NCBI GenBank assembly: GCA_002269645.1
Contig: NIVC01003887.1
Location: forward strand, 1 to 64,000
Reading direction: 5' to 3'
DNA from: Macrostomum lignano
Taxonomy: Eukaryota
Length of the DNA: 64,000 nucleotides
Positions 1-64,000 of the stretch are shown here, in pieces (positions within the stretch are counted from its first letter, which is position 1; each line of letters starts with the position of its first letter). Below the pieces are notes generated by a model, which saw only the letters and a list, made by a program, of their open reading frames with translations, made no database searches and was not told where the DNA came from. The translations under genes and the position numbers were made by a program.

Positions 1-714
1 GGATGGCTCCCGATGAGATGCCCATTTCGGCCTCTATCTGAGACACAGTCAACCCTGGCATCAATCCTAAATAATGGCCCGAATAGCAGAAACATTTCAT
101 TCCTTGCTGCGGAGGTGCCAGCCACTGCACTCTTCATCATCCAGACTCCGCTGGCCACGTCGAAACTTTCGGCAAACCACCAAAAATATAGTGCTGGAAG
201 GTGCTTCATTGACAAAAGCCGCTTAAAGTTTCTCAAAGCTCTCCTGCTGCCTTAAACATTTTGTAGTTATTATAAACCATTGCTCTCCAATGGCCCTCTT
301 TGAGCTCCATTGTGTATTATCCGTGTTAAAGGGGTATGCTAACTTTTAGTGTGCGCAGCACAGGCTTTATAGAGTCAATTTGTCTAATATTGCACAAATA
401 TAATAAAATAATGTACATTATTATACCTGCTATGCTAAATTGTGTAGATACATTCCACTTCGTGTGCATCCGGAACTTATTGAATACCCCTCGTATGATT
501 TATTTTACTCTCAAGCAGTAATGCTGCTCAAATGCCAAATTGTACTCAGGCTCTTTGCTGTTACCATCAGCTGCTATCGCTATTTGTGAGCTTTGTAACG
601 AATTGATCAAATATACTCATGTGTGACTCTAGCATACCGGAGCTGCCCGACTCTCAGCACTGAGTGGCTGCCATGTTTGCTTAACTCAACTGCTTATAAA
701 AATGAAATTGGGGG

Positions 715-1430
715 ATCCTTCCGAACCCTGGCGAGGCTGCACCTTGACTTCGCAGGCCCCGTGACGGTCACACGTACCTGGTCATCGTGGAAGCCTTTAG
801 TGTGTGGCCAGAGGTGCAGCAGGTGCAGAGCAAAACGTCTGCTGTCATCATCGAGCGACTCTGCGATGTATTTTCCATGAGTCGCAGTCTTCCTAGTTTA
901 TCTCCGCGCAGTTCAGCGAGGTGCAACTGCATCCGCTACATTTTCCCATTCCCGTTCCACCCGGCAACAACCGACATCTTTTCAGGAGCGGGCACTCAAC
1001 GGCAGCCCTGTAGCGAGTGCTGATGTCCTACCGCAGCACGCCGCAATCGTTCACTGGCGAGGCGCGAGGCTCCCCAGCCAGCTGCTCACCGGCCACAGAC
1101 TGCGCAGCCGGCTGTACCTGCTGATGTCATCGCTGACGAGCAGTGTGCGGCAGCGTCAAGAGCGGTTGGTGGAGCAGCAGCCGCATGCGCTCGAGCTCCA
1201 AGTCAGCGACCGAGTTCTGCTGCGCGCACTTCAGCTCCAACGCAAGGACTGGCAGCGGCAACCGATGGGCGGAAGGCACTGGCGTGTCTGCTGGATTCAG
1301 CAATTGCGACGCTGGGCTCAGCGCCGCTCTCCATCGCTCTGCCGGAGGTGGGAGAGGCCGGGGTTTTTGATGAGCCGCTTACCAAGCAAGGCAAATTCGA
1401 CGGCCGCAATAACGAGCCGCAGGATGACGC
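715..1430 (+). mobile_element. Degenerate Ty3/gypsy integrase relic
   Basis: Fragments in shifting frames: RLHLDFAGP, VEAFSVWPEV...IIERLCDVF, LMSYRSTPQS, RQRQERL...LQVSDRVLLR. These match the rve core and C-terminus of LTR-retrotransposon integrases. Confidence 0.7.
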
Positions 1431-2059
1431 ATTAATACTATTATACTCAAGTTATTGGCCATTCAGGAATATTAATCTTGTTAGTTGTTATTTCAATCAT
1501 TCTTTGTCCTTAGGTTTTCTAGTTCAAGTGCACCTTAGATACATTTTATTCTGATGAAGAGCCAAGAGGCTTAAAACCGGTTGCCAACTTAATACCCGGT
1601 GACTCCCCCGGCTTCAAATTACTATTGCTCGTCTCCAACAAGCCCAAATATAACCCCTGGAACCACCTGGACTGGAAACAAGTCAGAAAATTCATGGATT
1701 TCTAGAACATTTTGGACTGAAAGCGAGCCCGGTGAAACCCAAATTCTAAGAACCAAAACATAAATTTCAAATCGCAAATTTCCGAGTTTTAGAATGGAAC
1801 CGGACACAGCTTACCTGTTCATGACGCCCTCGTTCTTACACATGTAAAATGTCTTCGAAAATTCCCAATTCTTTGAAAATTCAACTACAGTACGAGTATA
1901 GTGTCTTTAATGTCGACAATTGCATGCTTAAGTCAGCTGCTTAAGCATCTTTTGACAACTCAACTTGTGTCTCAAAATCTACTCCAAGTGTCTTTATGAG
2001 ACAGCGACTTTACGCAGACCTTGAACCCAGCGTGCCAGGCTGAGCAGTAGCCGCTGTCC

Positions 2060-2625
2060 CTCACCGAGGACCCCACCTGTTTGCCAAGCAAGTGGACTCA
2101 GTTCTACTTCTCTAACGACCGAGTGCAGCTTCTGCTGGACGACGAGAGCATGACATTCGTCACCATTAAAACTCGGAGGGCGGGCTCTCAGTTCAACCGC
2201 AGTGCTCATATCCTACGGTGTCGGTGTGGTGCTGTCCCACCGAATCGGCGACCAGCACCGCGCCGTACGTGGCCTTCGCCAGCCGCAGCCTCAGCGCAGC
2301 TCGACAAGAATTGCTGCTGGCAATCGTCTTCGAGCTGCACCGGTTTCACTCTATAGCCGCAGGTTCACCATCGAGCTACGGCTACTCACTTGAGTTCCAG
2401 CCAATGGAGAATCATGCCAATTAAGGCTCGCTGTCTCCCCAGTTCAAAGAGGAAGATGCAAATAATGCGCAGCACTGTGCAGCTGCAATGATCAACTGTC
2501 GACAGGAGATCTTCGCTCGCCTTGGCCTTGCAAAGGTCCTGATGCCGAACAATGGACCTCAATTCACCTTCGAGTGCCGAGTTTGCCGAAATCGTCAAAG
2601 CCAACAACCAGCGAGCAAGGACCTG
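2060..2625 (+). mobile_element. Heavily deleted Ty3/gypsy pol relic (RT, RNase H and integrase pieces)
   Basis: QLLLDDESMTFVTIKTR (RT), GVGVVLSHR and YVAFASRSLSAA...LLAIVFELHRFH (RNase H), NGPQFT..AEFAEIVKAN (integrase). Colinear with the longer relic at 12865-14410. Confidence 0.65.
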
Positions 2626-3336
2626 GTTTTGCTTCATCTGTGACTAACGACTTCAGCAGTGTTCCAGATGTCACAATGTAGGCAGAGGGAATTCTGGGGC
2701 TGTGTTTTCACTTGCTCCATAATCCCATTACATGTACTTCTATACCGATTATTCCCAAAGAAGGTCTTCAACCCAATGCATGTGCAACTTGCTTGATTCC
2801 CAATCAGTCACTATCAGGACAGAATCCTCCACAGCTTTTATAATCCTATTAATTCTATCTGTATTATCACTAAAAATGACTAAAACTTTCCAACATACTA
2901 CTACTCGCTACTAGTAAAATCCTTTAATTTTTCATTTTCGAAAGCCATTTATATTCGAACCTCATTCAATTCGCTGCCTAAAAACCAGATCTCAACAACC
3001 TTCAACCGTCAGCGCAGGTTCCTCACCATCTTGAAATAACAATTTGCAATAAAATTCTTCTCAGTTGCGTCACCAGGTCCACATTGTATTACGCCCAACC
3101 GCACCCATTGCACAAATCCAAATACAGCACACTCAGAGCTCAGAACCAATGGGAGAGGCAGAAGACTGGGCAGAGGCGGCCGCACAAGCCAACAAAAGCA
3201 GCCGCAATCTGAGCAGGCAGGGTGAGAAGGAATTCGCTGCAGCTGCTTCAAGGCCAATAAAATCTGCTGCAGAGGCGGCCGCTGCCCTGCCGGACTCTCG
3301 GGCTGAGTTGAGACACCTGTGACTGAGCTTGCAGCC

Positions 3337-6300
3337 ATGGCAGAGCGACTGAGATCATCTTATGACGATCATCTTATGACGAGAGAGGATGTTGTCAAAC
3401 GGGTAAGTACAGTTAAAGAGATAAAATTGAAGCATATTTATATTGGAGGCTTAATTGCAGTTGCAAGAACTGGCTCCCATGTTTGATTGTGCAGCTTGGG
3501 TGCCTCAATTGCAGCTGACTAAAGTCGCTGACGAACTTCTTTTTGAGCAAAGCATGATTCAGCTGACTCTGCCGGACCCCACCAACCGGACAAGCGTCGG
3601 AGACTCACCAGCCGATCTTCACAATCTCGCCCAGGACGTCATCCAAGGAGACTTCGGACAGGTGCGGCGGCTGGCAACGCGCCAGCTGGTCACCAGCGCT
3701 GATGCAGCTCGTCGGACCGTCTTCATGCTGGTGGCCGACGCTCCTGAGACTCCCGTGCACACTGAAAAGTGCATCTTGTACTTATTTGAGCTGGGCGCGA
3801 ACCCCAAGGCGGCTGACGCGAATGGCGACACGGCTGCGCACCTGGCAGCCCGGCGGGACCACCTGCGGCTGCTAACGCTGCTATCGTTCAATGCGAAGTG
3901 GCTGCTGAACGACAACGGCGCCACTCCGCTGATGGAGGCGGCGCGGACTGGAAGCTGGAAATGCGCCAAGCACCTACTGCACCTGCTCAGGCAGGAAAGG
4001 TTCAATGAGTGCGGGAAGCACGAAAACTCGAAGAGGTCGCGGCTGCTCGAACTGAAGAATCGCGAGGGTCGGAAGGCGTCGGACCTGGCGAGGCTCAGCG
4101 GCCACTCAGAGCTGGCCAGCTACATCGACCGGTGAGTGAGCAGTTCGCTGCTGTGTCCAGCAAGTTTTGCAGCATTCGGCTGGGGTGGCCAGAGCTGCAG
4201 TCTCAGGCCAGCCAATCAGAGCCAGTCAGCTGAGCTTCTCTCTGGCTGACTGCTTGATGGGCGAGAGCTGTGATTGGCTGGCTGCCTCCCAGCCAATGGG
4301 GTGCCGGTTGATCTCAGTCGAGAATGGAAGCTGTAGGGCCTTGGTGTGCAGTGATAGTGTGTGGGTTGTGCTGCAGATGGAGAACTGGGAGGCTGTGCGT
4401 GAGTGCTTTGTTATTGTAAGATGGAAGGAAACTCATGCTGCAGAAATGGAAAATGAGAGGGAGTGTGAGACGTCGGATGCGCTCTCGCCAATGCTGATTG
4501 TTGCAGAGCTACTGCAGGCCTCTTGGAAAGTGCATCTGCGAGCAGCTCAGAAAGTTAGGGATTTTTGCTTACTAAATTTATCATGGAAATAGTATTGCGC
4601 AACTTAAAGTTTTATTTGACAATCGTACGCTCGTAATTGTTGGAGTCAAGAAAATTGCGGATTTGCTTCTAATTTTTGCTGCTGCAGGGAGATGCGGCTA
4701 ATTGTGAATGCACGTGGCAGGATCTCCGGCCTGACAGCTCAGGTGAGTGACATCTGAGGTGCCGATGCGGCTGCAGCTGAGCAGCTGTGCTCAAATTTCT
4801 CACTTGCCATTGCAGGAGGAGGCAGATCGACAGGAACTGCAGCGGCTGGCCGATTCGGGCAACTCGGGGGGGGGGGGCTGCGGCGAGCAGCGACTCGCAA
4901 CAGCTGCGACCTGCCTGAGAGTTGGAGTCACACTGCGTTGATGTGGGCTGCTCAGAACAGCTCGTGCAGTGAGGAGGCTCTGTGGAAGCAGCTGGTGCAG
5001 CTGGGTGACCCTACCTCTGCGGATATATCTTCTACCACTTGCCTGCACTCGGCAGCACGTTCTGGCAATTTTGCCGCAGCCTTTGATCTGCTGGCTGCCG
5101 GAGCTTCCGCCAATGCCAGGAATGACTTCACTCCACGCCCCTCATGCTGGCAGCCTTCTTTGCGCCCCCCGCCACCGCCGCCGCAGTCGGTCGGGTTCTG
5201 CTGGACTTAGGGGCGGATTGGAGCCTGAAGGACAGAGACGGCAGGACTGCGCTGGATTTGGCCACACAAAAGGGAAACAGCGGACTGGCTGAGCTGCTGC
5301 GTGGGTGAGTTTCCATGGCGACTTGAGAATGTCTCTCTGACTTTGATTTATCATTGATAAACAAGGTGCTGTAATTTTTGATTGAACATACTGTTGTAAC
5401 CAGCGTAGTATAAATCTGCTGATTTTGAATCCTAGAAACTATACATGTATGTGAAAACATTATAAAATCCAAAAGTTATTCCGCGAAAAAGGAGACTGAA
5501 GACAAGAGTAAGGATAGAGGAGAGCGAGAAGAAGATTTAGGAGAGGACAGAAGGCTTTAAATCTTAATTTAACACGAATTTACTTCACTTTTGTTTACCT
5601 CCATATTAGCTAAAAACACTTTTTTTTTAGTATGACTTTAGACTCAAGAAAGTATTAAAAATAGTTCAGATGATTGGAATTCAGCAGGATAAAAATCCGG
5701 AAGTTTCAACAGTATTTTAGATTTTAAAAAATCTTTTTATAACTAAAATAAAAATTAAAAAAATCTTTGTTATAAGCAAACCTTGCGCATTTCTCAATTC
5801 CAATTTTCTCAATTGGCGTGCTCAAAAAACATTCCTGCACGCCTATTTAGTTTAAAATGACTGAGTGGGATTCAGGAGTTTGCAGTGCAGTTTGACTCCC
5901 GATTGCAATTTAAATAATAAGGTTTAGTTTCCTGCGAGCTCTGAAAAACCAGCCACCATTTTGCTGTTTAAGTTCAAAATAACATGGATAGTTCCTTTTG
6001 TGGTCCTCTTCTGTATTATTGCAAAAAGATCAACTTTGCCTGCTCGACACTTAAAACAAATGAAAATTGATAAAGTGATACAATAAACCAAAAAGCGTGG
6101 ACTCTCTGAATTCCCTAACAGACTGTGCATCGCCTATTTAGGTACGACGGCAGGATTTACTTCGACGAGCCTCTGGAACTGCCGTAAGTTCCTTCAGCAT
6201 CTTTCAGTTCCCACAGCACATACTCGTAACTACCGCACACACAGCTACAGCATACACAGCTACAGCACACAGCTACAGCACACAGCTACAGCACACACAG

Positions 6301-7440
6301 CTACAGCATACACAGCTACAGCACACAGCTACAGCACACACAGCTACAGCACACTCAACTACAGCACACAGCTACAGCACACTCAACTACAACACACAGC
6401 TACAGCACACACAGCTACAGCATGCAAACTAACGTTAACTGCCTCAATTCGCATCCCCTCAGACCCGAAGGCCCCCCGTTCCTGGAGCGCTGGGACGTCG
6501 TTCGTCTCATCGGCCGCGGAGGCTTCGGCGAAGTCCACGAAGTTCGAACTGACACGGGCGTCACGTGCGCTGCCAAGACTCTCAGACTGCCTGTGCAGCT
6601 CGGTGATGAGCTGCTCTCTATGAGCTCAGAGATCCACAGAGCTGTCGAGAGCGAAAGAAACCTGTGCCGACTGCGGCATACCAACATCGTCAGGTTCTTG
6701 CACATCGCTCAGCCGGAGCCCGCCACAGTCGTTGTGTTCATGGAGCTGCTGAACGGCCGGAGCTTGGAGAGGTTTATCGACAAAAAGCCGCTCGACGAGG
6801 TGACGATTCGAGACTTCAGCAAGCAGGTGAGCATTGTGCATCCTTGATGCTCCTGTTACATGCTCCCATGAATGATGACTGCTCACTGACCGACCGCTCG
6901 CAGATCTGCCGCGCGCTGCTCTACCTGCACAGCCGGCAGCCGCCCGTGATCCACAGAGACATCAACTGCTCCAACATAATTGTTTGTGCTGACAACACGC
7001 GAATCAAGCTGATCGACTTCGGCCTGTCAATCAAGCTGGAGCAGTCAGTCAGCCACATCTTAACCTCAACTCAGTCACCCAAAGGCACTCTGAACTTCAT
7101 GGCGCCAGAGCTGCTCGGAGCAGGAGAGTCGGACAGCGTGCAGTACAGCAGAGAGTCAGACATCTGGGCTTTCGGCTGCTCGGTATATCAGATGGTGTCT
7201 GGCGCGAGGCCGTTTGCAGACGCCAGGAACTTTTTAGGAATGGCCCAGCTGATTGAGAGGAGGGGCGCCCCCGTCCTGCCCGACGGCCGATCCGCAGAGC
7301 TGAGGGACTTCCACAGCCGCTGCACCGCCAAGGACCGCAGAAGAAGAAAATCGGCACAGGAGCTGCTGGAGCACGAGTTCCTGACGGACAGGAAGCTGCA
7401 GCTGGGATTTTTTAGCTCGTTTTTCGGTGCATGGAAATGA
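3337..7440 (+). CDS. Ankyrin-repeat Ser/Thr kinase, paralogue 1 (two apparent -1 frameshifts in exon 4)
   Basis: Phase-compatible GT-AG exons: 3337-3402, 3515-4131 (ANK block A), 4688-4742, 4816-5304 (ANK block B), 6142-6183, 6463-6826, 6904-7440. Kinase motifs GRGGFG, AAK, HRDINCSN, DFG, APE, DIWAFG. Frame breaks at the G12 run (about 4866-4877) and at about 5128. The first exon is less certain. Confidence 0.8.
6229..6422. repeat. (CTACAGCACA[CA]CAG)n-type minisatellite in intron 5 of paralogue 1
   Basis: Tandem 12-14-nt units between the donor at 6184 and the acceptor at 6462. Confidence 0.9.
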
Positions 7441-7711
7441 CAGAATCTGAGCTGTAGAGTAAAAGATAGAGTAGAGCTGAGAGTAGAAATCCAGTGAGGC
7501 TAAGTTGGATGTCTTCATTCCTTCATGCCTTCATTCAGATATCCAAGCCGTTGGAGTCCAAGCAAACTCTTTCCCTTTCACCAACTGTGAAGAGACAGTG
7601 CGGGGTTGCTTTCCTTGTTGTCGCTGGTATTGATAGCTGATGCGGCTTGTTAAGTGTGACAGGATTGTTTTCTCCCACCCAGCATTCACAAAACAACTAA
7701 CCCTGGATCAT

Positions 7712-8037
7712 AGGGGGCCGTAGCCCAGCGGTCTAGCGCAGGCTCTGGTGCGAATTAATTTGGGGCTGAATTTGAATCTCGGCTTGGCTCTGCTCGTGCA
7801 ATTAACGGCCTTGAGAGCCAACCACCCAAGGCGCAGTGAAGTGTACATGCCTAACGATAAAATAAAGTTAGGGCCGCTGTACACTCCTGTGTGAGTGTGT
7901 GCCTGCGTATGTATCCGCGCGCTTGTATGCCTGCTCAGGGGAGTCGGCGGAATGGGCAGTAATGCCTCTCGCCGGTTGTGTGCCTATGTCGCTTAAAGTG
8001 CGCCAGGGTGCACACAACCCCTGCCTCTAATAAAAAA
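7712..8037 (+). mobile_element. tRNA-derived SINE with 14-bp target-site duplication
   Basis: GGGGGCCGTAGCCCAGCGG head (A-box-like), degenerate B box (TTTGAATCTC) and A-rich tail. Flanked by TAACCCTGGATCAT at 7698-7711 and 8038-8051. Confidence 0.8.
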
Positions 8038-10256
8038 TAACCCTGGATCATCCATCCCATCATTCACCCAGCGAATTGACCCCTCATCATTCACCCAGCA
8101 TCCCGAGCATCAACCCTATAACGCAACCTTTCTGCTAAAAATCCGACTGCTAAATGTGGATTTCCTTTGGAATTAGCAGTGGTTTCAGAAAAGAAGCAAC
8201 CCAACACACAGGGAGCGTCTCAATAGCTGCTGTTTGCAGGCACTGTTCAGCCCGATTGAGCTGCTTCTTGCCTCAAAATGGGAGCCGATAAAGAATCATC
8301 CGAACATATGGGGATGAGCACAGCAGCGCAGCTCGCAGACCTGGGCATGTTTGAATCACCTTTATTCGCTGATTCCCGACTCAGATGATTCAACTCATTT
8401 TGTCGATTTTTAGTCGTATTTAAGCTTTGTGACTGTATCTCTTGTTTTGTGGATCATTCTTATTCTTATTTTATTTCCGTTTTTTCCTATAAAAATCGGT
8501 GCAATCGTGTAAAGATTCAACTTTACCATGCTATACCTAAATATATGCGCTATATTAGTGTTCCGATCTGCTGTCGTGTCCAGATGAGCTTCAAGTGAAT
8601 GAACCAAGTAATCAGTTAACTGTTGCCTCGAGCATAGAAAAATGATATAGCAAGTCATGAAGTTGTTGCGAATTCATGGAAGCAAGCAATCCATGTCCTG
8701 CGAAGTTGAAGGTCCTCAGGCTGTTCTGCCGCGAAATCGGACTGTACACGTTTCAGCTGGGATCTGATGAAGCAGAGAGCGGCTATCGCGGAGTAAAGCA
8801 TCTTCTTGATGGCACAAGTGTTTTTCATTGGTTTCCCCAGAAGTACATTGCATTGAAATAATTTACTCATACATTGGAGTTCATTCATGACTGAGGCGGG
8901 GTTGGTGCCTTCATCTTTGCAGGCTGGGTGGGCACCTGCATTGACTGAAAACAAAGTCTTGACAGTTGAATTCGGATGCATTGCAGCACAAATGCTTCAC
9001 TTCATCATGTTGCAGAATTGCAATTCATGCCAAGCATTAGCAATATGTTGGCTTCTCCAAAAACCTCCTAGTGAGTTTTGCTAAAGTTTTTTTCGGAATC
9101 GTATCGAAAGACTCTGCAGCGCCTCGTGCCAGTTTTTTTGCTTTCCAAGAGCAGCGAAAAGTCGCTTAAAAGTTTCTTAAAAGCAGATAAGCCGGACTCG
9201 AGGCAACTTGGCGCTGGAGTTTGCCTGCCTGCGGCTCTGTGTATGCCCAAATGCTTAAAGGTGAAGCATTCCTAAAGTATGAATTCTTTGAAAATTTGTG
9301 ACTGTTTCAAGCTGAATCACGTGCATTTGAGTGTTTATCAGATAAACTTCTTCGGCCCTGCTAACTTGTCTGCAAATTTTCTATGTATTAGCCATGAGTG
9401 CTGATAGTTTCATTGTTTTAAAGAATGTAATGTCAGATCCATGGCTTGCAGAGGCTGGGAGGCTGTCTGTGGAGTAACAGATCCATGAGCAGGTGTGTAG
9501 AATTATTATTTTAGCTGGAAACCCTACCACATGCTAGCATTTATTTGTTCAAATGCCTTGCTGAGCATGTTAACTGTCGAAGTCACCTGACCAAGGCAGG
9601 CGGAGGTCGAACTGGACACTGGAGTGCAAGCGAGATGTCTCACGAAAACGATGACCAAACAAAAGCTTCATATTCGCAGCAAGGCCAGACCGAAAAAGGC
9701 AAAAGTGCCACAGGTCGCACCTAAAATCAGACCCAGGAGAAAACAAGATAAGTTGAGCCACCGAAGCTGCAACGCAGATCAGAGCAAGCTCATCCCGATA
9801 AGAGAGTCGCGAAGAGCTGGCATGAGAAGAGCAGCCATGCAGCCCAAAAATCAGCTGACAGTGACGTCAAGCTGGGTCGAAAGCAACACTGGGCAAGACA
9901 GCTGCCTGAGCAGCTGTTTAACTGTTGACTATTTTGAGTAGCTGTGCAATCGTTGAAAGCTTTGTGATAAGATAAACATTGCCTGTCGCTTGCTGACATC
10001 ACAGTGAGCTGGGCACTTTGACTGCAGCGGAAAGCTCAAGAATCGCGCAATTGGGCTGTTCAGCAATCCTTTGGTAATTTTGCGCTTCGCAAGTGATCAT
10101 TGTTTAACTTGTTCCATTTCATACTACTATCAGGACTTATTAAAGCTGAATGTGCTTATTTTTGTTTAAATTTGAAACCGAAAAAATGAATCTGAGAAAT
10201 TATTTTCGCTAGTATTTTGTTTTGATGAGAGTGCAAAAAAATTCTTAAGATGGTTG

Positions 10257-10850
10257 AGATTCTGAGATGCTGGGAGATTCTGAGATGCTGAGAGACTCTG
10301 AGATGCTGAGAGATTCTGAGATGCTGAGAGATTCTGAGGTGCTGAGAGATTCTGAGGTGCTGAGAGATTCTGAGGTGCTGAGAGATTCTGAGGTGCTGAG
10401 AGATTCTGAGGTGCTGAGAGATTCTGAGATGCTGAGAGATTCTGAGGTGCTGAGAGATTCTGAGATGCTGAGAGATTCTGAGGTGCTGAGAGATTCTGAG
10501 GTGCTGAGAGATTCTGAGATGCTGAGAGATTCTGAGATGCTGGGAGACTCTGAGATGCTGAGAGATTCTGAGATGCTAAGAGACTCTGAGATGCTGAGAG
10601 ATTCTGAGATGCTGAGAGATTCTGAGATGCTGAGAGATTCTGAGGTGCTGAGAGATTCTGAGATGCTGAGAGATTCTGAGGTGCTGAGAGATTCTGAGAT
10701 GCTAAGAGACTCTGAGATGCTGAGAGATTCTGAGATGCTGAGAGATTCTGAGATGCTGAGAGATTCTGAGATGCTGAGAGATTCTGAGATGCTGAGGATT
10801 CTGAGGTGCTGAGAGATTCTGAGATTCTGAGAGATACTGAGCGATTCTGA
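10257..10850. repeat. 18-bp minisatellite (GAGATTCTGAGA/GTGCTGA)n
   Basis: About 30 tandem units; explains the low-complexity ORFs at 10166-10915. Confidence 0.95.
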
Positions 10851-10985
10851 GATACCGATGAGGAAGTCGCCCACCTACAGGCCTGTACTGAAAATGTGCA
10901 TTGGCTGCCTTGCATTGGAGGAGTTGCTGCGCTGCTTTTGATCTTCCAGCCTCAAGCCAGCACTAAATCTGGACAGAGCCAAAGC

Positions 10986-11196
10986 CAGTGCTCAACAATC
11001 CGTGCTTAAGCAGCCATTCACCAGCTGCAGTGCTCAACAATCCGTGCTCAAGCAGCCATTCACCAGCTGCAGTGCTCAACAATTCCGTGCTCAGGCAGCC
11101 ATTCACCAGCTGCAGTGCTCAACAATTCCGTGCTCAGGCAGCCATTCACCAGCTGCAGTGCTCAACAATTCCGTGCTCAGGCAGCCATTCACCAGC
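10986..11196. repeat. 42-43-bp tandem repeat, about 5 copies
   Basis: CAGTGCTCAACAA(T)TCCGTGCTCA.GCAGCCATTCACCAGCTG units start at 10986, 11028, 11070, 11113 and 11156. Confidence 0.9.
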
Positions 11197-11543
11197 CATA
11201 TTTTTATCATAGCTATGTGAGAGCTAAAGTTTATTTTGTTTTTTTGTGAATAAGCTATGTTGAAGGGACTTCCTAAATCTCCTGGATTGGAAGCAAGTCG
11301 TAAAAAAATGGGCTTCTTGAAACCACTGGACTAGAAGCGATCACGGACTACTAAAGTAGAAGGACACGACACTCGCGTTCTTTGGAAACTTTGCATGGAA
11401 TGACAAAATTTAAACAACTAAAAATATTAAAATATAGCATATCTATTATCCAAAATCCAATAGCTATACCTATTGCAGTAAAGTTTACAATGTTATAATT
11501 ATTTTACCATAATATCTGCCAATAATTTAAATGAGAGCAGGAA

Positions 11544-11915
11544 TTAAAACTCAGACGGCCTACCGCAGAAAGCTTTGTGCGGGCGTTTCCAGCCTGCACA
11601 GCCGCCTCGAGTCGCCGTAAGATGCGCACCCGGGTCCCCCGCTCCCCAGAATGCGGGCCGCAAGAGCGACAACCAGCCCCAGGGCATGGGGGCCAAGGGG
11701 CCTAGAGTCTCCACACCGACCATGCGGAAGTCGTGGTGGTCGCCCAGATCGAAGTACTTGGCTGCTTTGCGGTCCTCGGCCGAGGTGGCAGCGAGGTGCA
11801 GGTGACTGGGGGCGCAGGTCTGCATGATAGTCGCGTCCCAAGCCAACAGCAAAGCTGCCACCGTGGTGCTCTCGAAGCGGCAGAGTCCCGCTCGGAGAGG
11901 CCGACAGGTTTATCT
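11544..11915 (-). mobile_element. 3' fragment of a CRE-like non-LTR retrotransposon (restriction-like endonuclease domain)
   Basis: LAWDAT...CAPSHL...AEDRKAAKY.DL...F..VGVETLGP resembles the C-terminal RLE signature (WDAT...AE.RK..KY...VETLGP) of CRE-clade elements. Confidence 0.6.
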
Positions 11916-12504
11916 TACAAATAATTTAAGAACCTTAGCAAATTCTGCATACACCTATTTCGGCGTTTCCGAGGCACAAAGCTTCAGGCCCAGTGCAGGG
12001 TTCTTTAAACCAGTCGAACAGAATGCTTTTGTGAAGGCAAACATCGCTAAATACACGTAAACAAAGCGGGCCTTCAAATAGTTTTGCATTATTTGATCCC
12101 GCCTCTTTCACTAGTTGGACTATCAGCTTCACCAGCTAAGCGTAGCCCACCTTCCCCAGACTCGGAGGACTCTTCTGGTGATCCGGACCGCCACAGGCCA
12201 CATCCGGATGGCTCACCCAGCATCGTTGAGCAACCCGCTCCCCTCATCAGCAGTGACTGCTTGAACCTGGTCCTTTGCCTAAAGCTATTTAGTGGCCTTA
12301 AACTCCAGGCAATCACGGAAGTTCATCAATATTGACTGTCAGCCCTATACCAACTCTACTGAGGTCTGTTGCCATGCGGATCCTTCTGATTCCGCCCTTA
12401 GGCAGCGGTGAAGATTGACTCAATGTACGTCTGAGGAGGAAACCCTCACCTGTAGCTCTTGTTTTTTCTACAACTTGAGCTGATCGTTCCATATCCACCA
12501 AGCC

Positions 12505-12862
12505 CTGCACTCAGACACCAAGCACTCATACACCCAACCCTCAGACACCCAGCCCTCAGACACCCTGCACTCAGACACCCAGCCCTCAGACAGCCAGTCC
12601 TCAGATACCCAGCACTCAGACACCCAGCCCTCAGATACCCAGCACTCAGACACCCAGCCCTCAGACACCCAGCCCTCAGACACCCAGCACTCAGACACCC
12701 AGCACTCAGACACCCAGCACTCAGACACCTAGAACTCTGTCACCCACCACTCTGACACCCAGCACTCAGAAATCCAGCACTCAGATACCCAGTACCCAGA
12801 CACCAAGCACTCAGACACCCAGCCCTCAGACACTCAGCTCTCAGACACCCAGCACTCAGACT
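12505..12862. repeat. 15-bp minisatellite (CAGCA/CCTCAGACACC)n
   Basis: More than 20 tandem units; produces the RHPAL-repeat pseudo-ORF. Confidence 0.95.
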
Positions 12863-12864
12863 CC

Positions 12865-14410
12865 GTTTGCCATGCTCAGTGGTGGCTGCAAGAGGAGAAA
12901 GCTGGACTTGTCCATCGATCGCCTTTCTGCAGCTTCTGCTGGGCGATGACAGCATGGCATTCACCACCATCAACACACCGAGGGGCTCTTCCAGTTCAGC
13001 CGCATGCCATTCGGAATCAAGCGCACCACAGTGATTTTCCAAAGGACACTGGACTCCCGATCTTGAGACCGTCCAAGTGTTCGTCGATAACATCCTTGTC
13101 ATAGTCAAGTCGCTGCAGGAGCACAAGAATAATCTGACAGAAGTTCTGCGGCGCCTGCTGGAGTCCGGAGTCCGCCTGAACAAACAGAAGTCCCAATCCT
13201 TCATTGATTGCACACAGACCACTAAAGGACCAGGTCGCGGTTGTGTAAGACGCCCCGGCGCCCAATGACGTCAGTCAGCTGCGCTCCTTCTTCGGCATGC
13301 TGACACAGTAAGGCCGGTTTCTGCCTAACCTGTCTACCGTGGTGGCGCCTCTCAACCAGCTGCTGGCCAAGGATGTCCAGTGGAACCGGGGCCTGCCTCA
13401 GCAGAATGCGTTCAGCGAGGCCAAGAAGCTTCTGCTAGAAGCCAGTGCTCTTCCACTACAACCCGGAGCTGACTCTGCGGCTGGAATGTGATGCCTCACC
13501 CTGCGGTGTCGGCAACTAGGACCCGTGTCCTGACGAAGTCGGTGTTCGCTAGCCTCAACTCAGCTCAGCGCGGCTACTCTCAGCTCGACAAGGAGGCACT
13601 AGCAATCATCTTCGGGCTGCACCGGTTTCACCAGTTGCTTTACGGTCGCATGTTTACCATCGTCACTGACCATCCTGCCACTGCTCGAGCTGCTCTGCGA
13701 GCTCAAGGGCATCCAGACGAACACTGCTGCCCGGCCGGTCAGCTACGACTGCTCACTCGAGTTCCGGCTGTCGTAGAAGCATGCCAACTACGATTCGCTG
13801 TCACGACTGTCGCTGCCTCAGCAGTTCGAAGAAGAGGCGACCGTCAATTTTCTGCTGCTCGACGAAGACACGGATTCGTCTATCATCATTCGTCTAGACA
13901 GTGGCGCGGCGCACACAGATCAAGGCTGTAGGGCACCTGAGTCGCGGTATCGATAGCTGGTGCTCCGTGAAATTCATCATGATATTAATCAGCCATCTGC
14001 CTGATGCGCGCTCTGGCCAGAAGCTGGCGTCTGGTGGCCGAACGTCGACAAGGATCTCGAGGCTGCTGTCAAAGCCTGTGGCACCTGTCAGCTCAACCAA
14101 CCGGAACCTTTCGAGGCCCCCATGCAGCCAAGGTCGTTACCTACCGAGCCGCGTGAGCGGCTGCATATAGACTTCGCGGTGATCTCGTGGTAGATGCGCA
14201 CACCAAGGGGCCAGAGATGCAGGTCATGAGCAGCGCTGCTATAGCTGTACAGATCAGCTGTCTGCAGATCTTCGCTCGTCTTGGTCTTTCAAGCACTCTG
14301 GTGTCGGAAAACCGGCATCCATTCACCTCCAAGTGCTGATTTGGCCGAAGTCGTCAAGGCCAACGGCATTCGGCACATTCTCTCAGCCCCGTCCCACCCA
14401 GCAAGCAGCT
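12865..14410 (+). mobile_element. Degenerate Ty3/gypsy pol (RT-RNase H-integrase) relic
   Basis: TINTPRGLFQFSRMPFG and FVDNILV...HKNNLTEVLRRL...GVRLNKQK (RT); FASLNSAQRGYSQLDKEALAIIFGLHRFHQLLYGRMFTIVTDH (RNase H); integrase pieces ending AEVVKANGIRH...PSHPAS. Many indels. Confidence 0.85.
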
Positions 14411-16190
14411 GGATTTGTTTTATTAGCGAATCTCGTCAACAGCGTTTTCAATTTGTCCAATTGCTCTATAATCCCATAATTCTATATCGAGTATTCCCAA
14501 AGAAATCAAAAAAATATGGTTGAAATATTTTGAAAATCTTTGAGCATAATAATTCTTTTACCTGCCGCTTGACCAATCCCTAATCAGGCACTTTCAGAAC
14601 AGAATTCTCCACAGCTTCAATAACCCCATTGATTCTATATGTAGTATCATCCCCAAAGAAATAGCAATGATTCATCATTCATTAATGATTATTCATTATA
14701 CGCATTATTCATTTTCAATTCGCATTCCTCAAACTGCATCTATTTTGCTGCCCAAAACCTGATCTCAACGACTTTCAACCATCAGTACAGGGTCCTCACC
14801 ATCTCAAAAAAATAATTTACAACAAAAATTTTCCCTCTTGTGCACAAATCCAAATACAGGAAAGAAGGGGTGCACTCGGTTCATGCGGCAGTTCTGGTGT
14901 TCTGGAGCTGCCATTGTGTCGTGGTATTTCTTGCACTTTTTCGTTTGCAATAGCTAAATGTACGCTCAATTAGGTTAGAATATTCATGCTGCTCATACGT
15001 GCAGCCCCCAATTATTGATCACACCACATTCACTCTTATCGCCAAACCCGATATTACGCTCAATCGTGTATTGTACGCTTTCACTTAATTTATAAATCTA
15101 TCGACCCAGAGCATCTCGCTCAAAAGGCCTTTTCGTTTTTTATCGTTTCTATAGCGCATCATATAGTTCGTCTTTCATATCGAGTTATTCTAGCAACCAT
15201 CTGGCTCGAAGTAAAGAATAAGGTTCCGAATATAAAATCTTATCTTTCACTTTTCTGAAATTACACATGCAAGCACTTTGAAAGTTGAAACTCAGTACTG
15301 TAAAATAAAACACGGAACTAAATTTGGCGTTTAGGTTGTTTCTTGTGAGCAATGCATTCATGATAACAAAAAAGGAACTGCTCACCAGTTCTAATAATTG
15401 CATTCAGCACATTTTCTCAGAGCCATTCCACACAGCGACCATCGGCCAGGCCACGATCGCATGCAGCAGCGGCAGCAACGGCAACTGCAGCTGCAGCAGC
15501 CAGTACGTCAATTCCAATCTCTCGAGGCCATGCAGAGCCGACGACAGCCAGCAATCGCTGAGCTGAGAGAGTCGTTATTGCACACCTGACGCTTGAAACT
15601 GCACTGTCGATTCTGGGCGCACCGTGCAGGCCCGGCACACGGACCATGCAGCTGCTAGCGGGCCCAGTCCAGATTTGCTAAAAACTTCCCAGTTCCCCGT
15701 TCATTCAGATCCACCGACTGTCTCTGCGGCAACTGACGCATCTGCAGCATTACCGCCACGCCGCCAACACGTGTTACGAATTATAATCTACGAGCGTACG
15801 GGGCTCCGGACAGTTTTAGGTCGCCGATTCGGAGACTGCAAACGGGCTGGGATCTCCGACCGGAGACCTTAAAGGGTTTAGGATCGCCTTCGGAGACTAC
15901 AAAAGGTTATGGGTCTCCGCGGGAGATCCGTATCTATTGTGGGATCTCCGGGGCATGGTCAGTTCTCCCCATCCGGAGATCCTAAACCAGATTCTGTTGT
16001 CCCCAGGAGATTCTGCACCGTTTGCCAATCTTCGTCACGAGTTCAAAACTAAGCTTTGATCAGGATCTCCGGGTACCGATACCGATCTCCCATTTTATCA
16101 AGTCGGAAATCGTAATCTCTAGTATGTGCATGCACCCAGTGTGAGTATTGATTCGTATTTGTACTTTCTTATTATTTCTTTATCTCTTAT

Positions 16191-16455
16191 TGTCGTGCCG
16201 TGAACTTGGCATAAAGAAACTCAAGGTTTATTTTAACTAGCAAGTAGCTTATTAAATAATGACACGAGCAAGGGCCGAGAGAACACCGAAATAAAGTCAC
16301 GTGATGATAAATAACTACGTACAAGTACATGGCGGCTTAGGGGATGGCCAGTCAGAGCGAAGGGAGAGGAAAGAATGGTGTGCACGTACGATGCACGTAC
16401 ATAGCATAAGCTAGTTAGTTAGCCAGTGCCTAGAGCTCAGCGCTCCGGCACCACA
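16191..16455 (-). repeat. 3' LTR
   Basis: Direct repeat of 20253-20517; AATAAA on the - strand at about 16227-16232. Confidence 0.95.
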
Positions 16456-16463
16456 TCCCGTCA

Positions 16464-19400
16464 TCACCAACGAGCTGTCAAGCGGTCAGGAGGAACGCCC
16501 TTGTTGCCGCGCTGGCTCCTCCTGAGCCCCGTATCAGCCGTATCGAGCTCACCGGCTTGAGGATGCTCAACAGTCGCTGACTCTCCCGAATCGTTGGTCG
16601 GCGCCTCCGATACGTTGAGCTCCGGACAGCCTCCTTCGGCCTCCGACCCGGCCGCGGCCAGCAGTGGGCGAAGCTGGTCCCTGTGCGCCAGGACGGGCCG
16701 GTCCGACTCGGTCCGGGTGACGATCGCCGTGTTGTGCCCGGCCTGCACGACGAACTCAGCAAGCTCGGGCTGTGCGCTTTGACGAGCTTGGTAAACGACC
16801 GGGGCGTCCGTCTCGAAGGTCAGCGTCAACGGGCTTCTCAGCTGCCGACCCATCAGCGCTGAGGGGCTGCCTCGGCCGTCACTACGTGGAGTCGCTCGGT
16901 AGTTCAGCAGGAGCTTGGCCAGGTATGCGTCAAATGGTCCTAGATGAGCTGCAAACGCCTTGAGTCCTCGCTTGACAGTCTGCACCATCCGCTCGGCGCA
17001 GCCATTGGACTGCGGGTGGTACGGCGGCGTGAAGAGCTGATTGCAGCCGATCCGCTTTAGCCAGCCTTGAAGCTCCTGATCGTGGAACTCTGGTGCGTTG
17101 TCGGACACCAGAGTGTGCGGCACGCCTTGCCTCGCGAAGATGGCCCGTAGAACTCGAATCACCGTCCTCGCGCTCTTGTCTGCCACGTGCACGGCTTCCG
17201 GCCAGCCAGAGAAAGCATCAACCAGCACCAGAATCAGGCCGACTCCCGACACGTGAGCATGGTCCATGTGCACCCGCTTCCAAGGCGTCTCCTCGGTAGG
17301 CCACGTGTGCACCGCGCGATTGGGCAGTGGTCGGATCCTCGTACATGTCGCGCACTGCTTCACAAACCGCTCAACATCATCGCAGTGCCCCGGCCACCAT
17401 GCTTCGCGTTTGAGTCGATTTCGCGTCGCCAGCGCTCCACTGTGGGTCACTCCGTGAGCCGCTTGCAGCATTTTACTACGGACCGTGGCAGGCGGGACCA
17501 GCAGGTCTCCGCAGCATACGATGCCGTCTTCGATCGTCAACTGATGACGGACAGCCTTGAACGGACGCTCTGCAGCCGAGCAGTTGGACCAGACATTCTT
17601 CTGGATCCGGCGCTTGATGCTCTTGAGCACTGGGTCGATGTCTGTTCCCTGGCGGATTTCCTCAAGCCTCAACAGGTCAGTCTCGGTCCAGTGGATGAAG
17701 CCACCATCGCCACTAGAATCGCCGTCATCGTTGCTCTCGAATGGCATCCGGGACATGGCATCCACGTGAGGGATGCTGTTGCCCTTGACGTAGGCGATGT
17801 CGAAGTCGAACGCGGCAAGCTGACTGGCCCACCGCATGATCCGCGCCGAAGTCACCTTGGGAAGCTCCCGACTGGGTCCGAAGATAAATTCCAGTGGCTG
17901 GTGGTCGCACTGAAGCAGGAATTTCTTGCCCAATAGAAAGCGCTTTGCTCGCTGAGTTGCCCAGACGACCGCCAGAGCCTCCCGCTCGATGTTGGAATAG
18001 TTGCGCTCGGCGGGTGAGAGGCGCCTTGACAGGTACAGCACCGGGTGGCCGTCTTGGCTGAGGATTCCCGATACTGCGGACTCGCTGGCATCTGTCGTCA
18101 GGGTGGTCAGCTTCCTGGGATCGAATATGCGGATAACCGGGTACACCGCCAAGGCTCGCTTGAGGTCTTCGAAAGCTTTTTGCTGCTCCAGGCCCCACAC
18201 AAAGCTGGACTTCTGACTCCTCAAAGCAGTCAAGGGCTCAATCTTCTCCGAGTAGGCCTGGATGTAGCGCGCATAATAGTTGGTGAGCCCCAGAAACGAC
18301 TCCAGCTCCTTCCTCGTCGTGGGCGGCTTGACCTTCTGGATCTTCTCCACCAGCTTCTTGTCTGGCCGAACTCCATCCGCTGAGATGCGATACCCCAGGA
18401 AGCAGATCTCGGTGCTTCGAAAGACGCACTTCTCATGGTTAATCTCCATGCCAGCCTCTTTGAGGGTGCTGAGCAAGTGCTTCACTTTGGCATCCAGCTC
18501 AACTTCTGTCGGAGCGCCCACGCAAATGTCGTCTTGATAGATCACCATGTTCGACACCGCGTCGCCAATAGTGGCCTCCATGGCTGCCTGAAATTGGGCA
18601 CTGGCTGTCTTGACACCGTAGGGCATTCTCGTCCACCGCAGCAGGCCGATCGGCGTATTGATTGTGAGCACTTCCCTTGCGTTCTCATCCAGCTCGATCT
18701 GGTTGTAGGCATTTGTCAAGTCGACGGTGGCGAAGTGGGTCATCCCGGCCAGGGCGCAGAAGGCGGACTCAATGTTGGGCAGCGGGTAGGAGTCGGCGCA
18801 GATCTTGGGGTTGACTCCTATCTTGTAGTCCGAGCAGACTCGCAGATCATTGTTCGGTTTGCGCACGACCACAATTGGTGAGGCCCACCGGCTGCCTCCG
18901 GGTGGTACCGGCTCCAGAATCCCGCTCTGCACCATCTTCCGCAGCTTCTCGATGACCAGCGGCTTCATGTGGATTGGTACCTGACGGGCCTCGAAATAGC
19001 TTGGCTGCGCATTATCTTTTAAGACAATCCGAGCCCTGAAGCCCCGCAGCTTGCCTAGCGGGGGTGTCACCTCTGCGTGGTTGATGGCAACTCCGTCGAG
19101 CTTGAAGTCCAAAGCATCGGTGCCCAGCAGTCCATGGTTCTTCTCGCACGCGGCCACAGTAACCTCGATGCAGGCAACTCTGTCGCTGAGCTCTACTACC
19201 GCTAAGAAGCAACCGAGGGTCTTGATGACAGACCCATCGAACTGGCGAAGCTGCCTGGGACACCGCTTGAGCCGAGGTTCACCCAAGGCTTTCCAAAAGT
19301 TCTTGGGGATGATGCTGGCGTCTGATCCAGAATCGAGCTGCATCGCCAGGAGCTTACCGTCCAGCTTCACATTCTTGATGCTGCTCGTCTTGCTCTTATT

Positions 19401-20252
19401 CGTGCTGCTGACGGTGAAGACTGGGTTGCCTTCCGGTTCCTCTGTCTCGATCTCGTGTGCCGACTTGTTCTGGGAGCTGCTTTTGCACACGGCTGCGAAG
19501 TGGTTGCGGCGTCCGCACTTCGCGCACGTCTTGCCCCAGGCTGGACATCGACCACTTGGGTGCTTTTGGCCACAGAACTTGCACTGCTTTCCGGCACTTC
19601 GGTTCTTGTCTACGCTGGCGATGGCTGCTGGGGCTGGCTGCTCAGCCGGGGTGCTGGAGCTGGTCGATGACTGCTTAACCTGATCGGAGCAGCTGTACTG
19701 CTGAATGAGTTCCAGCTGTTGAACGTATTCAACGCAGGTATCCAACTTCACAGCTGCGGCAGCGCTCTGGATGAACTCGAGAGTCTTGGCTCGATGCTGC
19801 ATGTTCTGCAGTCCGCTGATCAGCATCGTCTGAATGAGCTCATCCTCGGCAGTCTGATGGCAGCCCTCAGCGTTCAGCTTGCTGAATTCGCAGAACCTGG
19901 AGGCATCCCTGAGGCGCTGTGCGAATTGTTGAGTCGATTCGCCGGTCTCTTGTCGAAGTGCCATGAATTTGGACCTCTCCGCAATGACCAGCCTCTTCTT
20001 GGGTGCTACCTTCTCCATGATCAGTTTGCGAATGTCTGCGAAGTCCATGTTCTCCAGTTCCTTGGGCTGCGCCATGACAGACACTCTGCGGACTGCCTCG
20101 ACTCCCGCCTTGGACAGGAAGAGGTCAGTAATCTGGCGATCTTCATTGGAGTCCGTCAGCTTCTTGCTTCGACTGAGTGCGGCGAAACTCCTGAGCCATG
20201 CCTCAGTCATGGCTGGATCGTTTAGTGGCAGGTCACTTGCTTGCGACGCCAT
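16464..20252 (-). CDS. Gag-Pol polyprotein, 1262 aa
   Basis: Zinc knuckles (CKFCGQKH...C and CAKCGRRNHFAAVC), aspartic protease LDSGS, RT YQDD, RNase H TTDAS, integrase HHCC plus D-D-E (HMDHA, SDNAPEF, AERMV). Domain order PR-RT-RH-INT is Ty3/gypsy. Confidence 0.97.
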   Translation of the reverse strand: MASQASDLPLNDPAMTEAWLRSFAALSRSKKLTDSNEDRQITDLFLSKAGVEAVRRVSVMAQPKELENMDFADIRKLIMEKVAPKKRLVIAERSKFMALRQETGESTQQFAQRLRDASRFCEFSKLNAEGCHQTAEDELIQTMLISGLQNMQHRAKTLEFIQSAAAAVKLDTCVEYVQQLELIQQYSCSDQVKQSSTSSSTPAEQPAPAAIASVDKNRSAGKQCKFCGQKHPSGRCPAWGKTCAKCGRRNHFAAVCKSSSQNKSAHEIETEEPEGNPVFTVSSTNKSKTSSIKNVKLDGKLLAMQLDSGSDASIIPKNFWKALGEPRLKRCPRQLRQFDGSVIKTLGCFLAVVELSDRVACIEVTVAACEKNHGLLGTDALDFKLDGVAINHAEVTPPLGKLRGFRARIVLKDNAQPSYFEARQVPIHMKPLVIEKLRKMVQSGILEPVPPGGSRWASPIVVVRKPNNDLRVCSDYKIGVNPKICADSYPLPNIESAFCALAGMTHFATVDLTNAYNQIELDENAREVLTINTPIGLLRWTRMPYGVKTASAQFQAAMEATIGDAVSNMVIYQDDICVGAPTEVELDAKVKHLLSTLKEAGMEINHEKCVFRSTEICFLGYRISADGVRPDKKLVEKIQKVKPPTTRKELESFLGLTNYYARYIQAYSEKIEPLTALRSQKSSFVWGLEQQKAFEDLKRALAVYPVIRIFDPRKLTTLTTDASESAVSGILSQDGHPVLYLSRRLSPAERNYSNIEREALAVVWATQRAKRFLLGKKFLLQCDHQPLEFIFGPSRELPKVTSARIMRWASQLAAFDFDIAYVKGNSIPHVDAMSRMPFESNDDGDSSGDGGFIHWTETDLLRLEEIRQGTDIDPVLKSIKRRIQKNVWSNCSAAERPFKAVRHQLTIEDGIVCCGDLLVPPATVRSKMLQAAHGVTHSGALATRNRLKREAWWPGHCDDVERFVKQCATCTRIRPLPNRAVHTWPTEETPWKRVHMDHAHVSGVGLILVLVDAFSGWPEAVHVADKSARTVIRVLRAIFARQGVPHTLVSDNAPEFHDQELQGWLKRIGCNQLFTPPYHPQSNGCAERMVQTVKRGLKAFAAHLGPFDAYLAKLLLNYRATPRSDGRGSPSALMGRQLRSPLTLTFETDAPVVYQARQSAQPELAEFVVQAGHNTAIVTRTESDRPVLAHRDQLRPLLAAAGSEAEGGCPELNVSEAPTNDSGESATVEHPQAGELDTADTGLRRSQRGNKGVPPDRLTARW
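20240..20251 (-). promoter_or_regulatory. Primer-binding site (TGGCGTCGCAAG), probably tRNA-Ser-type
   Basis: Starts with TGG one base after the 5' LTR; complementary to a tRNA 3' end ...GACGCCA. The tRNA identity is an inference. Confidence 0.75.
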
Positions 20253-20517
20253 TGTCGTGCCGTGAACTTGGCATAAAGAAACTCAAGGTTTATTTTAACT
20301 AGCAAGTAGCTTATTAAATAATGACACGAGCAAGGGCCGAGAGAACACCGAAATAAAGTCACGTGATGATAAATAACTACGTACAAGTACATGGCGGCTT
20401 AGGGGATGGCCAGTCAGAGCGAAGGGAGAGGAAAGAATGGTGTGCACGTACGATGCACGTACATAGCATAAGCTAGTTAGTTAGCCAGTGCCTAGAGCTC
20501 AGCGCTCCGGCACCACA
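20253..20517 (-). repeat. 5' LTR
   Basis: Direct repeat of 16191-16455. Confidence 0.95.
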
Positions 20518-21479
20518 CTTATTATCTACGCAAGCTTGGCACGTTAGGTTTGAGTTATTGTCAATTGAGTTATGGGCAATCTGTGTACGCTTAAATTATG
20601 TCATCGCTCTTGCGCACGTAGCATCGCTTTACAATATAAATACAGACATCAGAGCTTTGATAGCTCTCACGTGTTCTTCTACCACTTTAAACAAGCAGCA
20701 TAGCTGATCTATCACACTCCGGAGAACAGAAACTCAAACACCGACGACAGCGGAGAACCGTGGAGGCTCCACCATGCGGCAGTACCAAACTCGAGTTGGT
20801 GCATCACCAGACAGGCTACAACAAAATGGAGGATATGATATTAGTGCGTACGCACTTTCGCTTAAGAACTGGTTTCGATGGCCAAAGTGCTGCGTCAAGA
20901 AGTTGCTGCCAAGCCAGGAAGGTGAAGATAAACCACACAGTAATTAAAAACGCAGCCACAGAAATGAGCTGGATTTGCTTTTTTACTTAAAACTTTCGAC
21001 AACAGCGTTTTAGGATATCACACAAAAATATGAGTCAAATCACAAACCGAATTTCTTTCAATGAATAAAATGAATAATTAATAAAACATTTGGGATTAAT
21101 TCATTTCAGCTTTGATACCTTCAATTGATAATTTTTAATCTCTTTAAAAAATCACTCAATATTGCTAACTACTTTCTCGTTTAATCTGACTGCACACTCA
21201 GGGCTCAATCTGATTCACGCCTGCTCAATGCACTACTAACTCAAGTAGCCACGCACTGATATTGCAGCAGTTCTGCTGTTACCTCAGAGCCAATGGGAGA
21301 GGCAGAAAGCTGGGCAGAGGCGACCGCACAAGCCAGCAAAAGCAGCCGCAATCTGAGCAGGCAGTTTGAGAAGGAGTTCGCTGCAGCTGCTCCAGGGCCA
21401 ATAAAATCTGCTGCAGAGGCGGCCGGTGCCCTGCCGGACTCTCGGGCTGAGCTGAGACACCTGCGACTGAGCTCCAGTC

Positions 21480-24400
21480 ATGATGGAGCCATGGATATTA
21501 CCATTTCCTGACGAAAAAGTAAGTAGAGTTAAGTTAAGCAAATGCAAGCTTAGTAATATTTTATTCTCAAATGCAGTTGCAGCAACTCACTCACATGTTT
21601 GAATGTGCAGCTTGGGTGCCTCAATTGCAGTTGCAGAAACTCACTCAGCCGGACCCCAGCAACCGGCCAAGCGTCGGAGACTCAACAGCCGATCTCCACA
21701 CTCTCGCCCACGACGTCATCCGAGGTGACTTCGGCCAGGTACGGCGGCTGGCAACGCGCCAGCTGGTCACCAGCGCTGATGCAGCTCATCAGACCGTCCT
21801 CATGCTGGTGGCCGACGCTCCTGAGACTCCCGTGCAGACTGAAAAAAGCATCTTGTACTTATTTGAGCTGGGCGCGAACCCTAAGGCGGCTGACGCGAAC
21901 GGCGACACGGCTGCGCACCTAGCAGCCCGACGGGACCACCTGCGGCTGCTGACGCTGCTGTCATTCGATTCGAAGTGGCTGCGGAACGACAACGGCGCCA
22001 CTCCGCTGATGGAGGCGTCGCGGACTGGAAGCTGGAAATGCGCCAAGCACCTGCTGCACCTGCTCAGGCAGTGGAGATTCAATGAGTACATAAATCACAG
22101 AAACTCGAAGAGGTCGCGGCTGCTCGGACTGAAAGATCCTGAGGGTCGGACGGCGTCGGACCTGGCGACGCTCAGCGGCCACTCGGAGCTGGCCAGCTAC
22201 ATCGAGCGGTGAGTGAGCAGTTCGCTGCTGTGTCCATCAAGTTTTGCAGCATTCGGCTGGGGTGGCCAGAGCTGCAGTCTCAGGCCAGCCAATCAGAGCC
22301 AGTCAGCTGAGCTTGTCTCTGACTGACTGCTTGATGGGCGAGAGCTGTGATTGGCTGGCTGCCTCCCAGCCAATGGGGTGCCGGTTGATCTCAGTCGAGA
22401 GTGGAAACTGTAGGGCCTCGGTGTGCAGTGAGAGTGTGTGGGTTGAGCTGCAGATGAAGAACTGAGAAGCTGCAGTGCATGAGTGCTTTGTGAAACATTT
22501 TGAGACTCGTGCTGCAGAAATTCAAAATGAGCTGTGTGTGAGAAGTGGGATGCGCTCTCGCCAATGCTAATTGTTTCAGAGATGCCCAGTCCTCTTTTAG
22601 ACTCCATCTGCGAGCAGCTCAATTAATTAGGAACTTCTGTTTACAAAATTTATCATGAAAATTAATTCTCTCGTACAACTTAAAATTTATTTTTAGCGAT
22701 CATAGTAGTTGTGAGAAAACTTTAAATTCGCTGCTCATTTTTGCTGTTGCAGGGAGATGCGGCTGGATGTAAAACGTTTTGGCGTAATTTCCGGACTGAC
22801 AGCCCAGGTGAGCGGCATCTGCGGTGCCGATGCGGCTGCAGCTGAGCAGCTGTGCTCAAATTTCTTGCTTGCCTTTGCAGGAGGAGGCGGATCGACAGAA
22901 ACTGCAGCGGCTGGCTGAGGCGGGCGACTCAGCGGGGCTGCGGCGAGCGGCGACCCACGGCAGCTGCGACCTGCCTGACAGTTTTGGTTCCACCGCACTG
23001 ATGTGGGCAGCTCACAACAGCTCGTGCGCTGATGAGGCTCTGTGGGAGAAGCTGGTGCAGCTGGGTGACCCCACGTTTGAGGATTTTCTATCTGACAGTT
23101 GCCTGCACCATGCAGCTAATGCTGGCAATTCTGCCGCAGCCTCCGCTCTGCTGGCTGCTGGAGCCTCCGTTAATGCCAAGAATCACTGTGAATACACACT
23201 CCTCATGGAGGCAGCGATTTTTGCACCCCCCGCCACCGCCGCCGCAGTCGGTCATGTTCTGCTGGACTCAGGGGCGGATTGGAGCCTGACGGACAATAGG
23301 GGAATGACTGCGCTGGATTTGGCCACACAGCAGCAAAATAGCGAACTGGCTGAGCTGCTGCGTGGGTGAGTTTCCATGGCGACATAGAATGTCTCTCTGA
23401 CTTTGATTTCTCACGGATAAAAATTATTGCCGTAATATATGATTGTGTTGTGAGCTGCGCCTCACAATGCGCTTGCCGCGACCCCTGCGCTCTCCGCCTC
23501 TCCTCTCCCTGCGGCTGGCTTATTCTGGCTTGCCCCCCCCCCCTCCGTCTTAAGCTGCTATTCTTCATTTTTTCCGTTTTCATTTTTATTAGTTGGAATC
23601 TTTTCGTCTCTCATCAGGCTAGTCCAATAATGTCTCTCGCCGCGGAGGCACCTGATTGGCTAGCCTTCCCCCTTCTTTCTCTCTCGAAGTTTAAATCTGT
23701 GAGTCCCCCCCCCAACCTCCATCCCTGTGTTGCTTAGCCCCACCCAGCCCCTTGCTCACCCAGTATTTATGTGTGCTGAATAGCAGCATCCTCATCCACA
23801 GTTCCTTCTTGCCGTAGGGCTGGACGAGTGCCTGTCCGCTCAAAGCCTCTCCAATTTCGCTTCGAAGTGTCTTTACGCCTCGGGGTCGCTTATCATACCC
23901 ACCAGGCTCTGGGCAGTCCAGCACCCGAACTCCAGCAGAAAAGACAACCCTTCAATATTGAGCAGCTGACTGCAGTTGCTCTGAGTGGGCATTTTTACAT
24001 TTTTGTTGTTTAAATGGGCAGCAGGGACTGACTGAGCTGCATTGAGGGATTTTACAGTGCAGTTTGACTGCAGATTGCCAGTTGAATATTAATTTTCAGC
24101 TGCCTGCGAGCTATGAGACACCAGCAAGTATTTTTCTGTGACATTTGAGTAAAACAGCAACCAGAGTATTTCTTTTTTGTTGCTTTTCTCTGCCTCACCA
24201 CTCACATGAGGTGGCTCTCACCTGAATTTCACTGACTTCAGACTCCGAACTGCCTATTTAGGTATGACGGCAAGATTTACTTCGACGAGCCTCTGGCAGT
24301 GCCGTGAGTTCCCACAGCTATACAGCACACACGGCTACAGCACACACAGCTACAGCACACACAACTACAGAACACACAGCTACAGCACACATAGCTACAG

Positions 24401-25518
24401 CACACACAGCTACAGCACACAGCTAAGGAACACACAGCTACAGCACACACCTACAGCACACAGCTACAGCACACATAGCTACAGAACACACAGCTACAGC
24501 ACACACAGCTACAGCACACAGCTACAGCACACAGCTACAGCATGCAAATTATCCCTCATTGCCTCAATTCGCATCCCTTCAGACCCGAAGGCCCCCTGTT
24601 CCTGGAGCGCTGGGACGCCGTTCGTCTCATCGGCCGTGGAGCCTTCGGCGAAGTTCACGAAGTTCGAACTGACACGGGCGTCACGTGCGCTGCCAAGACT
24701 CTCAGACTGCCTGTGCAGCTCGGTGATGAGCTGCCCTCTGTGAGCACAGAGATCCACAGAGCTGTCGAGAGCGAGAGAAACCTGTGCCGACTGCGGCATC
24801 CCAACATCGTCAGGTTCTTGCACATCGCTCAGCCGGAGCCCGACACAGTCGTTGTGTTCATGGAGCTGCTGGACGGCCGAAGCTTGGAGAGGCTTATCGA
24901 CAACAAGCCGCTGGACGAGCTGACAATTCGAGACTTCAGCGAGCAGGTGAGTATTGTGCATCCTTGATGCTCCTGTTTTATCTTCCCATGAACGATGACT
25001 GCTCACTGACCGACCGCTTGCAGATCTGCCGCGCGCTGCTCTACCTGCACAGCCGGCAGCCGCCCGTGATCCACAGAGACATCAACTGCTCGAACATAAT
25101 CGTTCGTGCTGACAACACGCGAATCAAGCTGATCGACTTCGGCCTGTCAATCAAGCTGGAGCAGTCAGTCAGCCACATATCAGCCTCCACTCAATCACCC
25201 AAAGGCACTCTGAACTTCATGGCGCCAGAGCTGCTCGGAGCGGGAGAGTCGGACAGCGTGCAGTACAGCAGAGAGTCGGACATCTGGGCTTTCGGCTGCT
25301 CGGTCTTCCAGATGGCGTCCGGCGCGAGGTCGTTCGCCAATGTCAGAAGCATGTTACGAATGGCCCAGCTGATTGATAGGAGCGGCGCCCCTGCCCTGCC
25401 GGACGGCCGGTCCGCAAAACTTCAGGATTTCTACAGCCGCTGCACCGCCAAGGACCGCAGGAAGAGAAACTCGGCACAGGAACTGCTGCAGCACGAGTTT
25501 CTGGCTAGTCTGACTTGA
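21480..25518 (+). CDS. Ankyrin-repeat Ser/Thr kinase, paralogue 2 (apparently intact, 685 aa)
   Basis: Exons 21480-21518, 21631-22208, 22753-22807, 22881-23365, 24262-24303, 24583-24946, 25024-25518 sum to 2058 nt with matching phases (0,2,0,2,2,0) and canonical GT-AG. About 7-8 ankyrin repeats in two blocks, then GRGAFG, AAK, HRDINCSN, DFG, APE. Confidence 0.85.
24312..24542. repeat. CTACAGCACA-type minisatellite in intron 5 of paralogue 2
   Basis: Homologous to 6229-6422. Confidence 0.9.
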
Positions 25519-26029
25519 AGCGCTAAGCCGAGATGTTTCTACTTCTTAAACTACTTTGGATCTTAAATCAATATAATTAAAAATGAACCAATAATTTTGA
25601 TTCTGAGTGTCCAGCGTACAATATCTGGGCTTTTTAACTCTTTAAATTCATTGTTATAGTGCCTTAATGGCTTTAAAAGCATGTCTTGGCATTTAAGCTA
25701 GCGGATTGGAAATGGGAAGAAGCTGAAAAATTTTGTAAGAATCGAAAGGAACTGCGCGAAAGCAGAACCCACACAGCATCCACGCTGCGACCACCAGGGT
25801 TTTTTACCCTAATTAGTACCCCATGGGGGGTACTAGTAAACTTATTTAGGATACTATTTTGCCTATTAACACCTCGAAATGGGGTACTACTTTTTCAAGT
25901 TGAAACAAGTTAAGCTTTTCTTTTCTAAATTAGCATTTGATTAAATACTATTCGAATCAGAATATGTACTAGTATACAAGTACATATAGATACTAGTATA
26001 TCAGTAATCAGAGTGTGCACGAGTATTCC

Positions 26030-27062
26030 AGCAGCAACAACACCAAACCAAAATACGCTGTCAGCATAACAGGGCGCGTTTCAGGGCCGAATTCGGTGCG
26101 TCAGCAAGCAGGCAGTCGACGAAACGCCGATTGTGCACCTGCCCCTGCCTGTAAGGTGCCTGCAGCGTCAGCAGCAGCACCTCCTGCACCGGTTGTCGGC
26201 AGTACGTCTCGGCGCGGATGTGTTGGCCTGCAAGCTGGAGTCGCCGACGGCGCAACAGGTCGCTTGGACGGACGAGGCCGGCGCAGTGATACAAAGCCGC
26301 TTTGGTCACTCGCTCGTAGCCCATCTTGAAAGCAGCGCGCAGCAGGTTAGCATGCGCCGCGTTAACTTGTTGCTCGAGCGACTCCATTAGCGTCCAGGTC
26401 TCGGCGTTGTACGGCAGGACGGTCTCGACCACTGTCTGGAACAACGCTGCCCTCTGGCGGTCAGGTAAGGCCTCGGACTGCAGGACTGCCCTCATAGAAC
26501 GAAAGGCAGCCCAGGCAAGCCCGCGGTGACGTCGCAAATCTTTGCGGACGTCAAGAACTAGACCGCTGAGGTTGATGAACTGCTTACAGCGCGGAAGCTT
26601 TGTCGCCTGTCCATCAGCGCCTCGGCACAAAATCGCAGACTCTATGTCATCTGGCATGCAGAGCACGACGGTCTTCTGCACGTTGACCACCAGGCCGACA
26701 CTCGCCGCAACAGCAACTAACCGCCATGATGGCGGTAATCAGCTGCTCTGGCACGTTGTACGCAGGAAACACCTTTGGGAGCACACACATAACGACTAAG
26801 TCGAATGCCTTCTTGAAATCTAGGATATGAATATGACAATCAAAATCGATTGGAGCGTCCTCGCTTCCTCGATGACTCGGCGAAGAGCTATGAAGTAGGA
26901 TCTGCGTCATTGTGCCGCGATGAGGCCGTAAGCCGTTCTGCTCAGGATGCAAGTACGGATCCAGCACCGGCTGCAACCGCGATAGCAACATCCGGTTGAA
27001 CAGCTTTGCAGCGCAGGACTGAAGGCAGACACCTCGATGCTCCTCAAGCCTCGTGGTGCCCA
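26030..27062 (-). mobile_element. 5'-truncated, internally deleted RTE-like LINE reverse transcriptase relic
   Basis: HRGVCLQSCAAKLFNRMLLSRL...EQNGLRPHR, DFKKAFD, GLVVNVQKT, FQTVVETVLPYNAETWTL. The QG and YADD segments are missing. Confidence 0.8.
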
Positions 27063-27075
27063 GCTTTAAGCCCGG

Positions 27076-30000
27076 ATTTTAAGCTACATGATCCTTCACT
27101 TGAACTGCATGGATTTCAAGCTACATGATCCTCTACCTGAACTGCATGGATTTTAAGCTACATGATCCTTCACTTAAACTGCATGGATTTCAAGCTACAT
27201 GATCCTTCACTTGAACTGCATGGATTTCAAGCTACATGATCCTTGACTTGAACTGCATGGATTTTAAGCTACATGATCCTTCACTTGAACTGCATGGATT
27301 TTAAGCTACATGATCCTTCACTTGAACTGCATGGATTTCAAGCTACATGATCCTTCACTTGAACTGCATGGATTTTAAGCTACATGATCCTTCACTTGAA
27401 CTGCATGGATTTCAAGCTACATGATCCTTCACTTGAACTGCATGGATTTTAAGCTACATGATCCTTCACTTGAACTGCATGGATTTTAAGCTACATGATC
27501 CTTCACTTGAACTGAATGGATTTTAAGCTACATGATCCTTTACCTGAACTGCATGGATTTAAAGCTACATGATCCTTCACTTGAACTGCATGGATTTTAA
27601 GCTACATGAACCTTCACTTGAACTGCAAGGATTTTAAGCTACATGATCCTTTACCTGAACTGCATGGATTTAAAGCTACCAGTACATGATCCTTCACTTG
27701 AACTGCATGGATTTTAAGCTACATGATCCTTTACCTGAACTGCATGAATTTTAAGCTACATGATCCTTCACTTGAAGTGCATGGATTTTAAGCTACATGA
27801 TCCTACACTTGAACTGCATGGATTTTAAGCTACATGATCCTTCACTTAAACTGCATGGATTTTAAGCTACATGATCCTTCACTTGAACTGCATGGATTTC
27901 AAGCTACATGATCCTTCACTTGAACTGCATGGATTTCAAGCTACATGATCCTTCACTTGAACTGCATGGATTTTAAGCTACATGATCCTTCACTTGAACT
28001 GCATGGATTTTAAGCTACATGATCCTTTACCTGAACTGCATGGATTTAAAGCTACCAGTACATGATCATTCACTTGAACTGCATGGATTTTAAGCTACAT
28101 GATCCTTTACCTGAACTGCATAGATTTTAAGCTACATGATCCTTCACTTGAACTGCATGGATTTTAAGCTACATGATCCTTCACTTGAACTGCATGGATT
28201 TTAAGCTACATGATCCTTTACCTGAACTGCATGGATTTTAAGCTACATGATCCTTCACTTGAACTGCATGGATTTTAAGCTACATGATCCTTCACTTGAA
28301 CTGCATGGATTTCAAGCTACATGATCCTTCACTTGAACTGCATGGATTTTAAGCTACATGATCCTTTACCTGAACTGCATAGATTTTAAGCTACATGATC
28401 CTTTACCTGAACTGCATGGATTTTAAGCTACATGATCCTTCACTTGAACTGCATGGATTTCAAGCTACATGATCCTTCACTTGAACTGCATGGATTTTAA
28501 GCTACATGATCCTACACTTAAACTGCATGGATTTCAAGCTACATGATCCTTCACTTGAACTGCATGGATTTTAAGCTACATGATCCTTCACTTGAACTGC
28601 ATGGATTTTAAGCTACATGATCCTTTACCTGAACTGCATGGATTTTAAGCTACATGATCCTTCACTTAAACTGCATGGATTTCAAGCTACATGATCCTTC
28701 ACTTGAACTGCATGGATTTTAAGCTACATGATCCTTCACTTGAACTGCATGGATTTTAAGCTACATGATCCTTCACTTGAACTGCATGGATTTCAAGCTA
28801 CATGATCCTTCACTTGAACTGCATGGATTTTAAGCTACATGATCCTTCACTTAAACTGCATGGATTTCAAGCTACATGATCCTTCACTTGAACTGCATGG
28901 ATTTCAAGCTACATGATCCTTGACTTGAACTGCATGGATTTTAAGCTACATGATCCTTCACTTGAACTGCATGGATTTTAAGCTACATGATCCTTCACTT
29001 GAACTGCATGGATTTCAAGCTACATGATCCTTCACTTGAACTGCATGGATTTTAAGCTACATGATCCTTCACTTGAACTGCATGGATTTCAAGCTACATG
29101 ATCCTTCACTTGAACTGCATGGATTTTAAGCTACATGATCCTTCACTTGAACTGCATGGATTTCAAGCTACATGATCCTTCACTTGAACTGCATGGATTT
29201 TAAGCTACATGATCCTTCACTTGAACTGAATGGATTTCAAGCTACATGATCCTTTACCTGAACTGCATGGATTTAAAGCTACATGATCCTTCACTTGAAC
29301 TGCATGGATTTTAAGCTACATGAACCTTCACTTGAACTGCAAGGATTTTAAGCTACATGATCCTTTACCTGAACTGCATGGATTTAAAGCTACCAGTACA
29401 TGATCCTTCACTTGAACTGCATGGATTTTAAGCTACATGATCCTTTACCTGAACTGCATGAATTTTAAGCTACATGATCCTTCACTTGAAGTGCATGGAT
29501 TTTAAGCTACATGATCCTACACTTGAACTGCATGGATTTTAAGCTACATGATCCTTCACTTAAACTGCATGGATTTTAAGCTACATGATCCTTCACTTGA
29601 ACTGCATGGATTTCAAGCTACATGATCCTTCACTTGAACTGCATGGATTTCAAGCTACATTATCCTTCACTTGAACTGCATGGATTTTAAGCTACATGAT
29701 CCTTCACTTGAACTGCATGGATTTTAAGCTACATGATCCTTTACCTGAACTGCATGGATTTAAAGCTACCAGTACATGATCATTCACTTGAACTGCATGG
29801 ATTTTAAGCTACATGATCCTTTACCTGAACTGCATAGATTTTAAGCTACATGATCCTTCACTTGAACTGCATGGATTTTAAGCTACATGATCCTTCACTT
29901 GAACTGCATGGATTTTAAGCTACATGATCCTTTACCTGAACTGCATGGATTTTAAGCTACATGATCCTTCACTTGAACTGCATGGATTTTAAGCTACATG

Positions 30001-33000
30001 ATCCTTCACTTGAACTGCATGGATTTCAAGCTACATGATCCTTCACTTGAACTGCATGGATTTTAAGCTACATGATCCTTTACCTGAACTGCATAGATTT
30101 TAAGCTACATGATCCTTTACCTGAACTGCATGGATTTTAAGCTACATGATCCTTCACTTGAACTGCATGGATTTCAAGCTACATGATCCTTCACTTGAAC
30201 TGCATGGATTTTAAGCTACATGATCCTACACTTAAACTGCATGGATTTCAAGCTACATGATCCTTCACTTGAACTGCATGGATTTTAAGCTACATGATCC
30301 TTCACTTGAACTGCATGGATTTTAAGCTACATGATCCTTTACCTGAACTGCATGGATTTTAAGCTACATGATCCTTCACTTGAACTGCATGGATTTCAAG
30401 CTACATGATCCTTCACTTGAACTGCATGGATTTTAAGCTACATGATCCTTTACTTGAACTGCATGGATTTTAAGCTACATGATCCTTCACTTGAACTGCA
30501 TGGATTTCAAGCTACATGATCCTTCACTTGAACTGCATGGATTTCAAGCTACATGATCCTACACTTAAACTGCATGGATTTAAAGCTACATGATCCTTCA
30601 CTTGAACTGCATGGATTTTAAGCTACATGATCCTACACTTAAACTGCATGGATTTTAAGCTACATGATCCTTCACTTGAACTGCATGGATTTTAAGCTAC
30701 ATGATCCTTTACCTGAACTGCATGGATTTCAAGCTACATGATCCTTCACTTGAACTGCATGGATTTCAAGCTACATGATCCTTCACTTGAACTGCATGGA
30801 TTTCAAGTTACATGATCCTTCACTTGAACTGCATGGATTTCAAGCTACATGATCCTTCACTTGAACTGCATGGATTTTAAGCTACATGATCCTTCACTTG
30901 AACTGCATGAATTTTAAGCTACATGATCCTTTACCTGAACTGCATAGATTTTAAGCTACATGATCCTTTACCTGAACTGCATGGATTTTAAGCTACATGA
31001 TCCTTCACTTGAACTGCATGGATTTCAAGTTACATGATCCTTCACTTGAACTGCATGGATTTCAAGCTACATGATCCTTCACTTGAACTGAATGGATTTT
31101 AAGCTACATGATCCTTCACTTGAACTGCATGGATTTTAAGCTACATGATCCTTTACCTGAACTGCATAGATTTTAAGCTACATGATCCTTTACCTGAACT
31201 GCATGGATTTAAAGCTACCAGTACATGATCCTTCACTTGAACTGCATGGATTTTAAGCTACATGATCCTTTACCTGAACTGCATGAATTTTAAGCTACAT
31301 GATCCTTCACTTGAAGTGCATGGATTTTAAGCTACATGATCCTTCACTTGAACTGCATGGATTTCAAGCTACATGATCCTTCACTTGAACTGCATGGATT
31401 TTAAGCTACATGATCCTACACTTAAACTGCATGGATTTCAAGCTACATGATCCTTCACTTGAACTGCATGGATTTTAAGCTACATGATCCTTCACTTGAA
31501 CTGCATGGATTTTAAGCTACATGATCCTTTACCTGAACTGCATGGATTTTAAGCTACATGATCCTTCACTTAAACTGCATGGATTTCAAGCTACATGATC
31601 CTTCACTTGAACTGCATGGATTTTAAGCTACATGATCCTTCACTTGAACTGCATGGATTTTAAGCTACATGATCCTTCACTTGAACTGCATGGATTTCAA
31701 GCTACATGATCCTTCACTTGAACTGCATGGATTTTAAGCTACATGATCCTACACTTAAACTGCATGGATTTAAAGCTACATGATCCTTCACTTGAACTGC
31801 ATGGATTTTAAGCTACATGATCCTACACTTAAACTGCATGGATTTTAAGCTACATGATCCTTCACTTGAACTGCATGGATTTTAAGCTACATGATCCTTT
31901 ACCTGAACTGCATGGATTTAAAGCTACATGATCCTTCACTTGAACTGCATGGATTTCAAGCTACATGATCCTTCACTTGAACTGCATGGATTTCAAGTTA
32001 CATGATCCTTCACTTGAACTGCATGGATTTCAAGCTACATGATCCTTCACTTGAACTGCATGGATTTTAAGCTACATGATCCTTCACTTGAACTGCATGA
32101 ATTTTAAGCTACATGATCCTACACTTAAACTGCATGGATTACAAGCTACATGATCCTTCACTTGAACTGCATGGATTTTAAGCTACATGATCCTTCACTT
32201 GAACTGCATGGATTTCAAGCTACATGATCCTTCACTTGAACTGCATGGATTTTAAGCTACATGATCCTTCACTTGAACTGCATGGATTTTAAGCTACATG
32301 ATCCTACACTTAAACTGCATGGATTTTAAGCTACATGATCCTTCACTTGAACTGCATGGATTTTAAGCTACATGATCCTTTACCTGAACTGCATGGATTT
32401 TAAGCTACATGATCCTTCACTTGAACTGCATGGATTTCAAGCTACATGATCCTTCACTTGAACTGCATGGATTTCAAGCTACATGATCCTTCACTTGAAC
32501 TGCATGGATTTTAAGCTACATGATCCTTCACTTGAACTGCATGGATTTTAAGCTACATGATCCTTCACTTAAACTGCATGGATTTTAAGCTACATGATCC
32601 TTCACTTGAACTGCATGGATTTCAAGCTACATGATCCTTCACTTGAACTTAATGGATTTTAAGCTACATGATCCTTTACCTGAACTGCATGGATTTAAAG
32701 CTACATGATCCTTCACTTGAACTGCATGGATTTTAAGCTACATGATCCTTCACTTGAACTGCATGGATTTCAAGCTACATGATCCTTTACCTGAACTGCA
32801 TGGATTTTAAGCTACATGATCCTTCACTTGAACTGCATGGATTTTAAGCTACATGATCCTTCACTTGAACTGCATGGATTTTAAGCTACATGATCCTTCA
32901 CTTGAACTGCATGGATTTCAAGCTACATGATCCTTCACTTGAACTGCATGGATTTTAAGCTACATGATCCTTTACCTGAACTGCATGGATTTTAAGCTAC

Positions 33001-33105
33001 ATGATCCTTCACTTGAACTGCATGGATTTTAAGCTACATGATCCTTTACCTGAACTGCATGGATTTTAAGCTACATGATCCTTTACCTGAGCTGCATAGA
33101 TTTCA
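27076..33105. repeat. 37-bp satellite array (about 160 units) with higher-order structure
   Basis: Unit CATGATCCTTCACTTGAACTGCATGGATTT(T/C)AAGCTA, head-to-tail with no spacers. Rare variants recur at a 1714-bp spacing. Confidence 0.98.
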
Positions 33106-34805
33106 GCAGCCACGGTGCCATAAGCGTGCACGCAAATCCATGATTATACATGTAAAATTAGTACTGAATTCCCACACCAATCCTTTATAAATTTACTCTG
33201 CCACGCCGAGGGGCGAGAAGACGGGAGGGCGAAAGGAGGAAGGGAGAAACTCGAGGCAGAGCGCCCACCCTAAGCCTGAGGCGGTCCGAAGCGGCCAGCT
33301 GAGGCGATGAGGTGAAAAGGAGTTGCCAAGAAATTCGGCATTTCATGAGAGCAGAAGGTGGTCAGTACGGAGGCACAATGAGCTGCTCAGAGTCTCTGTA
33401 GTGAGGAGGCTTACAGCTCTAAATGATGCAGTTTGAGACGGTGCTGGAGGGGCGGCTCGAGCTAGGAGAGGGGGGGGGGCAGCCACCCTCACTCTGGGCA
33501 GCGAGGCGCGATCTGTGCGTCCCAAGCAGCCACCGAGTTTCCATTGCCTGCCGATGCTTATTAGCAATGACGCTGCAGAGATGAGCAGCGCACACCTGAG
33601 CTGTCTGAGGCTGCAGTGGCGGCTGCTCCCGAATGAGTTGCAGCCCCAGCCTTGCACAATGGAGACTCTGCATTGTGCTTGAGCACCCTACCTGCCCCCT
33701 CACTGCACCTTCGTTTCTGTGCTCGGAGATGACGGGCGGAGGCAGAGATTGCATTGCAAAGCCAGTTGCACTTTTGCTTCTTTAGCTAAGTGTTTATTGG
33801 GCGGAGTGTGCGGAGTCTGAGCTGGGGTCTGATGGGGAACGGGAAAGCTGAGTGAGGAGCATCTACAGTGAGGAAGCTGGCAGCTCTAAATGATGCAGAA
33901 TGAGATAAAGCTGAGCTCGCAGCCTCCGACAGCAGGCATTTAATTGTTTGTCAAGTTAGCCAAGTCTTCTCAATGAACTGGTTTCAGAGATGTACTTTTA
34001 GACTGAATTCTGTTTTTTTCATATTTAAACTCTCAGTCCCAGTCCAGTAATTAAATTCAGCAGTGTCATCTCAATTTCCTATTTCAGTTGCTAGTTTCAA
34101 TTTAAATTATTTTGTAAATAGAATACTACATATTTTTTAAATTAAAATATTTGCTATTCTCCAGATTCTGAATTCCAGTCCAGCCACAGCTGCCACAGGA
34201 CTCAGAGCACCCCCACCAGTTCTCAGGCCGCCACCGCAAGAAGGGGCTCTGCAAACTCTCAACTCATCATGGCTGGGCGCCGCACCGAGGAAAGAGAGAC
34301 AGAAAGAGATGCAGAGGCTGCACACAGCAGCCCAGCTGCACACAATGGGGCCTCATTAGCTTTGCCTCATTGTCCAAAAACCCCTGCACAAAGTTCACCT
34401 GTTGTGCACCCGCCTCTCCTTGCCGAATGAGCGCAGCATCTCTGCCGCATCAGTTTTACCTTCTACTGCTCAATCTGAGCTTGTACAGATGAAGAAAAAA
34501 TGGAGGCTGGGAGAGGCAGAAAGAAGCTGCTACTGGTACTAATTAAAAAAACCGGTGAGTCGAGTGGAGCTCTTGTTATTGTTTCACAGCACAGCAACTA
34601 AGTGTTATAAAATATGCATCATTATAAGTAGTACTGCAGCCTATACTGCTCAGAGTAGTACACAGCAAAAGAAAGAGGGAAAAATATTTTAGCCAATCCG
34701 CCACAGGCAGCCAAGGCTATAAAATTAGCAACACAGGAGGTCTCTGTCCTGTCAGACACAGAGCTGCTGACACATCTTGCATCAACAAGCAGCCCGCGCT
34801 GTGCC

Positions 34806-37800
34806 ATGTCAAGCTCTTCAGACGATTCAAATTCCACTTGGGAAGACGAAGAAGTAACTGCTGAGTTCCCTGACTATGCGGTAAGTTAAAGCCACAGAAA
34901 TTTACGATTAGTAACTCCGGTAGCTCGTAAATTCAAGTCTACTCAAAATCTTCCATGCTTAGATGTAGGTCACAGGGTGTGTCAATTTCAGCTGCAAGAA
35001 CTCACTCAAATTGAAGTGATCCTACTTCTAGCTTATGCCCAGTTCTATGCTTTAGTCTAATGCGAACATCAGAAGGTTTTTTCTATCTGGAACACACAGC
35101 ACATGCTTGTGTCCCAGTAAAGATCCCAGTGCGTCAAGCGTTAGAACACATCTAACGGTAGCGTTCAGTGAGAAGGAAGCTCTCGCTCCTTTTTCTCTTT
35201 CTGCTACTCCTCCCTTTTCACTCGCTCTCTCCCTCTCGCTCTCCTACTCAAACTTACCTTCTGAACTCCTAGTCTAAAGTAATCTATTCAGACGATATCC
35301 AGAGTAATCATCTCACCCCACCGTAGAATAAAAAGACTGACGAATCGAGCCTAGACTACAATATCTCAGCCTAACTCAGACATCAGCTGAAAACATGTCA
35401 AGATATCGATGTACAAAAAAGTGTGGTTGGCTCTCCTTTTCACTTTAAATTGTTTTATACAATTGCCTGTTTAACGTCTGTTTAAAGCTGTAACGATAAG
35501 AGAAACTATAGAAATATGACATTCATGCTAAGGGTTGAAGATTGAGAGAAACCTATCGAACATTCGACTTAATTAGATGATTAGAAGCATATACGATTAG
35601 ATGTAGACGTACTTAAAAATCTTTGAATGTGCAGCTTGGGTGCCTCAATCGCAGTTGCAGCAACTCACTCAGCCGGACCCCACCAACCGGGCAAGCGTCG
35701 GAGACTCACCAGCCGATCTCCAGACTCTCGCCCACGACGTTATCCGAGGTGACTTCGGACAGGTACGGCGGCTGGCAACGCGCCAGCTGGTCACCAGCGC
35801 TGATGCAGCTCGTCGGACCGTCCTCATGCTGGTGGCCGACGCTCCTGAGACTCCCGTGCACACTGAAAGTGCATCTTGTACTTATTTGAGCTGGGCGCGA
35901 ACCCCAAGGCGGCTGACGCGAACGGCGACACGGCTGCGCACCTGGCAGCCCGTCGGGACCACCTGCGGCTGCTGACACTGCTGTCGTTCGATGCGAAGTG
36001 GCTGCGGAACGACAACGGCGCCACTTCGCTGATGGAGGCGGCGCGGACTGGAAGCTGGAAATGCGCCAAGCACCTGCTGCACCTGCTCAGGCAGCAGAGG
36101 TTTAGTGATTGCTGGAAGCAGGGAAACTCAAAAAGGTTGCAGCTGTTCGGACTGAAGGATCGCGAGGGTCGGACGGCGTCGGACCTGGCGAGGCTCAGCG
36201 GCCACTCAGAGCTGGCCAGCTACATCAAGCGGTAAGTGAGCAGTTCGCTACTGTGTCCGTCAAGTTCTGCTTAATCGTTCAGAAATAGCTCACATTTTCA
36301 TAATCACAATCTTGGCTGTATGAGAGAAGAGAACCAAATTACAGCTTAAAAGTTCATCATGAAACATTTCCCGGAAGGGTTCAATTAGAAAACGCATTTT
36401 ACTTTCCTTTTTGCTGCAGCGAGATGCGCCTGGCTGTGGATGTCGGTGGCAGGATCTCCGGCCTGACAGCCCAGGTGAGCGGCATATTCGGTGCCGATGC
36501 GGCTGCAGCTGAGCAGCTGTGCTCAAATTTCCCGCTCGCCTTTGCAGGAAGAGGCGGATCGACAGGAACTGCAGCGGCTGGTGAGGGCAGGCGACTCGGC
36601 GGGACTGCGGCGAGCGGCGACCCGCGGTAATTCTGATTTGCCCAATGATTGGGGTCAAACCGCATTGATGTGGGCAGCTCAAAACAGCTCGTGCAGTGAT
36701 GAGACTCTGTGGGAGCAGCTGGTACAGCTGGGTGACCCCACCTGTGCGGATATTTTGGCTGAAAATTGCCTGCACCAGGCAGCCAAGGCCGGGAATTCTG
36801 TCGCAGCCTCCGCTCTGCTGGCTGCCGGAGCCTCCGCCAATGCCAGGGAAGGAGCTGAGTTCACACCGCTTATGTGGGCTGCTTTCACGGCACCGCTCCA
36901 CACCGCCGCTGCAGTCGGTCGGGTTCTGCTGGACTCAGGCTCAAATTGGAGTCTCAAGGACTGCTATGGCATGACTGCGTTTGATTTGGCCAGAAAGAAA
37001 GGAAAGAGCGAACTGGCTGAGCTGCTTCGAGGGTGAGTTTTGATGAAAATGTTGTACCAATATCACCAACCGGCATTGCTCAGAATCCCACAGACCAAGA
37101 TAAGAACACTAAGATCATTTCGAAAGCTTGATTGTTCGCAAAACACGATTCAAATTTCTACACGTTTCAGGCTCAAAGACGAGAAATTTTTCGATGAGCC
37201 TCCGTGAGTTTTTTTCAGCGCAGACACATGTATGTAAGCATACTCTTGAACTGCCGAAGAAAGTCTTAACTCAATTCGCATCCCCTCAGACCCGAAGGCC
37301 CACCGTTCCTGGAGCGCTGGGACGCCGTTCGCCTCATCGGCCGCGGAGCCTTCGGCGAAGTTCACGAAGTTCGAACTGACACGGGCGTCACGTGCGCTGC
37401 CAAGACTCTCAGACTGCCTCTGCAGCTCGGTGATGAGCTACCCTCTGTGAGCACAGAGATCCACAGAGCTGTCGAGAGCGAGAGAAACCTGTGTCGACTG
37501 CGGCATCCCAACATCGTCAGGTTCTTGCACATCGCTCAGCCGGAGCCCGACACAGTCGTTGTGTTCATGGAGCTGCTGGACGGCCGAAGCTTGGAGAGGT
37601 TTATCGACAACAAGCCACTGGACGAGCAGATGATTCGAGACTTCAGCGAGCAGGTGACCATTGTGCATCCTTGATGCGGGGAGGGAGCGCCAGTCTCTGC
37701 GGGGGAGGGAGCGAACCTCCTCCCTCGCAGTCTCCTGTTCCATGTTTCCATGAATGATGACTGCTCACTGACCGACCGCTCGCAGATCTGCCGCGCGCTG

Positions 37801-38328
37801 CTCTACCTGCACAGCGGGCAGCCGCCCGTGATCCACAGAGACATCAACTGCTCGAACATAATTGTTTGTGCTGACAACACGCGAATCAAGCTGATCGACT
37901 TGGGCCTGTCAATCAAGCTGGAGCTGTCAATCAGCCACATCTCAGCCTCCTCTCAATCGCTACCCAAAGGCACTCTGAACTTCATGGCGCCAGAGCTGCT
38001 CGGAGCGGGAGAGTCGGACAGCGTGCAGTACAGCAGAAAGTCGGACATCTGGGCGTTCGGCTGCTCGGTCTTCCAGATGGCCTCCGGCGCGAGGCCGTTC
38101 GCGAACGCCAAAAGCCTGTTAGAAATGGCCCAGCTGATCGACAGGAGGGGCGCCCCCGCCCTGCCAGACGGCCGGTCCGCAGAGCTGAGGGATTTCTACA
38201 GCCGCTGCACCACTAAAGACTACCGGAAGAGAAGCTCAGCACAGGAGCTGCTGAAGCACGAGTTCCTGACGGGAGGGAAGCGTATGCGGAAGGATTTTCC
38301 CTTTGCGCTTTTTGGCGATAGAAAATAA
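34806..38328 (+). CDS. Ankyrin-repeat Ser/Thr kinase, paralogue 3 (one apparent -1 frameshift at about 35866; DLG for DFG)
   Basis: Exons 34806-34880, 35655-36231, 36420-36474, 36548-37032, 37171-37203, 37290-37653, 37786-38328 have the same phases as the paralogues. ACTGAAAGT versus ACTGAAAAGT in copy 1. An in-frame 5' extension via exons at about 34500-34555 and 34756 onward is possible. Confidence 0.8.
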
Positions 38329-40724
38329 AACGAACCTTGTCAGTGCACTTTTTGAGGCTGACTTTCTCAGCTTGGCTTGCAATGTGTTTGACTTGAACTG
38401 GAAGCTTTAGCTATATTTGAATTTTTTGCCCTTCTCATTAAGACTTGTGCCTTGTACGGGCCTTATAGTTTCTTTTCATGTTGCTGTGGTTACCACAGTC
38501 TACTTGCTGACATTGTCTTTTTGTCATACAATTTTTTACTGTTGGTTTTCTTTGAAGAAAAATTCCAACTCAAATTTATGTTCTATGAACTTTTCATATA
38601 TGCCGCAATTAATTTCACACTGAGCTTTCATAGCAATCAAAAAAGAAAGATTTTTGGTGGCTATTGGCTTGTACAATTAAGATGAAAAATGGCACCAGGT
38701 AGCGAGAATGTGAGTGCGAGTGTGAATGGTATATGAATGCCAGCTATCTTAGAGCCTTTATTCGCCTTTAAGCCCTACTGTTACTCTGCTCCTATTTTTA
38801 GACACATTTGTTGACAGGGCATCGCTACTGTTTTTGTTTTTGTTATCTGCTGAGTCACAAAAGTATATTCGAAAAACACGTGATGAACTCAAGCGAGGAG
38901 GCCATTGCGCACAGGTGTCACCCCCAGGAAGGCGTAGCAGCCAATTTGATATACAAACTATACCATGGAATGGAGCGTTAACTAACTTGCTTTTCTCATT
39001 TTTACTCCAGCTGCTCCGTTTTGTTACGATTCTTCCAACTCGAACGTACTGAAACGCGTTGCTTTACCTCTGCTCGGGGATCGGAAATCGGGGGTATTGC
39101 AACAGTGTACGCCCTTCATTGTCTTTACGCTTTTCTTTGACTAAACGTTTAGCCATAGCCCTCTCGACCAACGTGCACTAGCACTGGCCCCTCCAACGAT
39201 TGCGTACATTACAGCCGCACGTCGGCTGTGACAATATACTTGTTGAAAGTCCACTGAGTTCATTGAAATTCAGAGTTAATTAATTTCACGGCAACGGACT
39301 CTGGCACGAGCGGCGATAAGATGCGAGTTACATCACGAGTCAGAGAATGAAACTGTACGCTGGGAAGAGGTGACAGTTTGAGATTATTCTGAAGATGCAG
39401 CCATTTTCATAAATTCAGGTTACAGCTCTTGTCATCAGTTTTCAATAAGCTAAAATAGTCAGAAACTGTCAAAATCCTTTACAGAGATACAAACAGCTTA
39501 CTTTTAATAAGATGAACAGCAAAAGTTTGACTCTGAGCTTATTGTAAACACCAGAAATTTGCGGCAGAACCACTGCTGCACCGACAGTGAGGCTTTTCCG
39601 GTGGGCCACTGCAAGCAGCCAGGCTGTGTTTGGCACCCGACTTGTTCGTTGTGTTTTGCAGAGCACTGCTGATCTCTATCTGGTAGCGCCAGCTTCGGAT
39701 CTTTATTTATAGCGTCAACTGTGAAGTGTGAACTGTTAATTCAAAATGTAAACAGTAAAGACCAAGTATTGGGTTACTGGGTCATATGAAAATTCCATTT
39801 TACTTACAATCAACATTGGGACGATAATTGCATAAATATAAAGCTACATAAGAAACAAAAAAATAAATCTCAAATCTCGTTTTCGGGTGATGCAGTTGCA
39901 TCGAGTCGATACGAGCCTACGTTGGAGACCGCCTGCCGACTCCTCAGTGATGCTGTCCCAATCCAGTAGCCATTCGCTCTTAGTTAGAGGAACCTCCAGC
40001 AGCAAAGCGAACTTACCATTGGCTTCCTTGATTACCTGAACATAGAGTATGCTATGTATTCACATAGAGATTTTGATATGGCCAGTAGGAATTTTCCGTT
40101 GTGCCTCAGTGAACTCATTCTCTTTATCTGGTTTTGACAGTTTCGCAGCATCGCCATAATTGAGAACTACTATTGTGAAGTTAAAGCTTAGTCCCGTATA
40201 TCAGGTATGGAATCAATTAATAAATGACATTTGATTGGTTTTCGAATTCCAGAACCGCCGCAAATATAGCAGAACATAGCGTGCCTTCCTAGATGAAACT
40301 CCAAACAATGTTGTTTATTCTATCGATTTTTTAAGTATGAATATTCAAATTGTCATTTCTGAAGCTGATTTGGTGCTCAGGTCGCTGTACTTGTTTGCTC
40401 AATCGAAAGGATATTTATCTACATATGTTGCACCACGTAGAATTTTCACAAAGTCAGTGTGATACAAGCACAGTAAGTAAGCAATCATACAAGAGTTGTA
40501 CAGTCTCGCAAAACCACAGACTGCCAATAGCCGCAAAGTCAATTAAGTCCTCGTGCATATCCACGCTCAGAAATCTTTACCAAAAAGAGCATTTCGGCTT
40601 CCTAGTTACCGGACCAGGACCGGATGTTGCAGTTTAAAATATATTTCAGAACCCTGGCAACCCTGGCAGAAAGTCTTCGTTGTTTGCTATTGCACCATGT
40701 CTAAACTAATGTCTAAAGCCTTCA

Positions 40725-41541
40725 TCAAGTTGACATCTTTGTTGTGTAGAATTTGTGGCCGCACCGAAATTCAGATGCTGCCACGCAGAAAAACATCATC
40801 CAGTGATTGTCGGCTGTTTCGCCATCTTGGATCTCGCAGAAGTGGCTCAGCTCGCGTCTTCGATGACTCGTTGAATTCCAGAAGGACTTGAAAGCTTCAG
40901 TAGCAACTTTATCTGAAGCCAGACCGACAAAGTTGATGAGGTTCGGCTTGGAGTTGTTGTACAGCGGTGGCGCCAGAGCAGTTAGCGGGATTTGTATGAA
41001 TTCCCCAACACTGCTAATGTTATAAACTTGCGAACTGATGGGTTTCAGTTTCACTGGGGCCAGATTAAACATATAGAATGAGCGGTATTTTTTTGCAAAA
41101 CCTGTAGACATTCGCTCTCCAATGTGCAATTCTCGATAGAGTACAGAGCGCACCAAAACCAACCTGTTGAGTTGATTCGTTCAGCTTCATTTCGCGATAC
41201 TCTCTCAGAATGGGCTCGTAAATTTTCTGAAGATTTAGAAGCAAACCGGAACTAGAACCATGTTGGAACTAGAGCTATTCTCGAGCTGTTCGGGAGTTGG
41301 CAAAACAGGTGTACATGGCACATCAAGCTAAAGAGCCGTGCATAGCTTGATTGCGGAACTTCCAAATAGTGAGTGGAACTTCCTTCAGTTTTAGGTTCCT
41401 TCTAGTTTGTTTCTGTTTGAGATTCTGGAAACTTTGAGTTACCTGTCGTTCAACAGACAGGTCCCCTCTAGAAACTTGCAAAAATTATCGAACATTTTGC
41501 GCGTATTGCCACTTGGAAAAACGTTAACTTTCGTAGCTAAC
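40725..41541 (-). CDS. Candidate exons of an unidentified gene
   Basis: A 99-nt open exon 41541-41443 (AG...GTAACT) joins in phase 2 to an acceptor at 41163 that opens the 145-codon ORF. No recognisable domain. Confidence 0.3.
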
Positions 41542-43287
41542 CTAGCTACTTAGCTTGTCTCATATGAGTAGTATAGAAGGAATTCGAGGCAGCAGAAAAG
41601 GATATTTTTACAGAGATTATTTCAAACTTGCAGGAAAAGTTAGAAATTATTAAAAAAATAGCTGTTAAGACGATATTATATGCTAAAATATCGCATTAGC
41701 TCGTAAGCAGTTTTTCATCATAGCTCACCTGTCTGACTCCAGTGGAATTTGATAGCGCTAAGTCCGTGCGATCGCATCAGTTAAATCCGGCTCATTTTAT
41801 AGCTAGCTGAGTCAACTCTGCAGTCCCTGCAATTGTCTGAACATATGCTTCATTAATAAAACAATAATATCTACCTACGGGCAGCAAGGGTTCTGCAGTC
41901 AGCATGTCTAGGCACATTCCATTTGCGTAATCCGTTAGCAACTAAGCACACAAGCTAAGGTCTTGCGCGACAGATGTGACCTCCGTCCACGCCGGTCCAG
42001 CTGGCAGGCTTAACCCAGTTTTGCATAACCTGCCGCACTGAACCTACCCAGACCGTTTGTCTGTCTGCTTGCCTGTCCGTCTGAAAGTTGTTTTTGTACA
42101 GCGTAAGGTTATTTAGTTTCTAGTGAGCGACGCACTACTAGAGTGACCTGATGCTTTCAGCGCGCCCTGCTTTGAACTTTGCTTGTTCAAACGTGAGAAG
42201 GCTTAATTAGCGCGTGTATCAATACGCGCAATATCAGTCTAACCAGGATTGAATATGTAAAAGTACAATGACTTCTCAAGCCGCAAGGTCGGTGTACTAT
42301 CGTACGAATCGTAAAATTTATACTTGGCGAAACGTTTGTCTCGGAAACCTACTTCCCTCCATATTTCTTTGAAGACTGGAAGAAAACTTTGCGCAGATAC
42401 TGGTACATGGTATTCGTATTGTCATTATTGAAGATTTTTAATTGATAATGGAATTCTACTAATAACAGTACTATGTAAATTACTACTCCGAACTCGGAAT
42501 TGTAATCTTAACCTATAACATTGATTGTACACACTGGTGCACAATGACTGAAAAGCATCCTGGCACTTTCTAATAAGCAGCTATGCTGCAGCAGTGCTTC
42601 ACAGAAGACACTTGACATGGAAACAGCATAAATCGAAGCTTTTGGGAAGCAAAAGAGATAAAAAACAGAGCGGTCAGTTTCCACAGTCTCGCAGCGAATC
42701 CTAAATTGAGCTCGCGGACTCGAAAGTTCGGCAAGAGCCGAAATCTTCGACTTGAGCCACTTAAACACGAGCCCTGCAACTAAAGACTTCCGTCACCTCT
42801 TCAGTTGGCTAGCACTGCCGCTCCGGAGCGTGAAGTGGCTTGCTGAAACGGGTTAGAAGGCCCTGAAGGTCGCAGAAAGTTTCGGCGTACGTGTGACGTT
42901 TAAAACAGTACTAAGGGTACGAACCGGTGTTTATCTTAACTACGAGCTAACTTTAAAGTTGTGATGCTACTTTGAGTAAAAAATTAAGTCTGTGACATAA
43001 AAACGTTGGCCGCTATTACTTTTAATAGTGATTGAGAGTTCAGGATTTCATTTCCAAAGTCTTCGACTGCCTGAGCTCTCTGATTGGCTGAGGCCTCTGA
43101 ATGTTTAGACCGACCAAATCCAGTGTATTAATACAAAAGAATCACCTACTGCTGGACCCGCGATTGAGGAATTCAAGCGCCCATCTTTCTGAGGAAAATT
43201 CTCATACCTCATCATCAAATCACTCCAAAGGAAGTGAATCGACAAGTGTTAAAGACTTTTCCAGCAGATCCACACGCTGCTGTCTTC

Positions 43288-57752
<14,465 letters not shown>

Positions 57753-57860
57753 GTTTGTACTTTATACGCTTGTAGTGTGCTCGCAATTAATGTCCTAAGT
57801 TTTAAATCTACAGCAGTTAATAGAACTAACTGATTAATCAATGAACTATGCAACAGTGAT

Positions 57861-58070
57861 AGTAGTAGGGGAAATGTGGACTCTGCCGCAGGAATTTCCG
57901 TGGGAAAACCACGGGGCTATAGTGTGTAAACATAGCGCCTATGTAAATGCATTGGTGGACTCTGCCGCAGGGAAAGCCATGGAAATTCCATGGGGCCTTA
58001 GTGAGAGAACATAGGCCTATGTTTTTCTATTGCTGTATGTCTGCTGCAGTGGTTTAGTCTATATAAGGAC
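57861..58070 (+). repeat. Probable left terminal inverted repeat with two 79-bp-spaced subrepeats and a TATA box
   Basis: AGTAGTAG start; TGGACTCTGCCGCAGG at 57877 and 57956; internal palindromes; CTATATAAG at about 58060. The partner TIR is outside the window, so the extent is unknown. Confidence 0.65.
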
Positions 58071-58144
58071 CAAAAAATCTCTTTGATTCATGAAAAAACG
58101 ATTTTTTTTTCGACGAGATAGTTTATTCTGTTAGATTTTAAGTC

Positions 58145-58912
58145 ATGGACATCGGCGAAGGATATAAACTCCAAATACAGGAGTATGAAGGAGTTATGTT
58201 CATTGCTATCAGAAAATTTTACCGACATGGCAGCACTGCGAGTTTGAAACCTGGAGTCCCCGGCTTCAATTTGAACATCCGTCAGTGGGAGAAGCTCAAG
58301 GAGTTGAAGCGATCGCTTGTCAAGGCGGCCTTGGACAAACAGCCAAAGGTTGTCAAACTCGGCTTCGATAAGTTCATCGAAGTGAAAAACGGCATTATCT
58401 GGTTAAAGCGATTGCCGGAGGACTGCTGCGACGAGTTTCTTAAGCGGAACACCGTGCTGCTGACACCGCCGCTGTGGCGAAAGCTGTGGCAGTACGCGGA
58501 TTGGATCGACGAGCAGCTATCGGCTCCACGTGAGATTTCCGATGTATACGAGCTGGAGTCGGGATCTTCCTCCAACAGCATCGAAAATGAAGACGGTGCT
58601 GGCGAAAACGCGGAAGAGACCAAGCCGGTAGTGAAGGCGGAGGACGATGCTCCTGCTGCTGCTGGCGATGTGGCTGGCATGCCATCCAATCTGCAAATCG
58701 ACACAGCGTTTGCCACTTCAACGCCTCTGCAACTGACCAAGCCAGCAGCTGGAGCGATTCCTCGGCAGGACACTGATCTGCAAGAGGACCCAGTCTGGTA
58801 CCAGTTCCGAGCTCAAGCAGCCGCCGCTGAGAACGCCAGGAAACGCAAGCAGCCGCCGTTCGCTCTGCGCAGATTGGACGCCATGAAGCTGCCCAGGCCG
58901 TGCTTCGACTGA
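58145..58912 (+). CDS. PC4/Sub1-like ssDNA-binding domain protein with acidic tail, 255 aa
   Basis: IGEGYKLQIQEYEGVMFIAIRKFY...LKPGVPGFNLNIRQWEKLKE matches the PC4 pattern. A second degenerate copy (KLGFDKFIEVK...LLTPPLWRKL) follows. Confidence 0.7.
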   Translation: MDIGEGYKLQIQEYEGVMFIAIRKFYRHGSTASLKPGVPGFNLNIRQWEKLKELKRSLVKAALDKQPKVVKLGFDKFIEVKNGIIWLKRLPEDCCDEFLKRNTVLLTPPLWRKLWQYADWIDEQLSAPREISDVYELESGSSSNSIENEDGAGENAEETKPVVKAEDDAPAAAGDVAGMPSNLQIDTAFATSTPLQLTKPAAGAIPRQDTDLQEDPVWYQFRAQAAAAENARKRKQPPFALRRLDAMKLPRPCFD

Positions 58913-59076
58913 TTGCAGACCCTCTGACATTGAGACAAACTCTGTGCTACGAGCTTTTTATCCAGACCTGCTTTCCATCTCTTTGTTTGAAAATAAAAAA
59001 TATATGCTTGCTTTCACATGCGCTATACATTTTCAATGTCTTAAGAAAACCTAAAAATGTTTCTTTGTTTCTGAAA

Positions 59077-60143
59077 ATGGAAAAAATTTATTTCAATCCA
59101 AATCAGCCTGCGAGCTATTGCAGTTCTTCAAAACTGCAACATGAACTGCGAAAAAGAGGCGAGCATATTGGAGTCAAGAGCATTGAGCAGTGGCTAAGTC
59201 AGCAGCCAGTACACACTCTGCATAAGCCAGCTAGAGTACGATTTCCAAGGGCGCCAATAATAGTGAGGGCCATTGATGATCAGTGGGAGATGGATCTGGT
59301 GGAAATGATTCCGTTTGCAAAGTATAATCGCGGGCATAAATACATTCTCACCTGCATTGATGTTTTATCTAAATTTGCAATGGCCGAGCACTGAAGTCTA
59401 AGAGCGCGGCAGAAGTGAAATCTGCGTTTGAGAGCATGCTGAAGAGCTCAAAGCGGCAGCCGCGGACTGTCCGCACAGATCAGGGAAAGGAGTTTGTCAA
59501 CGCAATTTTTCGCCAGTTCTGCATAGACCGGGGGATTCTGGCGTTTCCAACTAGCAGTGAGCACAAAGCAGCCATAATTGAAAGATGGAATCGAACTTTA
59601 AAAAGCAAGATGTGGCGTTACTTTACTCACAACAGCACTCTACAATGGCTTGATGTGCTGCCTAAACTGGTCAAGTCCTATAACAATACTTTCCACAGAA
59701 GCATCAAGACTACACCAATGAATGTCAGCAAAGCAAACGAGACTGAAGTGTGGATGAACCTTTATGATGGGAAAGCGATTGAGACAGTTGAGAAACTGAG
59801 AAAACCGAAGTTCTGTGAAAACCAATCAGTGCGGATTTCCAATGCACCCAGACTCTTCAGGAAGGGATACAAGGCGAACTGGAGCGAAGAGGTGTACACC
59901 ATAGTGTCTAGGGCACCAAAGCATTATCCCTACATGTACAGGATTCGAGACATGAAGGGGGAAGACATAAGAGGCCTCTTCCACGAGCATGAGCTGCAAG
60001 CTGTTCCGGACTCGCAGCGGCTGTATGTAATCGAGAAGGTTCTGAAGACTGAGAAGCGGAAGGGTAAGATCCGATATCTCGTCAAGTGGGCCGGCTACAA
60101 GTCCACTGACTGGGTGGATGAGAAGGACTTAAGAAAAGTGTAA
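59077..60143 (+). CDS. Retroviral-type (c-)integrase with C-terminal chromodomain; one -1 frameshift at about 59389
   Basis: QWEMDLVEM, YILTCIDVLSKFA, RTDQGKEF, IERWNRTLK, YNNTFHRSIKTTP, FRKGYKANWSEEVY, chromodomain IEKVL...YLVKWAGY...WV. Adding one C gives AEPLKSKSAAEV. Confidence 0.92.
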
Positions 60144-60173
60144 GATACCGACATTGTGCAGCCATTCCCAACT

Positions 60174-60983
60174 ATGAGAAGCATCATCATTTGTAGCGAA
60201 AATGCTGAAGGTACTCCTAGTGACTTTCATTTTCACCTGCCTTCATCTATTTACTTGGATCGAAATGTGGACTATGAGGCAGGTCTGGCTGAAATCCATC
60301 TGCCTGCTGCATGGTTCAATGTTGACGAGCCTTACTGCTTCACTGTCTCAGATGGAAGAGAGCATGAGGCCCTGGTTCTTCAACCCGGACGCTTTGCTAG
60401 AGTGGAGGAACTGGTGGAACGCCTGAATGAGCTGCTGGCCAACTCTGAGTCACTGTTCTTCGATGCAATGAGCGAAAGGGAGTCTGAAATGGAAGCTGAT
60501 GAGTCCGGTTTAATGGGGCAGAGCAGCGCTAGAGATATTGGCATAAAGTTTGAAATCCAAGAGTTGAGAACAGTAGTGCTCAACAACACGGCTCGAGCAG
60601 AATTGTTCCTTCCATCAAGTAAAATTCTGCAGTGGCTGGGATTCGGAAACCAGCCTGTGAAGATCCCACCCGGACGGCAAGTGTCACTCTGCTGCATCGG
60701 TTGTCCGCCCACCAACCTGATCAACTTGCACTGCAGCATTGTGGAGCGAACAAACTGTAACTGGAACTCCGTGCTGCGAACTGTGAGCATGTCATCCGAT
60801 GTCGAATGGGGCAGCTACATGAGCAAAGTGTTTAAGAAAGCAATTTTCTTCCCGATTCAGAAAGCTAATTTTCTATATGGCATTAGATTTCAACTGCGTG
60901 ACATCTTTGGCTACTCACTGACTGCTCGGAGCAGCAGCCCTGTTCTGCTCACAGTTCATATTCGGGAAAGGCTAATACAATGA
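60174..60983 (+). CDS. Minor capsid (penton-like) protein
   Basis: N-terminal SDFHFHLPSSIYL...YEAGLAEIHLP..W.N and C-terminal LHCSIVE...LRTV...F....FFPI...I.FQLRD..G...LTVHIR motifs typical of the Polinton minor capsid protein. Confidence 0.8.
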   Translation: MRSIIICSENAEGTPSDFHFHLPSSIYLDRNVDYEAGLAEIHLPAAWFNVDEPYCFTVSDGREHEALVLQPGRFARVEELVERLNELLANSESLFFDAMSERESEMEADESGLMGQSSARDIGIKFEIQELRTVVLNNTARAELFLPSSKILQWLGFGNQPVKIPPGRQVSLCCIGCPPTNLINLHCSIVERTNCNWNSVLRTVSMSSDVEWGSYMSKVFKKAIFFPIQKANFLYGIRFQLRDIFGYSLTARSSSPVLLTVHIRERLIQ

Positions 60984-61390
60984 ACTACCAACAGCTGATT
61001 CGTCAGTATTCAGGGACTCTGGCAGGAAGCCAAAAGCCGGCGCTCTATGGCTGTGGGAGTTTTCCAGGAATCATGACTTACCAGCCTCCTCCAGAAGCTT
61101 CCACAAAGTCAATATCGCTATCAAAGCCAGCCCATACCACCGCCAGCGGTAGCAGCAGCAACAGCAGAAGCAATAGAAACAGACCAAAGCAGCGACTAGT
61201 CAAACAGGGCAGTAAGAAGCAGACAAAAAAGAAGAAAAAGAGTAAGACGGAGAAATCACCGAAAAGAAGCCAGTCAGGGCGAAATAAACCTAAGAAAGGG
61301 AGGTCTAAAACTCAAAGCAAGAAAACAGGCAAAGGAAAGCAAAAAGTGAGCAAAAAGACTGTGAAACGTGTTCTGGACTCGCTCTCATAG
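60980..61390 (+). CDS. Small basic putative core protein, 136 aa
   Basis: ATGA overlap with the penton gene; K/R-rich C-terminal half; LYGCG fits the adenain cleavage consensus; lies between the minor and major capsid genes. Confidence 0.65.
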   Translation: MNYQQLIRQYSGTLAGSQKPALYGCGSFPGIMTYQPPPEASTKSISLSKPAHTTASGSSSNSRSNRNRPKQRLVKQGSKKQTKKKKKSKTEKSPKRSQSGRNKPKKGRSKTQSKKTGKGKQKVSKKTVKRVLDSLS

Positions 61391-61392
61391 CA

Positions 61393-62674
61393 ATGGCTTA
61401 CGGATTCAACCCGAGACTCGATTTGTTCAAGTCCCCCATGCTGCAGACTGCCATTGAAAAATCCACATATGTTGATATTCACCCCGTGAACTCTATTGTA
61501 CTAACTCACCTATTGAATTCGACTGTCATCCATCGGCTGATGAGTACACTGATCTGCTGAGCTCATTCCTGTATATTCGCTGTCGCCTAGTCCGGCTTGG
61601 CGGGGCTTTGATGAGGGAGGAGGTTCGAAATGCCGATGGAGTTGTCACTGAGCGCAGAGACAGTGGGGTGCACCCAGAAAACTTTGTCCTGTCTACGGCA
61701 TTCTCAGATGTAATCGTGAGCATCAACCAGCGCATTGTCTCAGGCGGAGACCAGCTCTACCCCTACCATGCCTACCTAAAAGCTCTCATGGGCTCATCCG
61801 ATGCTCAGCAGTTAAAGTTCTACCCCGCCGGATTCCTGGAACCCGAAACTGCTGCTGAGGGGCATGTCGAGAGACACAGGGAGTCCCGCTGGGTGGAGTA
61901 TGCGGGACCGCTGCTCAGCGACATCTTCCAGTGTCCTGTTCTGCTGCTGAACAATTTACACCTGCACATCAAGCTGATGCCCAGCGATACTGCATTCGCC
62001 ATCGAACCCCAGATGAGAACAACACAGCCTACCGAATGGAAATCTCCCACTGCATTCTGAACCTGCGCCGAGTCAAAGTGGCGCCTCACATCAGCCTGGC
62101 GCATGAGCAGGGACTTACCAATCAGAACGCACTTTACCCCATCGAGCGAACCGAAATGCAAAACTTTATTCTACCCCAGGGAATTCAGTCAAAAAACATT
62201 GAAGGATTCACCCATGGCAAACTGCCGAAGTTCGTTATGCTGGTCTTCGTGAACCACCGAGCCTTCAATGGCCATCACCATTCCAGCCCCTTCGAGTTCC
62301 AGAGCTTCAACCTCAGCCAGCTAGCACTAAAGAAAGGTGGTGAAGCCATGTGCCACGCTGCATTTGCACCTGAGAATAATTCATTCGTGAGAGAGTACTT
62401 GCACTACCTGAAAAGCTGTCAGTCAGCCAGCCCTAGCAACTCGGTTCCGTGGGTCCCCTACCAGTTGTTCTCCAACGGCAACACAGCTTTCGCATTCGAT
62501 CTCACGCCTGAGGGAGCGGCCCTGTGGTACGGACAGAAGGAGGGCAATTTGCGGCTGGAGATTCGCTTCCGACAGGCCCTGGAGGAGCCTGTATCTCTGA
62601 TTGTTATGTGCCTGTATGACTCACTGATTGAGGTCACCAAGCACAGGGAGATTCTGTTAGATTTTCCATCCTAG
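61393..62674 (+). CDS. Major capsid (double jelly-roll) protein; two -1 frameshifts at about 61499 and 62008
   Basis: LDLFKSPMLQTAIE, PIEF...EYTDL, YPYHAYL, GPLLSDIFQ...LLNN, SPFEFQSFN, FSNGNTAFAFDLTP, GNLRLEIRF...L are Polinton MCP motifs across three frames. Confidence 0.9.
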
Positions 62675-62697
62675 GAGTACGCTGGCGCAACGCTAAT

Positions 62698-63216
62698 ATG
62701 GATGCTTTTCAACTGCTTAAACTGGCTAAAAGCTTTTTGCCACAAAATAACTGTTTAATTATTGTCTTGAATTCAATAAATAAAACATCTTATGCTTTAA
62801 ACTTTATTCAGCGAGCAACTCTCAAAAGAAATTTATCTCGATGTAAGTTGATTTTCTTTCTGCTTCAGTACAGCTCATCCTTCGGTCACTGGGTGGTTTG
62901 TTATGCTGATAAGGAGAATACCATAGAACTCTTTAACTCTCTGGGCTGGGACTCCAGCACTTTAGAGATCATTCACAGAGCACTGAAATCCTTTTGGTAT
63001 TCTCCATTCTACTTACGTAGCAATGTGAATCGAATTCAGAGCTGTGACTCTGCTAAATGCGGTTTGTTCTGTCTCTTGTTTGCCTATCAAAAGTTTCGTT
63101 TCAAGCGCTCGTTTGAGTGGGTTCTGCGGCACCTCCATGCAAATCAGCAGAGCCACTTGAATGAGAGAATGCTGCAAAGGTTTGAGAGTTGCTTAAGAAA
63201 AAAGAAATTTAATTAG
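62698..63216 (+). CDS. Adenain-like cysteine maturation protease
   Basis: GHWV, FNSLG, IQS...CGLFC, i.e. His, Asn (usually Asp/Glu), Gln and Cys in adenain spacing. Confidence 0.85.
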   Translation: MDAFQLLKLAKSFLPQNNCLIIVLNSINKTSYALNFIQRATLKRNLSRCKLIFFLLQYSSSFGHWVVCYADKENTIELFNSLGWDSSTLEIIHRALKSFWYSPFYLRSNVNRIQSCDSAKCGLFCLLFAYQKFRFKRSFEWVLRHLHANQQSHLNERMLQRFESCLRKKKFN

Positions 63217-63249
63217 ACTTTCAAAATTAGGGATTTAGCTCAACAGGCG

Positions 63250-63903
63250 ATGGAAACACGTGAGCGGATAAACTGTTATGATGTGCGCCTGCGACAGGGA
63301 AGCTGCATGATTGTCAGCGGGCCTACAAATGCAGGAAAGACAACCTTCGTGAAACATCTGATACAATACAAGGATGTCCTGTTTGATGTGAAGCCTGGGA
63401 GAGTTCTGTGGTACTACGGGATTTCACAAGCAGCACACTCTGAGCTCAGCAGTCTCGGCGTGCACCTGCAGCAGGGATTTCCCAGCAGTATCGAGACCGC
63501 ACTGAGACCCAATGACCTGGTTGTATTTGATGACCTGATTGAAGAAACTTCCAATTCTGCTGCAATGCGAAATGTTTTCACTGGAATTGCCCATCATTTG
63601 CCCTGCTTTCTGGTTATGCTCACCCAAAATGTATTTTTTAAAGGGAAGGAGTTGCGAACAATGAGTCTGAATGCGATGTACTTTGTGATCATGAAGAACC
63701 CCAGAGACCAGCTGCAGATTGCAGCGCTGGGCAGGCAGTGCTTTGCTGAGAAGCCCGGATTTCTGCTGTCAGTGTTCAAGCACGTGACATCGCACGGCAG
63801 GGGAGCCTACCTGCTCCTGGATTTTCACCCTTCCACCCCTGATGAGCTGCGGGTCCGGGCTCGAATCCTGCCCAATCAGCGACCCCACCTGGTTTACACT
63901 TAA
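63250..63903 (+). CDS. FtsK/A32-like DNA-packaging ATPase
   Basis: Walker A GPTNAGKT, Walker B LVVFDD, FTGIAHH, TQN, RTMSLNA.YFVIMKNPRD.LQI..LGRQ. Confidence 0.93.
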   Translation: METRERINCYDVRLRQGSCMIVSGPTNAGKTTFVKHLIQYKDVLFDVKPGRVLWYYGISQAAHSELSSLGVHLQQGFPSSIETALRPNDLVVFDDLIEETSNSAAMRNVFTGIAHHLPCFLVMLTQNVFFKGKELRTMSLNAMYFVIMKNPRDQLQIAALGRQCFAEKPGFLLSVFKHVTSHGRGAYLLLDFHPSTPDELRVRARILPNQRPHLVYT

Positions 63904-63950
63904 GAATAACAGCCGAGATTTTGGCATTTGTTCTATATTCTGCAACACTA

Positions 63951-64000
63951 ATGATAATGGAAACATTTGACTCTCATGAAAGTTTGTTTGATGTTCTCGC
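63951..64000 (+). CDS. Possible start of the next Maverick gene, truncated by the window end
   Basis: ATG ATA ATG GAA ACA... stays open to the window edge, 47 nt after the ATPase stop. Confidence 0.3.
   Translation, partial: MIMETFDSHESLFDVL

Follow-up and report, generated by a model that had tools for sequence, protein, structure and literature searches.

Fungal NOD-like receptors (NLRs) with hypervariable ankyrin (ANK), TPR or WD40 repeats have been described in the Podospora HNWD family and its relatives (PMC4986451). Among flatworms, ANK caspases are characteristic of parasitic species, and a caspase with a kinase-like pro-domain has been noted in Macrostomum lignano (PMC11463336); the database model P0134 fits this protein. 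Here, we analyzed a window of 64,000 nucleotides from M. lignano, a free-living flatworm, in which three paralogues encoding ANK repeats and a protein kinase lie in tandem on the + strand.

Three ankyrin-kinase paralogues in tandem

Exons were assigned by peptide mapping, tblastn and comparison with the full-length models P0122-P0124. A short exon 1 is followed by the ANK-A exon (block A), a linker exon of 18 aa, the ANK-B exon (block B), a YDGKIYFDEP exon and finally an STE-type (MAP3K-like) kinase. The encoded proteins are ~700 aa long; together, ANK-A, the linker, ANK-B and the kinase make up this whole length. No signal peptide or transmembrane segment was found in the encoded protein, and the proteins are cytosolic. 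The features are as follows:

3337-7440, + strand: copy 1 (c1)
3337-3402, + strand: c1 exon 1 (MAERLRSS...VVKR)
about 3560-4131, + strand: c1 ANK-A exon
4688-4742, + strand: c1 linker exon (EMRLIVNARGRISGLTAQ)
4816-5304, + strand: c1 ANK-B exon
4866-4877, + strand: c1 run of 12 G, first block B frameshift
5121-5134, + strand: c1 1-nt deletion, second block B frameshift
6143-6184, + strand: c1 YDGRIYFDEPLELP exon
about 6461-6826 and 6904-7440, + strand: c1 kinase exons 1 and 2
16191-20517, - strand: Ty3/gypsy LTR retrotransposon
21480-25518, + strand: copy 2 (c2)
21480-21518, + strand: c2 exon 1 (MMEPWILPFPDEK)
about 21631-22208, + strand: c2 ANK-A exon
22753-22807, + strand: c2 linker exon
22808-22880, + strand: 73-nt intron between the c2 linker and ANK-B exons
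22881-23365, + strand: c2 ANK-B exon
24262-24304, + strand: c2 YDGKIYFDEPLAVP exon
about 24581-24946 and 25024-25518, + strand: c2 kinase exons 1 and 2
35655-38328, + strand: copy 3 (c3), 5'-truncated and frameshifted
about 35655-36231, + strand: c3 ANK-A exon
36420-36474, + strand: c3 linker exon
36548-37032, + strand: c3 ANK-B exon, intact
37175-37204, + strand: c3 KDEKFFDEPP exon
about 37288-37653 and 37786-38328, + strand: c3 kinase exons

Only copy 2, one of the three copies in the window, reads through all exons. It ends in a shorter C-terminal tail than other members do, and its database model, P0005, is exact but incomplete. Copy 1 carries two frameshifts in block B. The run of 12 G exceeds that of each of the 14 other aligned paralogues by 5 nt, an expansion that may be an assembly error because it lies in a homopolymer; a 1-nt deletion follows position 5127, between AATGACT and TCAC, inside hairpin 3. 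Copy 1 is probably a pseudogene, both frameshifts being read from the window sequence alone. Of the 26 peptides quoted in an earlier, sequence-only reading of this DNA, 25 were located on the + strand in the expected places; the remaining one, RNDFHS, occurs in no reading frame because RNDF and HS had been joined across the second frameshift.

Copy 3 lacks exon 1, its homology beginning at ~35619, and the A-run at 35865-35867 has lost 1 nt, which shifts the block A frame immediately upstream of the invariant core described below. Its kinase has DLG in place of DFG, and its introns are strongly shortened. The database model of a near-copy of c3, P0041, omits 53 nt around the same A-run deletion. 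With one intact, one twice-frameshifted and one 5'-truncated and frameshifted copy in the window, the family shows birth-and-death evolution.

The retrotransposon lies upstream of c2 exon 1, between a stretch of 5' homology (14215-14833, matching 2454-3060 of c1) and position 21283. Its 267-bp LTRs are identical, it is flanked by a 5-bp target-site duplication (CTTAT), and its intact ORF (16464-20252) encodes 1262 aa comprising protease, RT, RNaseH and integrase. Transposons are abundant in the window and at related loci.

A large family with two ankyrin sub-domains and alternative effectors

A profile search with the ANK module yielded at least 85 gene models in M. lignano. Beyond these members the score dropped straight to generic ANK proteins, and no flatworm protein from outside Macrostomum scored above that level; judged by this search, the family has been seen only in M. 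lignano. Several of its database models read through out of frame, and L006 contains two identical copies. No repeat-number polymorphism was seen in the family, and no account of its expression, binding or phenotype was found in the literature.

Pfam Ank_2 matched both block A (1.8e-12) and block B (1.1e-16) of c2, placing the protein in the Pfam clan Ank; the repeats are 28-48% identical to each other. AlphaFold modeled ANK-A, linker and ANK-B as paired helices with a pLDDT of 92.9 and a pTM of 0.90. All top Foldseek matches were ANK proteins, the closest solved structures being rigid DARPin-DARPin fusions and tankyrase ARC clusters.

The c2 effector matched Pfam Pkinase (2.3e-51) with intact catalytic motifs (GRGAFGEV, AAK, HRDINCSN, DFG and APE). 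It belongs to the STE group, and its best PDB matches were MAP3K2 (2.5e-29), TNIK, ASK1 and PAK1. The paralogue L9/P0124 has AAN and YRD at catalytic motifs; therefore, activity is not expected in every member. In other paralogues a caspase takes the kinase's place: the ANK-A/ANK-B module is followed by Peptidase_C14 in P0007, P0039, P0045, P0131 and others, and a Peptidase_C14 match at 9.6e-41 was obtained within the family.

The kinase and the ANK-A core are constrained

The sequence-only reading had called the kinase well conserved, and amino-acid identity among c1, c2 and c3 is indeed 87-95%. Omega in the catalytic core was 0.06-0.3, and a control comparison of M2a with M1a on the kinase gave a 2dlnL of only 10.7. 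The catalytic core is under purifying selection. Block A contains an invariant core and one variable loop, both of which had been picked out beforehand:

3779-3889 (c1), 21856-21966 (c2) and 35879-35989 (c3), + strand: invariant ANK-A core, 37 aa (YLFELGANPKAADANGDTAAHLAARRDHLRLLTLLSF)
3992-4024 (c1), 22069-22101 (c2) and 36092-36124 (c3), + strand: hypervariable ANK-A insertion loop (QWRFNEYINHR in c2)

The 37 aa of the core, which span the second helix of repeat A1, the hairpin between A1 and A2 and the two A2 helices, are identical in all three copies. The 8 nucleotide sites segregating there among c1, c2 and c3 are all synonymous (8/8; P 4.7e-5), and counts on the family tree gave 16 synonymous versus 10 nonsynonymous changes (P 5e-4). 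Purifying selection maintains this core, and since all 8 differences are synonymous, gene conversion alone does not explain its homogeneity. The groove-equivalent positions of ANK-A are also conserved. Except for one N-terminal residue (Pro in SNRPSV), every block A site with omega > 1 lies in or flanks the insertion loop.

Divergence in ANK-B is concentrated in the groove

The hypervariable patches of ANK-B were delimited by a diversity plot, tree counts, M2a posteriors and AlphaFold helices:

22977-23333, + strand: ANK-B hypervariable groove patches (c2 coordinates), with equivalents within 4816-5304 (c1) and 36548-37032 (c3)

Rather than being spread evenly over exon 4, block B divergence among the 15 paralogues with DNA was concentrated in patches of 6-18 nt. 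On the predicted structure, these patches fall on hairpin tips and helix 1: tip patches precede helix 1 of repeats B2-B5 (DSFGS, DFLSD, KNHCEY and TDNRGM in c2), and helix-1 patches occupy positions 10, 13 and 14 (HN, H..NA, E..IF and QQ in c2).

DARPins are engineered consensus repeats, and the positions randomized in them are by design dispensable for folding. A groove set of 22 block B positions was fixed in advance as DARPin positions 2, 3, 5, 13, 14 and 33. This set contained 15 of the 22 most diverse block B codons (hypergeometric P 4e-11; Mann-Whitney P 2e-10), so the proposed variability at DARPin-randomized positions goes far beyond chance. Entropy across ~56 unique family members was 2.76 bits in the groove versus 1.03 in the framework (P 3e-12), and 19-21 distinct groove variants were present among 22 genes. 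Across the 15 paralogues, groove codons diverged by 0.44-0.47 at all three codon positions, compared with 0.07-0.08 in introns and 0.15-0.17 at framework third positions, that is, ~6 times the intron and 3 times the framework third-position divergence. Part of this internal contrast comes from the 73-nt intron just upstream of ANK-B, which is near-constant across paralogues (pi 0.07). Introns are up to 98% identical between paralogues of different loci.

The frameshifts in c1 and c3, the missing exon 1 of c3, the out-of-frame database models and the dispensability of DARPin positions for folding would suit relaxed constraint, under which decaying pseudogenes accumulate change at positions of block B that are neutral to the fold. 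Neutral decay, however, cannot outrun the neutral rate, and groove codons exceed introns ~6-fold; moreover, the reading frame is open in 14 of 15 block B copies, and constraint acts on the framework, the ANK-A core and the kinase core. Relaxed constraint is thus contradicted, and we regard it as very improbable.

An assembly or alignment artefact was also considered, given a repeat-rich, partly polyploid genome, long-read-based assemblies with near-duplicate regions (L006) and small indels in hairpin 3. Of the 11 block B copies inspected first, 10 had open frames, and therefore the assembly is not indel-ridden in general. Patch flanks align perfectly, indels are restricted to one of the four hairpins, and the same pattern appears in ~56 independently modeled proteins; long-read errors, furthermore, are indels and not frame-keeping clustered substitutions. 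An artefactual origin is scarcely credible.

Site-specific diversifying selection on the ANK-B groove

Tree counting gave 3.59 nonsynonymous changes per groove site versus 1.19 synonymous changes per framework site, corresponding to an omega of about 3 (P 5e-39). Seven sites were significant after Bonferroni correction; six of them are DARPin positions, and five showed 12-15 nonsynonymous versus 0-0.5 synonymous changes. The site-model test proposed earlier was run as M1a/M2a in our own maximum-likelihood implementation, with a fixed NJ topology and proportional branch lengths. For ANK-B, M2a was favored over M1a (2dlnL 283; omega2 8.1 on 12% of codons), a likelihood ratio of a kind that recombination or gene conversion can raise artificially. 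The a-priori groove set held 14 of the 18 sites selected under M2a (P 8e-12); further selected sites occurred at positions 1 and 10 and in the ANK-A loop, and the linker hairpin probably holds others.

Groove dN/dS therefore lies well above 1 against the usable neutral yardsticks, introns and framework synonymous sites. When calculated from the synonymous rate of the groove codons themselves, omega is about 1, which we attribute to saturation of synonymous sites by repeated replacement. Four-fold third positions are ~2.6 times more diverged in groove codons than in the framework, and a local mutational process may add to this raised synonymous change. Omega for the whole block is below 1, and the high framework and whole-block values (0.4-0.9) suggest that the sample includes some relaxed copies.

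The ANK-A, ANK-B and kinase trees are discordant, showing that recombination or gene conversion takes place. Together with the elevated synonymous divergence of groove codons and the introns of up to 98% identity at different loci, this discordance is compatible with an origin that involves no selection for novelty: frequent conversion would homogenize framework and introns while patches that are old or drift neutrally escape, or slippage or error-prone repair would mutate the patches locally. Conversion tracts would, however, have to skip 6-18-nt patches repeatedly yet homogenize the intervening stretches of 20-60 nt, and under frequent conversion a lasting patch difference would itself need selection. 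The nonsynonymous excess at five of the seven strongest sites is not expected of a mutational hotspot. Both versions also face the conservation of the equivalent ANK-A positions and the fact that, in four consecutive repeats, the patches match groove positions defined by structure. We consider such an origin improbable; a contribution of targeted mutation or micro-conversion to the patch diversity appears quite improbable as well.

We conclude that the ANK-B groove is under site-specific diversifying selection. Sites with omega > 1 lie on the predicted binding surface while scaffold and effector are constrained, which places the genes, in an operational sense, among recognition families under diversifying selection. 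The earlier idea of a diversifying recognition module coupled to a constant signaling kinase is supported, with the qualification that damage has left only one of the three copies in the window intact and that the module is also joined to caspases.

A proposed intracellular sensor repertoire

We consider it probable that this ankyrin-kinase/caspase family combines a diversifying-selected ANK-B groove with a constrained ANK-A and effector, ANK-B being the sensor face of an intracellular repertoire. ANK-A and ANK-B form rigidly joined sub-domains ahead of the kinase or caspase, and ANK-A, with its strictly conserved canonical groove, may bind a constant partner or dock on the effector. ANK-B retains its scaffold, but the residues along its concave groove turn over several times faster than neutral sequence, so that almost every paralogue possesses a groove of its own. 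In the working model, ANK-B would be the face that binds ligands and varies between the members of a germline-encoded set of sensors, and binding would activate the protein and be passed to the conserved kinase (MAPK-type signaling) or to the caspase (cell death). The comparison with immune receptors made in the sequence-only reading is an analogy, by which the family may have a role in immunity or in another conflict.

The variable groove might instead be aimed at the worm's own proteins, with the kinase or caspase modules as scaffolds for different substrates or as players in a non-immune conflict, for example sexual conflict (the worm is a hermaphrodite), competition among germline or stem cells, or the control of transposons. 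Substrate recruitment is common for ANK domains, and tankyrase ARCs rank with the nearest structural matches; transposons are plentiful in the window and at related loci, M. lignano serves as a model for sexual conflict, and no tie of the family to infection was found here. An omega of ~8 on 12% of codons together with near-unique grooves is more typical of an arms race than of stable sub-functionalization, and a MAP3K-like kinase or a caspase as partner would suit an output of alarm or death. These features do not tell kinds of conflict apart. We judge self-directed recognition rather unlikely. Returning to the sensor repertoire, we tentatively raise the possibility that cytosolic receptors lacking a NOD, at least 85 in number and each with a private selected ankyrin groove wired to a MAP3K-like kinase or caspase, make up an unrecognized class of animal innate sensors. 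If so, the M. lignano receptors would be convergent with the repeat domains of fungal and plant NLRs, without their nucleotide-binding switch.

Comparison with known systems

The animal proteins ILK, TNNI3K, RIPK4/ANKK1 and DAPK1 likewise join an ANK domain and a protein kinase in one cytosolic protein. Their genes are conserved and single-copy, however, and do not form hypervariable multigene families, and none was among the best 60 PDB kinase matches. ILK and TNNI3K share the N-to-C order of the window genes, with ANK N-terminal; an ILK/TNNI3K-type assignment (TKL-group kinase) was rejected, as the kinase is STE-like. In RIPK4/ANKK1 and DAPK1 the ANK domain is C-terminal, and RIPK4/ANKK1 was rejected on this reversed order, the window genes having ANK first and kinase last. 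Tankyrase ARCs, among the best structural matches, resemble ANK-A/ANK-B in having successive ANK sub-domains each with a peptide-binding groove, but their grooves are conserved, bind a fixed peptide motif, are partnered with a PARP and show no diversification.

Platyhelminth ANK caspases (PMC11463336) place an ANK region ahead of the caspase, as do the caspase-bearing M. lignano paralogues, which combine ANK with Peptidase_C14. The window genes end in a kinase and were not assigned to this group, and PMC11463336 reports no expansion or hypervariability. The likeness of the pro-domains is one of architecture, and the profile search returned no other flatworm above the generic ANK level.

DARPin libraries randomize positions 2, 3, 5, 13, 14 and 33, which account for 14 of the 18 selected ANK-B sites, and rigid DARPin-DARPin fusions are the nearest structures to the two-sub-domain module; the M. 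lignano repeats, unlike DARPins, are irregular, contain insertions and have extra selected sites outside the library positions.

Assignment as an NLR or STAND NTPase was rejected, since Pfam analysis of the c2 pieces and P0121-P0129 returned ANK and kinase families only. Unlike fungal NLRs, the M. lignano family has no NACHT or NB-ARC domain, its ANK repeats are not near-identical and were not seen to vary in number, its sensor is N-terminal to the effector, and its host is an animal. What the two share (PMC4986451) is a large, fast-evolving intracellular family, a scaffold homogenized by recombination or concerted evolution, and modular effectors that include kinase domains.

Architecture of the gene family

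Self-comparison of the window, which is eukaryotic, revealed three paralogous gene copies in tandem (c1, c2 and c3).

Gene copies in the window
c1: ~3.3-7.4 kb, + strand
c2: ~21.5-25.5 kb, + strand, with shared 5' homology at 14.2-14.8 kb
c3: ~35.6-38.3 kb, + strand

The exon order was determined from full-length members of the family (protein models P0122-P0124, ~700 aa), tblastn mapping, and peptide mapping. A short exon 1 is followed by a first ankyrin block (ANK-A), a linker exon, a second ankyrin block (ANK-B), an exon with YDGKIYFDEPLA.P, and two kinase exons. The first-exon peptide of c2 is MMEPWILPFPDEK; the peptide 'MGEAE...' upstream of c1 and c2 was dropped as exon 1 because full-length models start with a short MA...PFPDE(K/R) exon. 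The linker exon encodes 18 aa (EMRL...LTAQ) and precedes a 73-nt intron. Pfam identified ankyrin repeats in ANK-A and ANK-B together with a protein kinase domain, which belongs to the STE group and has MAP3K2, TNIK, and ASK1 as its best solved relatives; in c2, the full set of catalytic motifs is present. No signal peptide or transmembrane segment was found in the family protein, and Pfam found no NOD domain in c2 or in full-length members P0121-P0129. AlphaFold predicted ANK-A, linker, and ANK-B to form one rigid unit (pLDDT 92.9, pTM 0.90), for which the closest matches among solved structures were rigid DARPin-DARPin fusions and tankyrase ARC clusters.

The family comprises at least 85 gene models, often tandemly clustered, among which P0005 is exactly c2 in a truncated model. 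In an ANK-module profile search, family members were followed immediately in score by generic ankyrin proteins, no other flatworm ranking between the two groups, and all named relatives of the window genes are from Macrostomum lignano. In paralogues P0007, P0039, and P0131, a caspase replaces the kinase after the same ANK module, and P0134 contains ANK, kinase, and caspase in one model. Tandem members with mixed effectors were also observed in family clusters (L010, L001, L003, and L007): a single ANK module ahead of three kinase copies in tandem (L010:13104-16647), two ANK-kinase genes preceded by a fragment of a caspase gene (L001), and an ANK-caspase followed by another ANK-A exon (L003).

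Small elements of the gene copies
Exon YDGKIYF(D/E)EP..., between ANK-B and the effector: 24262-24304 (c2), 6143-6184 (c1), 37175-37204 (c3)
73-nt intron before ANK-B: 22808-22880 (c2), 4743-4815 (c1), 36475-36547 (c3)
(CTACAGCACACACAG)n microsatellite, in the intron just upstream of kinase exon 1: 6230-6422 (c1), 24321-24542 (c2)

The YDGKIYF(D/E)EP exon is conserved in kinase-type and caspase-type members (P0003, P0007, P0046, and P0131). Its I-Y-F-D motif, which we take to resemble an initiator-caspase cleavage site, is a putative caspase site at which cleavage could detach the effector from the ANK module. The 73-nt intron has a pi of 0.07 across paralogues, below every coding class. It is read through to an out-of-frame stop in models P0027-P0031, P0035, P0041, and P0050, yielding ANK-A-only products that may reflect regulated intron retention. 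The microsatellite is absent from c3.

Variation in ANK-B follows the predicted groove

The sequence-only reading had placed the variation of ANK-B at the ankyrin groove, the predicted binding surface. The groove set was fixed before variability was viewed, using a 33-residue consensus and DARPin positions 2, 3, 5, 13, 14, and 33 (22 codons); all other ANK-B codons are termed framework. Fifteen of the 22 most diverse codons fell in this set (P = 4e-11), and entropy among ~56 unique family proteins was 2.76 bits in the groove versus 1.03 in the framework (P = 3e-12). A DNA alignment of 10 paralogues including flanking introns showed that ANK-B divergence, rather than being spread evenly, is concentrated in patches of 6-18 nt (pi 0.5-0.8); hardly any variation was seen in the framework separating them, in the 73-nt upstream intron, or where the downstream intron begins. 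In the AlphaFold model, the patches lie in the loops before helix-1 segments H247, H282, H315, and H352 and in the last turn of the helices, as the reading had anticipated. Nearly all groove variants are unique (19-21 distinct among 22 genes), which rules out a small pool of shuffled cassettes.

A further high-diversity patch (pi 0.5-0.7) was observed in the middle of the linker exon (22766-22790 in c2; model residues 191-208), with the sequence DVKRFGV in c2 and VDADGEI, VSKGGWI, and others in paralogues. It is predicted to form a small beta-hairpin and may add to the variable surface between the two ANK blocks.

Of the 26 peptides quoted in the reading, 25 are present in the window; RNDFHS is absent, being a product of reading across a frameshift in c1 (1-nt deletion after 5127).

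Groove codons change faster than neutral yardsticks

Whole-block pairwise omega (the nonsynonymous/synonymous rate ratio) was below 1 (ANK-A 0.54-0.67, ANK-B 0.38-0.77, kinase 0.32-0.34) but is uninformative for a site-specific claim. Measured against the synonymous rate of the same codons, groove omega was about 1 (~0.5-1.0, Nei-Gojobori); this yardstick was rejected because groove codons are saturated, with divergence of 0.44-0.47 at all three positions. Four-fold third positions were raised as well (0.43 in the groove versus 0.165 in the framework), a result that is not decisive given the small sample and the randomising of third positions by repeated replacement through two-fold codons. 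A multiple alignment of distant intron sequence (pi ~0.40) was too poor to serve as a neutral yardstick, and pairwise BLAST-aligned introns were used instead. These were confidently aligned, often over the whole ~550-nt intron, and their divergence averaged 0.07-0.08 (0.12-0.15 for c1-c2); framework third positions diverge by 0.15-0.17. Groove codons therefore outpace introns ~6-fold when multiple hits are left uncorrected. The contrast is most extreme in the closest pair, L2/L5, with ~98% identity between introns but differences at 48% of groove first and second positions. L2 and L5 are paralogues that sit at separate loci; a reading as alleles or homeologues was rejected since the shared sequence covers the gene body only.

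Tests with independent yardsticks placed groove omega above 1. Counting on a tree of 15 sequences gave 3.59 nonsynonymous changes per site at the groove versus 1.19 synonymous changes per site for the framework (omega ~3, P = 5e-39). After Bonferroni correction, seven sites remained significant, six of them in the a-priori set; at five, 12-15 nonsynonymous changes were counted versus 0-0.5 synonymous ones, which argues against a plain mutational hotspot. Site models M1a and M2a were fitted with our own implementation, with the NJ topology fixed and branch lengths proportional. For ANK-B, M2a was strongly preferred (2dlnL 283, P = 4e-62), with omega 8.1 for 12% of codons. Eighteen sites had a posterior >0.95, of which 14 belong to the a-priori set (P = 8e-12) and the remaining four are hairpin or helix-1 residues too. 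Neutral decay, which the above-neutral rates exclude, thus has almost no claim as an explanation.

ANK-A and the kinase core are constrained

The same reading had described the ANK-A core and the kinase as constant. In the 111-nt ANK-A core, all eight segregating sites among c1-c3 are synonymous (P = 4.7e-5), and in the family tree the core shows 16 synonymous versus 10 nonsynonymous changes (P = 5e-4). Purifying selection therefore underlies the constancy of the core, which gene conversion alone does not explain. Selection at the canonical groove positions of ANK-A was found neither by tree count nor by M2a. The selected sites of this block are the W and I of the RQ-W-RFNEY-I-NHR loop, already singled out as variable, a Gly just downstream, and one N-terminal residue. 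In the kinase, omega of the catalytic core is 0.06-0.3, and values close to 1 occur solely at the N-terminal junction and in a C-lobe stretch; the site models, run as a control, gave a 2dlnL of 10.7 and a single site, at the N-terminal junction.

Synonymous divergence is 2-4 times lower in ANK-A (0.10-0.16) than in ANK-B (0.25-0.52), and segment trees are discordant with one another, indicating a mosaic history shaped in part by recombination or gene conversion. As an account of the whole pattern, however, conversion or mutation without selection is improbable, given the sharp, structure-matched patch borders, the ratios of nonsynonymous to synonymous changes at the top sites, and the conserved ANK-A groove. 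The pattern is real, and its interpretation as diversifying evolution is supported.

Damaged copies and repeats in the window

Only c2 is intact, whereas c1 and c3 are damaged, as expected of a birth-and-death family. Besides the deletion after 5127, ANK-B of c1 carries a poly-G run extended by 5 nt (4866-4877); these frameshifts are without independent support, and one lies in a homopolymer. In c3, exon 1 is missing, introns are strongly shortened, a 1-nt deletion (35865-35867) lies just upstream of the 'invariant' ANK-A core, and the kinase (37786-38328) has DLG in place of DFG and HSGQPP in place of HSRQPP. P0041, an independent near-copy of c3 with three amino-acid differences elsewhere, skips exactly 53 nt (GT...AG) around the deletion. 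Such a skip can bring the sequence back into frame only in a copy that lacks the same base, so the c3 deletion is apparently inherited and not a fault of the assembly. Fourteen of 15 ANK-B copies are open frames, which counts against general assembly noise, and we regard an artefact as barely credible. At L009:5204-6129 (L9/P0124), the beta3 lysine is lost (AAK to AAN) and YRD replaces HRD; judged by such motifs, some family members may be pseudokinases.

The window is very rich in repeats, and the first two listed below intervene between the gene copies.

Repeats and mobile elements in the window
16191-20517, - strand: Ty3/gypsy LTR retrotransposon, 267-bp LTRs 100% identical, 5-bp target-site duplication CTTAT
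27074-33103: satellite between c2 and c3, 6 kb, ~162 copies of a 37-bp unit, 93% matches
10256-10841: tandem array, 18-bp x 33
10986-11196: tandem array, 43-bp x 5
12503-12861: tandem array, 15-bp x 24
47870-48556: tandem array, (TATC)172
51420-51574: tandem array, 15-bp x 10
52167-53412: tandem array, 20-bp x 62
58145-63903, + strand: closely spaced intron-less ORFs reaching the window end

The Ty3/gypsy element is a very young insertion with an uninterrupted 1262-aa ORF (protease-RT-RNaseH-integrase), located upstream of exon 1 of c2, the only intact copy. The 5' truncation of c3 (homology from ~35619) lies ~2.5 kb downstream of the satellite. Upstream of exon 1, c1 (2454-3060) and c2 (14215-14833) share a ~70-73% identical stretch; the duplication unit therefore reached at least 0.9 kb upstream of the gene. 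In translation (…FARLGLAKVLMPNNGPQFT…), this stretch looks like a decayed integrase core, a resemblance for which Pfam gave no match. A weak ANF_receptor match at 43234-43797 (E 2e-4, below cut-off) may mark another gene. Products of the terminal ORF run include an integrase core with chromodomain, a PC4-like domain, and an adenovirus-type cysteine protease (Peptidase_C5, 23.4 bits versus a cut-off of 21.3); by its domain content, the run looks like part of a Maverick/Polinton-type virus-like transposon.

A candidate recognition repertoire and its known counterparts

Diversifying selection, unique grooves, birth-and-death evolution, and the choice of effectors together point to a conflict-driven recognition repertoire, whose opponent could be pathogens, transposons, mates, or other. 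ANK-B would provide the variable ligand-binding face and ANK-A an unchanging surface with which it docks on the effector or binds a shared partner; ligand binding would then lead to MAP3K-type signalling or caspase activity. A large, lineage-restricted family whose hypervariable groove is fused directly to a MAP3K-like kinase or caspase would amount to a simple sensor-effector design in two parts and a natural counterpart of DARPin libraries. Endogenous targets, or another kind of conflict, are a possible but rather unlikely explanation; even with endogenous targets, the family is an unusually clean example of site-focused diversifying selection with strict conservation alongside it in a single rigid domain. 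Little is known about innate immunity in flatworms, and M. lignano is amenable to RNAi and transgenesis, which makes the sensor idea directly testable.

Literature searches found no description of the M. lignano ANK-kinase family or its hypervariability. ILK/TNNI3K and RIPK4/ANKK1 differ from it in kinase group or domain order. Platyhelminths have lost key components of extrinsic apoptosis; caspases with an ankyrin prodomain have been described in flatworms, where they are reported to be characteristic of parasitic classes, with only a kinase-like prodomain caspase noted for M. lignano (PMC11463336). In terms of domain architecture, the present family brings 'ANK caspases' into a free-living species and ties them to kinases. 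The closest analogue is the hypervariable ANK/TPR/WD repeat domains of fungal NLRs, in which sites under selection likewise fall on the hairpin and inner helices of the concave ANK face (PMC4986451). Fungal NLRs differ in having a NOD domain and near-identical internal repeats, neither of which was found in the M. lignano family. The functional analogy to immune receptors, drawn from the start, is plausible. The family plausibly represents a known kind of system, in which a sensor built of hypervariable repeats is joined to signalling or death effectors, in a form that is new in being NOD-less and in occurring in an animal.

Follow-up and report, generated by a model that had tools for sequence, protein, structure and literature searches.

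ILK and TNNI3K have N-terminal ankyrin (ANK) repeats followed by a TKL kinase or pseudokinase, ILK being a pseudokinase, and ANKK1/RIPK4 and DAPK1, which act in death or inflammatory signalling, combine ANK repeats with a Ser/Thr kinase. RNase L consists of one block of nine ANK repeats, a pseudokinase and a C-terminal KEN nuclease. In the platyhelminth ANK-caspases a caspase domain (Peptidase_C14) is placed after the ANK repeats. Flatworms have lost FADD and the DED-caspases and gained ANK-caspases (PMC11463336), and a caspase with a kinase-like prodomain was noted in Macrostomum lignano in 2024 (Genome Biol Evol, PMC11463336).

Here we analyzed a stretch of 64,000 nucleotides of M. lignano DNA (the window), which carries three copies of a gene for two ANK blocks and a protein kinase. 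The window genes share with ILK and TNNI3K the order ANK then kinase; those kinases are TKL, whereas the window kinase gave STE matches, has intact catalytic residues and showed no orthology to them. ILK itself was rejected as a family, having a single ANK block and a pseudokinase against two ANK blocks and intact catalytic residues here. In ANKK1/RIPK4 and DAPK1 (TKL and CAMK groups) the order is reversed, with the kinase N-terminal and the ANK repeats C-terminal or central; the ANKK1/RIPK4 family was rejected on this order, and no RIPK was among the 60 PDB matches listed.

RNase L is similar in that one cytosolic protein carries N-terminal ANK repeats, which are its ligand sensor, and then a kinase-fold domain. 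Of the natural proteins among the Foldseek matches listed, RNase L alone was aligned over the full length (4oav, 680 columns), but with a TM-score of about 0.2 and 17–18% sequence identity the resemblance is architectural only. The window protein differs from RNase L by its two ANK blocks, by its intact catalytic residues and by the absence of a KEN domain; membership of the RNase L family was rejected, as the window protein ends 4–20 residues past kinase subdomain XI and Pfam gave no further domain. The initial annotation had not recognised the architecture as a standard metazoan family. No orthologue was found outside Macrostomum, but the ANK-then-kinase order has precedents in TNNI3K and RNase L, besides ILK, which that annotation had itself named. 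The architecture is already in GenBank/UniProt as uncharacterised M. lignano proteins and the family has not previously been characterised; the sharing of its ANK cassette with caspases and the variability of ANK-B at target-binding positions are new here.

One seven-exon gene at each locus

The three copies are direct repeats at about 3.3–7.4 kb, 21.5–25.5 kb and 35.6–38.3 kb (Table 1), and no further copy was found in the 64-kb window. Copies 1 and 2 are alike from the 5′ flank onward (self-blastn, 3139–5384 against 21283–23445, 82.6% identity). A young LTR element and a 6-kb satellite break up the array.

Each locus is one seven-exon gene and not three, whose product is a cytosolic protein some 685 aa long. 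The exons of copy 2 (39, 578, 55, 485, 42, 364 and 495 nt) are spliced into a single open frame of 685 aa with intron phases 0,2,0,2,2,0, every donor being GTAAGT or GTGAGT and every acceptor an AG after a pyrimidine-rich tract; an in-frame alternative acceptor of exon 2 at 21577 gives 703 aa. The order of the product is ANK-A, linker, ANK-B, linker and protein kinase, and no signal peptide and no membrane or hydrophobic segment was predicted in it. The first linker has 19 residues, coming from the 55-nt exon and the preceding split codon, and the second has 14 residues in copies 1 and 2 (42-nt exon 5) or 11 residues in copy 3 (33-nt exon 5).

The joining of the three apparent genes of each locus into one, which the initial annotation had proposed, is thus borne out in copy 2 by its open frame and canonical splice sites; the proposed 685-aa protein was recovered from seven GT..AG exons, and the lengths given for the linker exons (55 nt, and 42 or 33 nt) are correct in all copies. 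The claim of conservation in all three copies holds for the splice sites, the donor and acceptor sequences of copy 2 being also found in copies 1 and 3, but not for intact frames, and the plan of seven exons holds for copies 1 and 2 but not for copy 3. In copy 3, whose homology to the other copies begins at 35619–35622, exon 1 and the promoter block were not found upstream of exon 2, and one nucleotide is deleted from an A run in exon 2, at 35866. Exon 4 of copy 1 has 489 nt against 485, with +5 in a G12 run at 4866 and −1 near 5128, the latter outside any homopolymer, so that the spliced frame stops shortly past the G12 run; exon 2 of this copy also has in-frame alternative acceptors at 3461 and 3563. 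With the frameshift sites masked, both copies read through cleanly, so the frameshifts may have arisen through errors of assembly or as recent lesions. In the assembly as it stands, copy 2 alone is an intact seven-exon gene.

Table 1. Positions in the window of the features of the three gene copies
Feature	Position	Strand	Basis or remark
Copy 1 5′ flank, common to copy 2; putative promoter and 5′UTR, contains GGCCAATAAAA	3139..3336	+	self-blastn, sequence
Copy 1 exon 1, 66 nt, ATG, donor GTAAGT, phase 0	3337..3402	+	
Copy 1 exon 2, ANK-A	3515..4131	+	acceptor homologous to that of copy 2
Copy 1 exon 3, 55-nt linker (REMRLIVNARGRISGLTAQ)	4688..4742	+	
Copy 1 exon 4, ANK-B, 489 nt, two frameshifts	4816..5304	+	
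Copy 1 exon 5, 42-nt linker (YDGRIYFDEPLELP)	6142..6183	+	
Copy 1 exon 6, kinase N-lobe	6463..6826	+	
Copy 1 exon 7, kinase C-lobe and stop codon	6904..7440	+	
Copy 2 5′ flank, common to copy 1	21283..21479	+	self-blastn
Copy 2 exon 1, 39 nt	21480..21518	+	
Copy 2 exon 2, ANK-A, 578 nt	21631..22208	+	M. lignano proteins begin exon 2 with LQ(Q/E)LTQPDP
Copy 2 exon 3, 55-nt linker	22753..22807	+	
Copy 2 exon 4, ANK-B, 485 nt, hypervariable binding surface (predicted)	22881..23365	+	
Copy 2 exon 5, 42-nt linker (YDGKIYFDEPLAVP)	24262..24303	+	
Copy 2 exon 6, kinase N-lobe (GRGAFGEV, CAAK, ESERNL)	24583..24946	+	
Copy 2 exon 7, kinase C-lobe (HRDINCSN, DFG, APE) and stop codon	25024..25518	+	
Copy 3 exon 2, ANK-A, 577 nt, 1-nt deletion	35655..36231	+	
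Copy 3 exon 3, 55-nt linker	36420..36474	+	
Copy 3 exon 4, ANK-B, 485 nt	36548..37032	+	
Copy 3 exon 5, 33-nt linker (LKDEKFFDEPP)	37171..37203	+	
Copy 3 exon 6, kinase N-lobe	37290..37653	+	
Copy 3 exon 7, kinase C-lobe (DLG instead of DFG) and stop codon	37786..38328	+	

Domains and relatives in Macrostomum

The product of two ANK blocks and a STE/MAP3K-like kinase, as proposed in the initial annotation, is in agreement with the domain searches. Pfam PF00069 (Pkinase) was matched at residues 431–699 of the 703-aa model (E 2e-50, 172 bits against a cut-off of 31.7), and Ank_2 (81.8 bits, E 5.5e-23, three stretches), Ank_4 (65.8 bits) and Ank (59.8 bits) were above their gathering scores in two separate blocks. 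Among the 60 best PDB matches 59 are of the STE group, GCN2 being the exception, at an identity of merely about 30%; MAP3K2 (1.7e-29) came first, and TNIK (1.8e-28), ASK1 (1.3e-27) and PAK1 (1.8e-26) are also among the nearest. A less derived sister subfamily matches MAP3K-like kinases of plant and mollusc at 32–37% identity. The kinase is thus probably a Ser/Thr kinase of a divergent, STE/MAP3K-like type, with its nearest matches in the STE group at about 30% identity. MEKK2/3, ASK1 and MAP4K/PAK have the nearest kinase domains by sequence, but the window kinase differs from STE kinases by this low identity, by an Asn for the catalytic-loop Lys and by its N-terminal ANK cassette, and the protein is without PB1, CRIB, CNH or other STE accessory domains.

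The kinase motifs (GRGAFG, CAAK, ESERNL, HRD, N545, DFG and APE) are present, with the exception of DFG in copy 3. Across 14 members, the most distant at 48% identity, the catalytic Lys, Glu and Asn and the DFG motif are invariant, and conservation of the HRD Arg-Asp and of APE is at least 90%. HRDINCSN replaces HRDxKxxN, the Asn for the catalytic-loop Lys being at least 90% conserved in the subfamily, and the more distant ANK-kinase subfamilies retain HRDIKxSN; judged from this substitution, the mechanism or activity may be atypical. In the AlphaFold model helical-repeat regions were found at 30–205 and 225–385 (pLDDT 85–97), the ANK region is ordered as one unit together with the exon-3 linker, and the kinase part is of low confidence; the Foldseek matches for the model comprise rigid double-DARPin fusions, tankyrase ARCs and full-length RNase L.

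The annotation of M. lignano was built with RNA-seq, StringTie, TACO and TransDecoder (PMC5730564). Its closest proteins of this family, BOX15_Mlig013011g1, Mlig017273g1 and Mlig015152g1 (P0003, P0004 and P0005; “Protein kinase domain-containing protein”), have 690–704 aa and are 82–85% identical to copy 2 over 95–98% of the length. All three contain exactly the predicted junctions ...ASYIER/EMRL..ISGLTAQ/EEADRQ..., ...ELLRG/YDGKIYFDEPLA.P/PEGP... and DFSEQ/ICRALLYLH (slashes at the exon boundaries), so the splicing proposed in the initial annotation is present in transcript-based models. They are the same as the window genes in their seven exons, mini-exon peptides and HRDINCSN, but none is identical to any window copy and they are functionally uncharacterised. 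P0003 gave seven exons when mapped on its M. lignano locus (L001), where a second copy lies 4 kb downstream (19.9–22.5 kb), with flanks 92% identical to those of copy 3; the transcript-based annotation gives no gene model for this counterpart of copy 3. Since the subgenomes of M. lignano are only about 2% apart (PMC10733133), the window is, judged by sequence divergence alone, either a paralogous segment that is not annotated or from a different Macrostomum species.

The family comprises dozens of paralogues, every one in Macrostomum, and the seven-exon plan is retained in them down to 46% identity. Database searches found no orthologue outside Macrostomum, neither a one-to-one counterpart of a conserved gene nor any other, in line with the lineage-specific origin which had been proposed. 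Among the window copies dN/dS is 0.40–0.50, and between copy 3 and its counterpart it is 0.31 (33 non-synonymous against 34 synonymous changes; binomial p 1.6e-6).

A portable ankyrin cassette with a variable second block

Exons 2–5 (ANK-A, linker, ANK-B, linker) make up a portable cassette, which is followed by a kinase, a caspase or both. With its 55-nt and 42/33-nt mini-exons and following-intron phases 2,0,2,2, it was found in the three window copies, in the seven-exon gene of L001, in a kinase-caspase gene (P0027, locus L002) and in a caspase gene (P0025, mapped on locus L003). P0025 has exons 2–5 including both mini-exons and then caspase exons, and P0027 has the same seven exons and one caspase exon. 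The M. lignano ANK-caspases P0022 and P0025 are like the window genes over the cassette (71–73% identity), but the last domain of the window genes is the kinase. In P0027 and P0135, which are ANK-ANK-kinase-caspase proteins, the kinase is of the same subtype (HRDINCNN and HRDINGNN). In a tree of the cassette the kinase, caspase and kinase-caspase types interleave. No caspase remnant was found in the window by tblastn with three family caspase domains (no match better than E 1.6). The genes are a clean example of effector swapping through exon shuffling 3′ of a phase-2 mini-exon.

Within the cassette ANK-A is a conserved block; the ANK-B scaffold is likewise conserved, and the positions which ankyrins usually employ for target binding are hypervariable among paralogues. 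In ANK-B the entropy amounts to 2.20 bits at 24 DARPin-type positions and 0.74 bits at the others (permutation p <5e-5); in ANK-A it is 0.61 at the corresponding positions and 0.43 at the others (p 0.06). Between paralogues dN is 0.41–0.80 at ANK-B surface codons and 0.09–0.19 elsewhere; dN/dS at the surface codons is noisy (pooled 0.74, single pairs 0.2–5.6) and not clearly above 1, so that positive selection is not demonstrated, and relaxed loop constraint could yield the same pattern. The role of a sensor, suggested in the initial annotation, has some support from the hypervariable ANK-B surface and the cassette shared with caspases. This sharing points to a lineage-specific family in recognition or cell-death signalling, as far as can be judged from sequence.

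Proposed mechanism and rival explanations

The explanation towards which we lean, with modest confidence, is that of a Macrostomum-specific array in which a variable ANK recognition module would recruit or activate a kinase or caspase effector. ANK-B would be the diversified recognition surface, binding in each paralogue a partner or ligand of its own, and ANK-A and the linkers the constant part. Binding by ANK-B may recruit or cluster the protein, and clustering may switch on the kinase via trans-autophosphorylation of its Ser/Thr-rich activation loop, while the caspase paralogues would be activated by induced proximity; for the coupling of an ANK sensor to a kinase-like dimerisation domain there is a precedent in RNase L. 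On this view the family may form a signalling set built on ANK repeats and specific to flatworms, which would serve cell death, stress or immune-type responses. Within it the ANK cassette would take the adaptor role which death-fold domains fill for RIPK/IRAK kinases and initiator caspases in other animals; the comparison is an analogy only, and we know of no homotypic death-fold-like assemblies of ankyrin repeats. A bolder version, which we hold unlikely, is a germline repertoire of cytosolic ANK-B receptors wired to kinase, caspase or both, each ANK-B recognising a different ligand (a pathogen product, danger signal or self partner), in which the cassette would replace death-fold adaptors and the window genes would have lost the caspase of an ANK-ANK-kinase-caspase ancestor.

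It is possible, though we think it rather unlikely, that the copies are decaying duplicates, with copies 1 and 3 pseudogenes, at most copy 2 functional and the ANK-B variability due to relaxed constraint. The two frameshifts of copy 1, the frameshift, missing exon 1 and DLG of copy 3, the breaking up of the array by the LTR element and satellite, the out-of-frame or truncated models in M. lignano (P0021, P0017 and P0023) and the fairly high overall dN/dS of 0.4–0.5 all speak for such decay. However, copies 1 and 3 are stop-free outside single-site frameshifts and keep every splice site and catalytic motif, homopolymer indels are typical long-read assembly errors, dN/dS for copy 3 and its counterpart (0.31) lies significantly below 1, and uniform decay would not confine variability to 24 surface positions on a conserved ANK scaffold. 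The argument that ANK-only and kinase-only genes are separate and the joined model an artefact draws on the many such M. lignano entries in public sets (404–436 aa and 240–340 aa), but it is very improbable: the ANK-only P0017 and P0023 stop precisely at the exon-5 boundary, which points to truncated models, kinase exon 6 begins in phase 2 and has no start codon context of its own, several loci have transcript-based full-length models, and the plan of seven exons is held in paralogues at just 46% identity. Many of these entries are probably fragments of genes of this family.

The genes may also be ordinary MAP3K-type kinases in which the ANK repeats are autoinhibitory or a scaffold for a stress/MAPK cascade, or serve a fast-evolving reproductive function, with no sensor or death role and with the caspase sharing as incidental exon shuffling. 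ANK domains regulate kinases in ILK and TNNI3K, the nearest kinases here are MAP3K2, ASK1 and the MAP4Ks, and flatworm genomes commonly show lineage-specific expansions of kinases (bioRxiv 10.1101/2024.02.05.578899). We nevertheless regard this as quite unlikely, since no orthology to a conserved MAP3K was seen (identity at most about 37%), the cassette is repeatedly paired with caspases, including in single ANK-kinase-caspase genes, and the hypervariable ANK-B surface favours many targets over one intramolecular contact.

Little is known about the trigger of regulated cell death and cytosolic immunity in flatworms. RNAi works in M. lignano. Transgenesis is also established in this animal (PMC5730564). 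The receptor repertoire, if true, would represent a new type of receptor family for innate immunity or cell death, in an animal that regenerates. The ANK-cassette family is a concrete, testable candidate for the missing upstream layer of flatworm death and immune signalling.

Array organisation and gene model

Ankyrin-like and kinase-like ORFs recur three times on the + strand in the ORF list (at about 3.4-7.4, 21.5-25.5 and 35.6-38.3 kb), and the corresponding repeat units were delimited by self-blastn. Searching the window by tblastn with the assembled protein returned these three copies and no further family copies, and transposon and satellite DNA separates them. The gene model of copy 2 was assembled by hand, with exon 2 coding for the first ankyrin block (ANK-A), exon 4 for the second (ANK-B) and exons 6-7 for the kinase; the donors are GTAAGT or GTGAGT throughout, the acceptors are AG after a pyrimidine-rich tract throughout, and the intron phases are 0,2,0,2,2,0. 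The initial annotation had proposed that each locus is one gene joined through two small linker exons (55 nt, and 42 or 33 nt), and on this plan copy 2 opens as a single frame of 685 aa, while exon 5 of copies 1 and 3 has 42 and 33 nt respectively. An alternative in-frame acceptor upstream at 21577 would give 703 aa; the 685-aa model is favoured because exon 2 starts with LQ(Q/E)LTQPDP in the M. lignano proteins P0003, P0004 and P0005.

These three GenBank proteins (690, 704 and 699 aa respectively) have 82-85% identity over 95-98% of the query and hold the exact predicted junction peptides ASYIER-EMRL..ISGLTAQ-EEADRQ, ELLRG-YDGKIYFDEPLA.P-PEGP and DFSEQ-ICRALLYLH. The P0003 gene on contig NIVC01001149.1 likewise has seven exons, the 55-nt and 42-nt ones among them. 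The M. lignano annotation was derived from RNA-seq via StringTie, TACO, a de novo transcriptome and TransDecoder (PMC5730564), and therefore the predicted junctions have transcript support from M. lignano models. The gene model is correct and each unit is one gene. The best protein identity of the window genes to database proteins is 85-92%, and the best flank identity to the M. lignano assembly Mlig_3_7 is 92%, a divergence far larger than the approximately 2% that separates the subgenomes. UniProt entry P0008 is without the 42-nt exon, owing either to exon skipping or to an error in the model.

Positions of the array units, the exons of copy 2 and other elements of the window
Feature	Position	Strand	Basis or content
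Copy 1 repeat unit	3139-5384 plus 6119-7396	+	self-blastn
Copy 2 repeat unit	21283-23445 plus 24239-25503	+	self-blastn
Copy 3 repeat unit	35619-38281	+	self-blastn
Copy 2 exon 1	21480-21518	+	hand-built model
Copy 2 exon 2	21631-22208	+	hand-built model
Copy 2 exon 3 (55 nt)	22753-22807	+	hand-built model
Copy 2 exon 4	22881-23365	+	hand-built model
Copy 2 exon 5 (42 nt)	24262-24303	+	hand-built model
Copy 2 exon 6	24583-24946	+	hand-built model
Copy 2 exon 7	25024-25518	+	hand-built model
Repeat in intron 5, copy 1	6230-6422		15-bp (CTACAGCACACACAG)n
Repeat in intron 5, copy 2	24321-24542		15-bp (CTACAGCACACACAG)n
Minisatellite	10256-10841		18-bp, 33 copies; long repetitive ORFs on both strands
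Repeat	12503-12861		15-bp, 24 copies; long repetitive ORFs on both strands
LTR retrotransposon	16189-20517	-	between copies 1 and 2
Its two 267-bp LTRs	16189-16455 and 20251-20517	-	100% identical
LINE-like ORFs	26061-26991	-	two neighbouring ORFs
AT-rich 6-kb satellite	27074-33103		between copies 2 and 3; 37-bp unit, about 162 repeats, 93% matches
ORF/exon	43234-43797	+	weak ANF_receptor match
(TATC)n	47870-48556		172 copies
Satellite	52167-53412		20-bp, 62 copies
Maverick/Polinton-like gene set	58145-63903	+	runs towards the window end

Among the other elements, the LTR retrotransposon holds one 1262-aa gag-pol ORF with aspartyl protease, RT, RNase H and integrase domains, and it looks like a very recent insertion. 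Long spurious ORFs arise from the intron 5 repeat of copies 1 and 2; copy 3, whose intron 5 measures just 86 nt, is without this repeat. The two LINE-like ORFs appear to be non-LTR reverse transcriptase fragments, and the one scanned (26061-26690) had no Pfam match at E 1e-3. The Maverick/Polinton-like set has a PC4-like ORF, an integrase core with chromodomain, an adenovirus-type cysteine protease (Peptidase_C5) and ORFs without Pfam match; at a guess, the ORF at 63250-63903 is a packaging ATPase and some others are capsid proteins. The ORF at 43234-43797 is similar to the first part of the ANF_receptor ligand-binding domain, with E 2e-4 and below the gathering score, which suggests a class C GPCR-like gene.

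Frame disruptions in copies 1 and 3 and constraint on the copy 3 type

The initial annotation had taken all three copies as conserved; this stands for the splice signals, which copies 1 and 3 carry as copy 2 does, but only copy 2 is intact as assembled. In copy 1, exon 4 reaches 489 nt, with 5 nt more than copy 2 in a G12 run at 4866 and 1 nt missing near 5128, and the spliced frame terminates soon after the G12 run. In copy 3, exon 2 is short of 1 nt in an A run at 35866, and nothing homologous to the block of promoter and exon 1 was found, the similarity beginning at 35619-35622. When the affected sites are masked, both copies are open to their stop codons and keep all motifs save one, copy 3 having DLG instead of DFG.

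A second family copy without a gene model lies on contig NIVC01001149.1 at 19866-22468, 4 kb downstream of P0003, with its main exons intact. It is the counterpart of copy 3 (flanks 92% identical over 5.9 kb) and also is without exon 1, its exon 2 being intact. Between the two, dN/dS is 0.31 (33 non-synonymous and 34 synonymous changes; p 1.6e-6 against neutrality), and therefore this type of gene has been under constraint. The spliced leader of M. lignano has ATG at its end (PMC8629364) and intron 1 is in phase 0, so trans-splicing onto the exon 2 acceptor would yield an in-frame start; we hypothesise that the start codon of copy 3 is supplied in this way. The spliced leader sequence itself is absent from the window.

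Protein features and variation among paralogues

A Pfam search identified a Pkinase domain (E 2e-50) and ankyrin repeats in two distinct regions, and the nearest kinases are of the STE group (MAP3K2 at 1.7e-29, then TNIK, ASK1 and PAK1; about 30% identity), in agreement with the earlier reading of the product as ANK-A, ANK-B and a STE/MAP3K-like kinase. A less derived sister subfamily shares 32-37% identity with MAP3K-like kinases of plants and molluscs. Across 14 members (down to 48% identity) the Lys, alpha-C Glu, HRD, catalytic Asn, DFG and APE are conserved, and the Gly loop in nearly all. The catalytic loop is HRDINCSN, with Asn where Lys is usual, and HRDIKxSN is kept in more distant ANK-kinase subfamilies. 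Judged by its sequence, the protein is a double-ankyrin MAP3K-like kinase with intact catalytic residues; no signal peptide or hydrophobic segment is present in it. AlphaFold modelled residues 20-390 at pLDDT 85-97, the exon-3 linker included, and the kinase part poorly from a shallow 14-sequence alignment. Foldseek matched rigid DARPin-DARPin fusions and tankyrase ARC clusters; its match to RNase L spans the full length at a TM of about 0.2, a likeness that is architectural only.

Variation is greatest in ANK-B. Between window copies dN is 0.17-0.19 in ANK-B, 0.06-0.08 in ANK-A and 0.02-0.07 in the kinase exons, and the mean column entropy over 54 close family sequences is 0.95, 0.45 and 0.57-0.69 bits respectively. 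The four ANK-B repeats were anchored by their TxLxxAA motifs, and 24 positions were taken as equivalents of those randomised in designed ankyrin binders. Entropy at these positions is 2.20 bits vs 0.74 elsewhere (permutation p below 5e-5), whereas the contrast in ANK-A is weak (0.61 vs 0.43, p 0.06). Between paralogues, dN at the 24 codons is 0.41-0.80 vs 0.09-0.19 elsewhere; pooled dN/dS is 0.74 vs 0.43, the pairwise Nei-Gojobori estimates being too noisy and saturated to demonstrate positive selection. ANK-B thus has the pattern of a conserved scaffold with a variable surface. By exon, dS between window copies is 0.05-0.11 in kinase exon 6 vs 0.23-0.64 in ANK-B, several-fold apart within one gene pair, a difference that points to gene conversion between paralogues within the conserved exons.

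Shared cassette, family range and possible role

In M. lignano paralogues the same N-terminal region is followed by a caspase domain (e.g. P0022, P0025), by kinase plus caspase (P0027, P0135) or by a Ras domain (P0020). In genomic DNA, the P0025 gene has exons 2-5 with both mini-exons and then caspase exons, and the P0027 gene has the same seven exons and one caspase exon 190 bp downstream; no caspase exons or remnant were found in the window. On a neighbour-joining tree of the cassette (exons 2-5), kinase, caspase and kinase-caspase members are interleaved, with kinase-caspase forms in the deepest clades, and therefore the effector was swapped or lost repeatedly. The ANK cassette is portable and common to kinase and caspase genes. 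Platyhelminth ANK-caspases have been described, flatworms having lost FADD and DED-caspases, and an M. lignano caspase has a kinase-like prodomain (PMC11463336, 2024).

The first family search gave about 55 M. lignano clusters and a kinase-only search more than 40, many being kinase-only fragments of 240-340 aa; the best matches outside Macrostomum score no more than 85-89 bits. A profile search over 1.84 billion representatives ranked mostly giant multi-ANK proteins at the top, and long-stretch matches were then resolved by cluster: 9 of the 10 looked up were M. lignano, and the tenth was RNA-seq contig P0173. This only family-like match looked up without a Macrostomum label is an 877-aa transcript (Logan records SRR28338164 and SRR28338163) for a long ANK array and a kinase, which aligns colinearly, at 43% identity, with the long-ANK M. 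lignano kinase P0190. The sequence and profile searches found no one-to-one orthologue of a conserved gene, as expected from the proposal that the architecture belongs to no known conserved family, and the expansion appears to be specific to Macrostomum. The architecture is already in databases as uncharacterised proteins; text search for M. lignano gene IDs or SRA run IDs found no papers, nor was a paper describing the kinase-only family found in the literature. Some public models (P0001, P0002) have two or three kinase domains behind one ANK cassette, either because tandem neighbours were merged or because the kinase exons were duplicated internally.

Three other readings were considered. 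Some models contain the ankyrin part only, but they either end precisely where exon 5 does or enter exon 6 out of frame; ANK-only isoforms were hence rejected as the main reading, and separate ankyrin and kinase genes are unlikely for the same reason. The array may also be largely decaying, a reading for which the frameshifts and the missing exon 1 speak and against which the constraint on the copy 3 type speaks. Ordinary regulation of a MAP3K by ankyrin domains is the remaining rival, favoured by the likeness of the kinase to the STE group and disfavoured by the cassette that caspase genes share.

In the reading proposed here, ANK-B would be a diversified recognition face, and binding to it would recruit or cluster the protein and activate the attached effector. 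The family may then be to ankyrin repeats what death-fold signalling sets are to death-fold domains, RNase L being a precedent for the coupling of an ankyrin sensor to a kinase fold. The family is moderately interesting for its shared cassette and for the focus of its variability on the surface, its functional role being one that we infer.

Follow-up and report, generated by a model that had tools for sequence, protein, structure and literature searches.

The 64,000-nucleotide stretch analysed here (the window: positions 1 to 64,000 of contig NIVC01003887.1 from the flatworm Macrostomum lignano) raises the question of what a virus-like array of genes is doing inside a receptor gene: whether it is a Maverick/Polinton inserted into an intron, whether its broken reading frames are true lesions, what it does to its host gene, and how its own genes might be switched on. 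Our account is that of a young intronic Maverick that is likely spliced out, most of whose frame breaks are likely errors of assembly, and whose own TBP likely reads the box TTAAGAA; we give this account as a whole a probability of roughly 0.6, and its parts differ in strength.

The host gene encodes an mGluR-like class C GPCR in which the ligand-binding domain, the nine-cysteine domain and 7tm_3 are all detected. On the plus strand, coding exons 1-5 lie at about 43432-43752, 51658-51834, 51906-52088, 53500-53673 and 54815-54961 (tblastx against two paralogues; ANF_receptor matches; mGluR3, E 1e-17), exon 6 at 57124-57414 (top PDB matches mGluR8/7, E 5e-15) and exon 7 at 57641-57752, followed by a GT donor at 57753 and identical to the homologous exon of an empty locus, C1149 (0 mismatches). 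Two conserved pocket residues of mGluR3/8, which we take to be gamma-carboxyl contacts, are replaced in the receptor (Arg to Ala, Lys to Gln). A similar replacement of two conserved pocket residues in an mGluR-like receptor is seen in Drosophila DmXR/mangetout and planarian GSMD001419 (PMC2695807, PMC3261222).

The element, whose left end reads AGTAGTAG, begins at 57861 on the plus strand, 108 nt past the exon 7 donor and in the receptor's orientation, exactly where the original prediction had placed it. The window's contig stops inside the element, and an overlapping contig, C2668, carries the right inverted repeat, AGTGAT and a receptor exon. The left terminal inverted repeat (57861-57995, about 135 bp, starting with (AGT)2) matches this right end at 97% over 136 nt. 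The hexamer AGTGAT at 57855-57860 (+), predicted from the left flank as the target-site duplication, is found again directly after the right end (G000:C2668:14003-14008), and the combination of right end and AGTGAT occurs exactly once genome-wide and 0 times in a backwards control. The cysteine-rich/7TM exon (exon 8), one of the GPCR exons expected downstream, starts 198 nt behind the right end; the insertion point falls exactly at the step from the ligand-binding exons to this one. The assembly holds exactly three upstream and three downstream flanks of the site, and the two contigs with both are empty: comparison of contigs gives two homologous loci in which the intron is 305 nt long and AGTGAT, doubled around the element, is single. 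With exon 7 before the element, exon 8 after it and exact halves of the empty intron on either side, the predicted intronic position is confirmed. That the join is instead an assembly chimera, with no element in the receptor intron, is very improbable; the contig does end within the element and none of the short-read contig pieces listed (four runs) bridges the junction, but the left and right junctions lie on different contigs, which agree in the duplicated hexamer and carry exactly the two halves of the empty intron.

Joined from its two overlapping contigs, the element is about 16.3 kb long (single-contig copies are 16.2 and 16.5 kb), within the 12.7-24.6 kb used as the size range of Mavericks/Polintons, and its inverted repeats have (AGT)2//(ACT)2 ends, one of the two forms, with (AG)3//(CT)3, that a passage of PMC8097293 gives for Mavericks. 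All listed window genes lie on the plus strand in a compact array. It opens with a PC4-like ORF of 255 aa (58145-58912; Pfam PF02229, E 4e-6) and an rve integrase with a C-terminal chromodomain (59077-60143; Pfam rve and Chromo), detected in two pieces in the window and with PF00665 at E 2.5e-16 on an unbroken family copy. A 269-aa penton-like ORF, likely the minor capsid protein (60174-60983), is placed by its position and by Atlas features (0.97 to virus clusters including Sputnik V18/19, 26% of members); its fold prediction has a pLDDT of 34 and only one homologue was found. The 136-aa ORF that follows (60980-61390) is basic (26% K+R, 2% D+E) and has no Pfam match, and a core function may be suggested from this composition. 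The double-jelly-roll major capsid protein (61393-62674) was modelled from a natural copy of the family whose frame is unbroken; the model has a pLDDT of 78 and resembles the capsids of PBCV-1, iridovirus and mavirus at E about 1e-13. The protein is at most 40% identical to all database relatives except four, and had no match in the 'phages' or viral_contigs sets. An adenain-like cysteine protease of 172 aa (62698-63216; His...Asn...Cys; Pfam PF00770, Peptidase_C5, E 5e-5, above cut-off) keeps His and Cys, but 6/6 aligned sequences have Asn instead of the acidic residue of the triad. The 217-aa packaging ATPase (63250-63903) has a Walker A motif (GPTNAGKT) and a Walker B motif and is 39-48% identical to ATPases adjoining the capsid genes of relatives; its Pfam matches are weak, AAA-type only and below cut-off. 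The start of a 105-aa ORF (63951-64000) leads out of the window, where the element continues with ORFs of 240 and 281 aa, the TBP gene (contig position 65509 on) and, on the minus strand, an intronless pPolB. The latter, which the original prediction expected downstream, has all the exonuclease and polymerase catalytic motifs (PF03175, E 1.1e-18) and contains an endonuclease VII/HNH-type domain (PF02945, E 4.7e-7). The core genes have dN/dS values of 0.04-0.31 against sister families. The co-directional array foreseen from the window thus stands for the capsid protein, adenain, ATPase and integrase, and less firmly for penton and core; the PC4-like ORF had been missing from it.

Inverted repeats, 6-bp duplication, pPolB, integrase, double-jelly-roll capsid, protease and ATPase are all present, and the predicted identity as a Maverick/Polinton holds. 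As described by Krupovic 2014 (PMC4028283), Barreat and Katzourakis 2021 (PMC8097293) and Starrett 2021 (PMC8502044), Mavericks/Polintons (polintoviruses, adintoviruses) share with our element the length of 15-20 kb, the (AGT)2//(ACT)2 ends and the 6-bp duplication; common to both are also the intronless pPolB, rve integrase, ATPase, protease, double-jelly-roll capsid and, less firmly, the likely penton. Its pPolB (PF03175) falls in the Alpha class by the criterion of Starrett 2021 (PMC8502044). What sets the element apart from typical members is the presence of TBP and PC4-like genes, a TATA variant before most genes, the protease Asn and a distant capsid. The nematode and oomycete pPolB2 with an HNH insert (Jeong 2023, PMC10748475) resembles our pPolB in this domain; flatworms are not among the pPolB2 phyla named in section 8 of that paper.

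About 25 near-identical copies bearing ends are found in the flatworm genome (C12, 78-90% identical, is excluded from copy counts), and exact terminal 25-mers number 49 in the assembly and 0 in the control. Since these copies differ by a median of only 0.78% in substitutions (190 pairs), the family is young, and as one of about 25 young copies the intronic site is therefore ordinary. Where another copy has both ends and flanks on one stretch, the 6-bp duplication is perfect in five of six cases and carries a mismatch in the other. A second insertion that we checked also has two empty homologous loci, and the flanks of two of three other insertions are repeats. We also considered dating the insertion from the differences between its left and right repeats, near positions 120 and 125, and rejected it because these recur in the other copies compared and are family-wide. 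A young Maverick/Polinton of about 16.3 kb has integrated at one of three homologous loci, where it lies in intron 7 (305 nt when empty) and is flanked by a 6-bp duplication. From the known biology of the family it is highly likely that the rve integrase inserted linear, pPolB-copied DNA, and that the family was still moving once the three host loci had diverged. The abundance of young copies had been missed in the original prediction, as had the TBP gene, which lies past the window, and the repeated TTAAGAA.

Three frame breaks interrupt the genes of the window, one in the integrase (near 59.4 kb) and two in the capsid (near 61.5 and 62.0 kb), and the original prediction had raised the possibility that they are artefacts. 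The window's contig carries 16 frameshifting indels across integrase, capsid and pPolB, and some of the breaks are common to other copies, the second capsid break to 4/16 and the integrase break to 1/20. Both facts favor a dead fossil whose breaks are true mutations, the activity of the family then coming from other copies or having ended. Against this, the overlapping contig of the same insertion has none of the 13 pPolB frameshifts of the window's contig (its own breaks lie elsewhere) and also lacks the first capsid break. Short-read contigs, which drop rare variants, disagree with the window in 4/4 runs where the integrase and the first capsid gene break lie; for the second capsid break, both runs with coverage there disagree as well. 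Furthermore, the window's copy has a single private substitution (counted from pairwise BLAST; frameshifts were counted from per-gene alignments) as against many single-base indels, which is the pattern of consensus error. Among the copies of this assembly, 16/21 have an integrase free of frameshifting indels, as compared with only 5/17 for the capsid and 1/13 for pPolB. Between the two contigs of the same insertion there are 0.36% substitutions and about 50 gaps, so that the interior may be pieced together from several copies and true lesions may sit in the window's copy. Altogether we consider it quite probable that the three breaks are consensus errors, and a dead fossil improbable; the suspicion of artefacts is likely correct because the genes are open in other copies and short-read contigs differ, with the reservation set by the shared breaks.

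The insertion expands intron 7 from 305 nt to about 16.6 kb. Being co-oriented with the receptor, the element places sense AATAAA sites at 58992, 62775 and elsewhere ahead of the membrane-anchoring exon. These features, together with a site that parts the ligand-binding exons from exon 8, would fit an insertion that knocks out or truncates the receptor allele: transcripts would end at the poly(A) signals of the element or meet the early stop of the intron, leaving only the extracellular ligand-binding part. However, the gene already has other introns of about 8 kb and about 2 kb, the empty intron holds an AATAAA too, and in the filled locus the splice sites are untouched and the exons undamaged, exon 8 having 0-1 residue differences in its first 400 (although the insertion is too young for the absence of decay to say much). 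Short reads were examined in four runs: in X10 intron coverage is like exon coverage, and X18 covers the element only, at a depth of 2-14, as shallow DNA would likewise give. An X10 contig stopping at the exon 7 donor was rejected as a sign of splicing because it is continuous through intron 6. We regard truncation as rather unlikely. The element is likely spliced out with intron 7, and the receptor is probably still made from the filled allele, or its loss buffered by the two empty loci.

The unusual part of the element lies mostly beyond the window. Its TBP has two repeats (Pfam PF00352, E 4.5e-22), 152 matches genome-wide and dN/dS values of 0.11-0.24 against sister families; judged from these sequences, this divergent gene is under purifying selection. 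The tail of the 281-aa ORF that overlaps it was considered as a functional domain and rejected, since 4/6 comparisons give dN/dS near 5 when the tail is read in the frame of that ORF; TBP is therefore the selected frame. At positions that we presume to be the aromatic intercalating and DNA-facing second-repeat residues, comparison with plant TBP shows four aromatics retained (W, Y, F, F) and an Asn, a Val and a Pro of the second repeat changed. Cellular and archaeal TBPs (PF00352) share the two repeats and the aromatic positions, but the element's protein is only about 30-36% identical to cellular-type matches and has no N-terminal extension in addition to its changed second repeat. Only five relatives at E<=1e-30 were found among 1.84 billion representatives, and no TBP gene on 14 short metagenomic contigs of relatives of the element. 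In the portions of the literature available on Maverick relatives, TBP was found only in figure legends and on non-animal relatives. Like our element, MELD viruses, midsize linear DNA viruses of this group, have a TBP-like gene; there it is a legend label (Fig. 5 of Starrett 2021, PMC8502044) on non-animal-associated elements, with neither promoter motif nor function given in that legend, whereas the element is an animal-integrated, high-copy radiation.

The motif TTAAGAA precedes 7 of the 11 gene starts of the element, including that of TBP itself. In the window it lies on the plus strand 36 nt before the integrase ATG (59041-59047), 45 nt before the penton-like ATG (60129-60135), 148 nt before the core-like ATG (60832-60838; distance identical in 7/7 copies tabulated), 57 nt before the ATPase ATG (63193-63199) and 51 nt before the 105-aa ORF (63900-63906). 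A best-7-mer null reaches seven starts in 3/5000 trials, with a distance window that was chosen after looking. Six sister-family copies keep the motif at matching places, which fall in three reading frames and in non-coding DNA. The starts without an exact TTAAGAA are those of the PC4-like gene, the capsid, the protease and the 240-aa ORF. The PC4-like gene has instead a canonical TATA box 85 nt upstream (58060-58066, +), as do all six copies (at 70-91 nt in 5/5 sister-family copies); a canonical TATA before pPolB is seen in the window's family only, the pPolB start codons of five sister copies not being located. A more distant family has a CTATAAGA-type motif, and CTATAAA lies 46-105 nt before the capsid ATG in 8/10 metagenomic relatives (those with 160 nt upstream; 24 sites on the plus strand, 0 on the minus).

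From these sequences, the element's TBP likely reads TTAAGAA, and would thereby switch on integrase and virion genes. It is conceivable, at somewhat less than even odds, that the promoters fall into two classes: host TBP would act first, at the PC4-like gene with its canonical TATA, and element TBP would serve the remaining genes through TTAAGAA. The TTAAGAA before the TBP gene itself is left unexplained by a strict two-step cascade. More tentative still is a private switch, in which a re-tuned TBP would read a box that has drifted beyond the host's reach and, once the host has read an early gene, activate those for integrase and virion, all in a family that is young and still mobile. A little less probable again is that TTAAGAA does serve as a promoter box, but for the host's own TBP/TFIID or a different host factor, with the TBP of the element acting as a decoy, a helper at any TATA or a replication aid. 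The plain CTATAAA of distant relatives and the TTAAGAA before the TBP gene itself speak for such a host factor; against it, the clade in which the motif departed from the TATA consensus is the one whose conserved TBP has changed DNA-facing residues, and the PC4-like gene keeps its canonical TATA in 6/6 copies.

As an intronic Maverick the insertion is ordinary; the TBP and the TTAAGAA motif are the unusual part. Particles of animal Mavericks have not been observed, according to a passage in PMC8097293. Gene control and particle formation of these elements are open questions on which this family could bear, being young, present in many copies and equipped with a conserved TBP and a promoter variant to match. 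The filled and empty alleles offer a ready test of the effect of a 16-kb sense-strand insertion on splicing. A natural TBP with a shifted box preference, if true, would be of interest for transcription biology; and if the private switch is true, a laboratory flatworm, Macrostomum lignano, would allow Polinton gene regulation and the formation of particles to be followed directly.

A real, young Maverick/Polinton occupies intron 7 of an mGluR-like receptor gene. Its 5' end, which opens with AGTAGTAG, is at 57861, 108 nt past the receptor exon donor (GT at 57753), and is directly preceded by AGTGAT, the target-site duplication (TSD) of the original prediction. The contig of the window (C3887, 71,380 bases) runs out inside the element. 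The right end followed by AGTGAT has one match in the genome, on a second contig (C2668:13986-14008), and the overlap of C2668:1-11212 with C3887:60172-71380, at 99.2% identity, gives an element size of about 16.3 kb. In genome searches, the upstream flank lies on three contigs (C3887, C1149 and C1803) and the downstream flank also on three (C2668, C1149 and C1803); C1149 and C1803 each have a 305-nt intron with a single AGTGAT. C3887 and C2668 therefore together make up a third locus, which is filled, and its comparison with two empty loci establishes that the TSD is real. An intronic insertion site is in itself ordinary.

The seven coding exons upstream of the element resemble mGluR ligand-binding domains, and the remaining GPCR exons do lie downstream: an exon 198 nt past the element encodes nine-cysteine and 7tm_3 domains, and over its first 400 residues it is identical to one empty locus and departs from the other at a single residue. 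As the splice sites are intact and the receptor gene has other long introns, our leading reading, to which we give a probability of roughly 0.65, is that the element would be spliced out of the receptor transcript. Truncation of the transcript by the element, possible in view of poly(A) hexamers in the sense direction, has to be set against those same splice sites, and a loss of function of the filled allele would be buffered by the two empty loci. In exons 1 and 6 of the receptor (window 43432-57752), Ala replaces the conserved Arg (GIQRLEA) and Gln the conserved Lys (EGKVQFV) of mGluR3/8, as in the glutamate-blind DmXR type, so that the host receptor may not be a glutamate receptor; sections of PMC2695807 and PMC3261222 treat the mGluR-like DmXR receptor and a planarian counterpart. 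Beyond the 7TM region, the open frame of exon 8 measures 474 aa in the filled locus versus 520 aa in both empty loci, with different tails, owing either to an erroneous indel or to an intron left unmapped.

Two satellite arrays lie in receptor introns (TATC x172, 47870-48556; a 20-nt unit x62, 52167-53412). Elsewhere the window holds three tandem copies of an ankyrin-repeat and protein-kinase gene (3455-7437, 21538-25515, 35867-38325), an unbroken 1272-aa LTR-retrotransposon pol frame with protease, RT, RNase H and integrase (16467-20282, minus strand), RT fragments (13473-13928, 26650-27078) and an array of a 37-nt unit x162 (27074-33103).

Genome-wide, 49 sites match the terminal 25-mer exactly (control, 0) and represent about 25 insertions plus deletion derivatives. 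The 21 further family stretches compared, namely C2668 and 20 picked by left-end match (best 40 scored of 184 candidates; one older relative, C12, is excluded from copy counts), share 98-99% identity with the copy in the window, and median pairwise substitutions in the family are 0.78% (190 pairs). A perfect 6-bp TSD flanks five of the six copies with both ends and flanks on one stretch, the sixth having a mismatch; two additional insertions are divided over contig pairs, as in C3887/C2668. One of three other insertion sites examined has two empty homologous loci, and two lie within repeats. Copy identity, TSDs and empty homologous loci thus point to a young family that spread after the host loci diverged. 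Some copies are without most of pPolB (12.1 kb) and others without the penton-core-capsid block; each loss is common to two copies, so defective forms were seemingly mobilised in trans. Deletion derivatives of 1.3 to 14.9 kb keep intact ends (C356:361552-362885, C109, C84, C106, C3033, C201, C2520). Among the sister families (stretches L093-L112), two are mosaic: their identity to the present family is 93-100% for capsid, protease and ATPase and 45-79% for PC4-like, core and integrase, which hints at recombination between families.

The genes originally named (a putative penton, a core-like ORF, capsid, protease, ATPase and integrase) are all present on the plus strand, in a list that had missed a PC4-like ORF. 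Past the window come ORFs of 105, 240 and 281 aa, then the gene for a TBP, and, on the minus strand, the anticipated pPolB. By their motifs, the core-like, 105-aa and 240-aa ORFs may be PW, PM and PZ; the N-terminal part of the 281-aa ORF gives a Maelstrom-type lead (0.88). A capsid model built from an unbroken natural family copy and 21 homologues (pLDDT 78, pTM 0.82) has its best PDB matches in PBCV-1, iridovirus, mavirus and Sputnik (E about 1e-13). The 269-aa ORF is a putative penton from its Atlas match, and structure prediction gave no usable fold for it. The protease retains His and Cys, and has Asn at the acidic position in 6/6 aligned copies, distant family included, so this is not decay. 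pPolB (PF03175) has every catalytic motif and an endonuclease VII/HNH-type insert (element stretch L043:6600-10000), a domain also present in nematode/oomycete pPolB2, according to part of PMC10748475. In the right part of the element, a minus-strand ORF (L044:1530-2891) with no Pfam match combines an N-terminal Cys/His cluster with a variable array of 30-residue proline-rich repeats, and a GAATCG-type short repeat array separates it from pPolB.

Per-gene alignments across family copies leave 16/21 integrases, 5/17 capsids and 1/13 pPolBs without a frameshifting indel, nearly all events being single-base. The window's integrase break is common to one other copy, its first capsid break to none and its second to four. 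C3887 has 13 breaks in pPolB and C2668 none over the same gene, while C2668 carries separate breaks in core, capsid and protease. Short-read contigs from 4 of 24 listed runs (four studies) disagree with the window at the integrase and first capsid breaks in 4/4 runs, and at the second capsid break in the 2/2 runs covering it, although a lesion in a single copy could go unseen because such contigs drop rare variants. Relative to sister families, selection is strongly purifying (dN/dS 0.04-0.31). The breaks are probably, for the most part, consensus errors in a collapsed repeat; the interior sequence is approximate, the two contigs differing there by 0.36% substitutions.

The TBP gene is a 187-aa ORF with two repeats (E 4.5e-22; PDB E 2e-17); compared with plant TBP, it retains the aromatic positions and has three second-repeat positions altered. 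The genome has at least 152 TBP matches (150 scored of 237 candidates) spanning several sister families at 70-90% identity and one at 38%, and 10/10 fetched loci have Maverick genes for capsid and ATPase as neighbours. TBP-bearing Mavericks form a large radiation here, across several families. Only five relatives reach E<=1e-30 among 1.84 billion representatives.

TTAAGAA occurs at seven plus-strand sites in 13.5 kb of element sequence, six of them 36-73 nt upstream of starts (integrase, penton, ATPase, 105-aa, 281-aa, TBP) and the seventh 148 nt upstream of the core start. With a freely chosen best 7-mer, 7/11 starts were reached in 3/5000 random-start trials, for a distance window set post hoc. 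In six sister-family copies, which are related and not independent, 43/48 gene-block sites are no more than 160 nt from a start, versus ~21% of positions. Protein conservation does not explain the motif, since it occurs in three different frames as well as outside coding sequence. The distant family (C110) has CTATAAGA/CTATAAAA upstream of several genes and a different gene order (pPolB, integrase ... TBP, PC4-like on the minus strand). Among metagenomic relatives (12 of 14 loci examined; one lacks an ATG, one has too little upstream), CTATAAA precedes the capsid ATG by 46-105 nt in 8/10 with 160 nt upstream; in these loci (L113-L126) it is strongly strand-biased before the capsid gene and often recurs near the gene end. 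The PC4-like gene retains a canonical TATA in 6/6 copies. From motif positions, this canonical TATA and the altered TBP residues, we infer that host TBP would initiate transcription of the PC4-like gene, and that the element's TBP, by predicted binding, would read the drifted TTAAGAA box in front of the integrase and virion genes. Against such a division, the TBP gene itself lies downstream of a variant box, and exact TTAAGAA is absent at 4/11 starts.

Mavericks/Polintons are described in parts of PMC4028283 and PMC8097293; in the accessible portions of the adintovirus paper (PMC8502044) and preprint (10.1101/697771), TBP is mentioned in figure legends only, and the text of PMC11161782 has no TBP, TATA or PC4. 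Part of another preprint (10.1101/2025.04.19.649669) deals with Orthopolintovirales-related insertions in a rhabditophoran flatworm, and one supplement of PMC10748475 has no 'Macrostomum' entry. A search for Macrostomum polinton/maverick literature, with most subscription papers, Repbase and preprint supplements outside its scope, found none on this family among the papers listed; other sources may already describe it or its TBP. The novelty of the clade lies in its TBP and variant TATA box, which set it apart from known Mavericks/Polintons.
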